Shown here: piece by piece, positions 1 to 64,000 of the stretch
How the letters are laid out: each line of letters starts with the position of its first letter
Position numbering within the stretch: the first letter of the stretch is position 1
Source of the DNA: Oculina patagonica
Taxonomy: Eukaryota
Reading direction: 5' to 3'
DNA length: 64,000 nucleotides
Assembly: GCF_052425735.1 (NCBI RefSeq)
Contig: NC_135763.1
Location: 10,788,001 to 10,852,000, forward strand
Notes under the pieces: generated by a model
Told to the model about the DNA's origin: nothing
Database searches by the model: none
Seen by the model: only the letters and a program-made list of their open reading frames with translations
Position numbers and translations under genes: made by a program

Positions 1-1900
1 TTTGATTAATGGTGATAAGGAGAGGAAATCGACCAAGCTCAGCTCTACATGCAACATTAGAAGCCTTATTACTGACTTCAAGATAGCGTTTACAAAACTG
101 TAGATGTTTTCTTTCAATTTGTGAACCATCCCAGGCCTTAAAATCAGATTTTACATAACCACCCCAAATTTCACTATTATAGAGCAGAATTGGAGATATC
201 ATTGCACCAAAGATTTTACAGGCAAGACTGAGAAGGTTTCAATCTACTAAAATTTGTGTGTCGTCTCAAACTAAAAAGTGCATGAAGTCCTTTCTCTTTT
301 AGGTGATCAAGTGAGATTTTAAAATTTCCTGTAGAAAATATTTTGGTTCCTAAATAAGTGTTATCTTGTACAACATCAATTGTTTGATTTCCTATGTAAA
401 ATACATGTTCAGTACATTTTTTCGCACGTTTTTGAAAAACCATTATCTTGGTTTTTTTGGGATTTACGCTCAACATCCACGTGTTGCAGTATGTGTCTAA
501 TGTGTTAAGACAGTTTTGCAAACCTGTTTTGGAACGTGATAAAACAATTAAATCGTCGGCATATAGTAGAGCGTTTAATTTTGTACCGTTTGGTAGGACA
601 AAAGGATCAGACAGAATATTTTCAAATGAGAACGGTAAATCGTTAATATAAAGGTTGAAAAGTAGTGGACTTAAAACGCAACCTTGTCGTACACCTCTCA
701 TATATTGAAAGGGTCGTGTCTGATACTGATCAATTTTTATCGAACAAGAAGACTTAGAATAAAGGCTTTTAATTAAATTGTAGAAGGATCCCCCTAAATT
801 AATTTGCAATAACTTACTTAAAAGCCCATTATGCCAGACTGAGTCGAAAGCTTTTCTAAAATCGACAAAGCAGGCATAAATTTTGCCATTGTGATTATGG
901 ACGTACTTGTCTATCAAAGTTCGGAGTGTGAAAACATGGTCTGCTGTTCGATTGTTAGGCATGAAGCCGATCTGTGACTTGTGTAATATATGATTGGTGT
1001 TGAAATACTCGAGAAGCCTTTGATTTAAAATAGAACAAAACAGTTTACCCAGACAACTCGAAACGCAGATACCACGGTAATTTGACTGATCACTTCTTCC
1101 ACCCGATTTATAAATTGGCGTTATGAAACCACCACACCATGTTTGAGGCATGGAACCTGAATTTAGAACTCCATTGAAAAGTTTGTAATATACGGGCATA
1201 AGGTCGTTGATACTTGCTTTAATCATTTCATTTTTAATTTTATCTGAATAAGAAGATTTGTTGTTCTTTAACTTTTTGGCAGCTTTTCGTATTTCAATTT
1301 CGGTAATCAAGTGATCTAATGGCCGAAATTGTTTTTTCCGGACTTCTTCTTCTTGAAGTTCGTTACATATTTTCTCTTGAATGGGATTAAGTCGATCATT
1401 GGAGTGAAGAGATTCAAAATATCGCAGCCAATTTTCTTCTGACACTAAAGGAGTATCTTCTTTTTTAATAGTGTCATCCATTGATTTTAAACATTTCCAA
1501 AAGTTAGCCGCATCTGAATTGTTAACAGCTTCCTCCAAGTTATGAAGCTTGCTATTGCAATAGTCGTTCTTTTTAGATTTAAGTACGTAAACTTTTGTAT
1601 TGCATTAGAACGACGTGGTAATTTTCACGTAAAATAGAGTTCAGGGGGTCTCTGTGTTTTTGGTTTGCCAATTTCCTCAATTCATGTCTTTTTAATCTAC
1701 ATTCCCGATCAAACCATTTTTTGTTTGACGATGACTGGATACGCTTACGCTGTTTTGTGGTTTTAATCTTTAAACATTGTCTTGCAGTTGTGTTAAAAAT
1801 ATTTTCTACTTTATCAAGGGAAGTGTTAACATCGTTAATATGTGCTCTTTCGTCTATGTAATCTTGTATGAGAGTTTGGATAACTGGAGAGCGTAAAGGT
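1..1900 (-). mobile_element. Decayed non-LTR retrotransposon (LINE) ORF2, reverse transcriptase region; frameshifted, runs off the left edge
   Basis: ORF 216-1538 has RT motifs (YRGICVSSCLGKLF, FVDFRKAFDSV, GVRQGCVLSPLLF, LLYADDL). Coding-like sequence continues in other frames on both sides (WFDREC upstream; NVACRAELGRFPL downstream). Clade not resolved. Confidence 0.9.
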
Positions 1901-1968
1901 TAACTTAACGAGGAGACTACGACCGGAAGGTGTGCATATTTCAGGCTGGAGATGTATTACAGTGCGGC

Positions 1969-3015
1969 TACTGTAACCGGGGTCACCCAGAAAAAGTTAG
2001 CTTCAGCCAATGAAATGTCGAGTACAGAACAAAGAAATTTCAACTTCTTCGTTCGCCACGAAAACAGATCGATACAAACTTTGGCTGTATGGCGGCGCTA
2101 AATTTTCAATTAATTAATTTCAATTGCATCCGTTTTGAACTTAAGTGGTTGTGACAGCAACATTTGGAAGTGGCGATGCCAACATTTTTTTGTCGTTTGA
2201 GAAAATAAAAATAAAATTTCAATTTGTTCACTCGTGAAGCTTATGTTTTTGCGTGTTTATTCAAGCTAGCTGAATTGCCGAAACTTTCGGATGTATACGG
2301 CCGATACGCTTTCGGTGGAACTCAACGATCGGACATCGCAGAAAACTAAATTTATCACGCTGGTAATGTGCTTCGTTGTTTGCAAATACGCCACGCACTT
2401 TGCCTAACCTATGACCGTCGCTTTCACTGGTACGTTATACAGCGCAGAATGTCTTCCTTCGCTAGGATCACGTGTATTTATTTTCCAAATGGTACAGCTA
2501 CCAAAACTTCAGTTGATGCCGTAGAGAAAACTTGAAATTGTTACGAGCGAACTCCTCCACGCACCATTGACACAGACGATACGGTCGTTTCTTTCCCCGT
2601 TTTTACACAGTTTCGAACTTCTATTACATAAACATCGCTAATATTTACCTTCCAAATGTTGCTGTCACAACCACTCAAGTTCAAAACGGATGCAATTGAA
2701 ATTAATTGAATATTCAGCGCCGCCATACAGCCAAAGTTTGTATCGATCTGTTTTGAAGGATGGGCCGATACTCGATACCAAATATTCGATACACCGATAA
2801 TTTGACAATTTTGAAAAGTATCGATACTTTCGAAAAATATCGCACTTTCGATACGTTTTCGATACTGCACACGTGACCTGTGGCGAACGAAGAAGTTGAA
2901 ATTTCTTTGTTCTGTACTCGACATTTCATTGGCTGAAGCTAAAAATGTAGAAATCTTTTGTTTCAGTTCTGCTTTGTGATTGGTTAACTTTGTCTGGGTG
3001 ACCCCAGTTACTGTA
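1969..3015. mobile_element. Foldback/MITE-like element with long imperfect inverted arms
   Basis: 1969-2170 (actgtaaccggggtcacccaga...agcttcagccaatgaaatgtcgag...catttggaag) is the reverse complement of blocks at 2649-2752, 2880-2940 and 2985-3015; the left arm has internal deletions. Confidence 0.7.
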
Positions 3016-3134
3016 AAGGGTAGGAATTTCATGGAAAATATCGACGGCAAACTGATCCTGACGGCTAAAGGGGTCAAAAATAAAAAAAGTGGATAAAAAG
3101 AAAAAAAAAAAAAAATATAAAAAAAATTTTAAAA

Positions 3135-3290
3135 NNNNNNNNNNNNNNNNNNNNNNNNNNNNNNNNNNNNNNNNNNNNNNNNNNNNNNNNNNNNNNNNNN
3201 NNNNNNNNNNNNNNNNNNNNNNNNNNNNNNNNNNNNNNNNNNNNNNNNNNNNNNNNNNNNNNNNNNNNNNNNNNNNNNNNNNNNNNNNNN
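3135..3290. other. Assembly gap (N run)
   Basis: 156 N bases flanked by low-quality A/T-rich sequence. Confidence 1.
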
Positions 3291-4437
3291 ATTTTTTTAG
3301 GAATTTCATGGGCTGGAGTATGGAAAGGGTAGGGAAAACTGTCTTTTAGGTATTTATAAAAGGGTCTTTCAAATACTGTGAACAGACCTACGGAACACTT
3401 GATCCATCCACAGTATTCTGGTTTTTCACACACACTGAAAGGTTTAGAAAATAGATGTTGTTTCCTCACTGTAGGTATCCCGATGGGAGAAGAGTTCAGG
3501 ATCTGCGATCAGGAGAATTTTTTCATCATCATCATCATCATTTATTTGCCTCTTTAGATTCGCCTCTTTTTGGTTATAAAAAGCGCGCAAAAAATGGCCC
3601 GACCGAAGTTTATCATTAATAGCCCTTCGGTCAGTCAATAAAACGTGCCACAGTCTGTATTATTCATTTTCCGTTCTCTGATATGATTTTGTCGATGTTC
3701 CTTGTTAACTGAGGTAAATTCTGCATTGGGAAACAGTGTCCCATGGCCGACTTGAGCTTATTCCGGTTTCCGTAGCATTTCAATTATTGTAGTATTTTAA
3801 TAATGGCTGGTGCCCATTTATACACCTGGGAGGAGACAGGCACTGTGAAGATAAAGGACATAAAGTGGCCATGCAAGAACACCCTTGAGTGCAACAATGT
3901 TCGCGTTGAAATACACCTTGCGGACACTCCACTATTACGCACACTCGACTCGCTATTACGGACAAGATCCAGTTCCCCAGCAAAAGCTATACTATGAGGT
4001 TTGACTGGAAATCACTCCCGCTATTACGGAGTCTTGTTATAATACGGGCACTAAACGACGACCCGAGCCTGTGCGCTGTAACGATAGTTGACTGACTTGA
4101 CTGTACATATTTAATACACATGGGAGCGTTTTGCACGCATCCAAATAGAAATGTACAGAACCAGTACGGAACGAAAATCGACTGTGAGCAGTTTTTCTTT
4201 TGATTTAAAATCCAAAAAAACGGTACGGAACGGAACTAGTGAGACTAGCCTCGGACGCAGAGGTTATTTTGTTCGTCACGCAATCGTTGGGGAGAAAGGT
4301 TGCGTGACGAGCCAGAAAGGACAGCGGTTTTGTACAAAGTATGTCATGCAATACCATTTCTTTGTCGTGGGCGGCCATCAGCTCTTCCTTAGCTTCTGTC
4401 GCTGTTCTGTAGATTGGAATCAATCCACACTGCATCC

Positions 4438-7400
4438 ATGGGTCGACTAGCTGTATTTGCAGCGTTTTTTCTCGTCACCGTACTAGCATCGCATGTCCTT
4501 AAAACGCTGTAAGTCAGGTGTTGCTGTAAATACGTAAAAACCCCGTGTTCTGAGTTGAATTAATTATGCAGCGACTCAACTGATGCATAAATGTCAGACA
4601 ATGATTTCCTTTCATTATTCAGAATTTTGGTCGGGTTTTTCACTCATGTCGTGGATCACGCACCCGGACCATGCAGAATAATAAAAGGTAAGTTAGTTAT
4701 TATATTAGTACGTTTCGATTCTAGGAATCTGGCTTTGCGTGTTCTCAAGGACCATAAGCTACTGGGCTTTTGTCACAGTTGATTGCTTGCATGCACAGTT
4801 GCATGCACATAGAACACGGATGGCTTTTGTTTAATTGAAGGCTTTCAGTGACAACTGTTTTTGTTTCTGCACAATCACTAAAATTTTCGCAGACAGGAAA
4901 TGAAAAACTAAAAAAAACTTCGTGTTAGATAAATATAATACATCTACCCGTTATGGTAATCAAACGCCTAATCAATCTTGCGTTATCGAATTTTTGCGAC
5001 CAGCGAACAAGCACCAGCGCAGTTCGCTGGAGCAACTCTAATGTTGGTGAGGAAAGATTGCTTTGACGCTGACTAGCGATTGCGTTATATACTCCTAAAA
5101 TTCGCGGGCGCTTGTATTGTTCTCGAGCTATATTTGGCATTTAGCACGTGAACAAATGTTCCTGCTCATATGATTTTAATTAAATTAATCCATATTTTGT
5201 GCAGCGAAACATGCGTTCAATAATTCCATATTCCTTATGTGGCGTGTTCGTACGTGCCCGTGTTTTCACGATGTCAACATGTTTTCACATCGCCCATGAG
5301 TTTTCTGAGCGGTCAGTGTAAAACGAAGACTAAAATGCAGATTGAGGGTAAAATGAAGACTGCAGACCGGAAGAAAAATGCAGACAGAGGGTAAAGTAAC
5401 GAAATACGAGTCACAAAGCCTTCCGCCGACTCCAAAGTTCGAAGAAATGTATGTCAGATTACGTTTCGCATGAGCGAACACGTGAATGGACTGGCGGTTT
5501 TAAAATGTTTATATGCATATGCCGACGCAAAATGTGTTCAATTTTTTACTTTTAATACGGACTTGACCTTGTGAGACTTCAAGTCTTCGTCACCAGTAAA
5601 CTGGATGAAACTGAACGGTTAACAGCCCTTTCAGCTGTGCCCTTTCGGAAATCATTTTTTTACGCACACGAACTCATTGAAACTCATGTCATTTGTTTCA
5701 TCGCTCCTTGTGTTGCAGCCGGACGTGTCACGAAATCCTCGATCGTCTGCAGTTCGCAACGCAAGCAAGCAAGTTAACCGCTCTCTATAAACATAAAAGT
5801 GTTGTACCTTTTATTTTTTTAAATAGAGTTTTATTACGACGGTTAGCGAAGCAAAGCCATTATTTATAACTTTACTGCGGAAGCGTTTAATCTGCGCCAG
5901 CTGTTGCGGTGGAGTAATTTGATCGCTGAACGTGACCTTGCTGTGTCGGCATGGTATAAAAGAGAATTATTTTTCTAAATTATCCTTAAACCGTCCAGTT
6001 AAATGAGTTAAATCGGGTTTTTAAACGAATCAAAAAGTTAATTTGATAGCTTTTGATCAAATTATCTATTTTGTATGACATTTATCACCACTTCATTTTC
6101 ATGATAACTCATGCGAAGCGTTGTCTGGCGTACATTTCTTTGAAATTTGGAGCAGCTAGCCGGCAGGGAAAAATGGCTTTGTGACTCATATTTCGTTACT
6201 TTACCCTCGGTCTGTATTTTTCCCCTGGTCTGCAGTCTGTATTTTACACTGACCGGATTGAAAAACAATAATTCACATAAAACATAACTCATTTCTAGAA
6301 TTCACATTCCTGTAGTTTCTTTTATTTTACAACATTTTTAAAAGATAATTCTATACAAAATACACATGGTCGCACTACTTAACGTATCGTTATTACTAGT
6401 TGTATTAATTAAAACATCGGTCAGAACAAAACATGGACTGCGAACTGCGAACTGCGGACTGCGGACTGCGGACTGCGGACTACGGACTACGGACTGCGGA
6501 CTACGGACTGGGTAACAAACACGAACTGAGGTATAAAACGTGGACTAAGGCTAATAATAACCGCTATAAATGCGAACTTTTATCCAGTTATTTCAGAGAT
6601 TGCTAACAGCAACTGTAGGACTTCTTTTGAGATTCAGATCGTTCAGTTTTAGGGGTTTACCCCGTGGCATGCTTTTATGCACCCAAAAATTCAGTCACGC
6701 AAATTTCCATCCGAAAACATGCCCTCCCCTCCCCGTATATCCCCCCCCCCCCCCACAACGTATTTAAGCCCTCCCCAAAAATAAGCCAACCTAAATGCGA
6801 GGTTAGCCCAGGGCGTTTGTTTTGATAGCCCCAGCCAAAAATTAACCTTAAACCTAGAAATTAACTCAAGCCCAAACCCTAAAACTGACTCTATTTCTGG
6901 AAACTAACCGTTGTAAGCTAAAAACTAATCTTAGTATACAGTCTGCATCTGACCGAATGATAACTGAATTAAACTTTCTAAAAAAATTAATCCTGTGTCC
7001 TGTTACTATCTTTCAGTGAATGGTTCCGAGGATCTCACTCTCCTTCCTGATGGACTGGTTTTTGTGTCGTCTGTGAGTGTTTTTCATTATTCGCTGCACC
7101 TTTCAATAGCACGCGAACTCCGTACACTCAACGTTTGCGCTTTTCGCTGCCGAACACACGGGAACCTTTTTGGGGAACAAGGGAACACATGGGATTTTTT
7201 GGGGGGGAGCAAGGGAACATGGACCCCCCTTCGTTTTGGTCCTCTAGGCGCATTTTGTGTGTGTGAACGAAGGTTAAGTCACAATTTAAGCACCGTTAAG
7301 GGTTTTGAGTACAAAATGCAACAAAAGCCTTGTTAGTTCTCCTGTAATTTATGGTTATTAATTATTAGTAATTTATTATTACACCACAAACTGGTGGTCG

Positions 7401-8428
7401 ACAAGGTTAATTAGAGTTCTTGCAACGGTGCCGACTAAGGACCTTATAGACTCTTGGCCAAACACGACAAATTCAGAGTCTCCAACAATGCTATATTTAC
7501 TGCAATATTATATTGAGATTTAGAGCAGTTTTTAATTGAGTGTCGTAAAACCAAAATCAAAGTATCCACTCTGCCCAATCGCAAAGGGCGCAAACAATCC
7601 AGTGAATCAATGAAAACTCGAAGCAAATACATGTAGTCGGCACGAAGGGCGGGAAAACGAGCGAACGAGTCACGAGTGGATTTGGTTTTACTTCTGATCG
7701 GCTGAGAAAGTGGCGCGAGTTTTTTAAACCAATCACTAAGCGTAGTATAGTAGTGCAAAACCAAAGCAAGCGCGAATTACTTTCGGCACTCAAGTGAAAA
7801 CTGCTCTTTTAATTGTGAGTTTTTCTTTCTGCTTATCAAACAGGGGCTTCGCTACAAACTTGGCATGTCGTACGACCCAGTGCTTGATACACGAGACAGT
7901 AAACTGATGACATTCGACATGAACAAACCCAGTCAAGATCCAGTTGAATTAACACTGAAGAACTTTAATCGCACGGGATTCAACCCGCACGGGATCAGTG
8001 TGTATCGGGATCCATCCTCGGGTACGGTGTCGCTGTTTGTGGTGAATCACCGACCAGACGCTCAAGCCATTGAAATATTCGACTTCGAGCGAGACACGCA
8101 TTCATTAATTCATCGCCGCTCCGTGGTCGACGAGTTGATTTGGAGTCCAAATAACCTACACGCAGTGGGTAAGTAACAATGTATTTTTGATACTCCTTTT
8201 AATGCGAACGACCGACCCATTCAACCACCTTCCCACCCAACCTTCCCACAAACCCTACTCCCATCCCGCATACCCACCATGCCACCCTTGCCTAGTTCCC
8301 ATCCACTAGCTTTCCATTCTCAACCCACGTCAGTCACATACTAACTCACATCGGACCTTTACATTGCTTTAGCTAATTACAGAAAATGTAAATGTTCAGA
8401 ATGTATGTAATGCTGTGTCAATAAAGAT

Positions 8429-8465
<37 letters not shown>

Positions 8466-11400
8466 ACATCGGACCAATCGCTCGTGAAATTTTGCTGGGA
8501 CTGATTTGTTATTTCAAACTTTCAGCTGTGTAAGCACGCTCTTAAAGTCTTGCATAGCACTGCATAACCAAAGTTTTCCTGCCTGTAAAACGTGTTTCGT
8601 TGACAAATTGTTGAATAATAACAAAATCATCCTGCTCAATCTTGCGGAATATCGCTTGATTTTAGCTGACTCGGCCAACGGCCTTGTCGGCTACTTAGTA
8701 TCAGGTGATGTTCCTCGCGATTTCGCACGATAATTGTTTTAAAGTATCATGTACGCGCGCGATGGCTCAGCTAGACTTACCAAAAATAAGACGAAGGACT
8801 TTATTGAAAATCTATTACTCAGCCAATCAGATTTAAAAATGTGCATTAGTAGAACTCTACTTAAATCTGAAGTTCTCTAATGTTTTTTTTTTTCATGCCA
8901 ACAAACTGCATTTGCGGCACTGATAAAACTACCAATACCTGTACCTTTTTTTATTGATAGACCCACTGGGCTATGTTCACGCACCCCCCCCCCCTCACCC
9001 CCCTGGCTTAACCCTGGTTCTCGATGTATTGCAAAAAATGCATAATGTCACTTTCAATGGTTTTCTTTTTTCTCTTTCTCGCAGGTCCTGATAGTTTCTA
9101 CGTCACAAACGACAATTACTTCCATTATGACAGCACCCTTCTGAGGGTTCTCCACAGTTTTTTTCTACATCAATGGCACCAGGACAACATTGTGTTTTAT
9201 GACGGATTTAAGGCCATTGAAGCGATAGGGGGGATTGATACCAATGGTATTACCATGGATAAAGACGAAAGGTTGGAGTTCCTCGATTATGTAGTCATTT
9301 TTCCTCGGTTATGTAGTCAAAGACACGATGTGGAGGCAGCGTGGCCGAGTGGTTAGAGCGCCGGACTTGAAATCTGGAGGTCCCCGGTTCAAGTTCCGTT
9401 CTGACCACTATCTGGATTTGTTCTCGGTCGTCCCGAGTTCAAATCCTCGGTCATGCTTGTAAATAGCCAACTGGTCTGTCTCCTGCCAGTTGGGATTTTT
9501 AATCATGTTATGTTTATTTAATATATTATATTTGTTTCATATACACGGCCCCACAAGCTTCTATCTTTAAACACAAACCGTGTATAAATAAAGTTGCTTT
9601 AGCTTTTTACCTTAAATTGGACCTGTCTAATTCTAGCCCAGTTGGATGTTGTATACAGTTAGGCTACTTTTAGCTCGAACTCGGAAGTTACAGGATAGAG
9701 TACGCATTTTCAAGGTCGTGCAAATGGAAAAGAGTTTTTGGCAGTAGCATCCGGTTTCCATAGTAATAGGCGTGCTTGTATTTCTCAGTTCCCCCCCCCC
9801 CCCCCCCCACATTCCAGGGTTTTGTCAGATTGCCAACGCTGCCTATTTATATTTTTCGATGTTTATAAGCAATGTGAGAGCAAAATGTCAGACATAACAC
9901 AGCCAAGTCTCGAACTAGAGACCGAAAGGCTAACAGTAATGTCACCGCGTCACAATGAACGTTTAATAATAGCTTTTTTTAATAACTTTAATAACTTTTA
10001 GTTTTGCTATGTTAATTTAATTCCGTTGCTATTTATTCAGACTCTCTCACTTGGTAAGTTTAATAACTTAGGTTATTTGTCGGTTAAAGGGATTTTGGTC
10101 TAAACTATTCTGAAATTAGTGTTAGGCAACTGAACCCTAAATAAACATTTTCTATAAACATTTAAAGGAATATATAACCTGAATTTGCGGATAGAAATCA
10201 AGCTACGGCTATAAATATCCATATTTCGAAGACGCGCGGAAACAACTTGAAAACGTTAGCCTAACTTTTTCAAGTTGCAATACGTTTCCATCCGAGCCAT
10301 CTGCAACCAAAGATGCTCGTTAACAGTTATAGTGCTCTAATATAACATATTTTTGTAAAAATGGACTGTTATTGTTAGGTTTCCTGCGACACAAATATAA
10401 TATTGGCGGCTCAAATATCTGGTTAAATCCGTGACACAGTTCCTTTGAAGAGTCAGTTCAATTTTCAGCCTGTCATCACATGCACTAGTTTTACGATAGG
10501 CAATCTGTACCTTGTTAACGGAGTGTTATTTCTGTCGGGGGAGTAAGTGCCAGTTTTGGCCAATCTTCGTTGAAGCACTCGAAAAATTCCCGAATTACTT
10601 CATCCAATCAAAAACTAGCGCGAGCGCTCACGAGTTCTCCGAAAGCCGTCGCGCGTATTTCGCGCGTAAAAATACGTCATGTTGTTAAGCAGCTTCCGTG
10701 ACGAAAACCGCGGGCTCAGTCACTTCTCGGAGAAGTGATGTCGCCATTAACTGGCACTTGTTCCCTCGACTGATTTCAGGCACAGGCGAATTCACATTCC
10801 TTACTGCTCGTTTTGTCTGATTCCTCACAGGTTTGTTTTTGCATCCGCTGGTCTTAACCTTGGTGTCGCAGTCTACAGACGTCTTAAGGACAACACGTTA
10901 GAAGCGTCACAGGTTGTTCAATATATACTGTTTTTGCCGACCGTTCTAGTAACAATATATATCCTGTCTCCCGTCTCCGGGGTGGGTGGGGGTCCTCGCT
11001 GAAGTGGACTAAACGGGAGGTTCTGGTCGCCCAAAAGGGGTACCTTTTTCAGTCTGTAGCAGTATAAAAGAGTAGAGGGAAATGGCATTTAGGTATTTAA
11101 AAGGGCCTTTGAAAATAACTTACACAGACGCACCGAAGTGTAAGGGGTTTATCAACTTAAAAATTAAAAGAAACAAGTGGTCGTATCCCTTCGGTAGGTA
11201 TTTGGAAAGGATACGATTTTCTATCGAAGGTTTATGAAAGGGTATATAACCATTTCTGTCAAAAAAGTTCTTGACATGGTACAGTTTTTGCCCTCTGGAG
11301 AAGCTCCCGTGTAAAACATTTTTTAGGAGAGATCTATTTTTTTCTCAAGCTGAAAGTGTGATTAGTTTAGCTGGAGAAATTTCTAGTAGAACATGCTTTT

Positions 11401-11801
11401 CACGATCGATGGCTCGCTCAGCAAGCATATTTACTTCCTTTCTAAATCTTACCAAGTTTCCTTTCTTGTTTAAACAGATGATCAAAGTTGGTTCTTTTGT
11501 TGACAACATCAACGTTGATCCTGTGACGGGAAATCTCTGGGTAGCGGGAATCCCGAGACCCCTGGATATAACAGCTCACTCACAAAATGTCAGTCATCTT
11601 AGTCCCTCGCAAGTCCTCTCGGTGCAGCTGGGACAGCCGTCCACATCCGGGATAGCTTTCCCTGATTACAAGGTTCGCGAAGTGTACATGAACGATGGGC
11701 GGGAACTGACGGGTGCCACGTCTGCGATTGTTTATAAGGATCGTCTGCTTATTGGCTCTTTATACAGTAACATGCTGTATTGTGAGGTGAAGTTCTACTG
11801 A
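4438..11801 (+). CDS. PON: Paraoxonase/arylesterase (PON family lactonase) paralogue A, 7 exons, 369 aa
   Basis: Exons 4438-4508, 4623-4687, 7017-7072, 7844-8168, 9085-9271, 10831-10912, 11478-11801; all GT-AG, phases consistent, 1110 nt. Hydrophobic N-terminus; motifs GPC, NGSED, FNPHGIS, VVNH, SPNN, FYVTND, NGI, VDNINVDP, LYCEV match the PON six-bladed propeller. Confidence 0.95.
6437..6510. repeat. Heptamer tandem repeat (GCGGACT/ACGGACT)n
   Basis: About 10 visible units in PON-A intron 2. Confidence 0.9.
7521..7807. mobile_element. MITE (AGAGCAGTTTT...AAAACTGCTCT family) in PON-A intron 3
   Basis: Terminal inverted repeats. The same family lies at 52334-52616, and partial copies sit at the equivalent position in PON-B (~15430-15700) and PON-C (~27461-27610). 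Confidence 0.85.
8358..8460 (+). mobile_element. 5'-truncated retro-insertion (AATAAA + poly-A) with 15-bp target-site duplication
   Basis: AACTCACATCGGACC at 8343-8357 and 8461-8475 flanks ~75 nt plus a ~28-nt poly-A tail preceded by AATAAA. Confidence 0.9.
9332..9600 (+). mobile_element. tRNA-derived SINE in PON-A intron 5
   Basis: A-box TGGCCGAGTGG, B-box GGTTCAAGTTCC, tRNA-like head with no proper acceptor stem, followed by a non-tRNA body and an AT-rich tail; absent at the equivalent position of PON-B. Confidence 0.85.
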
Positions 11802-13639
11802 TCCGCTGACAAACAAGATATGTAAACGTTATACTGTACTGTTGTAAGTTGTGTGAGTACTTGAATCACATATTGCTATAGCTTTAAGCACCTCCGTGAA
11901 TGATCTTATACCCAGTTGTAGTCAATATCTGTCTTCAAGAGCCTACAGTTAATTCTGGAAATCAGCGCAACCTACAGACTATTCACTATTCTGCTAGCAG
12001 ATAAGTGAATTATCTGTAGGTTGCGCGCGCAATGCATGATTTTCAAAGGAATTCCAAGTTCACGTTCCAAGTTCCAAGTTCAAGTTTTAAGTTCAGGTGT
12101 GGTGACCACACGTAAACTTTAAGTTGCAAACAGTAAAAACATGGCTCGTCGATTCGCTTCGACGCATTGTGAGCTATTGAGATGTGTGTTAAGATTTTGA
12201 CTGTTCTCCTTTTTATAGTTGTGGAAATCGTGTTATTTGTCAAAGAAATAAACGTTTGAACGGCATGCACGAAAGCATCGTAAATGTTGTTGTTTTTGTG
12301 TCTGCGAAAGCGTGAGCCCCATAGACGTAATGCAAAAATGGTTGTCATCCATTTGTCTTGTTTGGTCGAGTTTCTAAAAACGCTGATGCTGACACTTGAA
12401 AATAATGGAATAATATGCTACAATTAGAAGTCTTAATGTTTTTGATTAAAAGCCCGCAGATTTGTGACTCATTCAACTTTGAGAAATTTGTTTGGAAAAA
12501 GCCACCCTGGTCTGCCTAGCCGCATTTTCATGCTTTGGCCATGCTCTGAATATAAACAGATTTAATAAATATAGACATATTAAATTAAATGAGTGAAAAG
12601 TGTTTGCATACATATACGAGGATTGAATTGTATTAATATGAAAGAATATTACATAAATATAAATACTGAATTGAGTGAATATAAAATATTAAATAAATAT
12701 TAAATTGAATGAATATGAAAATCATAAATATGATAAATTGAATAAATATAAAAATATTGAATATTGCTACAGTCGGCTTGCCATATTGGGGTCTATGCAG
12801 CGCCTTGTCACCGATTTGTCCCACGTAAAAATCACCTCGCACGCAGAGACGCAACGCGCGGATGAAAAGAATCAGTTCGCTTGCGTTTGCGTGTCCACAG
12901 ACTTGCCCAACCCAGAGAGAGAGAAAGAGAGGAGGGGAGGGGGTTGGGCTACTTGTAGATTAACGGTATGCTGAAAGTTGCGAGCCATTTAAGGCAGCTT
13001 ATTTATCGTGTACCTGAATTGCCAAAATTAAAGTCGTATCATGATGTGCTGGTAGTTATCAAAAAATGGGGGGGGGACCGGCGGTACCACCGAAAGCTAA
13101 AGTCGTAAGTGGTTTAACAGGTTATAATGTTGCTATGGTAACCACTAATGTCAAGGAAATGGTCACAACTTGTTGACCAATGATTGGGCATTTGTTTTCA
13201 TAGTATTACTCTTATAGCAGTTGACAAAGAGTTGTAGTACAGACCCATGAAATAAAAAGGTCTGGAAAATACTGAAAACCGTTATCAGTCAACAAGGCTT
13301 AATTTCCATCGAAGGCACATAAAAAGGTTACCTTTACTTTCGGCAATGGTCTATAAATGGGTAAGGGTTAAGGGTCTGCGCCTTGGGCCCGAAAGAAACC
13401 TTCCGTATAAAACGTTTTTGTGTAGCCCCCACCCCCCCCCCCCCCCAGATCTGCGACTTGGAGAGCCACTGAGAATTTCTCCGCGCACCTATTGTCTTTT
13501 TGCTCTTAAAAAAATTGGCCTGTTCGGAGTTTAGAAGTCAGTCAGTAAACCTTGCCAGGGTCTGCAGTATTCATTTTCCGTACTCTGATATAATTTCGCC
13601 ATTGTCCAGATCCAAGGTAAATTCCGTATCGAGCCAAAG

Positions 13640-13716
13640 TATCCCATATCCCGTATCCCGAATCCCGTATACCATATCCCATATCCCCGTATCCCATATC
13701 CCGTATCCCGTATCCC
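13640..13716. repeat. Heptamer tandem repeat (ATCCCGT/ATCCCAT)n
   Basis: About 10 degenerate units. Confidence 0.85.
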
Positions 13717-13850
13717 AGTCAGCTGGAGCTGTAAATCCCTCCCTTGAACGGGTATGCTGGTAAATCGCAGGGCTATCTTCAGGACAGTATCTGTGAGGAT
13801 AAATTGTCTTTCCCAGACCAAGAACACAACGTAAGTATCCCTTAAGCATA

Positions 13851-14348
13851 CCTTATTCTTACTCATTTTCGTGAGTACTAATTTTCGCGATTTTCGCCGA
13901 AATTTCAAAGTAATTGCGAAATTTAATACGCGCGAAAAATGTATTGCGCGAAATTTAAACACGCGAAAATTAATACCATATTATTATCGAAACCATAAAA
14001 AGTTTAAATGTTTGGAACTGCAACTCTCAACCTTAAAAAAGACTTTTCCGTCTTGTTTCAACTAGCCGGCACCGTTCCTCTGATTACTGTTTTCTTCAGC
14101 TTGTATCTTGGCCAAAACGTCTTTAGTACAGTCACCAAAGTTTTCGTTTGCAGGCTCCTTTTAGTTACATTGAGCCAGATATTTGTATATATCCAGTAGT
14201 TTCTTAGTCTTTGACGACTGCTCCATAAAACACTGAGAAAATCGCGAAATTTAATACATTTTTGCCTTATGTTTTCTTGCAATCGCGAAAATTAATACTC
14301 GCGAAATTTCGCGAAATTAAGTACGCGCGAAAATTAGTAAGAATAAAG
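13851..14348. mobile_element. MITE with TA target duplication (Tc1/mariner-like)
   Basis: TA|CCTTATTCTTACT...AGTAAGAATAAAG|TA, with sub-terminal TTTCGCGA/TCGCGAAA repeats; ends ~300 bp upstream of the PON-B ATG. Confidence 0.8.
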
Positions 14349-14642
14349 TACGTAAAATTTACACTTCCAAAAAGTACAGCACTTTCCGGAACAAAGCAAG
14401 GCCGATTTGTACAAAACTTGTCATAAATTTTCCTATTGTGAAACTCTTCTGGGCACGAAATAAAAGATTGTTGTGTTGTTGTTGAAATAACAATTCCATA
14501 AATTCTTGCCGTGTGCGTAATTCTGTTGTTAATTAATGAGATGCAAACCAGCATGAGTTGTTTTTCCGCAATCCCACCCATAAGCTCTTTTGTTCCCGGC
14601 ATATTGCTATTCTGCAGATTGGAATCAATCCACATTGTACTC

Positions 14643-17600
14643 ATGGGTCGACTAGCTGTATTTGCGGCGTTTTTTCTCGTCACCGTACTGGCATCGCATG
14701 TCCTTAAAACGCTGTAAGTCAAGTGCTGTTATAAATACAAAAAACGCGTTCTGAGTTGTAATAATGATGCTGCGACTAACCGGATGCGTATTGTTAGATT
14801 TTGATTCCTTTCATTTTTCAGAATTTTGGTCGGGTTTTTCACTCATGTCGTGGATCACGCTCCCGGACCATGCAAAATAATAAAAGGTAAGTTAGTTACC
14901 GGTATTAGTATCAATTAGACAGTACGTTTTAATTCAAAATCTGGCTTTACGTGTCCTTCATCAGAACCTCAAGGGATTGGGCTTGGTCACAGTTGATTGC
15001 TTACATCTGCATACACGATCGGGAAAGTGGGGGGTGGGGGGGGGGGGGGGTGGGGGTGCGTGTTGATTGTCTACATTTAAAAATGTCACGTGTCGCTGTT
15101 TAAGCTTACCGTCATAAGCTTATAACCAATTTAAGTCTACAGTCTTCATTTTTCATTTCTTACCAAATAACAACTGAATTTCTAACATCCCGTGTCTTGT
15201 TACTATCTTTCAGTGAATGGTTCCGAGGATTTCGCTCTCCTTCCTGGTGGACTGGTTTTTGTGTCGTCGGTAAGTGTTTCATTCCATAAAGAAAAATAAT
15301 GAAGGTAGTTTGCATCAGTAGAAACCTAGAGCTATGCGTAAGCGTAATAGTCTAGTTTTGCTGAAAATCATTAAACTGGTGTACTGAGTTTAGTAGAGTT
15401 GTTATAAATTTGGATCACAAATTAAAATCGTCGGGCAGACTTTTTCAAACTCAGCTCTCGTATCGTCACAAAGGACGCAAACAATTCACTGAACCAAACA
15501 ATCAAAACTCAAAGTAGATACACGTAGCCGGCACGTAGCGCGGGAAAATATGCACGAACGAGTCACGACTGGATTTGGTTTTACTTCTGATTGGCTGAGA
15601 AAGTGGTACGAGCTTTTTCACACAATCACTAAGCCTAATGATGCAAAGCCAAAGCAAATGCGACTTACTTTCGTCACGACATCCAAATGAAAACCTCTCT
15701 ATTTACTGTGGGGTTTCCCTTTTGGTTATCAAACAGGGGCTTCGCTACAAGATTGGCATGTGGTACGACCCAGTGCTTGACACACGAGACAGTAAAGTGA
15801 TGACATTCGACTTGAACAAGCCCAGTCAAGATCCAGTTGAATTATCACTGAAGAACTTTAATCGCACGGGATTCAACCCGCACGGGATCAGTGTTTATCG
15901 GGATCCATCCTCGGGTACGGTGTCGCTGTTTGTGGTGAATCACCGACCAGACGCTCAAGCCATTGAAATATTCGACTTCGAGCGAGACACTCATTCATTA
16001 ATTCATCGCCGCTCCGTGGTCGACGAGTTGATTTGGAGTCCAAATGACTTACACGCAGTAGGTAAGTAAGGCAAAGTAAAAAAAAATATGTTTCATGTCC
16101 CCGCCCGCCTCATTTTTGGGGGCCGCTTCTCTTTTTTTTTTAATAATTGTTATTGGGAAAGTTGGAGCAACAAAACCAACAGGCGTTACTCCTCAATTAA
16201 GTACAGATAAAATTTTGTAAGATATGGCTTTTGTCTGCGTTTTGATACGAAATCAGAGCAAAATTTTTAAGGCCTCGGCGCACTAGGTCCGTACTGGATA
16301 GGTCAGGATTGATTTTGCAAGTTCGCTTCTGGAAAACTTGAAGATGGAGGAAATAACAAATAACAAAAAAAAGCACCCGTTCACACTCTTTTTTACAAAA
16401 ATTTGGACAAGAAACATTTTTTTCTTTTACTTGGCCTAACAATGCATTTTTGATACTCCTTTGACTTCAACTGACCGACCTACTCAACCATCTACTTTAC
16501 CACAGCTTCACCCAGGCTAACCCGTCCACCATCCTCCCATATATGAACATATCAGTTCATTTAACAATTTTGACGCAGACTCGTTCCCAGTCGCTCCCTT
16601 GGCGGTTTTGACTAGAACGCATTGCATCAAGGGAAGGCCGAACGAAAATCGGGTAGCAGTGAATTTGTTTAGCTTTGTCGTAAAATTGAATTGTCAATTA
16701 TGTATTTAGAACTAAACTTATTCTTCCACTTGGAATATCGTGGCTGCGCGCAATGGCTCAATAGTTGAATTCTTAATAAAATTTGATAGTTTCTAATTTA
16801 TTAATTTATGACCAAAACTACCAATATATCTTGATTTAATATTGATAGACCTACTGGACTATGTTCAGGCAATCCCCCCCCCCCCCCCCCCCCTCTCCCC
16901 CGGCTGGACTCCATATTTTGTAAAAATACATGATATCACTTTTTAGTGATCCAAATTATTATTATTATTGTTTTCTTTTCCTCGCAGGTCCTAACAGTTT
17001 CTACGTCACAAACGACAAATACTTTCACTTTGACAGCACCTTTCTGAACTTTCTTTACCTTTTTATTCTGCACAACTGGCTCTATACAAACATTGTGTTT
17101 TATGACGGATCTAAGGCCATTGAAGCGACAGGAAGAGTTCATCCTAATGGTATTACCATGGATAAAGACGAAAGGTTGGAGTTCCTCGATTATATAGCGA
17201 TAACCAAATTTGTGACCAGTTGGATGTCGTATGTAGTTTAATTCTGCCTTTAGCTAAAACTCTGAAGCTATAAGATAAAGAGTTACCAAGGTCGACGTGC
17301 TGGGAGGTAGCCAAAGCAGTGGCACAGAACAGGCAGTGTTGGACAGAAAACGTGACGGCCTTATGCGCCTACTGGCGCGACGAGAATTGACGATGATGAA
17401 GGTCGACGTGCAAACGGAAGAAAGTTTATGCCGTCGCGTCGGTAGCTAGTAATAAGCGTGTTAGGCCGTGTTCATACTAAGTGCACGAGCACTGGTACCT
17501 GAGCGCCAGCAGAAAATAGCGTCGTGTTCACACAAAGAAAACCAAAGTACCAAAGTACCATTAAGTGCCCGAGTACAAGGTCCGCGACTTTGTACCGTAC

Positions 17601-19402
17601 CCGAACTATGGCGTGGGCACTTGAAAAAATAATATGTTCACATTAGTGCCCAGCGAGAATCGTGCTCGGGCATTGTGCCCAAGCACCAAGTGTGAATACA
17701 ACGTAAGTCTATTTCAGGTTACTCACATTCCTGATTTCTCGTTTTGCTGCCTCACAGGTTTGTTTTTGCGTCCAATGGTCTTGGTCTTGGTGTCTCAGTC
17801 TTCAGACGTGTTAAGGACAACACGTTAGAGGTGTCACAGGTTGTTAAGTCTAAACCTTTAAGTAACTATTTCATTAGGAACTACAATGTACATGGCTACA
17901 ACACTCGAAGGAAGGCTGACCTCCATCTACCTAAACCCAAGCTTAGCCTTGGCAAGCGTACTTTTAGATTTTCTGGCACAGCCCTTTTTAATTCACTACC
18001 TTTAAAAATCCAACAAGCTGTATCACTCTCCTCTTTTAAAAATCTTGTCAAAGCCCACTTTATTCATAGCCCTTATTTACGATATTTAATTCGTAATTCG
18101 TTTTAGTTTTTAAAATCTTTTTATATAACTATTTCAATTACTAAACATAAGCTTTTAACTCTATTTTTATAACTATTTTAAACAATTAGATATTTTATAT
18201 TTTTAGAAATTGTATTTAGCAGGGCCCCTCCGGAGACCAGCCACTGTGCTGAATGGGCCACCTTGCATAAAAAAAGTTTTTCCTTACCTTACCTAACCTT
18301 ATATCAGTGTGCAATACTGTTCTTAACAGTTTATTAATCTGTCAGTCCTGCCTCCCGGGGTGGGTGGGTGTACTCGCTAAACTGGACTAAACAAAACATT
18401 CCGGCCTCCCGAAAGTGGTACCTTTTTCAATCAGTGTAGGCATATAAATCGGAGAACGGAAACCAGTTATAGGTATTTAAAAAAGCCTCTGAAAACATCA
18501 CATGTAACGCCACCGAAGTATTTTGAGGGGTTTGTAAAACTGAAAAGTTTAAAGAAAAAAGTTTTAGTATCCCTTTTGTAGTCACGTGAAAGGGGGACCA
18601 TATTCTATCAAAGGTACATGAAAGCGTACAACCTTAATTTTCTGTTAAAATAGTAAATAAAAGGGTAAAAGTCTGGCCCTCCGGGAGGAGCTTCTCGTGT
18701 AAAATCCCCCCAATTTCTCTATCGTGGGGTTGCGACGCAAAACTAACTTATGGCGTTGAGGTTGTCAGGGAAAAGCCAGGTTGCTAGCTCAGGGTGGATC
18801 CAACGCCGTGATGTATAATTCTAGTTTAACAATAATTCCTCGCATTTTCTCGTTCATTAGATTGCGTTAGAAAGAAGGTACTTACGTTATGCTTACCTTT
18901 AGACCATAGGGAGAGAGAGCCATTTTTCTCCCCAAGCTTAAGGTGTGTTTAGTTCAGCTCCATCGTTTGAGCCACATGAAGCTCCCAGAAGACCATGGTC
19001 TTCACGATGGCTCGTTCAGTAAGCATAGTAACTTGCTTACCAAACTGATCTAACTAAGTTTTTTTCTTGTGTAAACAGGTGATTAAAGTTGGTTCTTTAG
19101 TTGACAACATCAATGCCGACCCTGTGACGGGAAATCTTTGGATAGCAGGAATCCCTAGAGCCTTGGATATAACCGCTCACTCACAAGATCTCAGTCATCT
19201 TAGTCCCTCTCAAGTCCTCACGGTGCAGCTGGGAAAGCCGTCTACATCCGGCATAGCTTTCCCTGATTACAAGGTTCGCGAGGTGCACAAGAACGATGGG
19301 CGGGAACTAACGGGTGCCACGTCTGCGATTGTTTATAAGGATCGCCTGCTTATTGGCTCTGCATTCAGTAACATGCTGTATTGTGAGGTGCAGTTCTACT
19401 GA
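14643..19402 (+). CDS. PON: Paraoxonase/arylesterase paralogue B, 7 exons, 369 aa
   Basis: Exons 14643-14713, 14822-14886, 15214-15269, 15737-16061, 16988-17174, 17758-17839, 19079-19402; same exon lengths as paralogue A, GT-AG, no stops. Confidence 0.95.
17301..17398 (+). mobile_element. 5'-truncated LINE 3' end (RTE-like, GAT-repeat tail) with 13-bp TSD
   Basis: AAGGTCGACGTGC at 17288-17300 and 17399-17411; the empty site is visible in PON-A (caaggtcgtgcaaatgg, ~9711). Confidence 0.8.
17464..17704. mobile_element. Small MITE (Harbinger-like termini GGCCGTGTTCA...TGTGAATAC)
   Basis: Imperfect terminal inverted repeats with internal AAGTGCCCGAG-type repeats. Confidence 0.55.
17855..18300 (+). 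mobile_element. CR1/L2-type LINE 3' fragment in PON-B intron 6
   Basis: Translates HGYNTRRKADLHLPKPKLSLGKRTFRFSGTALFNSLP..SFK (typical LINE ORF2 C-terminus), then an AT-rich 3' UTR and a CCTTA-repeat tail. Confidence 0.85.
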
Positions 19403-19935
19403 TCCACTGCAAACTTACTGCCAAACAAACAACGACTTATGTAATAACTATACTGTATTGTAACCAATTGTGTGAGGTACTTGAATCACTCATTAGTATA
19501 GCTACAAGCAATTTCCGTGAATGATCCTGGTATTATATGGTTTCAATGTTCAGTAACAAGAAAAGATTGGCTAAGAGAGTCCATCCTGAGCTATTTTTAA
19601 GATTTAAAAATCAATCCCCTTGTCATCGTCAGTGAGGCTTCGCAGTTTCTTGAACACGTCTTGCGAGGCCGACTATTTAGCCCTCTAGATCTACAAAAAA
19701 GTTCTATTGGCTTGTCACGTTATCTTTCAAAAATGATTGCGTGACGAGCCAAAAAAATGTCTGCGTAGAAGGCGAGCTCCACAAGGACCGACTATTTCTT
19801 GTCACGTTCATTGTGGACAGATGCACATAAAAAGGACGAAGAATTGAAAAATGGTGAAAACTAAAGCAGAAAAAAAAATTATTTAAAAATGTATTTGTAA
19901 AAATACTTCACCTGGCTTCTCATTGTATAATCAAG

Positions 19936-20028
19936 AGCCGTCTCTTTTAGGTCACCCTCTTGTCTGTTCTGTCGGCACACAGTGTGTGCTGACAGAACAG
20001 ACAAGAGGGTGACCTAAAAGAGACGGCT
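19936..20028. repeat. Near-perfect palindrome/hairpin (45-bp arms, 3-nt loop)
   Basis: AGCCGTCTCTTTTAGGTCACCCTCTTGTCTGTTCTGTCGGCACAC-agt-GTGTGCTGACAGAACAGACAAGAGGGTGACCTAAAAGAGACGGCT; one G-T mismatch. Confidence 0.95.
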
Positions 20029-20169
20029 TAGGGCGCTTTCCATTTGTCAGAACTGGCCGGCCTGACCGGTATATTCGAGAACGGAATTCCGTTGTTAGTC
20101 AGATTCGTCCTGTCAAATCAGTCAAGACAGGTATAATATACATTGTTGTGGTGGATTTGTGGGAAAATC

Positions 20170-21095
20170 CACAGGGGACCCAAACGCTGTATTAGTTATT
20201 CATAATCTTAAAATAAAAAATGTTCTTATTTACCTGCGTTCCTGTGTCTTTTTCATCGGTTTGGGGAGATTTGAATCAGAGCGAAGGCGGTTTACGTTGC
20301 GAGTCTTAAACGGTAATCACTCAGCAATGTCAATACGACGCGCCTCAAGTTTCAGTTATTATTAACTCTAGTTACTAACACCATTAACTATTAACTCTCC
20401 TCGCGGGAGAGAAGAGAGAAGGAGAGAGAGAGCTCTCTTCTCTTCTCGTGACCGTTAAATTGAAACACAAAACTCCCCGCGAGGAGAGTTAATAGTTTTA
20501 AAATGGTGTTAGTAACTAGAGTTAATAATAACTGAAACTTGAGGCGCGTCGTATTGGCATTGCGACATACTGATTACCGTTTGATTAGACCACAGGGCAC
20601 AGAGGAGTCAAGTTTGTCCGCAATTCAAAATCTCTACCGTGCAAAACGACCTTCAAAAGCTTTTCAAAGCGATCGTGTAAGCCGTACGCGCTACAACGCC
20701 GTCATGCGATACTTAATGTTTACAGATTTGTCTGGTCTGATGATATCGTATTCGTACCCTCATGCGACATCCGCAGACAGCAATGTTTGTGGGCGTTACA
20801 GAGAGTCAGAATACGATATCACCAGACGATCTGTAAACAAGTATCGCATGACGGGGATGTATCACGTACGCTTTAATACACGATCGCTTTGAAGGTTGTT
20901 TTGCACGGTAGAGATTTTGAAATGCGGACAAACTTGACTCCTCTGTGCCCTGTGATTAGACTCGCAACGTAAACCGCCTTCGCTCTGATTCAAATCTCCC
21001 CAAACCGATGAAAAAAGACACAGGAACGCAGGTAAATAAGAACATTTTTTATTTTAAGATTATGAATAACTAATACAGCGTTTGGGTCCCCTGTG
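20170..21095. mobile_element. Foldback MITE (CACAG...CTGTG termini, 7-bp TSD; P-element-like) nested in the Harbinger element
   Basis: TSD GAAAATC at 20163-20169 and 21096-21102; arms are near-perfect inverted copies over ~240 bp once the inner insert is removed. Confidence 0.9.
20591..20954. mobile_element. Second CACAG...CTGTG MITE nested in the first (7-bp TSD)
   Basis: TSD ATTAGAC at 20584-20590 and 20955-20961; TIR CACAGGGCACAGAGGAGTCAAGTTTGTCCGCA. Confidence 0.9.
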
Positions 21096-23293
21096 GAAAA
21101 TCTCGTGCAAAAGGTCCATTTCACATTCAAAACCACTGGACCGGCTGGCCAGTTCTGACTAATGGAAAGCGCCCTTATTTTGTTGCACTCACTTGTGAGA
21201 TCTTGTGATTAGTCGACCCGTTCTGACCTATTGATTCGCGCGCTAATGTCTTACTGATGTCTGTTATCCTTTTTACGATTTCATAAATTGTGTATTTTGT
21301 TAAGGAAATAAACTCTTGAACGGCATGCGTGACAGCATTTTTATTGTGTTTTGGTGTTTTGTTTTAAGGCTGCATTGTCGGTCCGATGTTGACCGTTTAT
21401 TTTGTTACCTCAATATGTTTCTTTAGACTACTTGTCTTCGCAAATGTGCGGTTTTGTATAGGTAATTAGATGATTTTGAGTGCAAGTACGAGAAAAACTT
21501 GTGATGACTTATTAATGATATTCATGAAAAAAATTGCGAGAAAGCAACAAGTGCAAAACTCATACAAAAATTATTTTTTCAAACTCGGCAAATATCATCG
21601 CGTGCTCAGTCAAAACAAGGTCAAAACCCAAACAACAGGTTTCTCAATGTTTTAAAAGTTTTTTAAGCCGAAAAACTGACTAAACAGAGAAAAAAACTGA
21701 GTTTCTCGAATTTCGTCTGCTTCTAATACTTGTCGAGGTTTGCTTGGGCGCTTTCAACGTCCAGCCAAGTGAAGCTGTTTCGCTTTCCCTTCAACACTTC
21801 GTCGGACGAAACAATTCTCTGTCTAGTGCTTATAGGTTCTGTTCTCTAATGCACCTACAAATGTTAAGCTCGAGGGTGGGTGGGGGTTGGGGTCGGGTCT
21901 CGATCGGGTCGGCCCAACCACGGGAATTTTATCACGATGTCTGTCCCCAGGGTAGAGTTTTTGAACGTACGCGATGCTCCCAGGGTGAGGATTTTGATCA
22001 TACGTGATGTCCGCGTCCCAAGGGCAGGGATTTTTATCGTTTGTGACTCACACAGTGAGGGAAATTTGACATGGTCACCATCTTGAGTTTCTGCCATTTT
22101 GGAAAATACCCAGAAGGCATTTGGATGAGCTTCACGTGTTCGAGCAATGGCTGAACGAAAGGTGAGTGATACATGTTATCTATCTTTGAAGCTTTAGAAC
22201 ACATAGTGTTTTTATGTTGCATTTAATTTTGAAGGAAATACTCGCACAGAACCCGCTCATTCATTAAAAATGTTCTTCCGATCCTACTTGGCATGATTTC
22301 ACAGGATGCTCTGCCACGAGTTTGTGTCAGACATAGCGAAAGATTTGTGTTTTTTTGATGTAGGACTTTCTTGTTAACAATCGTGCAGCATAAGCTGAAA
22401 AACCAAGGATTGGCTAAAAAGCAAGTTTTCTTACCCGGAAAGATGCTAAAAAAAGAAGTAAACCACTTTTAGCTGTTATGTAAAAATGTTTATTGATTCA
22501 GTCTTAGTTTGATTATTACACTCCTCTTGTGTGCAACAAGGTTTGAAGGACATTTGACCACCTTCTCTTGCTCCCGGGTGGAAATTTTGACCAATTATTT
22601 TGTCCTGGGGTTGGAGAATTTCCTTTTTTATTTAAGAAAATTTCAAAATCCCAACCCCGTCATCCGTCTCTGGTATAAATCGAGCCAATCTTTTCTTGTT
22701 GCTGAACATTAAAACCCCCTTACAAATAATTATAACACCAGGATCATTTACGGAAACTGCTTGCAGGTCTCAATGGAGTTAACCGCTAGCCGTAATATGA
22801 CCAACAATTTAGCCGTTAGGCGTAAAAATTGAAACAAGTTTAACCGTTGGCCGTAAAATATGTTATAAACCGTAACGACCAAGCCAAGAAGTTTGGAAAA
22901 GAGTCAGTTGACCAGAAACTTACCGCTTCGTGGAATTAAGCGGCAAAATTATCTAAAATAAAACAAACTAGATTACATGTACTTTTTCATCCGGGAGTGG
23001 TTCTAAGACCTTAAAATACGTTTTACGACAATGAAAATTAACTTTTAACTTTTTGCAACAATGGAAATGGTCTTCATCAGCAAAGTGACTAAACAACATG
23101 TCACCATGTGACAACGTGGACCTCACTTCGGTGATAAAGACATTGCGATACGGTCGAAAGATTTGTTTCTAACTTTGTTGAGACATTTCAACAAGAATTT
23201 ATTTCAAGTTGAATCATTTACGAGGACGAATGAACAACGTCACTATAGGTATTACATAACTCGTTGTTTGTTTGGCAGTAATTTCGCAGTGGA

Positions 23294-26200
23294 TCAGTAG
23301 AACTTCACCTCACAATACAGCATGTTGCTGAATACAGAGCCAATAAGCAGACGATCCTTATAAACAATCGCAGACGTGGCACCCGACAGTTCCCGCCCAT
23401 CGTTCTTGTACACCTCGCGAACCTTGTAATCAGGGAAAGCTATCCCGGATGTAAACGACTTTCCCAGCTGCACCGAGAGGACTTGAGAGGGACTGGGATG
23501 ATTAAGATTTTGCGAGTGGGCGGTGTGATCCAAGGCTCTAGTGATTCCCGCTACCCAAAGATTTCCTGTCACAGGATCAACATTAATGTTGTCAACAATA
23601 GAACCAACTTTAATCATCTGTTTAAGAAAGAAAAAACTCAGTCAGTAAGTTTTCGCGCGGCGCTTAATGGTTAGGCGACGACTGGAAACACGAGTGCAAC
23701 AGTCCCAGACCTCCACGCGCACCGCGCCCCAACCAGTAGGCGACGTGACTGGACTGAGTAAAAAACTGACTGGTAAAATAAAATAATCATGATAATAAAA
23801 CAACAATATTGCACACTAAGGTTTAAACAACAATTGCTAAATGAATTCACCTGTGATGCCTCTAACGTGTTGTCCTTACGGCGTCTGTAAACTGCGACAC
23901 TAAGGTCATGCAAAGCGGACGCAAAAACAAACCTATAAGGAATCAAAAAGAAAAATCAGAAATGCGAGTTTACGTGTGCTTGGGATATTATTCCGTTTAG
24001 TACAAATTGTCTATATTTCAAAACCAAGTGCTGTAAATAACAGGCTGTAGAACTGAACTGTTTAATTAAATGCTAAATAATAACCTATAAAATATTAACC
24101 TTACCAGGTGCGAGCGTCTGGATAAAAAGCAACTTAGCGCAAGCCATTTTCGAAAAATTCGTAGCAAATTTAAAAGTTCATTATGCAGTTGACGCGATGA
24201 CCTTATAGGTAGACTTTTGGTTTATGGATCAAGTGGTCTAGATCGAGAGCAAGCCGTGTTGTGTTATTGGCCAAGACATTTTGCTCTCAAAGTGCTTCTT
24301 TCCAGTGAGAGGAATAAATGGGCACGGTCGAACTGATAGGGCTACCTGGCAGAGCTCTGAGGTGGTGGTGGTGGCGGGGGGGGGGGGGGGGGGGGAGTAA
24401 CCTACAATGGACAAGCACCATATCAAAGGCGAGACACACATTCATTAATTCATCGCCGTTCCGTGGTTGACGAGTTAATTTGGAGTCCAAATGACCTACA
24501 CGCGGTGGGTAAGTACTTGAGCAGCAATACTCCTGGCCACTTCTCACTACGGAAACCAGAAGTCACTGACGCGCCGGCACAAACTCTCTTCCGTACTTAC
24601 GACCTTAAGGAACTCTGTCAGGGATTTTAACAGATTTTTGAACAGCCAAAATTTATATTTGTGTCGTAGGAAACCTAAACATAATGGTCCATGTTTTAAA
24701 AAATATGCTATATTAGAGCACTGAAACTGTTTACAAGCAGTTTTGGCTGCGGATGACTTAGGATGAAAATGGATTGCAACTTGAAAAATTAGAGCTGACC
24801 TTTTCAAAGCTGATTTTGCGTGTCATTAAAAATCTATATTTATGGCCGAAGTTTGATTATAATCTTCAGATTAAGGCTGTATCCTCCATTAGATGTTCAA
24901 AGATAATGGTTTTTTATTGGTCAAGTTGCCTACAACTAATTTCGGAACAGTTTAGACCAAAAATTTGCAAAGCTCTCGTGACGTAGCTCCTTTAAAAGTC
25001 TTTATAGCACAGCTAAGGCGCCCCCCCCCCGGGGGGGGGTACTCCCATAAATTTCGAATAGGGGTGTGCCGCCAAGGTTCTTAAACCCTGACCCTATTTA
25101 AGGGTAAAGAAAGCGAAAATTGATACCCTTTTAAAGGCCCAAAACCGAAAAATGACACCCTATTCAAGGGGAGGAGAAGCGTTCCATGACGACCCAAATA
25201 ACGGCTTACCGCGCACGGCAACACACAAATCTCTATCAAATCGCTTTACTAATAACTGAACAGTAAATTCAATTTTAAAATACCTTTTTTGGTTTAGCTG
25301 GGCGTTTATTTTAACTTATAGAATTTAGGTACCCTATCTAAGGATCACACCGGGAACTCATTGCCAAAAGGAGCAAAAATGATACCCTATTTAAGGACCG
25401 AGAACCTCAAAAACCATACCCTATCGGGCGACACATACCTATATAGGCCACATATGGGAGTACCCCCCCCCGGGAGGCGCCCGTTCTGATTAGTTAATTT
25501 AGCGTCTACTATTTGTGAATTCTTCTCTGTTGCATCAGAGTAACCTGCCTGAAGCTATAAGTTACAATCTGTAATGCTACGTACGCTATACAGCACATAC
25601 AAATTGGGGTATTATTGGACTAGTCAAACTGAACGCTTTCGGCCGGTTTTGGGACCCTGTAAATAACTGCATAGCCGACGAACTCCAACCTTTCGTCTTT
25701 ATCCATGGCAATACCATTGGGATGAACTCCTCTTATGGCTTCGATGGCTTTAAATCCGTCGTAAAACACGATGTTAGTATGGAGCCAGTTGTACAGAAAA
25801 AATCTAGAGACAACGTTCAGAAAGGAGCTGTAAAAGTGAAAGTAATTGTCATTTGTGACGTAGAAACTAGCAGGCCCTGCAAGAAAATAGAATAACAGTA
25901 AAAGTGAGTCCGCTATGCGAACATGTGTGGACTTTCATTTGATTAAAAGTTGACATTATGAATTAATCAATGAGTTACTAAATTAATAAATAACCAGACA
26001 TTTGATTCGTTTTAATATGCGAATCAAAAATGCTCAAGCCGCACAGAAAAACAAACACTGCGGAAAGTGAGACAAAAGTGTGAAAAAGAGAAACGTGACC
26101 TACCACCGCAGTTGTTCAGCTCATTAGATATGCAGATTTTAGCCGTCGCGATTGCTATTTCACTTTTCATCTACGCCACCGCTGCCTTTGAAGTTGTTCC

Positions 26201-29200
26201 TTGATGTATATTTTCCAGCCACCACACGCTCTTCGAAAGATGTGTCAAAAAAGGCTTCTAGACTCAAGAATAAAGTGCGACTTACTCGATACTGATCGAA
26301 TTTCTGGGTTTACTGCCTTGGCTGCCCATCTCAGACATCTCACCGAAACTTCGGATTCTCCGATCACTGTCGAAAACTTCCGAAAGCACTAACCCGAGTT
26401 ATCACGGAAAGTGACCCCCCAATCGGAAAAAACTGCATGACAACAATGTGTAGACTTTAAAGTCCACACAAAAAACGAAAGAATTTTTAGGATCACTGAA
26501 AGGTAATGTAATGTTTTTTTTTTTGTTACAACAGGATAATGTCGCGGACCCAGGCCCATCCGAGGGGTGCATGTATATAGCCCAGTGCGTCTGTCAATAC
26601 CAAAACTAAGGTATTCATAGGGCCAATAACTAACATCAACCAATCAGATTACCCCATTGCCGGTCCAATAATTTCTAAGTATTGAAAGGAGTATTCCCAA
26701 ATGATCACGCCCGTAATTTGTGCATTGTAATGACTTAGACGGTAAAAAATAAACTTGACACGCATGGAAACCCTCTTGTACTTTTAATTGGTTTGTAAAA
26801 TTACGTTTGGATGGTGATTTGGGTCTGTGTGTTGGTAGGTGACTGACAAGGGTTAGAATGGAAAGTTGGTGGATGGGAACTGGGCAGGGGTGGCATAATG
26901 AGTATGCGGGATTGGGGGGGGGGGGGGGTAGGTTGAATGGGCCTGTGGGTGAGAGGGTGGTTTAGGCTGCGTAGATCCGTGGGTCCCTATGTGCCACGAG
27001 GCATGAGCAGGATAGGTGAGATCCGTGGGTATGTGGGTGTATGAATGGGTTGTTCGTTCATTGTAAGAAGAGTATCACAAGTAAGTACTTACCCACTGCG
27101 TGCAGGTCATTTGGACTCCAAATTAACTCGTCAACCACGGAACGGCGATGAATTAATGAATGCGTGTCTCGCTCGAAATCGAATATTTCAATGGCTTGAG
27201 CGTCTGGTCGGTGATTCACCACAAACAGGGACACCGTACCCGAGGATGGATCCCGATACACACTGATCCCGTGCGGGTTGAATCCCGTGCGATTGAAGTT
27301 CTTCAGTGTTAATTCAACTGGATCTTGGCTGGGTTTGTTCAAGTCGAGTGTCATCAGTTTACTGTCCCGTGTGTCAAGCACTGGGTCGTACCACATGCCA
27401 ATTTTGTAGCGAACCCCCTGTTTGATAAACATTAAGAAAAACTCTCAATATAAAATAAATAGAGCGGTTTTCACTTGAGTGTCGAATGTCATTTGCGTTT
27501 GCTTTGGTTTTGCACTGCTACGCTTAGTGATTGGTTTAAACAACTTGCGACACTTTTTCAGTCAGTCAAAAGTAAAACAAAAATCATTTGTTACTCGTTC
27601 GCACACCTTTCTCCTTGCTTAGGCTATGTTTATACGGGACGGGTTCCAAACGGATCCGGTCCTAAAATCGGGCCGGATAGGGCTTCTGTTTACATGGAAC
27701 CGTTTGGAACTGATCCAGGTGTTTACACGAGACCGTTATGGAACCGGTCCGTAACGGATCCAATACTGGACCTGCAAAACAACAGGCCCAGTTTTGGATC
27801 CGTTCTGGACCGTTTCCAGAACGATCCGGATCCCGTGTAAACAGAAGCCCTATCCGGCCCGATTTTCGGACCGGATCCGTTTGGAACCGGTCCCGTGACA
27901 GAAGGGAGAGGAAATTATAGAGGAGCTTACAGGGAGGTTCATGTTCCCTTGCTACCCCCCAAAAATCCCTTGTGTTTCCTTGTTCCCAAAAACGTTTTTC
28001 CCAATTTTGTGATCCCTAGTTGTTCCCTAAAATATCAGAAACAAGCTTTTGTTGCCGTGTTCCTTTTATTTCCTTATTTCCAATTATTTTATGGCCATGT
28101 TCTCTTGTTCCCTGAAACTCCTAAAGACTCAGCCCGACTTCTACAATTCAAAACCTCGTGCACGCGAACTCGTGATAAAACTCCTTTTTAATTAATATAG
28201 AATAATTCTAACAAAACTAGACCATTACGTTTAAAATAAAGGTTTCCACTGAGACAAACTACATTCATGATAAAACAAACACTTACAGATGATACAAAAA
28301 CCAGTCCATCAGGAAGGAGAGCGAGATCCTCGGAACCATTCACTGAAAGATAATAACAGGACACGGGATGTTAGAAAGTTAACCTGAGAACAACGCACCT
28401 TAGCTGAAACTAAGGACGTTATCCGCATGGTTCGTTTTAAATTGTAGGATTTTTTAATTTTTTTATTGTGGTATCAGTCAATTAAGGAATTTTTATTTTT
28501 TATATATTTATATCATAGTTAATAAAAAAATTCAGTAGTTAGCATTTTACATTTTTTATTTTAATTTATCTTGATCATATTTTTTTCACGTAATAAAGTA
28601 TCTATGTATCTAACATCTAATCTATCTAATTCAGTTATCGATTTCCTCTGGAGTTCCGTCATACATTTACTGTATAATTTAACCATCGGTAACTCGAAGC
28701 AGTTTTCGTTTCCCTTCAGGGCATTTCCTATATAATTCAAAGTTATTCCTGAATAATTTTACTCTCGGTAATTCGAACCATGCCTGACACTAATACGTGA
28801 CAAGTCAAAACCAACAGTCACTGTGGTCCAAAACATAGAATTCATTTTGAAGCAGCCGTGTAATGTTTGTTCTTTTTTGCATTAAACAAAACGTGTCAGT
28901 CCAGCTTCTTTGGTTTAGGGTGCGTTTAACTACAATGATTGTATCTTTATAAAGCGTTGCTGCTTAAAAAATGTCATTAAATCTCTTGCGTCCCTTGAAG
29001 TGCAGTGTGCACGGCACCGATCTATATAGTAGTTTAGAAATGTATAGTTTCATTTTTACTCGCCTTCTCTATACTGTAATGGAATTTGATAACTGAAACC
29101 TTTTTCAATTTCCAATCACAAATCACAAGCCTATTTTCCTTCAAGTCACGAATCATGTATATTTTTTAGACCATTTCACGAGTCAGGTATTCACATCTAC

Positions 29201-31194
29201 ATTATCATAGGTGGAGAAGCACAAGGGGAGGGGGGACAGGGGGGCTGAGCACCCCCCCCCCCCTAAGTAAGTTTGCGCAGCATAAAATTGGTTTCATTCT
29301 CGTGATCTTTTTACAAATTGTATCATCAGGATCGTGCTTGGCGAAATAATATGGTGTAGGTCTTTTAACGAAACTCCTCTCCCAAAAACGCTACTAGGAG
29401 AGGTCATCAAGGTGTAAGGATTGTATTTGCGGCGACTTCCGTGGTGGTGGGTGGCACTTGGCTTGGTGCACGAAGAGCCCCCCACGTTTCAAAATGCTCC
29501 ATCGCCTCTGATTATTGATGAAGATGAGTTTTAAGAACTTACCTTCCAGTGGCCTAGTAGCAAGACTCTTTGATTTAACAAACCCATAAATCGACCCATA
29601 GTAAGAGGGTACCCTCACTACTAACCGATGGTCGAGCCGAGAGAACGTGTCCTCCATTCATGGTCAATCTTTGGCTTTATGAATCGTACGTTTGTCCATT
29701 TTGGTTTACTACCGTAAAGTAGGTAATTTCATTTTCGGTTTTCACGAATGATTTTTGTCAGAATCACGGATCACAGTCTTAAAAATAAGCAGATCACGCG
29801 TTATGTTAGGGTGCGTTTCTTTGGGAAAATCCAAAATTGGATCATTGATCTCAGATCACACGGATACTTTGCTCCCAAAGAAACGAAGAATCCGAAAACG
29901 GATTTTTTGCCATGACAACCCCGTAAACACATTACACACAGAACATAAAATATCAGCACAAATTTATTTTTCGTCGAATGTATGCTAGCTAAAATAATTT
30001 AAGCATACAAAATCTTTGGAAAGATTTCCGCACAGGACCCTACATTAATTTATATGTATGCAACTATTTCATACCATCACTATACATAAACAGCAATCAT
30101 GAAAAGAACGAATCAGTCAGAAAATTGTATGCATAATTAATGTAGGGTCCTGTGCGGAAATCTTGCCAAATCTTTTACAAAAACCACACGTCGAAGTAGA
30201 TCTTCTTTAGCGTTAAGCAGAATGTGCCGAGAAAGCATCTAAGAGCGAAGAATGATTGCGAAATGATCAGTGCAAATTTCACTCGTGACAATTTCAAAAG
30301 GATACAACTTCCGTAGGCACACAGTCGCTGTTCTAGAAAACCTGTATCCCGTTTAAAATGATACTACATACCTATCTGAAGCTACCGTTTCCTTTCATCG
30401 TGAAATATTTTTGTATTTTGATCGAAATAACCGCCTAAAACTTTCCGTATGGCAGTGTTTACAAAGAGCGAACCTGTATTTTCACAGCAAAGACCGCTGG
30501 GCCAAGGTACTTTTTTCGAATCCTTTCCCAAAGAAACGCACGGATCGTGAATCCTAAAAATCCGGATTCAGATATGATCTGATGTATCCACTCGAAGTGT
30601 GGATTCTTCAGATCATTGATCCAAGATTAATCCATTTTCGGATATAGTTAAAGAAACGCAAAATCCGTTTTTGGATCAAGAATCCGGATTTGGATTTTTC
30701 CCAAAGAAACGCACCCTTTACATGCCTTTAGACTGGCAATTAACGGATCACGGCTAGACTTGGGGGCGGAGAGAGAGAGACCCTGGAAACGAGGTTGAGA
30801 CTTAAGCAGTATTCACATGTCACGTTCTATTTTTTGCTTAAATCACGCGTCACGCAAAACCCTTTACCACCCTGCTTGAGGTCCTTGTAAACACGAAAAA
30901 CCAAATTTCTTGAATCGAAACGTACTTTAAAGTAACTTACCTTTTATTATTCTGCATGGTCCGGGAGAGTGATCGACGACATGAGTGAAAAACCCAGCCA
31001 AAATTCTGAAAAATGAAAGGGAATCATTGTCCGACATTTATCATTTGTGCATCAACTCAGAACGCGATGTTTTTCGTATTTACATCACGTTTACATGTAC
31101 ATGTATAGTATCACTTGACTTACAGTGTTTTAAGGACATGCGATGCTAGTACGGTGACGAGAAAAAACGCCGCAAATACAGCTAGGCGACCCAT
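23294..31194 (-). CDS. PON: Paraoxonase/arylesterase paralogue C, 7 exons, 369 aa (inverted relative to A and B)
   Basis: Exons (minus) 31194-31124, 31005-30941, 28342-28287, 27417-27093, 25876-25690, 23932-23851, 23617-23294; same exon lengths as A/B, GT-AG, no stops. Confidence 0.95.
24429..24518 (+). pseudogene. 90-bp inverted copy of the PON-C exon 4 3' end plus splice donor, inserted in a decayed SINE in PON-C intron 5
   Basis: 87/90 identical to the reverse complement of 27083-27172; carries PON-C-diagnostic bases (cgTtccgtggtTgacgagttAatt). Confidence 0.95.
24609..24991. mobile_element. Kolobok-like MITE (TTAA-flanked, purine-start TIRs)
   Basis: TTAA|GGAACTCTGTCA...TGACGTAGCTCCT|TTAA; imperfect TIRs. 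Confidence 0.55.
25024..25474. mobile_element. MITE with CCCGGGGGGGGGTACTCCCATA termini
   Basis: Clear TIRs, flanked by an AGGCGCCC duplication, with internal ACCCTATTTAAGG repeats; decayed relatives at ~10976-11310 and ~18354-18710. Confidence 0.85.
27622..27898. mobile_element. Palindromic MITE (GGAACCGGTCC/GGATCCG repeats) in PON-C intron 3
   Basis: ACGGGACGGGTTCCAAACGGATCCGGTCC is mirrored by GGACCGGATCCGTTTGGAACCGGTCCCGT. Confidence 0.75.
29809..30716. mobile_element. Harbinger-type non-autonomous element in PON-C intron 2
   Basis: TIR GGGTGCGTTTCTTTGGGAAAA / TTTTCCCAAAGAAACGCACCC flanked by TTA/TTT; internal hairpin ~30016-30170. Confidence 0.8.
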
Positions 31195-31538
31195 GGATGC
31201 AGTGTGGATTGATTCCAATTTGCAGAACAGCGACAGGTCACAAAAGAACTGATGGCAGCCCACGACAAGAATGGAATTGGTATTGCGTGACATACTTTGT
31301 GCAATATTCTGGCTGTTCACGCAATCTGTCCTCCCGACCCGCAATAAAAGCTTGTGCTTGTTCACTAAATGACCAAAAATGTCTGTTTCCTTTCTCCTTT
31401 TTCCCTGTCAATTTTTACATGCGGGCTTTCCATGATCCATTTGTATGGAGAAACCAGTTGTTCTGGTGAAATTATTCCTTTTTGTTTCGTTTCCTCAGAA
31501 ACGATACGGTATTATTTTGGCTTCGATGTGAAAACAGT

Positions 31539-32211
31539 GGGGGCTACTATCCAATCAGAAGAACGGTCGTAACCACAAAGTAAATACGTTTGACCGAAGG
31601 CAATTAATTTCGTAAAAACATGTTCTTCAAATATCGGAAAGATATTCTTCAGCATGATCAAAAAATATTGAGGTTCGTTGCAAACAGAAGTATCTGACGA
31701 CTCCAATGGTTTTAAGTTTGATTAAAGCGATGTATTGTAAGAAAACTACAGAAAGCTCTCGTGGCGTTTAATTGTTAAGTAAACATTCTAGCGATTTTCT
31801 GAAACGGAAGTAAATTTCCACCAATCAGTGTTTGCAAGCGCAAACAAAAACGGGATGACTTGTCGTGTTTGCTCGCACGGGGGGCTGCTATCCAATCACA
31901 AGAACGGTCGTAACCACAAAGTAAATACGTATGACCGAAGGCAATTAATTTCGTAAAAACAGTCATGTTCTTCAAATATCGGAAATATATTCCTCAGCAT
32001 GACCAAAAATATTGAGATTCGTTGCAAACAGAAATATCTAACGACTGCAATGGTTTTAAGTTTGATTAAAGCGATGTATTGTAAGAAAACTAGAGAAAGC
32101 TCTCGTAGCGTTTAATATTATTCTGAAACGGAAATAAATTTCCACCAACCAGTGTTTGCAAGCGCAAAAAAAAACGGATGACTTTGCATATCTCGTGCTT
32201 GCTCGCACGGG
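31539..32211. repeat. Tandem direct duplication of a ~340-bp unit upstream of PON-C
   Basis: Unit 1 31539-31878 and unit 2 31879-~32211 both begin GGGGCT(A/G)CTATCCAATCA and are colinear with scattered substitutions and short indels. Confidence 0.9.
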
Positions 32212-33862
32212 AGAAGTGCATATTTGCAGGTGACTTACAAAGTTAATTTCACTTCATGTAACAGAGGAATGTATAAATGTGGGAGATTGCCATATTCTAT
32301 TTGTACAGGAAAATTCACGGCATCTTCGAAGTCACAAACAGCGCGAATACACGCAAAATTGCGTGGGTTTTCGCGTGGATGTACCCGGAATTGCGTGATC
32401 AGTGTCACGTCGGCGTCGCAAAAACATTCGAGTCTGCACGGGAAGTTGAGAGGTTAATTCTGTTCAAAGTTTAAATTTTGTATGGACAGTATCGTATAGC
32501 AAGGTGTGCAACTGCCGTGTCGAACTAAATTCGTCTCCTTAGTTGATGTAACGCTCAACATTAACTGCCGTTGCAACTGCTGGAGCAGATTTCTGGGATT
32601 AAATTAATGATAATTTTTTATAAACATTATTTGGATTATTCAAAGCCATCGCGGTCTGATCGAAACTCCACGGTATCGCCAAAAATGCAAATCGTTATTA
32701 TCAGTGTTACCAATGCAAGGCTGTTACACTGACAACAGAAGCAACTTGGCTGTGTCTTATTCTGTGGAGATAATTTTTTGCCGGGAGAGCGTGCAGCGCG
32801 GATCGAGCAAAATACAATCCTGGTATGACTATATATAACATATAACATAAAACTTTCTTTAAACTTAAATTTTGCTTAATTAAAAATCCTGGTTAAAAAT
32901 CTGTGTATGGTAGCTTTTTACATTAATTTGCCTGGTTGTTTACGTGTCTTTGTAAAGTGACAACAGGCATTTGATTTTGAAGAAATGGCTTCGAAACAGT
33001 GTGCTTATCTCTGTTCTTGTCGACCAGGGTTTTGGTTTGTCTTGAATTTGGCATTTATTTGATTTGAGCATGTGATCAACTCAGAGAAGTATATACCTCA
33101 AGCTTTTTGTCAAAAGGTAATAATGTCATCTACGATTAAAGTGTTGTTTTGCATTTTATCAGAGATCAGTAGTCACAAAACACTTTATTTATAGAACTGA
33201 TTTATTTTAGGATTGTTTGTTTAAAAAAAAAAATCATTTAAATTAATTGAATTACTCTGATCTTGCATTTCACTCTTGTGGTTTGATGTTTCCCCATATT
33301 GATAGGAATATATTTAAATATTTTCTGTATGTTATTTTTCCATTCATGTAACATTCAAAGTTATACTATCAGGTGCCATTTTTAAGCAAAAAAGTGTTCT
33401 GCAGAAATAAAAAAAATTCATTTTAATTTCCACTGGATGAGTAAAAACGATAAAGGCAAGCTCCCTTCACTTAACTTAATTTGGAGAGAAAGACACATGC
33501 TATTTCTATAAAGAGAAATATTTATGTGTTACTTGAACTCTTGAAAGCCAAACTGCAGCAGGACGTAGTTTATGTCTCCTTTACATAAAATGGACAGTAG
33601 GTGTTAAATGGGAATTTAAGTTACTACTGAATATGAAGTTCTTTTTTTCATTCTTCACTCGTGCATAAATTCGCCAAATTCAACATACACTAGGAAGTAA
33701 ACCACAAACCCACCTCTCCTGTTACACTATTCTCACCTTTTCGCAATCTGGAAACGAAATACTATTTCTTTTTGAAATAGCTGCTTGTTCACCGTCTGCC
33801 GGAATGCTCGGAATTCCGAATATCACTGTACCATTTTGCTTTTTCGCACGACTTCTCGCACT

Positions 33863-34060
33863 CCATTGCATTCAGTGGTTTATTAATGGTATATGAGCCA
33901 TCATTAATAAACCACTGAATGCAATGGATGAGTCCTAACAAGGACGAAACAGCTGTCCATGGCTGCCACTCTACGGGTAATAGGCTGTGCGCATGCGTAC
34001 AGGTCTTGGCCAGGCCGTGGAGATGTGTCGTGTGACCATTGCATTCAGTGGTTTATTTTT
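33863..34060 (+). mobile_element. Penelope/retrozyme-type LTR remnant with 5'-damaged hammerhead ribozyme and local inversion
   Basis: (G)ATGA-GTCC-taacaa-GGAC-GAAAC-AGCT-GTC at ~33927-33957; preceded by a palindrome (33863-33927) built from the element's own end sequence CCATTGCATTCAGTGGTTTAT, which recurs at 34037-34057. Confidence 0.7.
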
Positions 34061-34346
34061 TTTACATATACCATTGACCACCAAAATGGTGGCCGATACG
34101 CGTCAACGAAAATAGCTGGGGGGCTTAAATATTGCAATTCTTTGGGCGTTTTTAATAAAACAATTATTCCACTCGCGCTTGTTGGATAAGAGATCGTTAT
34201 AGCCAACTCGGCGCTACGCGCCTCGTTGAGACCCCGTCTATCTACCATCTCACATGAACTATTACAGTGCTCCACGATGAAATACGCGGTGGAAATTAAA
34301 GTTTTCAATATTGGAACACACACACACACTCGTTCCGTACCGATTC

Positions 34347-35626
34347 CAATCTCGAGCCCAGAGTGACCCCCGGCCCCGGCTCCGCGATCCGTCAGCGGTT
34401 GGTCAGCGGTAGGGTCGCCGGGACTCACTCTGGGAAACTGAATTTTAATTCAGTTGCCTACTGGTCCTCACAGAACAATAGAAATCAAGACGGAAGTCTG
34501 AAAATCCTCCCCGGAAGTAAACCAAACCGGAAACCCTGGAAAAGCATTTTTTGTTTTCCATGGCCAAATGTTGAGATGTATCACCTTAATTTTGTAAAAC
34601 AACTAAGAACTCGTGATATGGCGCTACATAAATGAAGTATTTTCTAATTCTACCATTTTTGAAATCAAAAGATGCCATGAATAAAAAAGGACTTCCTTTA
34701 AACGTCAATTCTGAACGGAGTTTTAAAACAACAGCGACGGCGTCACCAAGGACAAGGTCGATTGAAAACTCAATTTATAGTTGACTTACAAATCTCGCTA
34801 GAACTACTGTTTTCATTCAAATCTCCGTTACGGTTGAAAAACTGAATATCGCAGACAGTGCTTGATTCAAAATAATAACTAATAAAGAAGAATTTGAACA
34901 TTACGCGTTGTTGTTTTGCTGAAAAAAAGCACGTGAATTGCGTAAATTACGTGCACGAGCTGAGTCGCCGAAATGCTAATTACACCTTTTAAATAGCGTT
35001 GACTGGTGTGGCCTTTCACGTCTTTATTAATATTATCGCCATTCGACGAGGAAAAAATTATTTGCTCGAAAACATGTAATCTATCATGAAAAGATGCGCT
35101 GTCAGCGAGAGCCTCTGAAATATACGAAAGTCGCCAAACAAAACTTTTTATCAACAGAACAATAGCTTGTCCGTGCGTTGTGCATTATGTAAATGTCTTC
35201 ACCGTCGTCTGCAAAACAACATCTGACACACGCACGCAGTCTTCACAGGCGGAATCCTGGAAGGCAAATAAGATCTTTGATTTAAAACCAATATAGCAGT
35301 ATGCTCAAGAAAGAGACTAACGGAAATCAAAACACCAGACCCTCTTTTGTTAACTCTCTCTTTTGTTAACTGCAGAACGTTTTTGTTACTTTTGTTGCTT
35401 CGATAAACACCAGTTCTGTCGACACTGTGTTAGAAATAGTTCAACTTTCTCGATTTACTTCCGTTCTGGGAAATTTACTTCCGCTTAGACCTGAGAGCAT
35501 GCGCAATAAAAACCGGAAGACCAAGGTTCTACCTGAAATCGACCTGAAATTGATCTGATCAATTCCAGTTTCCCAGAGTCCATCCCGTACCGCTGACCGA
35601 CTAGACGGACTCTGGGCTCGAGATTG
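34347..35626. mobile_element. Non-autonomous DNA transposon between the divergent PON-C and hydrolase genes
   Basis: TIR CAATCTCGAGCCCAGAGT / ACTCTGGGCTCGAGATTG; flanks TACCGATTC and TACCGATTA (8/9 duplication). Confidence 0.85.
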
Positions 35627-35756
35627 TACCGATTACCATGCTTTTGGGATCTCTGGGTTCCAGGCTTCGCGCGCAACAGGTGGCCGCGTCAAATCAGACC
35701 AGTCCTACGCGGAAACAAAATGGCCGCTTCATAAACAAACGCAGAAACAATCGACG
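35450..35756 (+). promoter_or_regulatory. Probable promoter and first exon of the beta-lactamase-like gene
   Basis: ETS-type ACTTCCG (x2) and CCGGAAG, NRF1-like GCATGCGCA, YY1-type AAAATGGCCGC at 35717, donor G|GTAAG at 35756/35757. Motif-based inference only. Confidence 0.55.
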
Positions 35757-35890
35757 GTAAGATTATCTTTTTATTGAACTCTAATTTGATGTTAAGGCCT
35801 CCTACAACTATCTGTGCTTTAGGTAGTCACCAAATATATTGCAGATCAACTCTGAAGAGTTCCTACACGGGTCCCACGCCTGCTACACAG

Positions 35891-38800
35891 ATGGATTTTG
35901 AACGAAACCCTCGTCTTCTGAGCTGTCTTAGTGATCACAACTACTGGATCACTTGTGGTAAGATCAGTCACGTTTAAGCGTAATACCTTGGAGCTACACT
36001 GTAGTGCGCTTATCGAACTCAAGTTTTTCTGGATGACACTCACCCGAATTCCCCCCCCCCCCCCCCCCTGTATAAATGTTTAGCCGCAGGAGCGGGAGGC
36101 CGCGCATAGGAGGGGCATTTAAACCCGACGATTCCAATCAATGAGTATCAATAATCAATAAAATCAATAGTTATCAATAATAATCAATTGATTGATATTG
36201 ATTGATATTGATAATCAATTAAAATCAAAGCCGCAATGTTGAGTGATTTTCGATTTTCATTGATTTTCATTGATTGCCATTGATTGTCATTGATTTCTAT
36301 TAACTTAAATCGGTTTTATTTTTATTTATTTTTTTTAATAAATCTCACGGACGAGGACAGAGACCCAATTTTATTTCTGATATCTGATTACTGAAGTAAA
36401 GTACCACAGAAACAACAGTAATAATTAACAGTAACTTTTTATTATATTCATTTCTTTGCTGTATCATCCTATTGACATGTATTGACAACTATTTCAAACA
36501 TGCATTTCCTGCAATTTAGTCGGTGTGTTCGTTTATATGACATTAACAATAGCGTTACTCGAACTAGACTTCAATATTGTTTCGTTTTCTCAATTCTAGA
36601 TAGATCAGTGCAATCAAACAGAAACAATTTAACAATTTAATAAAATTTAACAATTTAATAAAATCGACTACACAAGAAATAGAAATCTTCACAGACATGG
36701 CGCCGATGATGTGTTTCAGTGTGTTTGCAAACGCGCCAGGAAACGTGTTAAATCAAGCAAATGCCTTTGTAGCCGGGTTTTTACTGTTGCACAATCAGCT
36801 ATTGATTATCAATTAAAATCAATGAAAATCAATGAAATTAAGACGGCTCGGTGAGTGATTTTTGATTTTTATTGATTATGTAAATTAATCAATATCAATC
36901 AATTGATTACTATTGATTAATATTGATTATATTGATTGAAATCAATGATTGATTTTCATTGATTGAAATCGTCGGGATTTAAACTTAGCTGAGATTTCCT
37001 GTTCAAATGCCCACCACAGGGCATTTATGGATGATCAAAACAGTCACTCAACTTCTATAAAATCTTGTGTTAGAAAGTCCACTAAAATATTCAAAAGTCC
37101 CCACTGTCAAATCCCCTGCCTATGCCTGGCCTCCCTCCCTTCTCGACTCGCCCTCTCCCCTCTCCCCTCTCCCTGCAGCTTAACATTGATGCATAACACA
37201 GGTATATATCTGTTGGACTAGATAAGACTTAACATGCCTATCTTGTCCAACAGCTGGCTGCTATATTTGTGTACTGAGAAGCACACTGGGTTGGACCTTG
37301 GGGTTTCTTGGAGAAGGGATGAACCTCCCTATGGACTCATTGTGAGGGACAGGGTCATATCATATACATCGTCAGCACTTTACCTCAGTTCCATTCCCAG
37401 GGTATTATTCCTAGGGAAATAAATTTTTTATTCGTTTTGTTGAGTATGGTCAAATGTTAAGCATGCTAACATTTTAGCCTGCAAATACAGCCATCTCTGC
37501 AGTATTTGCAAGCTAGCGTAGTGGTAGAAACAATGAGAGGTGGCTGTATTCACGGGCTATAACCTTTCGTACACAAAAATCGTCCACTTCTTGATGTGTT
37601 ACATGCACAAATGACTAGCTATTTAAAGGACTTTGTTGCATGTTTTTATTATTTTTTTTTAAATTTATTCTTTTATTTTTATTTTCAACTTTCTTCTTTA
37701 GATCCCCCAAGAGCCAATGGTTCAGTATCAGAGTCAATGCAGCCTTTTGATGATGTCATCCTTGATTTCATGACAGAGCAAGACATTCCTGGTGCAAGTG
37801 TTGCTTTGAGTAGAGATGGAATTCTGGTATATTGTCAAGGTAGAAATCACATAGTACGTAAACCTGCGAAATTCACTGTCTTTGGCAACTAATTTCACTT
37901 CATGTAAATTTGCTGCTATGGTCCTATTTTCCCAGAGGAGGAGTTAGGAACAAAGTTACTTTCAAAAATATTATTTACAAGGCTAAAAAGTTAAAAACCC
38001 TGATGATGACAACAAGTCCAAACGTTCTGTTTTTTTTAAATTTTATAACTTTTTAGCCTTGTAAATAATATTTTTACCTCTTTAGCGAACATTATAACAA
38101 CAAAAGTTACTTTTGCTGCATACTTTCCCTGAAACTAATAACATTCTTGTCAAAATTGAATTACCATCACAATTGATCAGCAGCTGCCTACTTACAGTTT
38201 TTCCATCTACATGCAAAGTTATCAAGACTCCCTGGACCTCATAGGAACCTCTACCCTTTGCCTTTCGCCTCAATCAAGTACCATACTACAAGGTTCTGTG
38301 ACATGGCATGAAATGTTATAGAGAGAACTGCCTGTAGTCTAGCCTTATACAATTCACGATATAGCCATTCGGTCCCCTTTTCTTTATACAGGCTATGGCA
38401 GTGCTGGTGTGGGAAGGAAAGTCCAACCTGACCTGTTGTTCAGGATTGCCAGCATTAGCAAGACAATTACTGCCGTGGGTATCATGCGACTGGTTGAAGA
38501 AAGAAAACTTTCCTTGGAAGATAGAGTGTTTGGACCACAAGGTATATATGTGCACATTCTCAACACTCCAAGTTAAGACCATTTTAGTCGCCATGGCAAC
38601 TAAAATTTTGGAGCTGGTGATTAAATTGGAGCCTGGCGACTAAAATTGAGAAGAAAGATTGAAAGCGTTTGCTTAATTTTGCAACTAAAATTTTTCACTG
38701 GTGACCAAACTTGAGCAGTCCGGTGGCCAAGTGACCACTGGGGAAAAAAATAAACTTGGAGGGTTGATTCTGATCAACTCTTTAAGCCCTGGGTCCAGTT

Positions 38801-41800
38801 GCTTATGAACCAAGATTAGATTAATCCAGGATTGAAAGTACAAGCCAAAATTTTCAAAAGCAAGTATAAAGCATTAGTTGAATTTCTGGAGATGTGCCAA
38901 GGTTTAAACCAAAAAACCTTTACATCGGAGGGGGATATAGATATTTTCTGGAACTACACAAATATATAGGTAATGATTTCTGTTTATCTCTCTAATTTTG
39001 CCCAAGAGAAGTTACCGTAAACCTTTAAACACATGCAAATTAAATCTTTCTGTTTTCTTCATAGATGTTTTACAGTACTTGTCAGGAGAATTTCTTAAAT
39101 TCCCTTATTCTTGTCAAGTTTTGTTCATGCTGTGTTGCTTGAATTTAGAAAATTACAGTCAACTTTCTCTCAACACACAGCTCTATAAGGACAGACACCT
39201 GGTGTTGATCCGGTTCCTGCCGTTTTTCAGTTTTTTACTGTAACATAAGTCCCTATATGATGGACACCTCTCTAAGATGGATATCCGCTGACCAGTATCA
39301 CATGACCATATTGCGGGCTCACATATAGAACTCATCGAGGTCGAGTGTTTTTTTTGAAGTTTACTGCTGACCAAATAATGGTTTACATTGGATCGCGGGC
39401 TCAGGTGCTATATTTTTTTCTGTTATTGGTCAGTAAATTGGGAGCTCCGCTTTTAGGCTTGGCTAAATCTATTTAATAGTTTATAGCTCAATATCTGTCT
39501 GTTTCCTTGTTATTGAATGCAGAAAGAAAATGAAACAACATAATTGCTGTCAGCATTGCACCCATTTTGCAGACAAATAATATATATTCTTTGTATATCT
39601 TAAAAAGAAATTTCACAGAGAAATTTATTCACAGTTACATTTAAATTTTAAAACATTAGTCATTTTTGTCAAACATAAAATTAAAGTGAAAAGAAGTCAA
39701 TTTTTTTGAGAAAAAAAGGAAAACAATTATCTGAGATACATGCCTGTTGTATCATGAAATGCCTTTTTTAAGATTGAAGTGTACTATGTATACAATCAGA
39801 AACCCATAAGGGTTGAAACGTGTAACGCGCGCGCACAGCGTTTGAATATTCATTTTGCTAAGTACCATATTTGGAAACACGAACAATTTGTATGCGAATG
39901 CTTTATACACGTAATGAAACACGCAACATATTTTTTGGTTTTGCGGTAAGTTACTTGAATTTCGACCTAAAGGCCGTAAATTTCTTACAGAAACTAAAGA
40001 AATTCATTAAGTGTATCAAAGCGAAGTTATCCAGACTACCTCATGAAGATGAAAAAGGAGAATTTAACCAAATTTAACTTTATTAAACCAAGCTTGTTCA
40101 AAAACAAGATTACGCCATCGAGCGCAAGCTAGCGCGCGCTGTGAATTTAATCCAAATATGGTACTTAGTGATTTTCGTGATTTTCCAAATATGGTACTTA
40201 GTGTAAACGAATGTGCAAACGCTTTGTACAATGCGAATCATAGGGAGTTACACGTTTCAACCCTTATGGGTTTCTGATACAATACATGTATGAAGTTCTA
40301 CTTCATTTATGTTCAAGGAATTTTAAATGAATACAGCCCAACAGAAAATGGGGATAGCCGCATAGTTAACATCACAGTGAAACATCTACTACATCACTCT
40401 GCTGGCTGGGACAGAGACAGGGCTGGGGACCCTGTGTTCTGGAAGGTGGGCAAGCACATGAATGTTGCCGAACCTGTGGTCCCTAGTGTACTGATACAGT
40501 ATATGATGGGAAAGAAACTTCAGTTTGCTCCAGGTGAGTATTTTACAGTGCTTATTACAGTGAAACCCATTAAACTGACTTTGCGAGTGCTGGCAATCCG
40601 AATGTTGTCTTATGGATGCACTTTGCAACAATGTACAACACACATAGGCCATTTCCAAGATTCCTTTTAAACGAGTTCTGGTATACAAGCTTTCATATGG
40701 AAATTAGTTTTTCTTGTACGTCAATTGTCTTGCAAATAAGACTCATTTCATATCTAAACGTTGTGCGTCAGGACTGGTTTTGAAGAAAAGAAAAAAGCAG
40801 AGTTAAAGAGACAAATCGAAAATGGCTTTATGCACACAGTGGTTCAGTCATTCGACTTGGTCATGTGCCCAAATGCAAGATTTCTGGGTGACCAACAATT
40901 AATCCCATTTCTTTAGAACTTTCCCTGTCAGAGGAGAAAATTAGAGAAAAAAAGGACGTGGATTGTTGTGTTTAGAATAGAAATCGGATAGAAAGAAAGC
41001 AGGGAAATGACGTGGTAGTTGTGCCACATCATTGGCCAAAAAACGAGGAAAAACTATGAATGGACGAAAAACTAAGGATAGAACCGTGCACGTGTATTTG
41101 TTTAACTTTGATTGGTTACTCTGGCTGAGTTTTTGTGAAAATTAAGTTCCTTCTTGTTGTTTCACAGGGAAACGACACGCCTATTCCAACTTAGGTTATA
41201 CAGTTTTGGGACAAGTGATCGAAAGAACGACTGGACAAGGGTATGAAGAGTTTATGACGAGTCTGTTTAAGTGTGTGGGAATAACACAAATGAAAATTGG
41301 GAGAACTCGGAAGAAGGATCTGGGTGATGAAGAGGTAGGAACTACTACATGTACATACATACATACATAAACTTTATTTAAGTGTCAGGGTATTTAAATA
41401 GCTAATTGGGGACACTAAAATAAATATACAAATATAAAATATAAAAATACTGCCATAAGGATCTATCTCTTTCCCTACTTCCCTTGAAGTCCCCCCTCCT
41501 TCTGCCAGGGACACGATCTAGCCACCGAAACACCTAAAAATTATACTAGTAGATTTAGAGATTGAATCTAAACATATTTACGGGTCACTGGACATCTTCT
41601 TTTAGGTGGAATATTTTCACAATCGTCACCCGACGATGGTGAAGTCAATATTTCCCGACGGGGGTAGAGTGCCTCCACAGTATGGGAGGTGGACTATGGA
41701 AGAGGCTGATGCGCATGGCGGGTGGATAGCGACAGCTGCTGAGCTGTTGAGGTTTCTTCTCGCGTTGGAACACGGTGCGAATGGTTGCAGAATGATCTCA

Positions 41801-42874
41801 GCTGAAACATTTAAAACAATGCTTGAAAAGCCGTCCTTTGAAAAAGATACTGAAGAATGGTACGGGTTTGGTCTCGACATCCGGGACAATGGTAGTACTT
41901 GGGGTCACAGTGGACAAATGGAGGGTACCTCGGGTGTTCTCACGCGCCACTGTGGGGGGTACGCTTGGGCGCTGTTGTTCAATTCGTGGGCTAAAGACTT
42001 GGACCTGGACGGCTTGGTGAAGTATGCGTTGAGTCGCACTGCGCATGTTACAATACATCCTATTTCAGATAATATCATCCCCGATACCATAAGGACAGGA
42101 GACAATCGTCAGGTCATTAAGGTTATGGTACCAACCAGCGCCTTCTGGTCATTGTATGATGATTTAAAACAACAAGGATTTGATTTAACTTGGCTAAACG
42201 CTTATAAAGTTGCAGATGTTGTATATTTCAACACGATTTTCATTCAAAGCAGTAGCTTAAACTCGGCTTCAACTGTTTATATTGGATTAACAGCTGACTC
42301 GTGTCGCGATCGACTTGACAGTCTTGTTGGTCTGCGACCTTTCCATATCGAGACCTATGTCAAAAACAACGAGTTTCTTTATGCTGTGCTCGTAACTCCT
42401 GCAAATGGAGTATCGTGGACGTTAAATTTTGATCTCACTGTCGCGCAGCATAGAAAAAACATGCCAGCAATGTTTAAAAGTGATTACAACCTAACTGTGC
42501 AATGTCTAACCGAGTTCAAAGGTCGATTACATGTTACAACTCTGTACGAAAAAGTCCCGAATGGCGAATGCATTGCAGAGTTTGACCTCAAACCGGATTA
42601 TTACCAGTTTGAATTTCACAAGCAAGCTAAACAAGGTGTGACGTTAACTTACGTCAGGGCCTATCACGTGAAAGGCAAGCCTCGGTTTAGTGTCATCTGG
42701 ACCAATCAGATTGCGGGCTTAAGCGGAACGAGGCATAACGTGTCTAAATATGGGTTTTTGTTCGAGCTGGAAGAGACAGCAAAGAAGAATTTCTATGCGC
42801 AGTGTATAAGTTGTTATATGAATGAAGACGTTCTCAATTTTGTTGTATCGTGGAATAAAGAAATTAAGAAATGA
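35891..42874 (+). CDS. Serine beta-lactamase-fold hydrolase (AmpC/PBP-like) with C-terminal polyglycine-hydrolase-like (BTRD1) repeats, ~668 aa
   Basis: Coding exons 35891-35957, 37702-37839, 38392-38541, 40318-40533, 41168-41334, 41606-42874 (2007 nt, phases consistent). Motifs IPGASVA, FRIASISK (SxxK), LLHHSAG, FAPG..AYSNLGY (YxN), AHGGWIATAAELLRF, WYGFG, WGHSG. C-terminal ~50-aa repeats such as YDDLKQQGFDLTWLNAY..YFNTIF and QAKQGVTLTYVRAY..PRFSVIW. The first exon and start are less certain. Confidence 0.88.
36124..36976. mobile_element. MITE with long AATCAAT-rich inverted arms
   Basis: CCCGACGATT(C/T)CAATCAATGA TIRs; ATTTAAA duplicated at 36117-36123 and 36977-36983. Confidence 0.85.
37964..38075 (+). 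mobile_element. Penelope-type pLTR remnant with degenerate hammerhead inside a 30-bp inverted repeat
   Basis: CTGATGA-TGAC-aacaa-GTC-cAAAC at 38000-38023 (G of GAAAC mutated); arms 37964-37993 and 38047-38075. Confidence 0.6.
39797..40276. mobile_element. MITE with 29-bp perfect TIRs and 7-bp TSD
   Basis: CAGAAACCCATAAGGGTTGAAACGTGTAAC termini; ATACAAT at 39790-39796 and 40277-40283; ends 41 bp before an exon. Confidence 0.9.
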
Positions 42875-43001
42875 ACTGGAAAGTCTTGTTTACAATGTTT
42901 TGTTTGGTGACTGTGGAATGGCAGACGCCTTTTTCAGTCATACAAAACTTATTCCACATGTCGCAGTATATTTGCAGGAAAAAGAACCTACTTACAGTGC
43001 A

Positions 43002-43298
43002 GCGCGCCATACCATTGCCACTTAAAAAGTTTGTGATGCATTTTTGACACCTTGTGACAGCTTTTTGACAACTTTCTGGTAGCTTTCGTTCGAACTGGCC
43101 AATCAAAGAAAGCGCAAAGATTTGTAGGAGATTGAGCTGACAGTTCCGCGTTCCCTCTCCGACAACTGTCAACTCCGACTCCCTCACGTCTTGCAATTTG
43201 ATTGGCCAGTTGAAACGGAAGCCATCAGATCAGTAGTCGTCAAAAAGACGTCAAAAAATTTATCAAAAACTTTACCAAGTGGAAATGGTATGACGCGC
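43002..43298. mobile_element. Imperfect palindromic MITE just downstream of the hydrolase stop codon
   Basis: GCGCGCCATACCATTGCCACTT..AAAGTTT is mirrored by AAACTTT..AAGTGGAAATGGTATGACGCGC. Confidence 0.65.
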
Positions 43299-44323
43299 AT
43301 GGCCTTGCTGCCCTGCCTCCACAAGCTTCCACACGCCCCTTGTAGCCTATTGGATGCCTGTTGGAAAACAGCTTGGACTTTTTAGTATGCTTTGTCACTG
43401 ACTGAGAAATGTCTCACGATGAACGATGTTCTAAGCAACACTAACTTCGAACCTGTTCCTTTCGAAAAAATCCAACATTCCCAAGTACATACTACAAGAA
43501 TTGTCGAGGCTGTTTTTGTTTTTTGTTTTTTTGTTTTTGGGGGGGGGGGGGGGGGGCGACTTTGAAGGTAAAAATGTAAATTATCAATCCCACTTTATGC
43601 GCGCCAACTGGCCCAGAGCTTTTCTGGGTTTGCGTAGCATAAAGCAACTAGGTATTTTCCCCCCCCCCGGGGGGCGGCGCGCGCTCCCCACGTAACTCCC
43701 AAGTATTTTTTTTATGTATATTATAGACCAAGTTCAAAGCTTAATGATTTGTTAAATAACAGTATAAATATAGTAGGATCCCGATAAATTCAAAACCAAC
43801 TACGGCCTCAATCTTTCGTTTTTGTCGGTAGTTCGTCTGCGCAAATAATTTGTAGGATAAAATCAGTATCCAGTGATGTTATAACTAAAAATAAGCTGCA
43901 TTTTGTACTCAAAAGTGATCAATATATCTGGTGGATAGCATTATCCAGCTTTTCAACAAACCGAGGTCTGTGTTTCATCGTCCTTGGGTTTTTAGCTGCT
44001 ATACATCTCCCTGTAGCGTTATATTTTCTAGTTTTTTTTCCCTGTTTTCTTAGGGATTACTGCTATATCCCCGGGAGACTACTTTCTCTGGGTATTGCTT
44101 GTTGCCATCGGTCAGGGTATATTATCTGCCTCGAGTTTACCTCTTGCTATATCGCTGGGGTTATATCTCCCTGGGGTCTTACTTCTTGCTTTCTCCCTTT
44201 AGGGATTTATCTCTTGTTTTCTTACTGGAACTTGGGATTTTTTCTCGTGCTTTCTCTCGGATTTTCCGCTTCTGGCTGTTTTACCTTCTGCCACTTTTGC
44301 GCCGTTTTTTGAAAGCCAAGTAA

Positions 44324-44462
44324 CAGTAGCGGATCCAGACCTTGATCTAAGGTGGGGACCTTTCTTTTTGTGTGTACACCCAAACAATTTTAGCGAGGGG
44401 GGAAGTAATTAAAAAAATGTCATACCAAAAATAAGGAGGCCCCTCCCCTAGATCCGCCACTG
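44324..44462. mobile_element. Small hAT-like MITE (CAGTGGCGGATC termini); a relative lies at ~47757-47908
   Basis: CAGTAGCGGATCCAG...CTAGATCCGCCACTG. Confidence 0.7.
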
Positions 44463-45071
44463 ATATGGTTAGAAATGTCTTTTTTTCTCGATCCTTATCT
44501 TAAGTTACGGCTTGAGAAAACTACCAAATGAAGGAAACGAAAAAGAAATCTTCATTATCTTTAAATACCGGGCTTTTGCTATCGTTTAGGGATTTTACGC
44601 TTTGCCCTCTTTCTGGCAGGGATTTTCTTGCTGGCCCCTTAAGATTTTATATATCGCTTGTTAACTCCTTAAGATTTCACTTCTAGCCGCCCCCCCCCCC
44701 CCCCCCCTGAAGTATTATTTCTTATAAAACTAGCCCGTAGTTCGCCTCTAATATTTTGCAATCGCACTTTTAGCTACGATTAAAAACAACCGCCAGCTAT
44801 CTCTTTGCATCAGATTAAGGTTTTGTTATATTCGATCGCTTTGATCTCTTTTCGTGTTCACCAGTGGTCCTATTGTGCGCTTAGTGGAGGTGTCCGCTAA
44901 CTGGACATTTAAAATGCAGTGTTTGTATGTGGTTAAAACTACCATGACTTAGAGTCCGCTTAAGAGAAGTGTCCGTTAGCGAACGTTCGAAAGTAGTTTC
45001 GTTTTCCACTACAGCTGTGGATAATAGTTGGTAAGAGGAGTTGCAGGCTTCAGTTAATATATGAAGAGAAC

Positions 45072-46837
45072 CTACGACCTGTCAGGGTCGTCCTTCTTAA
45101 ATACAAAATCTACAGGTGGGACGGGCGTGGCGGGTCCTCTTATGTACCTATGCCTCTTTCGAGACTCGTCCTGGTACATCCATGATTTGTCTGAGAACAG
45201 GTTCATGTTAGGACAAGTATGAATATTGATCACACCTTCCTTTCTCTCGCTTGGCCTCTCAAAAGAGATGTTGGCATTAGCTCCGGCTTTAAAATGGCCC
45301 GCTTTTGAGGTTACCCCGTCTAAAGCTTGTTTCTTCACACGCAGTGCGGAGGGCGGTAAAGCAGGAAGAGGTTGCTTAACAAACGACTGAACTTTCGTCT
45401 TAAGTTCGTCAGTTTCCGACCTGGCGCGATTTTGAAGTTGCTGAACGGTCGATACCTTTCGGGTGCCTACGTCGCCAGGTTCGGATCGCGCTCGTAATCT
45501 TTCGATGACAACGCTGATCGATTCGAAGTCGCCTTCTTCGCTGTTCGGCGGAGTTGGAATGTCTGATTCGTTCGACTTCCGTTTTATGACTTGATTGTTT
45601 TCAGAACATGCTATTATTGATGACGGAAGAGCAACAATCTCGCTGCTTTTTTGTTCCGTGTTTGATGAAGTGTCACATTTGTTCCTTGTTATTTTGTCAG
45701 CTGCCTCGACATCAAAATCTTGATTTTGTACTGCAAACTCACTGCCTGCTGAGTTTACTTTTGTGCTAACATCGATCAGAGCTGAAATCTTTTGATCCGC
45801 AGCACTCAGCGACCCTGCTCCGTTTGCCGTCTCGTGGCATCTTGAGTAATGCATCAGTGATTTCTCGGTCAAAACAGGAAACCTAGTTTCTCTAGACCCT
45901 GTGCTTTGTTTCTTAACTCCACTGATTTTTCTACTTTCCTTTCTCTTCAAATTTTTCTCTAATATTTGATATTTTAAATGATCAAGTTTCTCCCTTTGTT
46001 CTGCAGACATTCGCACAGAATCTTCTACTTCACTATCTGAAAAACTTCGACCCCTGGTTAACTCCTGATCAGAAACTTTCTTCCACGATAAATTTCCTTG
46101 CCCCGGATCAGGAAGACTTATTTTATGTGTATGAGAGTCTTTATCAAAGTGTACCAGACGCTTGCTATGTATAGTCACGCTTTCTCCATTATTCAGCCGG
46201 TTACCTTTGGCCCCTTTTCGATGTGTCCAACTGGGGGACGACGATCTGTATTCTTCATGCGCATTAACGTTCTCGCCAGACATTGCTGGAAACGTCAGCG
46301 TCTCTTCGACCCTGTCGTTGCCGTAGATGCTGTGTTCAGGTTTGGGTGAAGTAGCACTCTTTTTGTTACACATCTTCCCTTGATTATGCTCATTCCTCCA
46401 CGCGACTGAAACCGTCTGATCGTGAGGCAATGCTGGTCTCGAGTTTCCCGTGCTTCTGTCATCAGGCTTTCGTTCCAGCTCACTAGTGCTCTTCCTTCGA
46501 GTGTTTGTAAACTGTGGCGTTAACATAGCTTTAAGTAATGGCTGCCCTTCACTTTTGCGTCGATTCCCTTCTCTTAAGCCTGACGCCGAAGCGTCCTGAG
46601 GCCATGTAACGGTCTTTCGATCACGAAGCTCTCGGCTTCCGCGTTTCGAGTCCCTTGACGCAGCACGCTTTCTCGTAAATCTGCTTTGTGTCCAAGCTCG
46701 TTGTCAGCAAGACGTCTCTTCCAATCTCCAATCTTGAAAACGTCAATATTATCGGTAGTGTTTTCCTTACCATTTAGCGATGAACTTGGCTCAACAAATC
46801 CATTAATCCGATTTTCATCTAGAGGCAAGACGGACAT
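45072..46837 (-). CDS. Uncharacterised Ser/Lys/Arg-rich, probably disordered protein; apparently split by a frameshift near its 5' end
   Basis: Frame open 46703-45072 (first ATG 46526, 484 aa); an upstream ATG at 46837 opens an overlapping frame ending at 46574. C-terminus SWMYQD..RHRYIRGPATPVPPVDFVF looks like a conserved short motif. Confidence 0.7.
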
Positions 46838-47998
46838 ATTGTGCGTGTACTGTTTCACCGTCAAAGAATCTAATTGATTCTAAATGCACGAAAGCGGAAA
46901 ATTTTGATTAGCTTTGTGCTCCCGAAATGTTATTTGCATCGCAATTAGTTTCATAGCTTTGTCAATACAAAATATTGGTCACGACAGCCTCTAAATACTT
47001 CTCACTTCATTGTGTACAAAAAGTAAATTACGTGTCATCAATTGGCGTCATTAGTGGTCAAATATCACGAATGTCACTCACGCATAATGCCCTCTTGTTG
47101 AAAAGCAGCCTCCCTCCGGCTAACTTCTTGCGCGATAACATCTTGAAACGCAAGCCTTATAACCTCCTCTAAAGTCTATCCGTGTCATTTCCAAGTGTCT
47201 GTGTTTGCAAATTTGAAGATCACAGTCTTTGACAAAACGTCACCCTTCTTTCAACATCAACTCTAACATGCATTATAGCTCATTATGACTCGTGGAAAGA
47301 AATGACATATCCACCTTATTATATTAGAGAAGTTAACGCTCCATGAAATTAACACGTATTTAGAATATTCACGTTAATTAAGGTAGTGTAAATTTTATGT
47401 CAATTTCCACGCCATCGATTTCTGTTGAACCAAAATTCTGAGCTTGTCCCAACGAAAAAGAAGTATAAAACTCATCAACAATGCTCTCTGTTTGCCGGCA
47501 CCCTTCATTTGATCTTTAAATAAAAAATGTTTTCAAGATTTTAAGTTCTTCCTGCTTCTCTGGGGTATTATTTGTACAAAATATTAACAAATACTTCACA
47601 AATCGATCGATCTGACTCTCTTCTGTTATGATATGTCCTTAATATTTTGTTCCTGTTGTCATTAAAATAAGTGTTTTCCATCACGGACAATTTCCTTTTA
47701 TTCCCTGTATCAGGAATGGGCCTTCACTCGCTGTTCTATATGTTGCTCCAACAACCCAGGGGCGGATCTAGGGGAGGCCACCTTATTTTTTGGCCAAATA
47801 GAGGCCCCGAAGGGCCGAGAAAAATAATTTTCAAGAGCAGGCCCCCTTATTATTCCAGCGCCTGGATGATCGTGCCCCCACTTAGCTGAAGGTCTGGATC
47901 CACTACTGCAACCGAACGCCTGAAGGGGTATACATTATTTGAAAGTGTTAATAAACGCATTAGTCGGAAAATCAGTGGTATAAAAAGAGGATCATGAC

Positions 47999-48837
47999 TA
48001 ATACACCACACGAGTACTACGAGTAACATACGGGTAACATACGAGTAACACACGAAACATACGGGCACATACGGGTACATACAGGTAACATACGAGTAAC
48101 ATACGGATACATACGAGTAACATACGGATGATACGAGTAACATACGGATGCATACGAGTAACATACCAGTTCTTTTATCATTTCACTTTATTTTATTTTA
48201 TTTTTCATTTTTATTTTATCCTCCCCCACCCCCCTTCCCGTCAACAAGGTTGCGTGACGAGCCCAAAGGACAAAACGTATTGAAGACGTATAAAGAATTG
48301 GAAATGTTATAAGATCAATAGCTCATCTTCTTGAATTCACTTACATACGATCTTACCCGTAACATACGAGTAACATAAGGACACATACGGGTGCATACCA
48401 GTTCCTATTTCATTTCACTTTATTTTATTTTGTTTTTTTGTTTTTCATTTTTTTGCTCCTTGTCCTTTGGGCTCGTCACGCAATTTTTTTTGGAGGGGAG
48501 AGCGATGGAGGAAACACGTTACATCTAATGACCAATAATTGATTTTCGATTATTAGTCGATTATCATACTCGCATGTTACCTGTATGTACCCGTAATTGC
48601 CCGTATGTTTTGTTTTGTTTACTTGTGTTGCATAAAATAAAAATGGAAAATAAAATAAGATAAAATAAAGTGAAATGAAATTGGAACTGGTATGTTACTC
48701 GTATGTATCCGTATGTTACTCGTATGTATCCGTATGTTACTCGTATGTTACCTGTATGTATCCGTATGTACCCGTATGTTCCCTGTGTTACTCGTATGTT
48801 ACCCGTATGTTACTCGTGGTACTCGTGTGGTGTATTA
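47999..48837. mobile_element. Foldback element with internal 11-bp-type tandem repeats (ACATACGAGTA) in both arms
   Basis: TAATACACCACACGAGTAC... at 47999 is mirrored by ...GTACTCGTGTGGTGTATTA at 48837; it accounts for the repetitive CYSYV ORFs. Confidence 0.85.
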
Positions 48838-49108
48838 AAGAGAACAACAGAACAAAAATACAAAACGTTAACAAACACAGCAGGGCACCCATGTAGGTTG
48901 TCGGCCACTCAAAAAAATTTTCTGGAAATTATTCGGAAATATATAAACATTATAACACAAAAGAATCTAGAAACTGTTAAAGTAAACTGTCTGCCAGCTG
49001 TAATCCGCCCTCGGGCTGTATTCAACAATGCAACTTACATGATGTGCTAACTTGTTTATGATTTTACCACTGACACATTTAACCGCGGCGCGATTGCATG
49101 TGTGCAAA

Positions 49109-52100
49109 ATGGCGGTCGTGCGAAGCCTTGCGAAGGAAAGCAAACCATTCCTCTCGGCTCTTCGTCTCATCGGAAGCTATCATAACTCCAAGTGCAACCC
49201 TACGCAATACAGCTCTATGTTTTTCTCAAGGCAATCACGATGTGCAAGGCTTTTTATTAGGAGAAATATCTGGTCTTCCCGACAAGACGATTTGAGCAGA
49301 GCTCTCTCTGACGCCGAGAAAATTGTTGGATATCCGACGTCTTTCCTAAATCTTCGATATCTGTTGAGCGATGAGATCTCTAACATCGCCATGTACATGA
49401 AAAGGTTCGCTATGAGCAAGCATCCGATGTTGCGAACAGCTCGGGGCTTTGTATCTGACGAGAACCACACTATACAAACTCGAGGACTTCTGGTGCTCCT
49501 CATCTCCAAGGCTTCCCGACCGTGTTTAAAAACCGACTGGAACATGGAGCAGGAATTAGTATCGGATATTCATTCAAGCCAGAGACAGCTAGCGGACATA
49601 ACAGAAACTATACACACAGGTAAGACGTTGTGCATTAGGGGGGGGGGGGGGGGGGGGGGGGGACATTCCATTTTTAATCCGAACGCCCCTCCCCGTCCCC
49701 CTCCCCCCCCCCCCACTGGCCCCCACTGAAGGCACGATTCCAACACCCTAGTTTTTTGTTTGTTTGTTTGTTGTCAGCCCTTTTGAAGTCTGCATCCGTT
49801 TAGCCTCCCACGCAGTCATTTTTAGGGGCGATTGTGTTACACTCCTCTCCACAAACGCCTACTTAACCGAGGCCAACATTCCTTTCCGCCACTAAGCCAA
49901 TCAGATTTTACCAACTAAAATCTGGAAGGTTGACCTTGACCGCAAGATGCTCTCCGTGGTATGAAACCAAAACAATAGCTGTTATTGGAGTTGTCAGCGG
50001 TTTGACATACAAACGAGGCGAAAGGGTCATTCTGCATTGTGTTGATAGATGTGTTGACCCTTTCGCCTCGTTCGCATAACTTCTTAACAAAAGAATATAT
50101 TATCGCTGGCTCAACTGCAATAACAGCTATTGATCAGAGCTGGCTAATAGCACCGCGTTCTTTCAAGTTTAGGATGTTTTGCTCAAAATTCATTTAGATA
50201 TATAAAAGCAATTTCCTAATTTGCTGGCTACGGTAAATCGCTTGTTTATCAAACTTGACTTTTGTTGTTTGACAGTCTCGACGTTTTGTTGGCTTTGTTG
50301 TGATATTGCCATTCGAGAAAATATATTAGGAGCGTGGTTCATTTATCGTTCAAAATGTGTTTGCACGAAGAAAAAAATATTTTCCGCAACCCTAAAATCG
50401 AAAGACCGTCAAACTATCGACGGGAAAAATACAATGCTAGCCTTTTAGAATTGTTCGGGGTCAAGTTTTACAGAGTGAAAAAAAAAATTCACCGTGCAGT
50501 GAATTATTGTTGTGGTCACCATTTCCAAGTTCTACGTGTTCGTCAACTTGATCAGTTCATTGCAGTTTTACCCTTCGATTCATCAACTTGGAAATACCAT
50601 AGATCTCTTCTTTGAAGGAATTCGTATCCATAGTGGTGATATTTTTTTTGATGTTCTCACAGATTGCTGATTTGATCAGGTGAGGAAGTTAAACTGCACT
50701 TTTCCCAAAACTTCTAACCATTCCAGCAGATGACTGAATCAAAGCGTCGCACAAAAAAGCACTTCGATTCAAATCAATGATTTTTCTGGTGTTTTAGCCA
50801 TCGTGTAGTACTAAAGTGGAATATTCAAGCCCGTATCTCAAAGACGGAATTCGCGGGTAATTTTATAACGATTATCAGACAATGCCTAAATGGTGATTGG
50901 TAGGTCGTCTGGTGAGTAAAACAATGGGAAAGGAATGTTGGTGTCAGTTAAGCACGGAAATATCAACTCCGCGATTAAACATCATGCAGAAATCAGCCAC
51001 GACATACATCCAAGTTACGCCGAAATTCTTGAAACAGGTGTAAGCAGCAAGAACAAAAGACTGTTTCTGGAGTCTTTACATTCTTTCCGAGACAAAAACA
51101 CTTTAAACGAAAGAGCGCCCTTCCCAAGGGTTTACGCATCGCTAGTTGCTCCCCAGGGGGGCAACGAACAATAACGTCAATGCAACTTATTAGAATTCTG
51201 CCAACCTTGCAAAATCCATCATTCTCTGAAGAAGACCGCAGAAGGCGATCAAAAATTTAGAGTATCCTTTTATATTTTTAGATCTGTTTAAATCATTTTT
51301 ATATTTTAAGCTATGACCACAGATCGCTCCAGCAGTTTTAAAACCTACATGTGTATTTCTACATCTTTTTTTCTGATATACATCATAGCCATGCTATTTC
51401 ACTTCGAGATGGTCTAGATAGAACCCTAGCCACTGGCCATTCAAGTAGGCAAAATGATGTACATTTTTAGCTATGATCCCTATCAGAGTATAAGGTGTAG
51501 AAACAGAGTTAATAGTCCATTATGGAATTACTATGGAAAAAATGCAAAGGAGTGAGGCTAACACATTTTTTCAGAGTGAGAAATAAGTTGGCACATACTG
51601 CTAATGTCATACAGTACATAGACCCAATGCAAATATGGCGGCCGTTAATTTTTGGCTCCCAGAAAAATCATTTGTCAACAAAATTAAATTACTTTAACTT
51701 AAAGATAAAGTCAAAGTAAATCAGTGTACGAAGTTTAAAGGCTATACTTCCATCTGATGGGAAGTTACAGGGGTATTTATATTGCCAAAAACATGAAAAC
51801 GAGGCTAGGCAGGCCAGGGTGATTTTTTCCATACAAATCTCTTAAATTTTAATGAGTCATAACTTTGCAGCCATTTAACCCAAAACACTGAAACTTCTCA
51901 AAATAGCATCTAGTATTTCATATATATATTTGAGTGCCACCCTCAGCGTTTTAAGAAAATTGACCAAACAACAGAAATGAATGACAACCATTTTTGCATA
52001 AGGTCTATGTATCTATTCTTTATACTCTGATAAAGAATACCCGTAACTTTTTCTGTGAGAAAGATACCCACAAGAATCCCAGCAATATTTATAAAATGAA

Positions 52101-55100
52101 AGCAGATGTCCAATTCCCTTCATGAGGCACACATGCAGGGAATGATGCTACAATGTAGTTGTATTCAGCAAAACAAGTTGTGACTTGGCAATTGCAACTA
52201 TGTACAGTCAACTCTTGTTATAGTGAACACATGTGGGATGATGTTTAGTGTCTGTAATAGCAAGAGTCCGTAATTCCTGGTAACTAGGATAATTAAGCTT
52301 TCTCACATTCAATACTAATTGAAAATCTTTGTTAGAGCGGTTTTCACTTGAGTGTCGAAAGTAAATTGCGTTTGCTTTGGTTTTGCATTTTTACGCTTTG
52401 TGATTGGCTTAAAAATCTCGCACCACTTTCTCAGCCAATCAGGAGTAAAACCAAAACCAATCGTGACTCGCTCACGCACGTTTTCCCGCGCTTCGTGCCG
52501 GCTACATGTATTTGCTTCGAGTTTTGATTGGTTCACTGGATTGTCTGTGTCCTTTGTGATTGGCCAGAGTAATTACTTTGGTTTTGGTTTTACGACACTC
52601 AATTGAAAACTGCTCTAATCAGTGGAAATTGTAGCAAATCAATGAAGTCACAAGTCACATCCAATTCTCTGTTTTCATCATTTTCACTAAAATGTTAATT
52701 TTATCCATTATCACAATTACACGATGAGAGCAGTTTTCCATTGAGTGTTGAAAGTGTAATCTGCGCTTTCTCGATAACTTTTAATTCTTGATAACTCACA
52801 TTTTCCCATGCCTGCAGCTCGGGTTGTGTTTTGCTCTTAGTTGTTATTGGTTTGTTGTTGTTTCCTTTAGCTGTGATTGGTTCTTGTTCAATGTAATTGT
52901 TTTGGTTCTGGTTTTGCGAACTCAAATGAAAACAGCTGTATCCATTGACTACATGTACCATAGCAAAACCAACTGGGGGTAACCTCAGTATCCCTTTCGG
53001 GGGGAGTAGTACTGCCCCTGCCTACTTTCAAACTTTCGTTCAACATGTTCAAACATTTGAAAAACCATTTGGATCAATCCAGCATGTTGCACTTGTTTGG
53101 CGACAACAAATCATGGCAAGGTTCAGCAATATTGACGTTGGATCAGTATGTTGGGGTTATTTGATGAGGGTTTTATAATGCTGTCTGGGTTTAAATCATT
53201 CATCTGACATCTGTTTTTTTATCTATTTATTTATTTTAACTATTTACTACACCAAATGCAAGAAAAACTGTAAAAAAACATAGACAGCATTTCAAAAAGG
53301 CGAGGAAGCCTTAAAATAAGCCTTAAAGCTTGCAACATTTAGGCTGGCTTTCTTCGTACAAAATATTTGCTTTTTGTTGGAAAAGTACAGTAAAAACCTG
53401 CATATAAGGACCTAGATTTTTCCAATTTTGCCTAAAAAGGTTCATGTAGAAATGGTATTTAGTGGGATTTTAGGCTACTTAGGTTCTTAAATAGCTTCTT
53501 AATTTGATAGGGGCACTAGTGGTCGGCCCAGATAACTACCACAAGGCATATGTGATATTGAATATATTGCCATATGAGATTATTATCTAGACAACAGGTT
53601 TGATGATAACCATACAGTTCATTTACATGTATCTTTCCAAAGTACCAGCATGCATGTCTAGACTAATTTTTTTTTCTGTATTTTCATCTGTCCATCCGTT
53701 TTTGTAAAATAACGACTTATTGAAAATTTTAGGCTAAATAGGTTCTTATGAAAATTTTAGCCTTACAGGTTCTTATATGCGGGTTTTAATAATAAGTGTT
53801 CCATGTACACTCACGGTCTGTTTTGGGAGTTTCAAATTTTTAGGTTAGGTTATGCCATTGCTTTTGTTCTGCAACATATCATGTGCCTTGAAAAGTCCTT
53901 TGTTAGCAGCCTCGTTCCCAGGGTCTCTTCTTGTGCTCGCTCTGGTGGGCGGAGAGATAGAGACCCTGGGAATGAGGTTGCTCTGTTGGCCCAGTCCAAG
54001 TGTATGTTCCATGTACTGTCCAGTGACTCCTCCTTCTGATTTCAATCAAATTCAAGATGTCTGTTTGTATTAGCAAGTGGTTGGTGTTTCTTAATGAGAA
54101 ATTTTTCTATTGCAGCCAACTTGGTACATACAGGTATTGTCAATCTGTCCGACATCTCGTCATCCAGTAAGTCATACCAAGATGACATGGAATTTGGCAA
54201 CAAAATGGCTGTGTTGAGTGGCGACTTTCTTCTAGCAAATGCTTGTACCGGATTAGCAGAACTTAAAGACACTGAAGTAGTGCAAATGATTTCGCAGGTA
54301 ATCGGACATTTGATGGAAGGAGAATTTCTGAAGATCACATTCAATGCCGACAATTTGAACTTGGAGTTTTGGAAAGATTTAGTGTTCAAGTGTAAGGGAA
54401 GCTTAATGGCAAACAGTTGTAAAGCAGCATTGAAGATTGTTGCACATTCAAAAGAGGTGAGGATCTTTCTCTTGTTTGTAATGATGGCATGCCATTTTAT
54501 CGTCAAAACAACATTCAGGTAATAAGTAATGATGGAAGGAAGACATTGATTACATGTTTGTTATGTATGGGTTAATTTTTTATATAGATAACAAACAGAT
54601 GTTCAAAGACGGATTCCACTGAAAGTTTGAGCGATACCAAAAATCTGCTCGCAGCACAGCAACATTTTGTATACTATTTAAAAGATCTTACTGAGATTTT
54701 TTGTCTTAGTGACCCTGTAATTAAATTCTAAAGCATGCTCGAGAAAATTAAAGTCAAAACTCGTAAAAATGTTCAAAACGCGTGCCATTTTGTTTTGAAC
54801 TGGCGTGAAACGTCCGTTTTAACTGAAATATAGATAATTTCAAATCCATTTTTCTCTTGCGGGGTCAGCTTGCTAACGTTTTGGCAGATTTTTGTTAACT
54901 GTACTTAAACTGTTACCATACTATGAGGTCTCTTTGGTAACTTTATTTTTGCCTGTACTGCTCGAATGTTGGGAAGAAACCATCTACACAGTCTCCAAAA
55001 CCTTCTTGAGATGGTATCTGTACTTTTCTTATGATGCTCTGGAGGATTCTAAACTGACACTTTTGAAAAAGATCTGAAGATTTTTTTGAGACCGCTTTTT

Positions 55101-55805
55101 GACATCAGACATTTGTTTGGGTTAGAATGAACTTGGCTGCAACCCAAATGCCTCTTTTGCATAGCTTTATCTCAGTTGCTTCATTTTCATATCTTAGCAC
55201 ATTGGTATTGTCATGAATCTGTAAGCAAACGCCTCGTTTACATGTCTCTAACTCAATGCCATGTTAGCTTTTCTTTATGCAAGGGAACGACTGTGACCTT
55301 AACTGTAAGATGCGTTTCTGTGCCTCCTTAACAAACCTTACGAAGGGTGTTTGACCCAGTTTCAATATCGATTCTCTACTCATCTTGGTGTAAGTCAACA
55401 GTAAAACTAATATTTGTTATGATTGGTTACTTTCAGCTTCAGGAAAAGGCTTTTGAATTTGGCAAGAATATCGCCTATGCTCATCAGTTGAAGGAAGACC
55501 TTCAGTCTCTACATGAACAAAAATCTACCACCATTCTCCATAGTGCGCCCGTGATTCTCTCCAGCAGCCAAACTGAGGTGAAAAAACTGCTAAATGAAAT
55601 CTTTTCAGAAGAAAACACAGAGAAACTGGATCAGCTATACCAGGAACTGTCAGGTATGGTTATCCAAGAAGAAACAGTGGCACAGATAAAAAAACTGAGT
55701 TCATTTTATGGAAAAACAGCTTTGGAAACACTGTGTGTCTTTCCAGAGTCTGACGCCAAGAAAGCCCTAGTAAACATTGCCAACTCGTGTACTTATCAAG
55801 GGTAG
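49109..55805 (+). CDS. PDSS2: All-trans-polyprenyl diphosphate synthase subunit 2 (decaprenyl-PP synthase non-catalytic subunit), 3 exons, 406 aa
   Basis: Exons 49109-49619, 54116-54456, 55437-55805 (1221 nt). Motifs AEKIVGYPTSFLNLRYLLSDE, QTRGLLVLLISKA, QRQLADITETIHTANLVHTGIVN (DDxxD absent, as in PDSS2/DLP1), FGNKMAVLSGDFLLANAC. The Arg/Ser-rich N-terminus fits a mitochondrial transit peptide. Confidence 0.93.
50935..51330 (+). mobile_element. Penelope 3' fragment (GIY-YIG C-terminus plus degenerate hammerhead) in PDSS2 intron 1
   Basis: SAIKHHAEISHDIH..ILET..KRLFLESLHS..LNER, then CTCTGAAGA-AGACCGC-agaag-GCGATC-aAAA-TTTAGAG at 51224-51262. Confidence 0.8.
51618..52008. mobile_element. MITE (ATAGACC..ATGCAAA termini)
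   Basis: ATAGACCCAATGCAAATATGG is mirrored by CCATTTTTGCATAAGGTCTAT. Confidence 0.6.
52334..52616. mobile_element. Well-preserved MITE of the AGAGC(A/G)GTTTTCA family
   Basis: AGAGCGGTTTTCACTTGAGTGTCG...CGACACTCAATTGAAAACTGCTCT; a decayed second copy follows at ~52727-52940. Confidence 0.9.
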
Positions 55806-55959
55806 TGTAGTGGCACAATTGGAGTACACAAGTTGTTTTTTGTACTTTATCAGTGAAAAGAATTATAATGTTTTTAATGAGAATCTGATGTGAAGTGATT
55901 ATTAGTTCGTATAGTGTGATCGTCCGGGTGAGAGTAGTTCTGAGAAGAACTGTTGTTGG

Positions 55960-56004
55960 TGACTGACGTTTCGACAACCTGAGCGGAAGTCATCTTCAGA
56001 GTCA
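55960..56004 (-). ncRNA. Minimal type I hammerhead ribozyme in the Penelope pLTR
   Basis: Minus strand UGACU-CUGAAGA-UGAC-uuccgcucagguu-GUC-GAAAC-GUC^-AGUCA: intact core, stem I UGACU/AGUCA, short palindromic stem III. Confidence 0.88.
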
Positions 56005-56187
56005 AGTGAAAAGTTGTTGTCAGTCGATGATGTTATAAGTCTGGTCCGTTGAAGTTGATTGGTCAGTTAAGCCGTGATGTTATTGGCTGTAAGACTCGTG
56101 TAAAGTTTGTCATCAGTAATTGGTCAGTTTCGATCCGTCTATTGTTAGTCTAATTAAGTCGTTCTGTTCCGTCTATTGTTAGTCAAA

Positions 56188-58407
56188 TTAAGTCGTTCTG
56201 TTGGCGGTTCGTTTGTCGCTTCTCTTTTCGTCGTGAATAAGTCGTTTGTAAGGTGCCGGTAGTTGTTGACATCTGTTGATAGGCTTCTGTTCTAAGTTTG
56301 TGTACCAGCTTTCCAGAGTCAGTCGTTGAAAATAGTTAGTACTGTAGGTTAAGCATTCAGCAGAGTCCCAGTCGATTTTGTGTTTAGTAAGTCGGTGGTG
56401 TTCAGAAATGTGATTGTTGACATCACCATTTCTCGTCGCTCGTTTGTGTTCAGTCAGTCTCGTGGTCAAGTTTCTACCGGTCTCTCCGATGTAGGAGGCC
56501 TGGCAGTCGGAGCATTTGATCTTATAAATCGCTCCCTGTCTGTTGTTAGGTTCGTCCCTGTCTTTAACGTTGGTCAGTAAATGTCGTAACGTTGTTATAG
56601 GTTTGTGAGCTACACGGATATTGTAGGGTTGTAGGATCCGCGCAATAGTCTCAGAAGTGCCCTTGATGTAGGGTAAAGTCGCTGTAGTAACAGATGTCAG
56701 ATTTCTGTCAGTTTCAGTAGTTCTGTGAGTGTTGCGTCTAATAAAGTCAGTATTGTAGTTGTTCTTGTGGAAAACGCGGTCAAGGTATTTGTTTTCGTCA
56801 GATAAACTGTCTGGTGTGTCACAAACTAGTTGCGCTCGTCTCGTCAAAGTCTTGATAGTCGTAGCTTTGTGGGAAGTCGGGTTGTAGGATGTTTCGTCCA
56901 GTAATCTGTCGGTATGCGTCGGTTTTCTGTACACTGTAGTTCGTATTTTGTTGATGTCGCGGCTTACCAGACAGTCAAGAAAAGGAAGTTTTCCGTTTTC
57001 TTCGATCTCCCTGGTAAACTGAATGTCGGCGTTCTGTTCGTTTAGGTGTTTGTGAAAGTCGTCGATTTCGTCTTTGTGTACGGTGGTAAAAGTATCGTCA
57101 ACGTAGCGTAACCAGAGCGGTATCGTTTGTCGGCAAGTTGCAAGGGCGCGTTCCTCGATGTTTTGCATCACAATTTCTGCGACAACAACGGAAACCGGCG
57201 ACCCCATGGCTGTTCCGTGCAACTGCTTGTAGTGTTTTCCGTTGTACTGGAAGTAAGTCGATGTAAGGCAGAGGTTCAGTAAGTCCATAATGTCTTCAGT
57301 CGGTAGCGGTAATGTAACAGTAGATTGTTGAATAGCGGTCTCGGTGCACTGTAGAGCCAATTGAAGTGGAATACTGGTGAACAGTGATTTCACATCAAAA
57401 GACACAAGTTTGTAGTCGTCAGGTATCTGTACAGTCTTGATGGCGTCAATAAAGTTCTCAGTAGATTGTAGTTTACGTCTGGATTCGTCTGTAAGAGGTT
57501 GCAGTATAGTCGTCAGGTATTTAGACAGTTGGTACGTAGGGGACCCACAGAACGAGACTATGGGTCGCATCGGTATACCCGGCTTGTGCAGTTTCGGTAG
57601 TCCGTAAAGTTTCGGTGGTTGCGGTACTGAGCACCGCAGTCGGTAGTAACGTTGATTGTCAAAAGCGTCGGTCTTTTTAAGCGTAAGTAGTTTGTTGTTC
57701 AGTTTACGTTGTAGTGCAGGCGTCGGGTCACGTTTAAGTACTTCGTAGATTTGTTTGTCGTTAACAAGTGCGTCCATTTTGTCATAGTAATCAGTCTTGT
57801 CCATAACAACAGTAACGCGTCCTTTGTCGGCTGGTAGTATAACAATGTTGTCGTCGGTTTTCAGTCGTTTCAGTGCTTGTTGTTCGTCTTTAGTCAAGTT
57901 GCTGTTAGGTATGGAGGCTGACTGTATCGTGGAAGCAATTCTGCTTCTGATGTTATCCTTGGCTGGTTCCGATAAATCTCGCTGACGAGACATAACCGCC
58001 TCAACACTAGATACAATAGTCTCGGTCGGTATACGTTTAGGTGTCACTGAGTGTTTCAGTCCGTATGAGAGTACCTGCGTCTCAGTTTTGTCTAAGGGAC
58101 GGGAAGAAATATTCCTGACCCAGTTTTCGTCAGATTTGTGTCGCTTTTTGTCTTTGTTGTGTTGAAGTCGTGTCAGTTTTTGTTTGTGTTCAGTGCGAAC
58201 ACGGTCTGTCGTTTTGTTGGCACGTCTGTCGGCAATAGTCGTAATAGTGTCAAGTAAGTTAGTCGGTATCAGTTGTTTAAGTTTGTCAAGTTGTTGTTGT
58301 AGTTTGTTGTTGTAGTATTTGAGTCTTCTGTGACAGTCGTTTATCCGCGCTTTGACCAGTCGTCTGCAGGTGGATTTGACGATCTGGATGGCCTCTTGTG
58401 TGTTCAA
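56188..58407 (-). CDS. Penelope reverse transcriptase + GIY-YIG endonuclease (N-terminally truncated, otherwise open for 739 codons)
   Basis: PADKG, LYGLPKLHK, SFDVKSLFT, GTAMGSP, RYVDD, LPFLD, AIYKIKC..C..SYIGETGR..RLTEH. The listed start is TTG, not a true initiator. Confidence 0.95.
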   Translation of the reverse strand: MNTQEAIQIVKSTCRRLVKARINDCHRRLKYYNNKLQQQLDKLKQLIPTNLLDTITTIADRRANKTTDRVRTEHKQKLTRLQHNKDKKRHKSDENWVRNISSRPLDKTETQVLSYGLKHSVTPKRIPTETIVSSVEAVMSRQRDLSEPAKDNIRSRIASTIQSASIPNSNLTKDEQQALKRLKTDDNIVILPADKGRVTVVMDKTDYYDKMDALVNDKQIYEVLKRDPTPALQRKLNNKLLTLKKTDAFDNQRYYRLRCSVPQPPKLYGLPKLHKPGIPMRPIVSFCGSPTYQLSKYLTTILQPLTDESRRKLQSTENFIDAIKTVQIPDDYKLVSFDVKSLFTSIPLQLALQCTETAIQQSTVTLPLPTEDIMDLLNLCLTSTYFQYNGKHYKQLHGTAMGSPVSVVVAEIVMQNIEERALATCRQTIPLWLRYVDDTFTTVHKDEIDDFHKHLNEQNADIQFTREIEENGKLPFLDCLVSRDINKIRTTVYRKPTHTDRLLDETSYNPTSHKATTIKTLTRRAQLVCDTPDSLSDENKYLDRVFHKNNYNTDFIRRNTHRTTETDRNLTSVTTATLPYIKGTSETIARILQPYNIRVAHKPITTLRHLLTNVKDRDEPNNRQGAIYKIKCSDCQASYIGETGRNLTTRLTEHKRATRNGDVNNHISEHHRLTKHKIDWDSAECLTYSTNYFQRLTLESWYTNLEQKPINRCQQLPAPYKRLIHDEKRSDKRTANRTT

Positions 58408-60108
58408 CGGCGACTTAAGACGGGAGAGCCATAAATTTCAACCGCGGGCCCACATTAGCATAAATTCGAAAAATTTGAAAAAAATTCACAGCATAGCCCT
58501 AGGTAAACTATAACTATAAATATATATTTTACTTCGATTCGATGAATATTTTAGGCGTACGGAAGTGATCTTGATTTTGCATCTCTCGGAAGCGGTTTCA
58601 GGGGTCTGATACCGCACACTGCAAACACCTCAATTTCAAAATTAAAACGATCTCTTTCGAAACAACAAATACATCATCTAAAAGAATCGATAATTATACA
58701 CATTTTGAATGGTTATTTTCTAAGTTTGAATCAATATTAAATATTTGGGAGATTTTTAATTCTTTACATCATTTTGAGACATTTCACGCAAGGCAAAATT
58801 GACAAAATTCAGCGCCTAAAATCATTGCCTGGTACATAAGCTAAGGTATAAAAACGTATACCACGTGAAAGAGCATTGTTTCTTCTTTGAAAATCCGTTT
58901 TCAAAACCACGGGCTACTAAAAAGACGATTTTTAACGGCCCGAAATGCAAGTAGTACTTTCGTGAAATTTGAGCTTCGCCGTAACGGCTTCGCGATGCTT
59001 GAAACTCACAAAGAATAACAAATAAACATATTTAAACAATACAGTTTTAATAATACTTGTCAACAGGTACCAGAACATACTCGCGAGACTATTTGGCGTG
59101 GTGTTGTATCATTTCTAAGAAATAAGAAACCATTTTAGCCGTTTTATTTGACCTCGAGTTCCAAAGTAACAGAAAGCAAACACAGGTCACGTAGCGTTTG
59201 TTAAGGTCAAAGCACCCTTTATCAGATCAAATTGTAATCAATGAATTTCATTTGTAACACAGATAACAAGAGCTACAATCAAATAATGTTCATACCTTAT
59301 AATAAGTAGTCAAAGCACCCTGGAAACTTTAAAAAATCCAATCGAAGCCCATCGAAAACAACATCTATTCTTCGCTGGTTTGATTCAACTGTGCTTATCG
59401 TTAGCTTGCGTTACATAATGGATAGACCGCTGACAAGCTGTTATATTTTGCGGGCTTGATTCTACAGAAGGACGTTTATCCGTCCTTTACAGTCTATTAA
59501 ATATTTTATTATTGTTGTTAGTGACCCCTTTTACCCTAAATGTTTGTTAAGTAAACTAAAGCGTGACCTTAACTCGGGTGACTTTCAACAGATGCCACTT
59601 AGGAACGAACCTTTATTTTCTTAGGGGGGGGGGGGGGGAGGGGTGGACATTAGCCAAATAAATTGCTGCAGAGTAAAACCGGCTGAAATAATCGTGCAAG
59701 AAAGCCAAAAAATTAATTTCGTTAAATGAAAATGAAACATGTGAAAAATAAACATCTAGCTCAGCAAAAATTACCCCTCCCGTCTCCCATCTTCTCAAAA
59801 AATAATGGTTTTTAGCTCACTTATCTAAATACATCTCCTGTTGTGTCATTTGGTTTTACTATCTTTCTGTAATATTCATTGTTATTGGCTATTCCTTTAT
59901 TTGAAAATATATCCTTTACTCTACAACTTCAAGATGAACTAAATGGGTCAAGTTATTATTAAGCAATTTATCAATTAGTTTTTGCTATATTTATAGTAAA
60001 TATTGAGTTAAGTATGAAAAACGTTTTTTCGACAAAAGTAGCCCTCTGCAGGTATTGTGTAACCTTAAAGCAGCTCTCCAATCAGTTGCAATAGTCAACA
60101 TTTAAATC

Positions 60109-61853
60109 TTAAACCCTCGTGCAAGAACACGACCCAACAATATCTGAAATGAAACTAATGTAAGGCGCTTTTCGCTTTGATGATTGGGCCTCGATGTCCA
60201 TGTTGTAGAAATCGCAGATTGACCGCAGTTGTGCAACACTGAGTTTGGTCAGCTTGTTACTAGTATACAAGGAACATATCATATTAAGTGTGTCATACAC
60301 GATGGGATGAACCAGTTGGCACTGGTCTAGGATGGATGCACGAGCAGAGGTAAAGGCTTCTTCCTCTTGGGCCGCCAGAAGGTCGTTATCATCGGTTACA
60401 TGAGCTGACTGAGATGTCGCGTGTTTCAATTTTGCAGCGGTACGCGAGAAGTATCCCTGAATCTGCTGCGCAGTTAGGAACTCGTCAACCTGAAAGAGCC
60501 GCTGACCATTTTCCTTCCTTGCGTATCGCATGTCCCGAGATACTTTTTCAGGGTCGGATTTGTGGCCAGTCTCCTACCCGATCTGGAACTTAGCATCCAG
60601 GTACTGGCGCTGATTGTCGTTAAAACGGCTGGCCTTTTTTGAAACTTTTAGAGCCCAGCCTTGCTCTAGGGGGGCCTCTGGGCACTCTTCATGATCAGTT
60701 GTCGTCGGGACAGCTAGTGTTGGCTGAAGGGAACAACCCTCTTAAATCTTTTTAGCGTACGCCAATACTGCCTGGTCAAAAAGGGTGTGCTTCTCAGAAA
60801 CGAGTTTGCACTTTCCGAACAGCAAATGGCGCTCAAGGTTGTAGTACTTCTGATAGGTGCAGATGCACCCATTCACAGGACACGACAACAGCCCACTGCT
60901 TGCACCTTCCTCTTCTTCATCTCCGTCCTCGTCTTCTTCTTCATCCAAGTGTTCGATCATGGCTCGTTCGGCAGGTACGCGCCTTTCTTTAGAGCATGCC
61001 ACAAAGTCTCCTTTAGACACCTCAGCCTTACACACATCTGGTAACCTTACAGGAACTGAATAATGGACCAGAAAAAAATATTAGAAAAAAGTAAAAGAAT
61101 AACATAGTAATGTACAAATGAAACAAAATAGTAGGGAAGACTCTTCAAATTATTTGTTTATATATTTTATCTTATCTTATTTATTTTTTTATTTAATATT
61201 TTACTGGTAAGATGGGAGTTTCATCCAAATAAGAATAAGATGTTGAAAATAAAAAAAAGACAAGAAATCGGATTGCCCATCATTAAATAGTTTTTTCCGA
61301 TTTACTTTTTCCCTTGACTTTTTCTTAACACAGTAGTGAAAATATCAGAATAGAGGTATATAACTAATATAAGATATGCATGTATGTTGTTGTTGTAACT
61401 ATAACCTTGTAATTGAGACCATGGTATATTCTTTCCCTCTCCAATGTTGCATGCCTTCCATACTGTGACACAGTCCTCTTGGTAGAGGAAATTGTTTAAG
61501 CTGCTGATACCCTCCCAGCGGCCTGGAACCTCTTGCTGGGGCTTGTTGGTAGCATCGGTAACTAGGACGACCCGCACAGCACTCATGCCCCCGTGAGACA
61601 ACATGGCTTCTTTGAAGTCGCGCGCCGTTACCACGTCGTGGCCCTGGTTGATGTATCATCGCACATAAGCCTTGATGGAAGCGGCTTTCCTGTCACAAGG
61701 CCCTTTACCTCCCTGAGGGTCACTGAAGTCGACTCTTTTTACATCAATCCCCGTCGCCTCTCCCATCAGACGGCATGCTGACAGCATGGCTGCACTGTGA
61801 TAGCACCCAGCGTTATCTTGCCTTAGTGCTGCACTTGTAATTTCAGGATGCTT
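60109..61853 (-). pseudogene. C-terminal half of a DDE-type transposase with one intron and three in-frame stops
   Basis: Exon 61853-61406 (KHPEI..DNAGCYH..GKGPCD..KAYVR*YINQG), GT-AG intron 61405-61056, exon 61055-60109 (C2H2-like LSCPVNGC..LERHL; stops TAA and TAG; GWALK, QIQGYFSR). Confidence 0.85.
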
Positions 61854-62710
61854 GAGCCATGACCGAACACTTGGATGAAGAAGAAGACGAGGACGGAGAT
61901 GAAGAAGAGGAAGGTGCAAGCAGTGGGCTGTTGTCGTGTCCTGTGGATGGGTGCATCTGCACCTATCAAAAGTACTACAACCTTGAGCGCCATTTGCTGT
62001 TCGGAAAGTGCAAACTCGTTTCTGAGAAGCACACCCTTTTTGACCAGGCAGTATTGGCGTACGCTAAAAAGATTTAAGAGGGTTGTTCCCTTCAGCCAAC
62101 ACTAGCTGTCCCGACGACAACTGATCATGAAGAGTGCCCAGAGGCCCCCCTAGAGCAAGGCTGGGCTCTAAAAGTTTCAAAAAAGGCCAGCCGTTTTAAC
62201 GACAATCAGCGCCAGTACCTGGATGCTAAGTTCCAGATCGGGTAGGAGACTGGCCACAAATCCGACCCTGAAAAAGTATCTCGGGACATGCGATACGCAA
62301 GGAAGGAAAATGGTCAGCGGCTCTTTCAGGTTGACGAGTTCCTAACTGCGCAGCAGATTCAGGGATACTTCTCGCGTACCGCTGCAAAATTGAAACACGC
62401 GACATCTCAGTCAGCTCATGTAACCGATGATAACGACCTTCTGGCGGCCCAAGAGGAAGAAGCCTTTACCTCTGCTCGTGCATCCATCCTAGACCAGTGC
62501 CAACTGGTTCATCCCATCGTGTATGACACACTTAATATGATATGTTCCTTGTATACTAGTAACAAGCTGACCAAACTCAGTGTTGCACAACTGCGGTCAA
62601 TCTGCGATTTCTACAACATGGACATCGAGGCCCAATCATCAAAGCGAAAAGCGCCTTACATTAGTTTCATTTCAGATATTGTTGGGTCGTGTTCTTGCAC
62701 GAGGGTTTAA
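61854..62710 (+). pseudogene. Inverted duplicate of the transposase last-exon sequence
   Basis: Same frame and the same stops (TAA 62075-62077, TAG 62243-62245) as the minus-strand copy. Confidence 0.9.
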
Positions 62711-64000
62711 GATTTAAATGTTGACTATTGCAACTGATTGGAGAGCTGCTTTAAGGTTACACAATACCTGCAGAGGGCTACTTTTGTCGAAAAAACGTTT
62801 TTCATACTTAACTCAATATTTACTATAAATATAGCAAAAACTAATTGATAAATTGCTTAATAATAACTTGACCCATTTAGTTCATCTTGAAGTTGTAGAG
62901 TAAAGGATATATTTTCAAATAAAGGAATAGCCAATAACAATGAATATTACAGAAAGATAGTAAAACCAAATGACACAACAGGAGATGTATTTAGATAAGT
63001 GAGCTAAAAACCATTATTTTTTGAGAAGATGGGAGACGGGAGGGGTAATTTTTGCTGAGCTAGATGTTTATTTTTCACATGTTTCATTTTCATTTAACGA
63101 AATTAATTTTTTGGCTTTCTTGCACGATTATTTCAGCCGGTTTTACTCTGCAGCAATTTATTTGGCTAATGTCCACCCCCTCCCCCCCCCCCCCTAAGAA
63201 AATAAAGGTTCGTTCCTAAGTGGCATCTGTTGAAAGTCACCCGAGTTAAGGTCACGCTTTAGTTTACTTAACAAACATTTAGGGTAAAAGGGGTCACTAA
63301 CAACAATAATAAAATATTTAATAGACTGTAAAGGACGGATAAACGTCCTTCTGTAGAATCAAGCCCGCAAAATATAACAGCTTGTCAGCGGTCTATCCAT
63401 TATGTAACGCAAGCTAACGATAAGCACAGTTGAATCAAACCAGCGAAGAATAGATGTTGTTTTCGATGGGCTTCGATTGGATTTTTTAAAGTTTCCAGGG
63501 TGCTTTGACTACTTATTATAAGGTATGAACATTATTTGATTGTAGCTCTTGTTATCTGTGTTACAAATGAAATTCATTGATTACAATTTGATCTGATAAA
63601 GGGTGCTTTGACCTTAACAAACGCTACGTGACCTGTGTTTGCTTTCTGTTACTTTGGAACTCGAGGTCAAATAAAACGGCTAAAATGGTTTCTTATTTCT
63701 TAGAAATGATACAACACCACGCCAAATAGTCTCGCGAGTATGTTCTGGTACCTGTTGACAAGTATTATTAAAACTGTATTGTTTAAATATGTTTATTTGT
63801 TATTCTTTGTGAGTTTCAGGCATCGCGAAGCCGTTACGGCGAAGCTCAAATTTCACGAAAGTACTACTTGCATTTCGGGCCGTTAAAAATCGTCTTTTTA
63901 GTAGCCCGTGGTTTTGAAAACGGATTTTCAAAGAAGAAACAATGCTCTTTCACGTGGTATACGTTTTTATACCTTAGCTTATGTACCAGGCAGTGATTTT

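Follow-up and report, generated by a model that had tools for sequence, protein, structure and literature searches.

Three genes of the PON/arylesterase family were found in tandem in the stony coral Oculina patagonica. We give roughly three chances in four to the reading that they are real paralogues, produced by a tandem triplication with an inversion, whose divergence on the active-site face came about through relaxed constraint. The triplication, with one copy inverted, would have occurred in the lineage to this coral, at a locus that holds a single PON in other corals. After duplication, protein evolution ran about two-fold faster while net purifying selection was retained. Most likely, constraint was relaxed at a pocket rim that is intrinsically plastic, and substrate range or lipid-interface properties diverged in this way; a few adaptive changes may be included. 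Gene conversion probably kept the 5' half alike.

The window, that is, the whole stretch of DNA that was analyzed, is 64,000 nt long, and the three genes occupy positions 4438-31194. These limits, set by the first-pass annotation, coincide with the start codon of gene A at 4438 and that of gene C at 31194 on the minus strand. Gene A (4438..11801) and gene B (14643..19402) are on the plus strand, and gene C (23294..31194, minus strand) is inverted relative to both. With models built from canonical GT-AG junctions, each copy has seven exons and an uninterrupted 1110-nt CDS encoding 369 aa, in agreement with the earlier description of three intact copies. Exon lengths are the same in A, B, and C (71/65/56/325/187/82/324). 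The exons of gene A, all with GT-AG junctions, lie at 4438-4508, 4623-4687, 7017-7072, 7844-8168, 9085-9271, 10831-10912, and 11478-11801; those of gene B lie at 14643-14713, 14822-14886, 15214-15269, 15737-16061, 16988-17174, 17758-17839, and 19079-19402; and those of gene C lie at 31194-31124, 31005-30941, 28342-28287, 27417-27093, 25876-25690, 23932-23851, and 23617-23294. An 87-nt relic of exon 4, from the 3' end of that exon, lies inverted in intron 5 of gene C (24429..24515, plus strand); blastn aligned it in reverse orientation with exon 4 of both A and B (92-93% identity), and a protein search of the own genome assigned it to residues 82-108 of that exon. Farther along, a non-PON neighbor gene of the beta-lactamase/BTRD1 type (37596..42874, plus strand; PF00144 and PF17660 on ORF pieces) served as a synteny anchor. 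The translation of C is 100% identical to the NCBI predicted protein P0156, "serum paraoxonase/arylesterase 1-like [Oculina patagonica]"; the protein search returned no database protein equal to A or to B. The genes bear an automatic name only.

The PON/arylesterase family consists of calcium-dependent six-bladed beta-propeller hydrolases, and the native activity of the members studied is lactone hydrolysis. Pfam PF01731 (Arylesterase) matched C at 51.1 bits against a gathering cutoff of 21.3, and exon 5 of A alone was matched at 29 bits (E=1.3e-6). The exon 4 and exon 7 pieces gave no match in the Pfam search because the Arylesterase model spans just the central 86 residues; both exons matched PON1 (1v04) in phmmer, with E of ~1e-12. 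When exon 5 alone was searched against the PDB with phmmer, PON1 was not found, and the mapping of helix H2 therefore rests on the family MAFFT alignment together with the fold. Structure was predicted for C, to which A and B align gap-free. The AlphaFold model had a pLDDT of 94.6 and a pTM of 0.92, and its top ten Foldseek matches were all PON1 entries (9r0q/1v04 best, TM 0.81-0.92), with TM scores of 0.80-0.92 and an rmsd of 2.2-2.8 Å.

The five catalytic Ca ligands of PON1 (E53, N168, N224, D269, and N270) correspond to coral E50, N167, N226, D271, and N272, and they were unchanged in A, B, C, and 50 aligned family members. D54 was likewise invariant in the three copies. The His115/His134 dyad (coral H113/H133) was present in all three copies and in each of the eight tabulated sequences of coral orthologues, and across the family alignment of 50 sequences both histidines were conserved at 90% or more. 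The cysteines of the C42-C353 disulfide have equivalents (coral C41/C364) in A, B, and C. The MAFFT alignment and residue table thus confirmed the invariance that the first-pass annotation had proposed for the catalytic Ca ligands, the dyad, and the terminal Cys pair. D169 of PON1, a structural-Ca ligand absent from that proposal, reads N in A but D in the other two copies; of the two residues, N is the more frequent in coral orthologues. PON1 H285 and H184 were not conserved. In place of the former, every copy and almost every coral orthologue has Ile, and the latter is N/K/N in A/B/C, so the copies lack the PON1-type H285/H184 pair near the catalytic calcium. Since the N-terminal hydrophobic helix is kept together with the catalytic Ca ligands, the His-His dyad, and the cysteines of the putative disulfide, A, B, and C are, judged from their sequences, most likely active, membrane-anchored lactonases or esterases.

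A and B are transcribed. For A, a 1386-nt spliced full-length transcript contig (run X2, record 9) matched exon 7 and the 3'UTR exactly, with joints at homologous exon borders, and contigs of runs X1, X2, and X4 covered the 3' end (11474-12041). Together with polyA reads, the transcript contigs give the 3'UTR a minimum extent of 11802..12041 (plus strand). About 12 sense raw polyA reads (X23) fell on 11800-12400, too few to gauge the expression level. For B, contigs of exon 4 and exon 5 in run X4 were B-specific (4 mismatches in 190 nt) and carried the joint 16060|16987. Expression of C is putative; it draws on an automatic annotation and on a word share of 0.12-0.15 in the putative RNA runs, which is small and uninformative alone.

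In phylogenetic trees, A, B, and C formed one clade apart from Desmophyllum and the other coral orthologues (protein tree, 93/97; codon tree, 100%). In Pocillopora and Acropora, the syntenic site carries one PON, followed by the beta-lactamase/BTRD1 gene, with 10 kb inspected on either side. The expansion is thus lineage specific, as had been suggested. Apart from A, B, and C, a search of the own genome with exon 4 recovered only the exon 4 relic and a single allelic contig; at an E value of ≤0.001, this query revealed no PON of greater divergence at another site. The expansion had also been called young. This holds in relative terms, as the overall dS between paralogues is 0.17-0.25 vs 0.63-0.69 to Desmophyllum, but exon 5 reaches a dS of 0.33-0.55.

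The three proteins are 86-87% identical pairwise and differ at 69 sites, which are unevenly spread over exons 1 to 7 (0/24, 3/22, 3/18, 8/109, 25/62, 9/27, and 21/107; chi-square test for heterogeneity, p=1e-6). Exon 5 is 40% variable compared with 8% for exons 1-4 (Fisher p=5e-8), and the propeller core and N-terminal anchor are almost the same in all copies. This exon (9085..9271 in A and 16988..17174 in B, both plus strand; 25690..25876 in C, minus strand) encodes, in A, the blade-3 B strand, the helix H2 region, and the F222/N224 loop. The three 20-residue helix strings quoted for it by the first-pass annotation were found verbatim at residues 187-206. When PON1 correspondences were derived from a MAFFT alignment with mammalian PON1 and a residue table, the differences claimed between A, B, and C were reproduced at L69 (L/L/V), H184 (N/K/N, as above), F222 (D/H/H), the L240 region (residues 238-242, SAGLN/SNGLG/SALHD), I291 (I/I/H), and V346-F347 (LY/AF/VF).

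Pocket proximity was judged by a published list of PON1 substrate-contact residues (PMC3105050) and by top and bottom loop classes from the DSSP string of the C model. Among the substrate-contact residues, 6/12 vary vs 63/357 elsewhere (p=0.013). The top loops, on the active-site face, contain 32 variable sites out of 103 vs 37 of 266 elsewhere (OR 2.8, p=2e-4), and the enrichment persists when conditioned on orthologue-variable sites (OR 2.1, p=0.012). Concentration of the differences around the pocket was therefore borne out, both for the positions that line it and for the active-site face. They lie mainly on that face, in helix H2 and the loop of exon 5, the F222/L240/L267 equivalents, helix H3, and V346/F347. 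However, 59 of these 69 sites are variable as well when six single orthologue sequences of other corals are compared, and the pattern is therefore largely the intrinsic variability of the PON family. Only 10 changes affect orthologue-invariant sites. Three of these are in or beside PON1 pocket residues, namely, L66V (=L69) in C, N183K (=H184) in B, and P225T, which adjoins N224, in A. Three different residues occur at eight sites, including the L267 and V346 equivalents.

By the Nei-Gojobori method, applied by exon and by region, dN/dS was below 1 in every exon, and no region was significantly above 1. Exon 5 had a dN/dS of 0.31-0.56 among the copies. Helix H2 had a dN/dS of 0.53-0.61, indistinguishable from neutral, and the data are therefore accounted for just as well if redundant copies simply came under relaxed constraint. 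A "top clusters" region, which was chosen post hoc and is ascertainment biased, was excluded from the evidence. Under the branch model, the foreground omega on post-duplication branches was 0.41 vs a background of 0.22 (LRT 11.9, p=5.5e-4), and the rise held with a reduced taxon set (p=0.0015). Branch-site model A gave an LRT of 0 on the post-duplication branches, with omega2 approaching 1 and no class above 1, in a test of low power that used our own GY94-F3x4 code and 9 sequences. Site model M2a assigned positive selection across corals to the L240 equivalent (p=0.017), a family-wide signal that comprises two sites only and rests on saturated deep branches. Shared-derived sites were in conflict (AB, 16; AC, 9; BC, 7), which indicates a reticulate history and weakens tree-based tests. 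The raised dS and mixed phylogenetic signal of exon 5 suggest gene conversion, which may also have kept exons 1-4 similar.

These tests bear on the best-surviving alternative, which we consider unlikely: that positive selection after duplication reshaped the pocket until each copy preferred different lactones, for example, bacterial acyl-homoserine lactones (AHLs) of different chain length, yielding a host quorum-quenching set. Such a history would fit the enrichment of differences on the pocket face, the doubled omega, the three pocket changes at orthologue-invariant sites, the eight sites with three residues, and the M2a result at the L240 equivalent. PONs have been cited as eukaryotic AHL lactonases (PMC6328592), and a heat-stress study called a coral PON a potential quorum-sensing quencher (PMC8484447); both reports were counted in its favor. 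Against it stand the branch-site LRT of 0, regional omegas that are all <1 or not significant, the variation of most of the sites among single orthologue sequences, and the nature of the M2a signal. The "tuning" by selection that the first-pass annotation inferred was thus not borne out. Slightly less probable still, and argued by analogy, is a substrate-partitioned lactonase set directed at the AHL signals of mucus and pathogen bacteria, in which copy-specific pocket changes would alter acyl-chain or lactone-ring preference. The changes named for such a set are V66 and H293 in C, K183 and A357 in B, and D224 and the His-rich H2 in A. If this were true, recent duplication would have given rise to a quorum-quenching system of several enzymes encoded by an animal.

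A further alternative, which we regard as improbable, is that the exon 5 differences serve to adjust the interface with membranes or lipids and not the choice of substrate. In PON1, docking on HDL or a membrane takes place through a hydrophobic surface formed by helices H1 and H2; the binding of HDL by these helices, reportedly described by Harel et al. in 2004, speaks for an interface effect. H2 is the most divergent stretch of the coral proteins, with 15 of 24 residues varying in 182-205, an assignment for which the alignment to PON1 is gapped, the C model is least confident (pLDDT 78-87), and the K192/M196 equivalences are approximate. H1 and its linker are nearly identical (2/40 sites vary). 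The H2 segment of A is more polar and His rich (Kyte-Doolittle mean -0.38, 3 His) vs 0.76 for B and 0.48 for C, with 7 aromatics each. However, the equivalents of L69, F222, L240, L267, V346, and F347, which are in the buried pocket wall and not at the interface, also differ between the copies.

An assembly artifact, in which A, B, and C would be haplotypes of a single gene that were collapsed or wrongly joined, has almost no probability: although part of gene A occurs a second time on C556, an unplaced contig of 4.45 kb, the copies differ by 13% at the protein level with a dS of 0.17-0.25, their introns differ several-fold in length and are mostly unalignable, C is inverted, all three lie in one large contig at ~10.8 Mb, transcripts specific to A and to B exist, and C556 is itself a real, separate allele of A (exons 98-99% identical, single residue change), whose divergence shows what haplotype divergence looks like in this genome.

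Relaxed divergence after a tandem triplication remains the preferred reading, and it can be set against known systems. The single-copy scleractinian PONs of Desmophyllum pertusum (P0158), Pocillopora damicornis (P0266), and Acropora digitifera (P0269) share with A, B, and C seven exons of matching lengths (exon 5 is 184 or 187 nt) and 65-83% protein identity, and the neighbor gene is shared in Pocillopora and Acropora. In contrast, one gene is present at the locus there (10 kb inspected on either side) and three are present here. If the three copies have distinct lactone preferences, they would offer a natural three-point experiment on PON specificity, involving H2, the L240 loop, H3, and residues 346/347, and a concrete candidate for host-side interference with bacterial signaling in coral.

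Mammalian PON1, PON2, and PON3 (PDB 1V04, 9R0Q) resemble the coral proteins in the Arylesterase domain, the six-bladed propeller (TM 0.8-0.9), the five catalytic Ca ligands, the H115/H134 dyad, the cysteines of the C42-C353 disulfide, the retained N-terminal hydrophobic helix, and the top helices H2 and H3, and they too form a tandem array of three genes (PMC9937041). However, sequence identity is only ~31-35%, the seven exons do not follow the mammalian arrangement, and in coral H285 is replaced by Ile and H184 by Asn or Lys. H2 also has extra residues in the coral proteins, and 9-11 residues are inserted ahead of the last blade. The coral triplication is independent, much more recent, and has one copy inverted. 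The closest parallel is brushtail possum PON3/PON4, a recent tandem PON duplication with amino acid changes clustered around the catalytic site and sites under positive selection by PAML (Genome Biol Evol 2023, PMC9937041); the main text of that paper lists Cnidaria among the PON-bearing phyla, and the word "coral" is absent from it. The changed sites of the coral copies likewise cluster at the active site (6/12; OR 2.8), but the branch-site test gave a negative result in coral, where most of the variable sites are ones that also differ between species. Published precedents thus exist for tandem expansions of PON genes that changed residues close to the active site, and the coral case is an ordinary-looking family expansion, which adds a clean, well-delimited cnidarian example to the known repeated gain and loss of PON genes in animals.

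Six-frame ORFs gave PON-like exon pieces in three sets between 4 and 32 kb of the window, and exons 4 and 7 of the first set matched rabbit/human PON1 structures (1v04 and others) in phmmer, with E values of 6e-13 and 8e-12, respectively. Three gene models were built from canonical GT-AG junctions placed around conserved peptide anchors. Gene A lies on the plus strand (4438-4508, 4623-4687, 7017-7072, 7844-8168, 9085-9271, 10831-10912, and 11478-11801), as does gene B (14643-14713, 14822-14886, 15214-15269, 15737-16061, 16988-17174, 17758-17839, and 19079-19402), and gene C lies on the minus strand (31194-31124, 31005-30941, 28342-28287, 27417-27093, 25876-25690, 23932-23851, and 23617-23294). 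Each contains 1110 nt and encodes 369 aa without an internal stop, with equal exon lengths in the three copies; the limits set by the first-pass annotation, 4438 and 31194, coincide with the A and C start codons.

Pfam Arylesterase scored 51 bits on C (cutoff, 21); exon 5 of A by itself gave 29 bits. The AlphaFold model of C, which rests on a 50-sequence alignment, reached a pLDDT of 94.6 and a pTM of 0.92, and its ten best Foldseek matches in the PDB were all PON1 entries (TM 0.80-0.92, rmsd 2.2-2.8 Å). Helices were found at residues 2-26 (N-terminal), 190-198 (short, H2), and 290-298 (H3), with H2 being the lowest-confidence part (pLDDT 78-87). In a MAFFT alignment with mammalian PON1, from which residue correspondences were taken, the five catalytic calcium ligands, D54, the H115/H134 dyad, D183, T332, and the Cys pair were invariant in A, B, and C. 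In contrast, mammalian H285 is Ile in the coral copies and H184 is N/K/N in A/B/C. D169 is retained in B and C but replaced by N in A; orthologues from other corals show either residue.

Searching with exon 4 without a profile returned mainly fragments, and a full-length soft-coral homologue among the matches, P0012, was then used as the query. Database protein P0156, "serum paraoxonase/arylesterase 1-like [Oculina patagonica]," is identical to the model of C (100% over 369 aa), which makes the source a stony coral, probably this species; neither A nor B was among the database proteins recovered. C may be transcribed, the evidence being this NCBI model and a word share of 0.12-0.15 in putative RNA runs, which equals the C exon fraction and is uninformative by itself. 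For A and B, contigs and reads of four runs were placed on 11400-17399. A 1386-nt contig (run X2, record 9) matched A exon 7 and the 3' untranslated region (3'UTR) with 0 mismatches, and its upstream part aligned to the homologous B exons with 2 to 28 mismatches per exon, because A exons 1-6 lie outside that stretch. Its joints fell exactly on the predicted exon borders, with 75 unplaced letters representing exon 6. Thus, this contig represents the complete spliced mRNA of A, in seven exons and with use of the weak GTTGGA donor after exon 5. Contigs of run X4 covered B-specific exons 4 and 5 with 4 mismatches in 190 nt, where A and B differ by 18%, and spanned the B joint 16060|16987. At 12046 (plus strand), contigs of two runs departed from the reference with a common loose sequence, pointing to either an indel in gene A or a different structure of its 3'UTR. 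At 15000-15800, within B introns 2-3, three putative RNA runs had contig word depths in the thousands, probably reflecting transcribed repeat or transposon sequence.

That the copies are mis-assembled haplotypes of one gene was ruled out by their divergence, introns, the inverted C, and an allele comparison. In pairwise blastn, exons were 79-94% identical and introns scarcely alignable; the lengths of intron 2 are about 2.3 (A), 0.3 (B), and 2.6 kb (C), and C runs opposite to A and B. The proteins differ at 47 to 50 of 369 positions, with a dS of 0.17-0.25. Exon 4 matches in the own genome comprised A, B, C, an 87-nt relic, and an unplaced 4452-bp contig (C556) with an A-like sequence spanning exons 3-5. 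The exons of C556 are 96-99% identical to those of A, from which they differ at 8 nucleotides and, in the protein, at a single residue (T53A); there is also an intronic indel, and C556 has about 1.7 kb of additional intron 4 sequence. C556 is an allele of A, showing the scale of haplotype divergence in this genome, and it looks like an unpurged haplotig.

The copies vary at 69 of 369 positions, distributed over exons 1-7 as 0/24, 3/22, 3/18, 8/109, 25/62, 9/27, and 21/107 (exon 5 versus exons 1-4, p=5e-8). All position-by-position calls against PON1 in the first-pass annotation were reproduced by the MAFFT correspondences. Two enrichment tests were chosen to be independent of prior inspection of the copies, and both bore out its claim that the differences concentrate at pocket positions. 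Among the twelve substrate-interaction residues of PON1 (PMC3105050), six were variable (L69, F222, L240, L267, V346, and F347), compared with 63 of the 357 remaining positions (p=0.013, one-sided Fisher test); all six calcium-coordination residues were constant. When loop faces (active-site or opposite) were assigned from the strand order of the C model and from the location of the ligands where each inner strand begins, 32/103 sites in active-site-face loops were variable versus 37/266 elsewhere (OR 2.8, p=2e-4). B-C loops of blades 3-6, namely, H2, the L240 loop, H3, and 346/347, accounted for the excess; D-A loops were nearly invariant (2/32).

This pocket-focused variability is largely not peculiar to the duplicates. 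Six orthologue sequences from other corals, one per source, also differ among themselves at 59 of the 69 sites (OR 5.3, p=3e-7), and they have a like active-site-face excess (OR 2.3). Conditioned on orthologue-variable sites, a smaller excess among the copies remained (OR 2.1, p=0.012). Ten changes fall at orthologue-invariant sites, three of them at or beside pocket positions: L66V in C (PON1 L69), N183K in B (PON1 H184), and P225T in A (adjoining N224).

The dS between copies is about one third of that to Desmophyllum (0.63-0.69), and it is lower in exons 1-4 than in exons 5-7 (A-B, p=0.009; A-C, p=0.02), with exon 5 above the remaining exons (p 0.008-0.08). Shared-derived nucleotide states conflict (AB, 16; AC, 9; BC, 7), with a B+C block within the H2 codons, and the N-terminal 40 residues hold 2 variable sites among the copies versus 26 among the orthologues. 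The pattern points to gene conversion that would have homogenized the 5' half or been kept out of exon 5. Therefore, the contrast between near-identical exons 1-4 and divergent exon 5 is partly an effect of history, and whole-gene dS may underestimate the age of the duplication.

The proposed lineage-specific expansion held up. A, B, and C form one clade in the protein tree (93/97) and the codon tree (100%; A+B, 99%). Pocillopora and Acropora have a single PON flanked by a GPCR gene and a beta-lactamase/BTRD1 gene, and Desmophyllum has one PON within 10 kb either side. In the window, the three PONs are followed by an intron-containing gene at about 37596-42874 (plus strand) with beta-lactamase (PF00144) and BTRD1 polyglycine-hydrolase-like repeats (PF17660), the conserved right-hand neighbor in Pocillopora and Acropora. 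Therefore, the array arose where the ancestral gene lay, and C was inserted the other way round. Inside C intron 5, the 87-nt relic (24429-24515, plus strand, inverted) corresponds to the last part of exon 4, is 92-94% identical to the exon 4 ends of A, B, and C556, and is probably a leftover from the inverted duplication. Elsewhere, the window holds exon pieces of a polyprenyl synthetase (PF00348) gene (49052-55805, plus strand), a 739-aa ORF combining reverse transcriptase with a weak GIY-YIG match, the architecture of a Penelope-like retroelement (56188-58407, minus strand), a LINE-type RT-like ORF judged by eye (216-1538, minus strand), and identical 140-aa ORFs in inverted orientation (60109-60531, minus strand; 62288-62710, plus strand), which form a large inverted repeat.

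Between copies, Nei-Gojobori dN/dS was 0.27-0.43 for the whole gene, 0.11-0.28 for exons 1-4, 0.31-0.56 for exon 5, and 0.53-0.61 for H2, where it was indistinguishable from 1 (p 0.3-0.5); with the variable clusters left out, it was 0.09-0.22. In every exon the ratio stayed below 1. Codon models (GY94-F3x4, own code) used six orthologue coding sequences, three obtained by splicing genomic loci whose exon structure is the same and three taken from transcript contigs. Omega was 0.25 under one ratio; under two ratios, it was 0.22 for the background and 0.41 for post-duplication branches (LRT 11.9, p=5.5e-4), and the rise held on a reduced six-taxon set (p=0.0015). Branch values were 0.41 for A, 0.66 for B, 0.22 for the AB stem, and 0.33 for C. 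Branch-site model A with post-duplication branches as the foreground gave no selected class (omega2 to 1, LRT 0). M2a differed modestly from M1a (LRT 8.2, p=0.017), with about 0.6% of sites selected (coral 206 and 242, the latter being the L240 equivalent and hypervariable across all corals); this signal is weak because deep branches are saturated at synonymous sites.

In general, the observation behind the first-pass annotation was confirmed and its interpretation in part supported: by inference, A, B, and C are lactonases whose pocket rims have diverged and which may act on bacterial signals. A literature search found no paper on Oculina PON genes. A jellyfish quorum-quenching paper (PMC6328592) cites PONs as eukaryotic AHL lactonases. 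As reported previously, tandem PON duplication and loss are frequent across Metazoa, and in the possum PON expansion, positively selected sites cluster near the active site (PMC9937041).

Follow-up and report, generated by a model that had tools for sequence, protein, structure and literature searches.

How does a gene come to carry, within one of its own introns, an inverted copy of the end of one of its exons together with the adjoining 5' splice site, and what might such a copy do to the transcript in which it lies? The question is raised by PON-C, one of three paraoxonase-like genes (PON-A, PON-B and PON-C) in the window, that is, in the whole 64,000-nt stretch of DNA that was analysed, where a 90-bp copy of this kind is located in intron 5 and is antisense in the PON-C pre-mRNA, since PON-C is on the minus strand. 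The copy is, in our judgement, probably a real, young and lineage-specific templated insertion, by which a double-strand break was sealed with a patch and whose effect is neutral or slightly harmful.

The PON-C gene model, which is based on conservation among the paralogues, GT-AG borders and alignments with PON1, is an intact open reading frame of 369 amino acids in 7 exons (Table 1). Residues 64-173 of PON1 align with exon 4 (PDB PON1 match, E 1.6e-14), residues 262-354 align with exon 7, and the Pfam Arylesterase domain PF01731 is found at exon 5; by domain match, similarity to PON1 over the six-bladed propeller and intact reading frame, PON-C can be assigned to the paraoxonases/arylesterases. 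An Asn/Asp pair of exon 4 aligns with N168/D169 of PON1, the first of which we take to be a ligand of the catalytic calcium. Exon 5 is the most diverged coding exon of the three paralogues, with 80-84% identity between PON-C and PON-A/PON-B as against 86-89% for the blocks containing exons 4 and 7, in agreement with the initial annotation, which had called this exon hypervariable. The same source had held that skipping of the 187-nt exon would break the frame, and in the gene model its removal indeed results in a frameshift and a premature stop in exon 6. The gene as a whole sits in an inverted, lineage-specific segment.

Table 1. Position of the genes, exons, repeat parts and duplicated segments discussed in the text (window coordinates).
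Feature	Position	Strand	Description
PON-A	~4290-11808	+	paraoxonase-like gene
PON-B	~14578-19455	+	paraoxonase-like gene
PON-C	~31335-23287	-	paraoxonase-like gene, host of the copy
PON-C exon 1	31194-31124	-	71 nt, from ATG
PON-C exon 2	31005-30941	-	65 nt
PON-C exon 3	28342-28287	-	56 nt
PON-C exon 4	27417-27093	-	325 nt; splice sites and open frame
PON-C exon 5	25876-25690	-	187 nt; Pfam PF01731 match
PON-C intron 5	25689-23933	-	1,757 nt; contains the copy
PON-C exon 6	23932-23851	-	82 nt
PON-C exon 7	23617-23294	-	324 nt, last exon, stop codon included
Host repeat, left part	24256..24428		family alignment and consensus; holds (GGT)4GGC and G20
Host repeat, right part (GAGCAGCAATACTCC...)	24519..24600		family alignment; right-hand end approximate
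Inserted copy	24429..24518	+	90 bp; reads as sense of PON-C exon 4 end and donor
Source	27083..27172	-	last 80 nt of exon 4 (27172-27093) and first 10 nt of intron 4

Alignment of the copy with the reverse complement of the source confirms the inverted match to the exon 4 end and its donor that had been reported, with 87 of 90 letters identical and sharp edges: identity ends within one base on either side, beyond which the next bases are unrelated. With a BLAST E of ~1e-37 to 1e-39, the match is not due to chance. The gene model also places the copy where it had been said to lie, in intron 5, where it begins 1,171 nt downstream of the donor of exon 5, with 2,564 nt between the two arms (source and copy) of the same gene; the intronic part of the source is GTAAGTACTT (27092-27083). 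In RNA, the three differences between copy and source become G-U at 27163, G-U at 27103 and A-C at 27097, precisely the two G-U pairs and one A-C mismatch of the initial annotation, which had placed the last at a synonymous site; in fact all three fall at synonymous third codon positions (ACG, CTG and GCA).

The donor can be told from its relatives by a small number of letters. In the 529-Mb genome the 90-mer has five matches, namely the copy itself, PON-C (97% identity), PON-A (93%), PON-B (92%) and a haplotig of PON-A (C556, 94%), the last three covering bases 1-87 only. C556 was considered as a fourth paralogue and possible donor and was rejected, its 4.45 kb being 96% identical to positions 6435-9318 of the window, within PON-A. 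Three PON-C-private letters, absent in PON-A, PON-B and the haplotig, are shared by PON-C and the copy, and the intron letters CTT are likewise common to these two and missing from the other three, which argues that unspliced PON-C sequence was the template. On this comparison of letters the donor is PON-C, whose own exon is intact in the 369-aa model. No second copy of the insert-bearing repeat is present in the 529-Mb genome.

The flanks of the copy belong to an abundant interspersed repeat (916 candidates at a first look), the consensus of which is continuous over the insertion point (...CATCCAGGGG / GAGTAGAAATACTCC..., with the slash at the point of insertion). A consensus drawn from a 30-member alignment (...GCATCCCATCCAGGGG / GAGTAGAAATACTCCTAGTCGC...) is also unbroken where the repeat member of the window is interrupted. 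The flanking letters ...ATCAAAG and GAGCAGC... are contiguous in the repeat consensus, relative to which at most 2 bases are missing at the insertion site. The internal G-run of the repeat is expanded in the window copy to (GGT)4GGC-G20, and the G20 run (24376-24395) ends 33 nt before the copy. The host had been described as a decayed SINE-like repeat; a member of an interspersed repeat it certainly is, but the term SINE-like can serve only as a description, since neither a tRNA-like head nor an Rfam match was found in 23900-25100. Neither a target-site duplication nor a poly(A) or A-tract marks the junctions of the copy, and homology between donor and target amounts to 0-1 nt on the left (ambiguous) and to none on the right. 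Copying primed by microhomology was considered for these junctions and rejected, as the 'AG' priming register, assigned by eye, is off by one base. Among the non-transposon repeats of the window, no other patches of this kind were found.

The insert is also present in independent data. In the short-read DNA run X1, an exact 156-nt contig (24490-24645) crosses the right junction with 0 differences and holds 29 nt of the copy, including its diagnostic letters at 24498 and 24504, and depth is present over 24406-24451, i.e., at the left junction. Contigs of this run are interrupted at 24490 and 27112, ~30 nt into the sequence common to copy and source, and these breaks are read as those of a 31-mer assembly graph with both copies present, a word size of 31 letters being assumed.

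The same reads bear on the age of the insertion. Both in X1 and in run X2 (sister taxon, organism B; k-mer depth ~20), the source exon has C at 27097 and T at 27103 on the plus strand, which are the letters of the copy, and the X2 calls come from a contig that runs into intron 4 of PON-C itself; the A at 27103 (sense strand) is found in PON-A, PON-B and the haplotig as well. Two of the three mismatches are therefore a polymorphism or a later change in the source exon, and against the source allele of X1 and X2 the copy has one difference left, a CpG transition at 24438. Because that allele has the letters of the copy at two of the three mismatch positions, the insertion is young, of about the age of a polymorphism within or between taxa. 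For this reading, the source allele was taken solely from the calls at 27097 and 27103 that are tied to the intron 4 flank of PON-C. Exon 4 contigs of X1 and X2 with seven differences were considered as further PON-C alleles and rejected as probably collapsed paralogue sequence: all seven letters are those of PON-A, PON-B or the haplotig, and their depth is 2.5-3x that of unique sequence.

A young insertion may be missing in related lineages, and several observations bear on this point. In X2, no contig falls on 24406-24451, and a 672-nt contig is aligned only up to 24355, with 196 letters left over; if the site were empty, 73 + 123 = 196 letters would extend to ~24641, near the end of the X1 contig at 24645. 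Leftover letters and depth gap together would fit an empty allele in the sister taxon. Within the window, intron 5 of PON-A (1,559 nt) and that of PON-B (583 nt) are without the copy. In other coral assemblies, homologues of the exon 7 open reading frame reach 88% identity at best, at the loci L051 and L052. The first locus ends just upstream of exon 7; the second, from a distant coral, has a single PON gene with an intron 5 of ~470 nt, in which no inverted copy of its own exon 4 end is found. Judged by these comparisons, the insertion is probably lineage-specific, and the element has no evolutionary conservation in PON-A, PON-B or L052. Pattern scans of metagenomes with the left flank and with the PON-C-specific exon core returned no match, and neither did exact look-ups of two junction-spanning open reading frames and of the exon 7 open reading frame.

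The origin by templated insertion at a repaired break, as put forward in the initial annotation, fits every feature that could be tested: an intact donor 2,564 nt away, inverted orientation, a precise site, no target-site duplication or poly(A), and G20 nearby. In the sequence of events that we infer, a double-strand break would have struck the interspersed-repeat copy located in intron 5 of PON-C, the neighbouring G20 tract being a plausible site of replication stalling. Repair would then have used 90 nt copied from unspliced PON-C sequence at a distance of 2.6 kb, and end joining, with hardly any microhomology or none, would have fixed this patch in the opposite orientation. Incidentally, the PON-C pre-mRNA was left with two complementary arms, one comprising the exon 4 end with its 5' splice site and the other in intron 5, which can pair into an intramolecular dsRNA of 80-90 bp.

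Such a patch belongs to a known mutation class, of which the PON-C insert is a further, well-documented example. The class-2 templated sequence insertions, or 'filler DNA', of Onozawa and Aplan are likewise short stretches with an intact donor elsewhere, here PON-C exon 4, without target-site duplication, poly(A) or an endonuclease-type target, with junctions of the end-joining type (here 0-1 nt of homology and at most 2 nt lost), and are heritable and, as may also hold for PON-C, polymorphic (PMC5110952). The human donors are mostly distant loci and are attributed to RNA, whereas the PON-C donor belongs to the same gene, at a distance of 2.6 kb, and spans an exon-intron boundary (PMC5110952). 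Templated inserts are known from Caenorhabditis elegans, where they seal breaks associated with replication and with G-rich tracts (PMC4032859; PMC4490562), and repair by polymerase-theta end joining has in common with the present case a break by a G-rich tract, a nearby template and minimal homology at the junctions. However, the polymerase-theta inserts typically comprise a few to a few tens of nucleotides and are accompanied by small deletions (PMC4490562; PMC4032859), and their templates usually lie no more than tens of bases away, whereas the PON-C insert has 90 nt, was copied over a distance of kilobases and cost the target no more than 2 nt. Mutations by local template switching, too, generate reverse-complement repeats and RNA hairpins, i.e., a pair of arms that arises in one step and can form an RNA stem (PMC8794818; PMC10710096). 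Their sources, however, lie within tens to hundreds of bases rather than 2.6 kb away, and they are local and usually replace sequence (PMC8794818; PMC10710096), whereas the reverse complement in PON-C was purely inserted and its two arms are separated by 2,564 nt, one of them being coding sequence with a splice donor. LINE-mediated retro-insertion (class-1 templated insertion) does not fit, as target-site duplication and poly(A) are absent and intron sequence is included.

What served as the template within PON-C is a separate point, and it is conceivable, though rather unlikely, that the patch was taken from nascent or unspliced PON-C RNA, via a reverse-transcribed cDNA patch or by direct RNA-templated repair. 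Class-2 insertions in humans, with their comparable junction anatomy, have been reported to be RNA-derived (PMC5110952); donor and target of the PON-C insert are in one transcription unit, so that the pre-mRNA would be tethered at the break; and junctions of blunt type, with 0-1 nt of homology, fit the capture of a free fragment better than synthesis primed by microhomology. Against this, the 10 nt of intron in the patch exclude spliced mRNA as template, unspliced RNA is indistinguishable from DNA by sequence, and the site bears no retroelement signature.

By whichever route the copy arose, it is predicted to form a strong duplex with its source. The two 90-nt arms pair with a predicted energy of -170.6 kcal/mol in the reference allele and of -176.8 kcal/mol with the other source allele, and the exonic 80 nt alone, as would remain after removal of intron 4, with -152.6 kcal/mol. 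When the 3,038 nt of pre-mRNA that extend from exon 4 to the copy are folded to minimum free energy (MFE), 89 of the 90 cognate pairs are present, so that pairing of the copy with the exon 4 end and its donor, as had been proposed, is upheld at the level of prediction. The predicted duplex buries the GUGG/GUAAGU donor and has intron 4, exon 5 and 1.2 kb of intron 5 in its loop, with its arms on either side of the acceptor and donor of exon 5. Arms that bracket the acceptor and donor of an exon are the geometry of repeat-driven back-splicing, and long-range pairing is known to control both splicing and back-splicing, as in inverted-repeat circular RNAs and in the 5' splice-site stems of MAPT exon 10 and SMN2. 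The PON-C arms resemble these systems in bracketing an exon and hiding a donor, and differ from them in that one arm is exonic and the two are far apart relative to the time of U1 binding. Transcription reaches the complement ~2.6 kb past the donor and 1.36 kb past the intron 4 acceptor; U1 binding, and even removal of intron 4, may therefore often come first.

The duplex would also be a candidate substrate of ADAR. At least 4 loci in the genome encode an ADAR-type deaminase domain (A_deamin), and A-to-I editing of repeats and of coding sites is documented in a coral (PMC5850803). The exonic arm contains 19 A, of which 13 would be recoding, including those in the Asn/Asp pair that corresponds to N168/D169 of PON1. 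At classical recoding sites, editing precedes splicing and takes place through a duplex between the exon and an intronic complementary sequence, or ECS (PMC10404624), and the PON-C copy is, by the predicted duplex, an intronic sequence complementary to an exon of the same pre-mRNA. As in the ECS of GluA2 (Q/R and R/G sites), it is a downstream intronic element that pairs with an exon end (PMC10404624; PMC7045468), and as at the R/G site, the pairing takes in the 5' splice site; it can have an effect only as long as the intron is still in the transcript. The known ECS, however, are conserved and imperfect and have been shown to direct editing, whereas the PON-C arm is new, near-perfect over 90 bp, and absent from PON-A, PON-B and L052. 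Near-perfect pairing of this length would favour promiscuous hyper-editing over editing of the ECS type.

From these considerations the likeliest molecular effect would be hyper-editing of the arms by ADAR in some nascent transcripts; Dicer processing and circularisation or skipping of exon 5 may perhaps be added to it. We infer an order of effects in which partial hyper-editing comes first, followed by some production of small RNAs, then by some circularisation or skipping of exon 5, and last by masking of the donor.

Run X15, from the sister taxon and classified as RNA by its pattern (depth 8-39 on exons and 0-4 on introns), has PON-C-like contigs on exons 4, 5 and 7 and comes from a taxon that may lack the insert. 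Its exon 5 contig extends by 11 letters that fit exon 6, consistent with inclusion of exon 5 and its splicing to exon 6 in that taxon. No exon 4-exon 6, intron-retention or back-splice joint occurs among the 15 of 91 joints listed. In the consensus contigs of X15, from a taxon that may be without the insert, there is no excess of T>C on the plus strand and no A>G cluster, and a consensus cannot reveal partial editing. Run X20, a putative RNA run from the species of the assembly, has no contig on any PON exon, including exon 4 of PON-B with its 94% identity, and is uninformative on the insert.

The initial annotation had gone further, regarding the insert as a paralogue-specific regulatory switch that tunes PON-C output by masking the donor, looping out exon 5 or recruiting ADAR. 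The geometry and the predicted energetics would fit such a role: arms that bracket the splice sites of exon 5 favour back-splicing, skipping of this 187-nt exon leads to a stop in exon 6, the exonic arm offers 13 recoding positions among its 19 A, including the N168/D169-aligned Asn/Asp, and genes of the ADAR type are in the genome, with an exon-intron duplex being the route of classical recoding editing (PMC10404624). None of the outcomes of a switch, however, is seen in the RNA contigs at hand, and the element is young, missing from the distant orthologue and without a sign of selection; on so recent an element, selection cannot yet have left its mark. Moreover, the enzyme would for the most part be lost, not regulated, through hyper-editing or frameshift skipping, and two other intact paralogues relax the constraint on PON-C. 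A switch is thus improbable, and with it a selected regulatory function of the insert; the variant is better taken to be neutral or slightly harmful.

Another functional reading, to which we would likewise give only a small chance, regards the insert as a newborn intronic complementary element. In carriers, A-to-I recoding would then occur in clusters at the end of exon 4, near the active site, possibly together with circularisation or skipping of exon 5 or with small RNAs that act in trans on the 92-94% identical PON-A and PON-B.

Two further explanations have very little chance of being correct. The 90 bp might be all that survives of an inverted duplication that was once larger, or of a PON copy that has died, as PON-A and PON-B lie on the plus strand in the orientation of the copy and PON-C is within an inverted, lineage-specific segment; yet the identity ends within one base on either side, the flanks are one uninterrupted member of the repeat, the copy is closest to PON-C and not to PON-A or PON-B, its 97-99% identity is well above that of any decayed relic nearby, and no further PON-derived stretches in register were found around it. 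An artefact of assembly or sequencing, such as a chimeric read or a mis-join, would be suggested by the adjoining G20 homopolymer, where reads and contigs break, and by the contigs listed, among which none spans the full 90 bp with both flanks, but it is opposed by the exact X1 contig over the right junction with the private letters of the copy, by the X1 depth at the left junction and by the breaks read as the two-copy pattern of an assembly graph.

Templated repair patches are usually viewed as neutral scars. The PON-C insert, a clean natural case from a coral, brought the antisense of an exon end and of its 5' splice site into the gene's own transcript by one mutation, with the potential for a near-perfect 90-bp duplex. 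At present it is to be regarded as a structural variant that is well documented and whose regulatory role is hypothetical. If it should be acting as a newborn complementary element, it would mean that one event of break repair is enough to give rise to an ADAR complementary sequence or a cis-hairpin regulator. If carriers and non-carriers both exist, as hinted by the read data, they would provide a natural experiment on a kilobase-range exon-intron duplex in a cnidarian, which could bear on splicing, back-splicing, editing, small RNAs and the origin of intronic complementary sequences.

The PON-A gene is also represented by an alternative haplotype, running from exon 3 to exon 5, on an unplaced contig of 4.45 kb in the source assembly (see the table), in which intron 4 contains an additional stretch of about 1.6 kb. 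In exon 4 of PON-C (27140-27391), the sole contigs placed from X1, a short-read DNA run, and X2, a run from the sister taxon, both read as consensus contigs, have seven differences from the reference, all seven being letters of PON-A, PON-B or the PON-A haplotig, and their depth is 2.5-3 times the unique depth. Two readings fit these contigs: either paralogue sequence was collapsed and the contig of PON-C removed by filtering, or exon 4 of PON-C has undergone gene conversion in the individuals concerned.

Coordinates of the repeats and of the PON-A haplotype (window positions unless a contig is named)
Feature	Position	Identity
Inverted repeat, 140 bp	20168-20306 and 20958-21097	arms 99.3% identical
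Two neighbouring inverted-repeat pairs	1997-2170 and 2649-2942	63 bp at 100%; 110 bp at 93.6%
356-bp element	24607-24962 (PON-C intron 5) and 10093-10445 (PON-A intron 5)	78%
PON-A, alternative haplotype (exons 3-5)	G000:C556:1-4452 (L020)	96% to window 6435-9318

A 356-bp interspersed repeat occurs in the fifth intron of both PON-C and PON-A, in the same relative orientation, and a better-matching copy (87%) is present elsewhere in the genome (L019); the two intronic copies derive either from an ancestral intron or from two separate insertions. Upstream of PON-A, adjoining an N run (3135-3290), two inverted-repeat pairs with a spacing of about 0.5-0.9 kb probably mark the ends of a small DNA transposon as its terminal inverted repeats. 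A further inverted repeat, of 140 bp and with its arms about 650 bp apart, occupies the interval that separates the 3' end of PON-B from that of PON-C. It may represent an element of the foldback/MITE type, or else the scar of a rearrangement that set PON-C tail-to-tail with PON-B. Its arms are traversed by mirrored ORFs.

The order of the locus was compared between the window (21175-35962) and two other coral assemblies (L051:80-1589 and L052:9981-14584). In both, the PON 3' end faces a beta-lactamase-fold gene, from which about 1 kb separates it in L051. The distance is about 4 kb in L052, which has one PON only, flanked by that gene and a 7TM receptor gene. Exon 7 of L051 matches PON-C at 88.8%, versus 84.6-84.8% for PON-A and PON-B. 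Since in the window, by contrast, about 14 kb, including the inverted PON-C, intervene before the beta-lactamase-fold gene, the gene order indicates that the PON expansion and the PON-C inversion are lineage-specific.

What the first reader, a model, noticed from the sequence alone, without database searches (positions are those of the whole stretch)
35891..42874. Intron-containing animal gene with a bacterial-type serine hydrolase fused to polyglycine-hydrolase-like repeats
Seen: a complete SxxK (SISK), YxN (YSN), HxG (HSG) set, followed by about five ~50-aa repeats; all the repeats lie in one 1269-bp exon and no signal peptide is evident. Established: beta-lactamase fold plus BTRD1 repeats is the architecture of fungal polyglycine hydrolases (secreted proteases that clip plant chitinases, with repeats N-terminal) and of uncharacterised bacterial proteins; this is not the LACTB architecture. 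Inference: a domesticated, possibly horizontally acquired, intracellular hydrolase with reversed domain order and unknown substrate (Gly-rich peptides, D-amino-acid peptides or peptidoglycan fragments, or lactams).
Basis: partly seen in the sequence, partly recalled or inferred. Interest (0 to 1): 0.75.

Follow-up and report, generated by a model that had tools for sequence, protein, structure and literature searches.

The report
Coral serine hydrolase with polyglycine-hydrolase-like barrel
This is a real, spliced and transcribed stony-coral gene for an uncharacterised penicillin-binding-type serine hydrolase fused to the five-repeat barrel otherwise solved only in fungal polyglycine hydrolases; the same gene, with the same introns, occurs in molluscs and brachiopods, so it is an old animal gene rather than a recent bacterial import.

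Summary
Window 35891-42874 (+) holds a six-exon gene of Oculina patagonica (LOC144656716, 668 aa). A spliced RNA contig confirms the junctions of exons 2-6. Residues 38-376 are a PF00144 beta-lactamase/S12 domain (E 7e-59). Its SISK, YSN and HSG motifs are invariant from corals to a bacterium. Residues 415-664 form five E-H-E-E repeats (BTRD1, E 2e-16). The only significant PDB match of their AlphaFold model is the N-domain of fungal polyglycine hydrolase 7TPU (TM 0.75).

- **Not coral-specific.** Orthologues occur across Scleractinia, four mollusc classes, brachiopods and annelids.
- **Shared introns.** All five coral introns have the same position and phase in scallop and Lingula.
- **One animal clade.** Its nearest relatives are bacterial (37-43% identity), not fungal enzymes, LACTB or LACTBL1.
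- **Origin.** A bacterial origin is plausible but would be ancient.
- **Domain order.** The "reversed" order already exists in bacteria.
- **Location.** Corals and most orthologues have no signal peptide.

The substrate is unknown. The likeliest function is a cytosolic acyl-enzyme peptidase or amidase of the D-stereospecific S12 type. I rate it a new member of a known kind, of moderate interest.

The parts
35891..35957 (+). Exon 1: start codon and aa 1-22 (MDFERNPRLLSCLSDHNYWITC), ending in phase 1. No signal peptide.
   Evidence: Sequence read. It matches P0001 residues 1-23 and is conserved in another coral transcript, P0019. The DHNY motif is shared with bivalves. The RNA lay-out did not cover this exon directly.
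37702..37839 (+). Exon 2 (138 nt, phase 1 to 1): start of the beta-lactamase-fold domain.
   Evidence: Spliced contigs X2 record 16 and X6 record 20 lie on 37701-37837 and continue directly at 38390.
38392..38541 (+). Exon 3 (150 nt): carries the catalytic SxxK motif, S89-I-S-K92, at 38451-38462.
   Evidence: S89 and K92 invariant; spliced contig.
40318..40533 (+). Exon 4 (216 nt): helical part of the hydrolase domain.
   Evidence: A joint from 40530 to 41165 with GT..AG ends is seen in three runs (table 5).
41168..41334 (+). Exon 5 (167 nt): carries the YxN motif, Y196-S-N198, at 41182-41190.
   Evidence: (Y196 and N198 invariant).
41606..42874 (+). Exon 6 (1269 nt, stop codon 42872-42874 included): end of the hydrolase domain with H347-S-G349 at 41906-41914, a linker, and the whole repeat domain.
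   Evidence: One contig lies on 41604-42900 in X2.
42110..42859 (+). C-terminal five-repeat alpha/beta barrel (aa 415-664, five E-H-E-E units; BTRD1 / polyglycine-hydrolase N-domain fold).
   Evidence: Pfam PF17660. AlphaFold secondary structure. Foldseek gives 7tpu_A at E 5.5e-6, TM 0.75 and rmsd 3.5 over 258 columns as the only significant PDB hit.

Best explanation
Window 35891-42874 is an expressed six-exon gene of the stony coral Oculina patagonica. It encodes a 668-aa, probably cytosolic, two-domain enzyme.

The N-terminal domain (about aa 33-390) is a serine hydrolase of the penicillin-binding / class-C beta-lactamase fold (MEROPS S12 type). By analogy with solved S12 enzymes, it should work through an acyl-enzyme. 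Ser89 of SISK would be the nucleophile, Lys92 and Tyr196 (of YSN) the general base/acid pair, and the His347-Ser-Gly349 strand would line the active site.

The C-terminal domain (aa 415-664) is a barrel of five E-H-E-E repeats. It has the same fold as the N-domain of fungal polyglycine hydrolases, where that domain is thought to position the substrate. Here it most likely serves as a substrate- or partner-binding platform.

The gene belongs to one animal family found in Scleractinia, molluscs, brachiopods and annelids, with shared introns. It was therefore already an intron-bearing animal gene before these lineages separated, unless DNA moved between animals. The family's nearest relatives are bacterial 'CubicO-group' S12 hydrolases, some with the same domain order, so an ancient bacterial origin is likely.

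Shown: the gene model, its splicing, the domains, the folds, motif conservation, the intron positions and the family's distribution.

Inferred: the catalytic mechanism, the cytosolic location, the role of the barrel, and the substrate class. The likeliest substrates are peptides or amides with D-amino-acid or glycine residues, such as peptidoglycan-derived or endogenous D-amino-acid peptides. Beta-lactams are less likely.
For: Gene and expression:
- The hand-built model equals P0001.
- Spliced contigs join exons 2-6.
- The gene lies on a 38.5-Mb scaffold among retroelements and is single-copy.

Enzyme:
- PF00144 scores E 7e-59.
- S89, K92, Y196, N198, H347 and G349 are invariant across corals, brachiopod, molluscs, annelid and a bacterium.
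- Orthologues from different coral lineages are 70-77% identical.
- Best solved relatives by sequence: Pab87 2qmi (E 2e-22), Flp, 7tpu (E 6.5e-17), alkaline D-peptidase, LACTB.
- Best solved relatives by fold: Pab87, R61 DD-peptidase, FmtA-like, D-stereospecific hydrolase dHy1, alkaline D-peptidase.

Barrel:
- PF17660 hit.
- Five EHEE repeats at pLDDT 93-94.
- 7tpu is the unique PDB hit, TM 0.75. The same EHEE x5 description is given for Fvan-cmp in PMC9912923.

Evolution:
- Orthologue names.
- Identical intron positions and phases in Pecten and Lingula, with three also seen in an unidentified eukaryote.
- Holding animals as one clade gives a better tree than the free search, AU 0.81.
- The animal clade together with P0099 is split from the bacteria at 100/98 and 98/96.
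- Bacterial relatives are 37-43% identical across many phyla.
- The same domain order occurs in bacteria.

Location:
- No signal peptide in corals, cephalopods, bivalves or Lingula.
Against: - No biochemical data exist for any member of the animal family. I found no paper on it.
- No NCBIfam equivalog reaches its cut-off; the best is AmpH at 60 bits against 266. The sequence therefore does not fix the substrate.
- S12 enzymes also include esterases such as EstB, EstG and IS11, which appear among the fold hits.
- Polyglycine hydrolases themselves lack beta-lactamase activity (PMC9912923), so fold does not predict chemistry.
- The Owenia orthologue starts with a signal-peptide-like sequence, and the Pocillopora gene models have a different, Arg-rich N-terminus. 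Location may therefore vary or depend on isoform; I did not see isoform X1 of Oculina.
- Absence from other cnidarians, ecdysozoans and deuterostomes is inferred only from the top of two searches, not from direct genome searches.
- The direction of any bacterium-animal transfer is not shown.
Confidence: 0.7

Rival explanations
1. The coral gene was acquired laterally from a lophotrochozoan (mollusc-line) genome as intron-bearing DNA in the ancestor of Scleractinia. It was not inherited from the cnidarian-bilaterian ancestor.
For: - No other cnidarian appears among the best hits of the exhaustive search or the profile search.
- The introns are identical.
- With all taxa, the careful full-length tree puts corals as sister to molluscs, inside Lophotrochozoa (96/96*). 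Holding Lophotrochozoa together costs 21.5 lnL, AU p 0.053.
Against: - After the three long-branch rows (Owenia, Dimorphilus, Pinctada) are removed, coral+mollusc support falls to 69/44. Holding Lophotrochozoa together then costs only 1.6 lnL, AU p 0.41.
- On the hydrolase-domain tree the held tree is even better than the free one.
- Coral-mollusc identity is only 37-38% overall, which fits very old divergence.
- Absence in other cnidarians was not tested on their genomes.
Confidence: 0.1
2. The enzyme is mainly a carboxylesterase or lipid/small-molecule hydrolase (EstB/EstG-like) rather than a peptidase. The barrel would bind a non-peptide ligand.
For: - Esterases EstB, IS11, EH7, EstG and EstCE1 are among the best fold hits.
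- NCBI names the Babylonia orthologue 'esterase EstB-like'.
- The barrel fold is also fused to glycoside hydrolases and other unrelated domains, so it is not peptide-specific.
Against: - The best sequence and fold matches are peptidases or amidases: Pab87, R61 DD-peptidase, alkaline D-peptidase, D-stereospecific hydrolases and polyglycine hydrolase.
- From my own knowledge, the H-x-G third motif is typical of the R61/D-aminopeptidase branch.
- The only characterised enzyme with both domains is a protease (PMC9912923).
Confidence: 0.15
3. The stretch is bacterial contamination or a very recent bacterial insertion in the coral assembly.
For: The domain family is overwhelmingly bacterial.
Against: - There are five GT-AG introns, spliced in RNA contigs.
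- The gene lies on a 38.5-Mb scaffold between eukaryotic retroelements.
- Its G+C content is like its surroundings.
- Orthologues occur in at least four other coral lineages and in lophotrochozoans, with the same introns.
Confidence: 0.01
4. The protein is a catalytically dead binding protein (pseudoenzyme) that keeps only the fold.
For: Animal beta-lactamase-domain proteins such as gigasin-6 have been discussed as possibly inactivated forms (PMC5854119). Polyglycine hydrolases lack beta-lactamase activity.
Against: All six residues of the three catalytic motifs are invariant across corals, lophotrochozoans and a bacterium, in an alignment whose mean column identity is only 40%.
Confidence: 0.04

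Closest known systems
Fungal polyglycine hydrolases / chitinase-modifying proteins (Fvan-cmp, PDB 7TPU; Es-cmp, Bz-cmp)
   Same: They share the same two building blocks: an S12 beta-lactamase-fold catalytic domain with SxxK and a YxN-type tyrosine, and a barrel of five E-H-E-E structural repeats. The coral barrel model matches 7tpu_A at TM 0.75, its only significant PDB hit. The catalytic domains match at E 6.5e-17.
   Different: - The domain order is reversed: the barrel is N-terminal in the fungal enzymes (PMC9912923).
- The fungal enzymes are secreted and glycosylated, whereas the coral protein has no signal peptide.
- Identity in the barrel is only 12%.
- Bacterial hydrolases are closer to the coral catalytic domain (37-43%) than the fungal enzyme is.
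- The fungal substrate, the polyglycine linker of a plant chitinase, has no evident counterpart in a coral.
Bacterial 'CubicO group peptidase' / serine hydrolase proteins with BTRD1 repeats (for example Nitrospirales MAG MEE8125962.1 = P0214/P0054, and AlphaFold DB clusters A0A7W0YN08, B2T8L5, A0A2N3T5B2, B4SDT8)
   Same: They have the same domain order (hydrolase then barrel) and a similar size (551-673 aa). The catalytic domain is 33-43% identical, and PF00144 plus PF17660 both score.
   Different: - They have no introns.
- P0054 has only about three repeats.
- In the trees the bacterial sequences form their own clade, apart from the animal clade.
- They are uncharacterised as well.
Pab87 (Pyrococcus abyssi, PDB 2QMI) and other S12 D-stereospecific peptidases (Streptomyces R61 DD-peptidase, Bacillus alkaline D-peptidase, D-amino-acid amidase)
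   Same: These are the best solved relatives of the catalytic domain by sequence (2qmi, E 2.3e-22) and by fold. They share the SxxK / YxN / HxG motif set.
   Different: The C-terminal domain of Pab87 is a different fold, and its octameric cage is not shown here. The others are single-domain secreted bacterial enzymes. Identity is about 20-22%.
Animal beta-lactamase-domain families: LACTB (mitochondrial) and LACTBL1 ('putative beta-lactamase-like 1')
   Same: They are animal genes with a PF00144 domain. The Oculina genome has six intronless LACTBL1-like ORFs and one multi-exon PF00144 locus besides this gene.
   Different: They have no BTRD1 barrel. The LACTBL1-like ORF is only 24% identical over 167 aa. 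LACTB chains are weaker hits (E 1e-14) than the archaeal, bacterial and fungal S12 enzymes.

Membership tests
Beta-lactamase / S12 serine hydrolase superfamily (PF00144) | Profile match above Pfam's gathering score over the whole domain | tested here: met
   200 bits against a cut-off of 27; aa 38-376 cover profile positions 1-313 of 329.
Beta-lactamase / S12 serine hydrolase superfamily (PF00144) | Catalytic motifs SxxK, YxN and K/H-x-G present and conserved | tested here: met
   S89ISK92, Y196SN198 and H347SG349 are all invariant in alignment A1.
Beta-lactamase / S12 serine hydrolase superfamily (PF00144) | Hydrolytic activity through an acyl-serine intermediate | not testable with these tools
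   Needs enzyme assays with a Ser89Ala control.
BTRD1 / polyglycine-hydrolase-like structural repeat (PF17660) | Profile match above the gathering score | tested here: met
   60 bits against a cut-off of 23, with two stretches scoring on their own. The other three repeats are seen only in the structure model.
BTRD1 / polyglycine-hydrolase-like structural repeat (PF17660) | Five E-H-E-E units closing into an alpha/beta barrel, as in the Fvan-cmp N-domain | tested here: met
   The secondary structure of two models shows five units at pLDDT 93-94. Foldseek gives 7tpu_A at TM 0.75 and E 5.5e-6. This rests on predicted structures only.
Polyglycine hydrolase (fungal chitinase-modifying protein) | Barrel N-terminal, catalytic domain C-terminal | tested here: not met
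   The order is catalytic domain then barrel.
Polyglycine hydrolase (fungal chitinase-modifying protein) | Secreted (signal peptide) | tested here: not met
   The N-terminus MDFERNPRLLSCLSDHNYWITC has no hydrophobic core, and it is conserved in other corals. No predictor was run; I judged this by eye.
Polyglycine hydrolase (fungal chitinase-modifying protein) | Cleaves Gly-Gly bonds in polyglycine linkers | not testable with these tools
   Needs a biochemical assay.
Polyglycine hydrolase (fungal chitinase-modifying protein) | Closest relatives are the fungal enzymes | tested here: not met
   Bacterial hydrolases score far higher (about 230-310 bits) than 7tpu (64 bits). No fungal sequence was available for the trees.
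LACTB | Orthology to mitochondrial LACTB (single PF00144 domain, no barrel) | tested here: not met
   LACTB chains score E 1e-14, below Pab87, Flp and 7tpu. This protein has an extra barrel domain. A separate multi-exon PF00144 locus exists on contig C3; I did not check whether it is LACTB.
Class C beta-lactamase / AmpH / PBP4B / D-aminopeptidase equivalogs (NCBIfam) | Score above the curated equivalog cut-off | tested here: not met
   The best is AmpH at 59.9 bits against 266; class C scores 51.5 against 415.
Pab87-type CubicO self-compartmentalising peptidase | Pab87-type C-terminal domain and octameric cage | tested here: inconclusive
   The catalytic domain is the best sequence and fold match. 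The C-terminal domain matches only 7tpu in the PDB. The oligomeric state could not be tested because two copies exceed the size limit of the complex tool.
Gigasin-6 (bivalve shell-matrix protein with a beta-lactamase domain) | Sequence orthology to gigasin-6 | not tested
RefSeq calls the bivalve orthologues of this family 'uncharacterized', not gigasin-6-like, which suggests they are distinct.

The most novel reading that the evidence does not exclude
The family is an ancient bacterial acquisition that survives only in Scleractinia and Lophotrochozoa. Its presence in stony corals alone among cnidarians would reflect transfer of an intron-bearing gene between animal phyla (mollusc line to coral ancestor) rather than many independent losses. 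A softer form of this reading: retention tracks a shared biology of these marine, largely calcifying lineages, such as handling of glycine-rich matrix proteins or of D-amino-acid peptides.
Probability: 0.1. Interest if true: 0.8.

Novelty: new member of a known kind. Interest (0 to 1): 0.45.

Why it matters
The only characterised enzyme that combines these two domains is a fungal virulence protease. This report shows that a conserved and expressed animal family of unknown function has the same two parts, with catalytic residues intact and apparently acting inside the cell. The family is present in reef-building corals and in commercially important molluscs.

The family is a clean target for finding a new animal peptidase or amidase activity. 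Candidate substrates are D-amino-acid peptides, peptidoglycan fragments and glycine-rich proteins. All three bear on host-microbe interaction, and glycine-rich proteins also on biomineralisation.

The identical introns across phyla, combined with a very patchy distribution, make it a useful test case for telling ancient bacterial acquisition followed by loss from later transfer between animals.

Tried and rejected
- **Genome-wide PF17660 search.** It found nothing, not even this gene, and the controls did not ring. The result is uninformative.
- **Foldseek with the whole 668-aa model.** The hydrolase domain dominated and 7tpu was not in the top 50. The barrel had to be folded and searched on its own.
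- **Corals nested inside Lophotrochozoa (AU p 0.053).** I treat this as a long-branch effect. Without Owenia, Dimorphilus and Pinctada, support drops to 69/44 and the AU p rises to 0.41. The hydrolase-domain tree does not reject lophotrochozoan monophyly either.
- **Alternative signal-bearing first exon.** I searched the window with the Pocillopora and Lingula N-termini and found only chance-level matches.
- **Gene neighbourhood of the bacterial same-order homologue (L007).** It holds a transposase and an FGE-sulfatase-like gene, which give no functional hint.
- **NCBIfam naming.** No equivalog reaches its cut-off.
- **Literature.** I found no paper on an animal beta-lactamase-plus-BTRD1 family. 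Shell-proteome papers mention other beta-lactamase-domain proteins, gigasin-6 and 'protein flp', whose relation to this family I could not test.
- **P0099, the sister of the animal clade.** It comes from a 3.2-kb metagenome contig. Its ORF runs off the 5' end, and a 900-nt AT-richer tail follows it. I could not decide whether it is bacterial or eukaryotic.
- **Homo-oligomer prediction.** Not attempted, because two copies exceed the 1000-residue limit.
- **Contamination or recent insertion.** Rejected (see rival explanations).


Full report
**1. The observation**

Reading the sequence gives six exons on the + strand: 35891-35957, 37702-37839, 38392-38541, 40318-40533, 41168-41334 and 41606-42874. 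All introns are GT-AG. Introns 1-4 are phase 1, each splitting a glycine codon. Intron 5 is phase 0.

The 2007-nt coding sequence translates to 668 aa. It is identical to P0001, which NCBI names 'uncharacterized protein LOC144656716 isoform X2 [Oculina patagonica]' on a 38.5-Mb scaffold. A six-frame search of the genome finds only these six exons, so the gene is single-copy.

Pfam gives PF00144 Beta-lactamase at aa 38-376 (E 6.6e-59) and PF17660 BTRD1 (E 2.1e-16), both far above their curated cut-offs. The last exon is 1269 bp and contains all the repeats.

**2. Expression**

Assembled contigs of public runs were laid on 37650-42900.
- One 2151-nt contig (run X2, record 16) and one 1922-nt contig (run X6, record 20) lie on 37701-37837, 38390-38537, 40314-40530, 41165-41332 and 41604 onward, without a break in the contig. 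That is a spliced mRNA with exactly the predicted junctions of exons 2-6.
- A third run shows the junction of exons 4 and 5.
- A DNA run (X15) covers introns and exons alike.
- Exon 1 lay outside the stretch laid. It rests on the annotation, on the 160 nt that the X2 contig extends upstream of exon 2, and on conservation of the N-terminal peptide in another coral transcript (P0019).

**3. Structure**

AlphaFold2 with an 87-sequence alignment gives pLDDT 93 and pTM 0.91. The model has a beta-lactamase-fold domain (about aa 33-390), a short low-confidence linker (about aa 391-410), and five E-H-E-E units at 415-460, 469-511, 517-562, 568-612 and 618-664.

The whole model matches S12 enzymes best: Pab87 (2qmi), R61 DD-peptidase, an FmtA-like protein, the D-stereospecific hydrolase dHy1, alkaline D-peptidase, EstB and LACTB.

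The C-terminal domain was then folded alone (pLDDT 93.9). It has one significant match in the PDB: 7tpu_A, the Fusarium vanettenii polyglycine hydrolase (E 5.5e-6, TM 0.75, rmsd 3.5 Å over 258 columns, 12% identity). The next hit has E 0.08.

The paper on 7TPU describes its N-domain as five quasi-identical EHEE repeats of 44 residues forming a barrel. It notes that similar predicted folds occur across all kingdoms, mostly in bacteria, and that the enzyme has no beta-lactamase activity (PMC9912923).

In AlphaFold DB clusters the barrel occurs C-terminal to serine hydrolases of 647-673 aa and N-terminal to others. It also occurs next to C39 peptidase, TIR, GH26, GH16 and kinase domains. It is therefore a widely reused module.

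**4. Relatives**

Word-based and profile searches find orthologues of 664-690 aa in other stony corals, including Pocillopora and Montipora, at 70-77% identity.

An exhaustive HMMER search of 1.84 billion representatives ranks colinear two-domain proteins of 30-41% identity next. Their sources name them as:
- Lingula anatina (brachiopod);
- Haliotis, Babylonia and Aplysia (gastropods);
- Argonauta (cephalopod);
- Pecten, Sinanodonta, Mactra and Pinctada (bivalves);
- Owenia and Dimorphilus (annelids).

The profile search adds Octopus, a chiton (Liolophura) and more bivalves and gastropods. No other cnidarian, ecdysozoan or deuterostome appears among these top hits. This is an inference from ranking, not a search of their genomes.

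Below the animals come thousands of bacterial and metagenomic proteins. In GTDB genomes the hydrolase domain is 37-43% identical in Acidobacteriota, Planctomycetota, Verrucomicrobiota, Chloroflexota and others.

Both domain orders occur among these relatives. Hydrolase-then-barrel is found in a Nitrospirales MAG (P0054, three BTRD1 stretches) and in P0099. Barrel-then-hydrolase is found in eight others.

**5. Introns**

I mapped the annotated proteins of Pecten maximus and Lingula anatina onto their genomic loci.
- All five coral introns fall in the same alignment column (the first within one column) and the same phase in Pecten, which has one extra intron.
- Lingula has the same five junctions (…FWG|TESP, VYTQ|GYGQ, FGPK|GILS, QFTP|GTKH, FEDE|VEYY) and the same single large last exon. 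I read these from the exon borders; the automated solver did not complete for Lingula.
- An unidentified eukaryote (ENA contig of 2.3 Mb, 34% G+C) shows exon borders at the last three junctions.

Independent bacterial acquisitions would not produce this pattern. The animal genes descend from one intron-bearing ancestor.

**6. Trees**

*Hydrolase domain, 100 rows.* Corals form a clade (100). The bacterial rows form one clade (88). The free tree leaves brachiopod and annelids unresolved at the base. Holding all animals together gives a better likelihood than the free search (AU 0.81).

*Full length, 36 rows, careful search.* Bacteria (100/98) separate from P0099 plus animals (100/98). In that tree corals are sister to molluscs (96/96), inside Lophotrochozoa. 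Holding Lophotrochozoa together costs 21.5 lnL (AU p 0.053).

*Control for long branches.* Owenia, Dimorphilus and Pinctada have very long branches. Without them, the coral+mollusc node drops to 69/44 and the cost drops to 1.6 lnL (AU p 0.41).

I conclude that the data are compatible with vertical descent from the cnidarian-bilaterian ancestor followed by many losses. Transfer between animals remains a low-probability alternative. The direction bacterium to animal is inferred only from the great bacterial diversity set against a narrow animal distribution.

**7. What it is not**

- **Contamination.** It has introns, spliced RNA and a retroelement-rich eukaryotic setting.
- **LACTB or LACTBL1.** The genome has six intronless ORFs named 'putative beta-lactamase-like 1' in other corals, only 24% identical over 167 aa, plus a separate multi-exon PF00144 locus.
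- **A named bacterial equivalog.** None reaches its cut-off.
- **A polyglycine hydrolase in the family sense.** The domain order is reversed, there is no signal peptide, and the fungal enzyme is a more distant relative than the bacterial ones.

**8. How it most likely works**

*Shown.* The protein has an intact, conserved S12 catalytic set: S89, K92, Y196, N198, H347 and G349 are invariant in an alignment whose mean column identity is 40%. It also has a confident two-domain fold.

*Inferred from established S12 enzymology.* Ser89 attacks the scissile carbonyl to give an acyl-enzyme that water then resolves. Lys92 and Tyr196 shuttle protons.

*Substrate.* The nearest solved enzymes act on D-amino-acid-containing peptides or amides, or on Gly-Gly bonds. 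From my own knowledge, the H-x-G third motif is that of the R61 DD-peptidase branch. I therefore favour a peptidase or amidase for D-amino-acid or glycine-containing substrates over a beta-lactamase or an esterase, but with low confidence.

*Location.* The lack of a signal peptide in corals, cephalopods, bivalves and Lingula points to an intracellular site. The Owenia protein starts with a signal-like sequence, and the Pocillopora models have an Arg-rich alternative N-terminus, so this may vary.

*Barrel.* By analogy with the suggestion made for polyglycine hydrolases, it is probably a substrate- or partner-binding platform.

**9. Verdict**

The interpretation needs correcting on origin: this is an old, shared animal gene, not a coral acquisition. 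It also needs correcting on the novelty of the domain order, which bacteria already have.

The animal family is conserved, expressed and entirely uncharacterised, and I found no literature on it. I rate it a new member of a known kind, of moderate interest. Its patchy phyletic distribution with identical introns is its most intriguing feature.

Noticed in passing
Genome contigs outside the window: G000:C10:12134967-12146744 (three ORFs), C10:3440106-3442896 (two ORFs), C8:32704340-32705290; loci L087-L092: Six apparently intronless ORFs of 568-637 aa with a full PF00144 domain. Their coral homologues are named 'putative beta-lactamase-like 1' (LACTBL1). They are only 24% identical over 167 aa to the gene studied, and they sit in tandem or head-to-head clusters.
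   Followed up: partly
Genome contig C3:29191585-29194922 (L093, L097): A multi-exon PF00144 locus, possibly the LACTB orthologue. I did not examine it.
   Followed up: no
window 38530-40290 (intron 3 of the gene): Summed contig depth here is hundreds to thousands of times that of the exons in every run laid (up to about 128,000 in the DNA run). There are many joints and loose ends. The intron is filled with high-copy repeats or transposon fragments.
   Followed up: no
window 36120-36300 and 36840-36970 (intron 1): Two blocks of short 'tcaat/attga'-rich repeats (caat-tgat-tgatattgat…) flank about 550 bp. They look like terminal repeat arrays of a small inserted element.
   Followed up: no
window 56191-58407 (-): A 739-aa ORF with reverse transcriptase (E 3e-7) and a weak GIY-YIG match (E 7e-4), the domain pair of Penelope-like retroelements.
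   Followed up: partly
window 219-1538 (-): A 440-aa ORF with a strong reverse-transcriptase domain (E 2e-40), i.e. another retroelement.
   Followed up: partly
window 45075-46526 (-): An ATG-initiated ORF of 484 aa with no Pfam match, just downstream of the gene on the opposite strand. Its nature is unknown.
   Followed up: partly
P0023 (Montipora foliosa isoform X2) compared with P0024: This annotated isoform lacks exactly the 46 residues of exon 2. Exons 2-4 are all phase 1-1 and multiples of three, so the skip is in frame, and it would remove the start of the hydrolase domain.
   Followed up: no
P0014 / P0017 (Pocillopora), residues 1-47: These gene models start with a different, Arg/Ser-rich N-terminus (MLAIPRGQRIRRSS…) in place of the MDF…DHNYWI peptide. 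It could be a targeting presequence or a mis-annotated first exon. No counterpart was found in the Oculina window.
   Followed up: partly
L101 (ENA ERZ24900295, contig ctg6745l, 2.3 Mb, 34% G+C), positions 2-9332: An unidentified eukaryotic genome carries a homologue about 30% identical to the coral protein, and about equally distant from Lingula and molluscs. Exon borders sit at the coral intron positions 118/119, 190/191 and 246/247. A second pair (P0164/P0301) is 42% identical to Lingula. The family is therefore wider than the named species show.
   Followed up: partly
P0037, P0227, P0228, P0043, P0234-P0239 (gastropod orthologues): Gastropod members carry large insertions (about 65 to 430 aa) inside the hydrolase domain at one site (profile positions about 272-277). 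Heterobranch members also have insertions within the repeat domain.
   Followed up: no
L100 (JGI metagenome 3300036111, 3168-bp contig): P0099 is the closest non-animal sequence with the same domain order. It has a 59.5% G+C ORF that runs off the 5' end of the contig, followed by 900 nt of 40% G+C with no convincing genes. That is odd for a bacterial contig, so it may be a eukaryotic transcript.
   Followed up: partly

Follow-up and report, generated by a model that had tools for sequence, protein, structure and literature searches.

A mobile hairpin transposon family in the coral Oculina patagonica that very probably arose by a single inverted duplication

Structure of the element and its insertion site

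The window, meaning the whole 64,000-nucleotide stretch of Oculina patagonica DNA that was analysed (assembly GCF_052425735.1, contig NC_135763.1, positions 10,788,001 to 10,852,000), contains most of a 5,981-bp element located at 58419-64399. This element is composed of 2,547-bp terminal inverted repeats (TIRs) that are separated by an 888-bp spacer, and it interrupts the open reading frame (ORF) of another mobile element. The relevant features are as follows, in window coordinates.

56188-58418, minus strand: ORF of the host Penelope-like element (reverse transcriptase and GIY-YIG), split by the insertion and resuming beyond 64403
58415-58418, no strand: left TTAA target-site duplication, with its partner at 64400-64403, just past the window end
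58419-60965, no strand: left arm, a 2,547-bp TIR with the terminus GACGGGAGAGCC
60109-61055, minus strand: last transposase exon, with a C2H2-like motif, a GWALK block and a SAP-like tail; natural stop at 60109-60111
60966-61853, no strand: 888-bp spacer forming the unique hairpin loop, as delimited by the inverted-repeat search and the element boundaries
61056-61405, minus strand: 350-nt GT..AG intron, absent in frame from the X15 and X16 contigs described below
61406-61853, minus strand: truncated catalytic exon of 448 bp, cut at 61853, with a TGA stop at 61656-61658
61853-61854, no strand: rearrangement joint GCT-T/GAGCC (the slash marks the joint), the same in all copies examined and the point at which the parent sequence departs
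61854-64000, no strand: right arm, which repeats 58419-60965 in inverted orientation and extends to 64399, past the window

An inverted-repeat search of the window returned two arm pairs (59625-60965 with 61854-63194, and 58818-59642 with 63176-64000) that constitute a single repeat. Alignment of 58818-60965 with 61854-64000 reveals six mismatches, all of them transitions, plus a one-nucleotide length change in a G tract. The original prediction had recognised both kinds of difference and had counted only four transitions. When DNA outside the window is included, the full arms (58419-60965 and 61854-64399; 2,547 nt) differ by eight mismatches. The arms do continue past the window as anticipated, and the right end, which had been expected near ~64399, is found exactly there as ...CTCTCCCGTC followed directly by TTAA. 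The arm was also scanned for tandem and short repeats, and no subterminal repeat arrays were detected.

The host ORF yields Pfam matches to RVT_1 (E 2.8e-07, above the cut-off) and to GIY-YIG (E 7e-4, just under the cut-off), and thus it exhibits the fusion of a reverse transcriptase to a GIY-YIG nuclease that characterises Penelope-like elements. A precise empty site is present in a Penelope paralogue (C5:9949432-9950466), wherein the two flank matches overlap by exactly 4 bp, TTAA, and the host ORF reads through. The proposed location of the element inside a Penelope ORF is therefore correct. The neighbouring ORF at 55347-55805 had been labelled PDSS2, and Pfam and PDB searches with it gave no match; the suggestion that read-through from Penelope or PDSS2 enters the element at this locus is likewise unsupported.

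Transposase remnants and superfamily

Each arm includes 857 bp (~850 bp had been estimated) that correspond to the 3' portion of the final transposase exon, and the mirrored part in the right arm, at 61854-62710, is in the sense orientation on the plus strand. The spacer holds the 448-bp fragment of catalytic-core sequence, which ends at 61853 as was originally described, is cut within the domain and lacks the first catalytic D. Two premature stops in the left arm (TAA at 60742-60744 and TAG at 60574-60576) are mirrored in the right arm at 62075-62077 and 62243-62245. Because these stops are common to both arms, the inversion must have occurred after inactivation, in agreement with the earlier proposal. 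With a truncated gene and three stops, the element encodes no functional transposase of its own.

Structure prediction for the catalytic exon indicates an integrase-like RNase H core (pLDDT 91). The exon alignment shows the conserved block SDNAGCYH and, approximately 30 residues on, DFSEPQxGKxxCD, and it suggests that a closely spaced D-D-D/E triad is likely (D71, D154, and E/D186 or D195), wherein the second acidic residue is followed by the third after ~32-41 residues. Searches against Pfam with every exon, and with 72 relatives, returned no family.

Kolobok elements create TTAA duplications and carry 5'-RR...YY-3' termini, and their enzymes are defined by a C/DxxH motif plus a zinc finger (PMC9587614). 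The coral element resembles them in its TTAA duplication and in its RR..YY termini (TTAA/GA...TC/TTAA). However, its transposase has an integrase-like core, and the short distance between the second and third acidic residues excludes the Kolobok motif and zinc finger, for which there is no space. Moreover, the conserved words of the coral transposase are missing from the published Kolobok alignments, and we consider a Kolobok assignment to be unsupported. The piggyBac elements agree in their use of TTAA, but neither DDE_Tnp_1_7 nor any other Pfam family matches the exons or the 72 relatives. A candidate superfamily is Sola, which as summarised in PMC10741241 has a 4-bp target-site duplication, a DDD transposase, elements of 2-15 kb and TIRs of up to 1,124 bp. 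By description, the parent-type coral elements introduced below share with this summary a 4-bp duplication, long TIRs, large size and a likely short-spaced D-D-D/E triad, possibly of the DDD type. The literature searched, both on Kolobok and Sola and more generally, provided only the Kolobok criteria and this short account of Sola, and does not settle the superfamily.

Genomic copies and parent-type elements

There are at least 16 loci in the genome that carry the identical rearrangement joint. Every copy examined is bounded by a TTAA duplication and resides in a different flank, and thus the expectation that the element could still be mobilised proves right, whereas the idea of a single locus resembling Mu killer gives way to a mobile family. 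TIRs, target-site duplications at many sites and a precise empty site are all in evidence, as is typical of a non-autonomous cut-and-paste element.

Eight full hairpin copies diverge from one another by only 0.15-0.57%, and the joint sequence is unchanged in all eight when they are aligned. There is only one fixed difference between left and right arms across the copies, and the two arms of one copy diverge from each other about as much as one copy does from another. These observations suggest that there was one origin followed by a burst. Derivatives with internal deletions also exist, which is the expectation for cut-and-paste transposition with gap repair. In the mosaic copy at C6:4.99 Mb (C6:4,990,241-4,996,100), the outer 980 bp are 89% identical to the family and the remainder is 99-100% identical. 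This copy was considered as an intermediate that had kept the right-type TIR of the parent on its joint-side arm, and it is not among the right-type TIR matches.

Only four parent-type copies were found, which span 9.6-13.5 kb and have a five-exon gene and TIRs of ~830 bp; full parents lie at C8:12.29-12.31 Mb and C4:19.81-19.82 Mb. Parent-type copies are collinear with the hairpin up to exactly 61852 in the window, which is element position 3434 in the comparison with parent L048, and then enter upstream exons. Thus, the central proposal that the 5' half of a transposon was replaced by its inverted 3' half is upheld. The left-type TIR of the parent corresponds to the outer ~830 bp of the left arm. 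All four copies are broken and an intact source of transposase was not found. With all of these parents defective, and with no more than 94-98% identity between them and the hairpin family, none is an evident source of the mobilising enzyme, which counts against the account of origin and spread given below.

Transcripts across the joint

In X15 and X16, two runs that are presumed to be RNA, contigs extend beyond the hairpin-specific joint by 9-17 nt and carry hairpin-type SNPs. The 350-nt GT..AG intron on the minus strand is removed from these contigs in frame (joint 3137>3488 in L031 coordinates), and this splice is itself the chief argument for the guess that the runs represent RNA. The contigs carry neither strand nor level, arm reads map to both arms, and no single molecule containing both arms was seen among them. 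Given that the contigs cross the joint and are spliced, sense transcripts appear to enter the inverted arm, which makes production of a hairpin RNA by this element plausible.

Origin and spread

These data are very probably explained by a young, multi-copy, non-autonomous TTAA cut-and-paste family that was created by one inverted duplication, is mobilised in trans and is transcribed and spliced across its joint. The starting point would have been an already inactivated copy of the 9.6-13.5-kb autonomous element, which has five exons, a transposase of ~1,140 amino acids and ~830-bp TIRs. In one event, the 3' 2,547 bp of the element, copied in inverted orientation, would have taken the place of all sequence upstream of a point within the catalytic exon. 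The product would possess two identical left-type ends, and this single duplication would thus have yielded a non-autonomous element with long TIRs that was later mobilised in trans. Microhomology at the joint is no more than 1 nt and, judging from this one joint, the duplication probably resulted from folding back or template switching while a break was being repaired or DNA was being replicated. Nested self-insertion is rejected as the origin because the joint does not fall on a TTAA.

Subsequently, the 5,981-bp unit would have been carried in its entirety to 16 or more sites by a transposase acting in trans; the mobility is evident from the copies, and the provenance of the enzyme is presumed. 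Transcription in the transposase sense direction appears from the contigs to come in from the right arm, pass over the joint and undergo splicing. The resulting RNA would include the last exon and the 3' region twice, once in antisense and once in sense orientation, and therefore could form a stem of up to 2.5 kb. If this account is correct, the family represents a cleanly dated case wherein a single step turned an ordinary transposon into a foldback-like element that has kilobase-long TIRs and is still mobile.

Possible role in silencing

In maize, Mu killer (Muk) occupies one locus, in which the 5' part of mudrA is duplicated. Its transcription comes from read-through of a neighbouring gene, and genetic work has established that it silences MuDR (PMC3440606). 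The coral element, like Muk, carries transposase sequence together with a TIR as an inverted duplication, and a hairpin RNA of kilobase scale is predicted for it; the analogy pertains to structure only. In contrast to Muk, the 3' part is duplicated, the unit has reached at least 16 sites by transposition, and silencing through small RNAs is a hypothesis. Similarly, alternative transposition of Ac/Ds, as outlined in bioRxiv 10.1101/2020.01.07.897926, makes inverted duplications that trigger siRNA silencing. Both there and in the coral, transposon activity gives rise incidentally to an inverted transposon duplication that may set off silencing, but the Ac/Ds duplications so outlined are chromosomal rearrangements rather than a compact self-transposing unit.

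Perhaps the main effect of the hairpin is repression of its own family, wherein dsRNA from the hairpin is processed to small RNAs that silence autonomous parents in trans. Such a function, which would supplement the single-duplication explanation rather than replace it, seems doubtful to us on balance. In its favour are the 857 bp of transposase exon in each arm in inverted orientation, the spliced transcripts that cross the joint, and the ratio of 16 hairpins to four parents, all of which are dead. Additionally, eight of 13 differences in the X15 contig are A>G or T>C, which is a weak hint of dsRNA editing. However, the family reached 16 copies after the hairpin arose, and therefore transposase was still being supplied and transposition was not shut down at once. 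Among the copies, five of 87 changes are CpG transitions and the CpG observed/expected ratio is 0.89, and with neither an excess of such transitions nor CpG depletion, the copies bear no sign of having been methylated in the germline over a long period. Ordinary decay, or competition by non-autonomous copies, would leave dead parents just as readily.

A more elaborate and somewhat less likely version holds that the silencer propagates itself. The hairpin would multiply by using the family transposase, and each copy, transcribed from a promoter kept in the duplicated ends or from host genes, would produce dsRNA that targets the same transposase. Greater family activity would then generate more silencer loci, which would account for the 16 hairpins beside four dead parents and would make the element an animal equivalent of maize Mu killer that is itself mobile. 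Each of the 16 near-identical cnidarian loci should yield hairpin RNA against its own transposase, and thus the possibility that non-autonomous derivatives act as RNAi triggers in an early-branching animal is directly testable.

Alternative explanations for the long repeats

It is very improbable that the long-TIR form is ancestral and that the parent copies derive from it, despite the unusual length (~830 bp) of the parents' own TIRs. Part of the last exon, with its stops, is present in duplicate in the arms, and the spacer exon ends in the middle of its domain. Furthermore, the parent gene pairs exon by exon with full-length relatives (878-1,183 amino acids) from other animals, and the left-type and right-type TIRs of the parents differ by ~10%, in contrast to the hairpin, in which both ends are left-type. 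Least credible, and already refuted, is an assembly artefact, in which the assembler or amplification of the library would have created a chimeric or fold-back join. Amplified libraries and long-read assemblies are known to contain spurious palindromic joins, but the same joint is present at 16 loci with differing flanks and TTAA duplications, and it recurs in contigs from independent public runs that belong to other studies and bear other organism labels.

Comparison with foldback elements and annotation

Foldback and long-TIR elements, such as FB and Galileo of Drosophila and Tc4 and Tc7 of C. elegans, are non-autonomous, consist mostly of two long inverted arms and are mobilised in trans. 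The hairpin family, whose origin we favour to be a single inverted duplication, resembles these elements in all three respects. However, its origin can be followed back to one dated joint within a parent that is known, and its arms lack tandem subrepeats and include transposase coding sequence. The arms also contain ORFs of 140 amino acids that could be picked up by gene callers, and therefore genome annotators should mask this family.

Structure of the window copy

There are two abutting inverted pairs in the repeat finder output for the window (C6:10788001-10852000), and together they form one repeat whose arms are separated by 888 nt. When DNA past the window end is included, the element spans 58419-64399 (5,981 bp) and has the ends TTAA/GACGGGAGAGCC...GGCTCTCCCGTC/TTAA, exactly matching the right end and TTAA that the original prediction had placed there. 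The full arms are 2,547 nt long and differ at 8 positions. A global alignment of 58818-60965 with the reverse complement of 61854-64000 has 6 transitions as its only mismatches, plus a G run that differs in length by 1 nt; apart from its count of four transitions, the original description of the arms was accurate. The following transposase features are present.

Transposase features kept in the hairpin element (window positions)
61853-61406, minus strand: 3' 448 bp of the catalytic exon
61405-61056, minus strand: 350-nt intron
61055-60109, minus strand: last transposase exon
60742-60744: premature stop TAA in the last exon, mirrored at 62075-62077
60574-60576: premature stop TAG in the last exon, mirrored at 62243-62245
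61656-61658: third stop, TGA, in the spacer

Part of the Penelope-like host element is repeated within it in inverted orientation: L031:6686-7000 (about 64604-64918 on the window scale), to the right of the insertion, is 100% identical to the opposite strand of window 56834-57148. Many other Penelope copies in the genome give similar paired plus and minus matches, and a head-to-head arrangement is typical of Penelope-like retroelements. The 152-amino acid ORF at 55347-55805 (plus strand), previously named PDSS2, has no match in Pfam or PDB. A run of 156 Ns at 3135-3290 is an assembly gap or a masked stretch.

Copies and transposition

The hairpin is a family rather than a single locus. There are 41 genomic matches to the first 982 bp of the element, mostly in inverted pairs some 5 kb apart. 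Eight more full-length stretches share the arm and spacer architecture at 99.1-99.8% identity, other stretches are internal-deletion derivatives, and one hairpin copy (C9:17532206-17553977) is split by a ~15 kb insertion located at ~1428 in element coordinates. With a 600-bp probe that has the joint (61853/61854) at its centre, full-length matches occur at 15 loci and a partial match across the joint at a 16th; four loci match the spacer half of the probe alone. The joint sequence GCT-T/GAGCC is common to all eight aligned copies.

TTAA is located on both sides of every copy examined, and the flanks of different copies are unrelated. An exact empty site for the window copy exists in another copy of the host Penelope element, where the left flank is matched up to C5:9949950 and the right flank from C5:9949947 onwards, such that the two matches overlap by TTAA only. 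The Penelope frame runs uninterrupted across this site (...PAGLKLKSPLNTQEA...). The joint shared by many loci, the unrelated flanks at distinct TTAA sites and the exact empty site demonstrate that the whole 5,981-bp unit has transposed, bearing out the suggestion that it could still be mobilised, and exclude an assembly chimera.

Origin and timing of the inversion

The longer parent type is exemplified by a ~9.6 kb element (L048, C4:34739850-34749430) that is collinear with the hairpin element over positions 1-3434 and departs from it precisely at the joint. Past this point the parent continues with the remainder of the gene on the minus strand, giving five exons and ~1,140 amino acids in total by tblastn with full-length relatives of 878-1,183 amino acids. 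In the hairpin element, the reverse complement of positions 1-2547 takes the place of all upstream sequence. The parent reads ...GATGCTC/TGCC and the arm source ...GAAC/GAGCC, and microhomology is therefore at most one shared C, now T in all copies. Nested self-insertion is unlikely because the joint is not at TTAA. A fold-back or template-switching error while DNA was being repaired or replicated probably gave rise to the inverted duplication. The parent's own terminal inverted repeats (TIRs) are ~830 bp long and 92% complementary, and ends across the family fall into a left-type and a right-type class ~10% apart; both ends of the hairpin element are left-type. Within a parent transposase intron, a stretch of ~150 bp (L048:4717-4874) is 83-85% identical to at least 35 dispersed loci and probably represents the insertion of a small high-copy element, either a MITE or a SINE.

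As proposed earlier, the inversion followed inactivation, since both last-exon stops recur at the mirrored arm positions. The parent has glutamine codons at these two positions and three other stops elsewhere. Full copies differ pairwise by 0.15-0.57%, and the sole position that separates left from right arms is element 2538, where left arms have A and most right arms have G. Arms within a copy differ at 6-13 positions, similar to the divergence between copies (mean 10-13). Thus, the arms were virtually the same at the onset of amplification and have since drifted independently, which fits one duplication followed by a prompt burst. A mosaic hairpin-type copy at C6:4990241-4996100 has a joint-side arm whose outer ~980 bp is 89% identical to the family and ~93 bp shorter; its middle, inner arm and joint are 99-100% identical and its other arm 96%. 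Recombination could have produced this copy, or it could be left over from the founding event.

Transcription and possible silencing

Between 56% and 91% of the element's 31-mers are present in twenty public runs from ten studies under several coral organism labels. These data are assembled contigs, which do not reveal strand or level, and reads inside the arms fit either arm. A contig in runs X15 and X16 omits L031 3138-3487 (window 61056-61405), a 350-nt segment bounded by CT...AC on the plus strand and hence GT..AG on the minus strand. The skip fuses ...SQLQ with VPVRLPDV... in frame. This contig is spliced transposase-sense RNA, where the RNA status of both runs is a guess that rests mainly on this splice; an unspliced contig occurs as well.

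The contig of the neighbouring exon starts at the splice donor and, with no mismatch, reaches 17 nt (X15) or 9 nt (X16) beyond the joint. Joint-crossing contigs carry hairpin-type bases at sites that distinguish hairpin from parent; X19 contigs carry parent-type bases instead, and an X8 contig continues from position 3934 into parent sequence. Therefore, in these presumed RNA runs, transcription of hairpin-type copies comes from inside the right arm or from beyond it. An RNA extending into the left arm would self-pair over up to 2.5 kb, and no molecule containing both arms was seen among the assembled contigs. Eight of the 13 differences in the X15 contig are A>G or T>C, which could reflect dsRNA editing or ordinary polymorphism.

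Any repression by the hairpin was not immediate, because the family grew to 16 copies once the hairpin existed. Transitions account for 61 of the 87 changes among eight genomic copies, and just 5 of these transitions fall at CpG; the CpG observed/expected ratio is 0.89. Neither figure carries a trace of long-standing germline methylation. Mu killer is described in PMC3440606 as an inverted duplication of transposase sequence and TIR. The coral element resembles it in this structure only, and it differs in duplicating the 3' part and in being mobile and multi-copy. It is best classed as a long-TIR, foldback-like non-autonomous DNA transposon of a known kind, whose single-step origin is unusually legible and which might double as a mobile RNAi trigger.

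Transposase source and superfamily

The 5' half of the parent gene is found at only four loci among the best candidates (C4:34.74 Mb, C8:12.30 Mb, C4:19.8 Mb and C3:23.0 Mb), each with stops, frameshifts or deletions; where they share sequence with the hairpin family, the identity is 94-98%. There are at least four parent loci, and no intact transposase source was found in this assembly among the best-scoring candidates. The next-nearest transposase families in the genome have only 55-63% protein identity. The enzyme behind the burst may have been lost by excision, be missing from this individual or have decayed since.

Among cluster representatives, 3,517 are related to the catalytic exon at E<=0.001, and neither the exon nor 72 relatives match a Pfam family. 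Their alignment reveals nearly invariant D71 (DWAMKF), D154 (SDNAGCYH) and D195, with E/D at position 186. The AlphaFold model of this exon is confident (pLDDT 91), and its best Foldseek matches, to catalytic-core and two-domain structures of retroviral integrases (probability 0.98-1.00, E about 1e-5), suggest a related predicted fold. The TTAA duplications and GA...TC termini fit the description of Kolobok in PMC9587614. Kolobok is nevertheless not supported, as the stretch that follows the second D is too short to hold the C/DxxH motif and zinc finger, and the conserved words of the transposase are absent from the Kolobok alignments of that paper. Sola, with 4-bp duplications, a DDD enzyme and TIRs up to 1.1 kb (PMC10741241), is a plausible candidate. 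The superfamily to which this transposase belongs is very prolific in this genome, where the catalytic exon has at least 128 matching loci (E<=1e-20), many of them in stop-free open frames of 600-1,132 amino acids; no Pfam model covers the superfamily.
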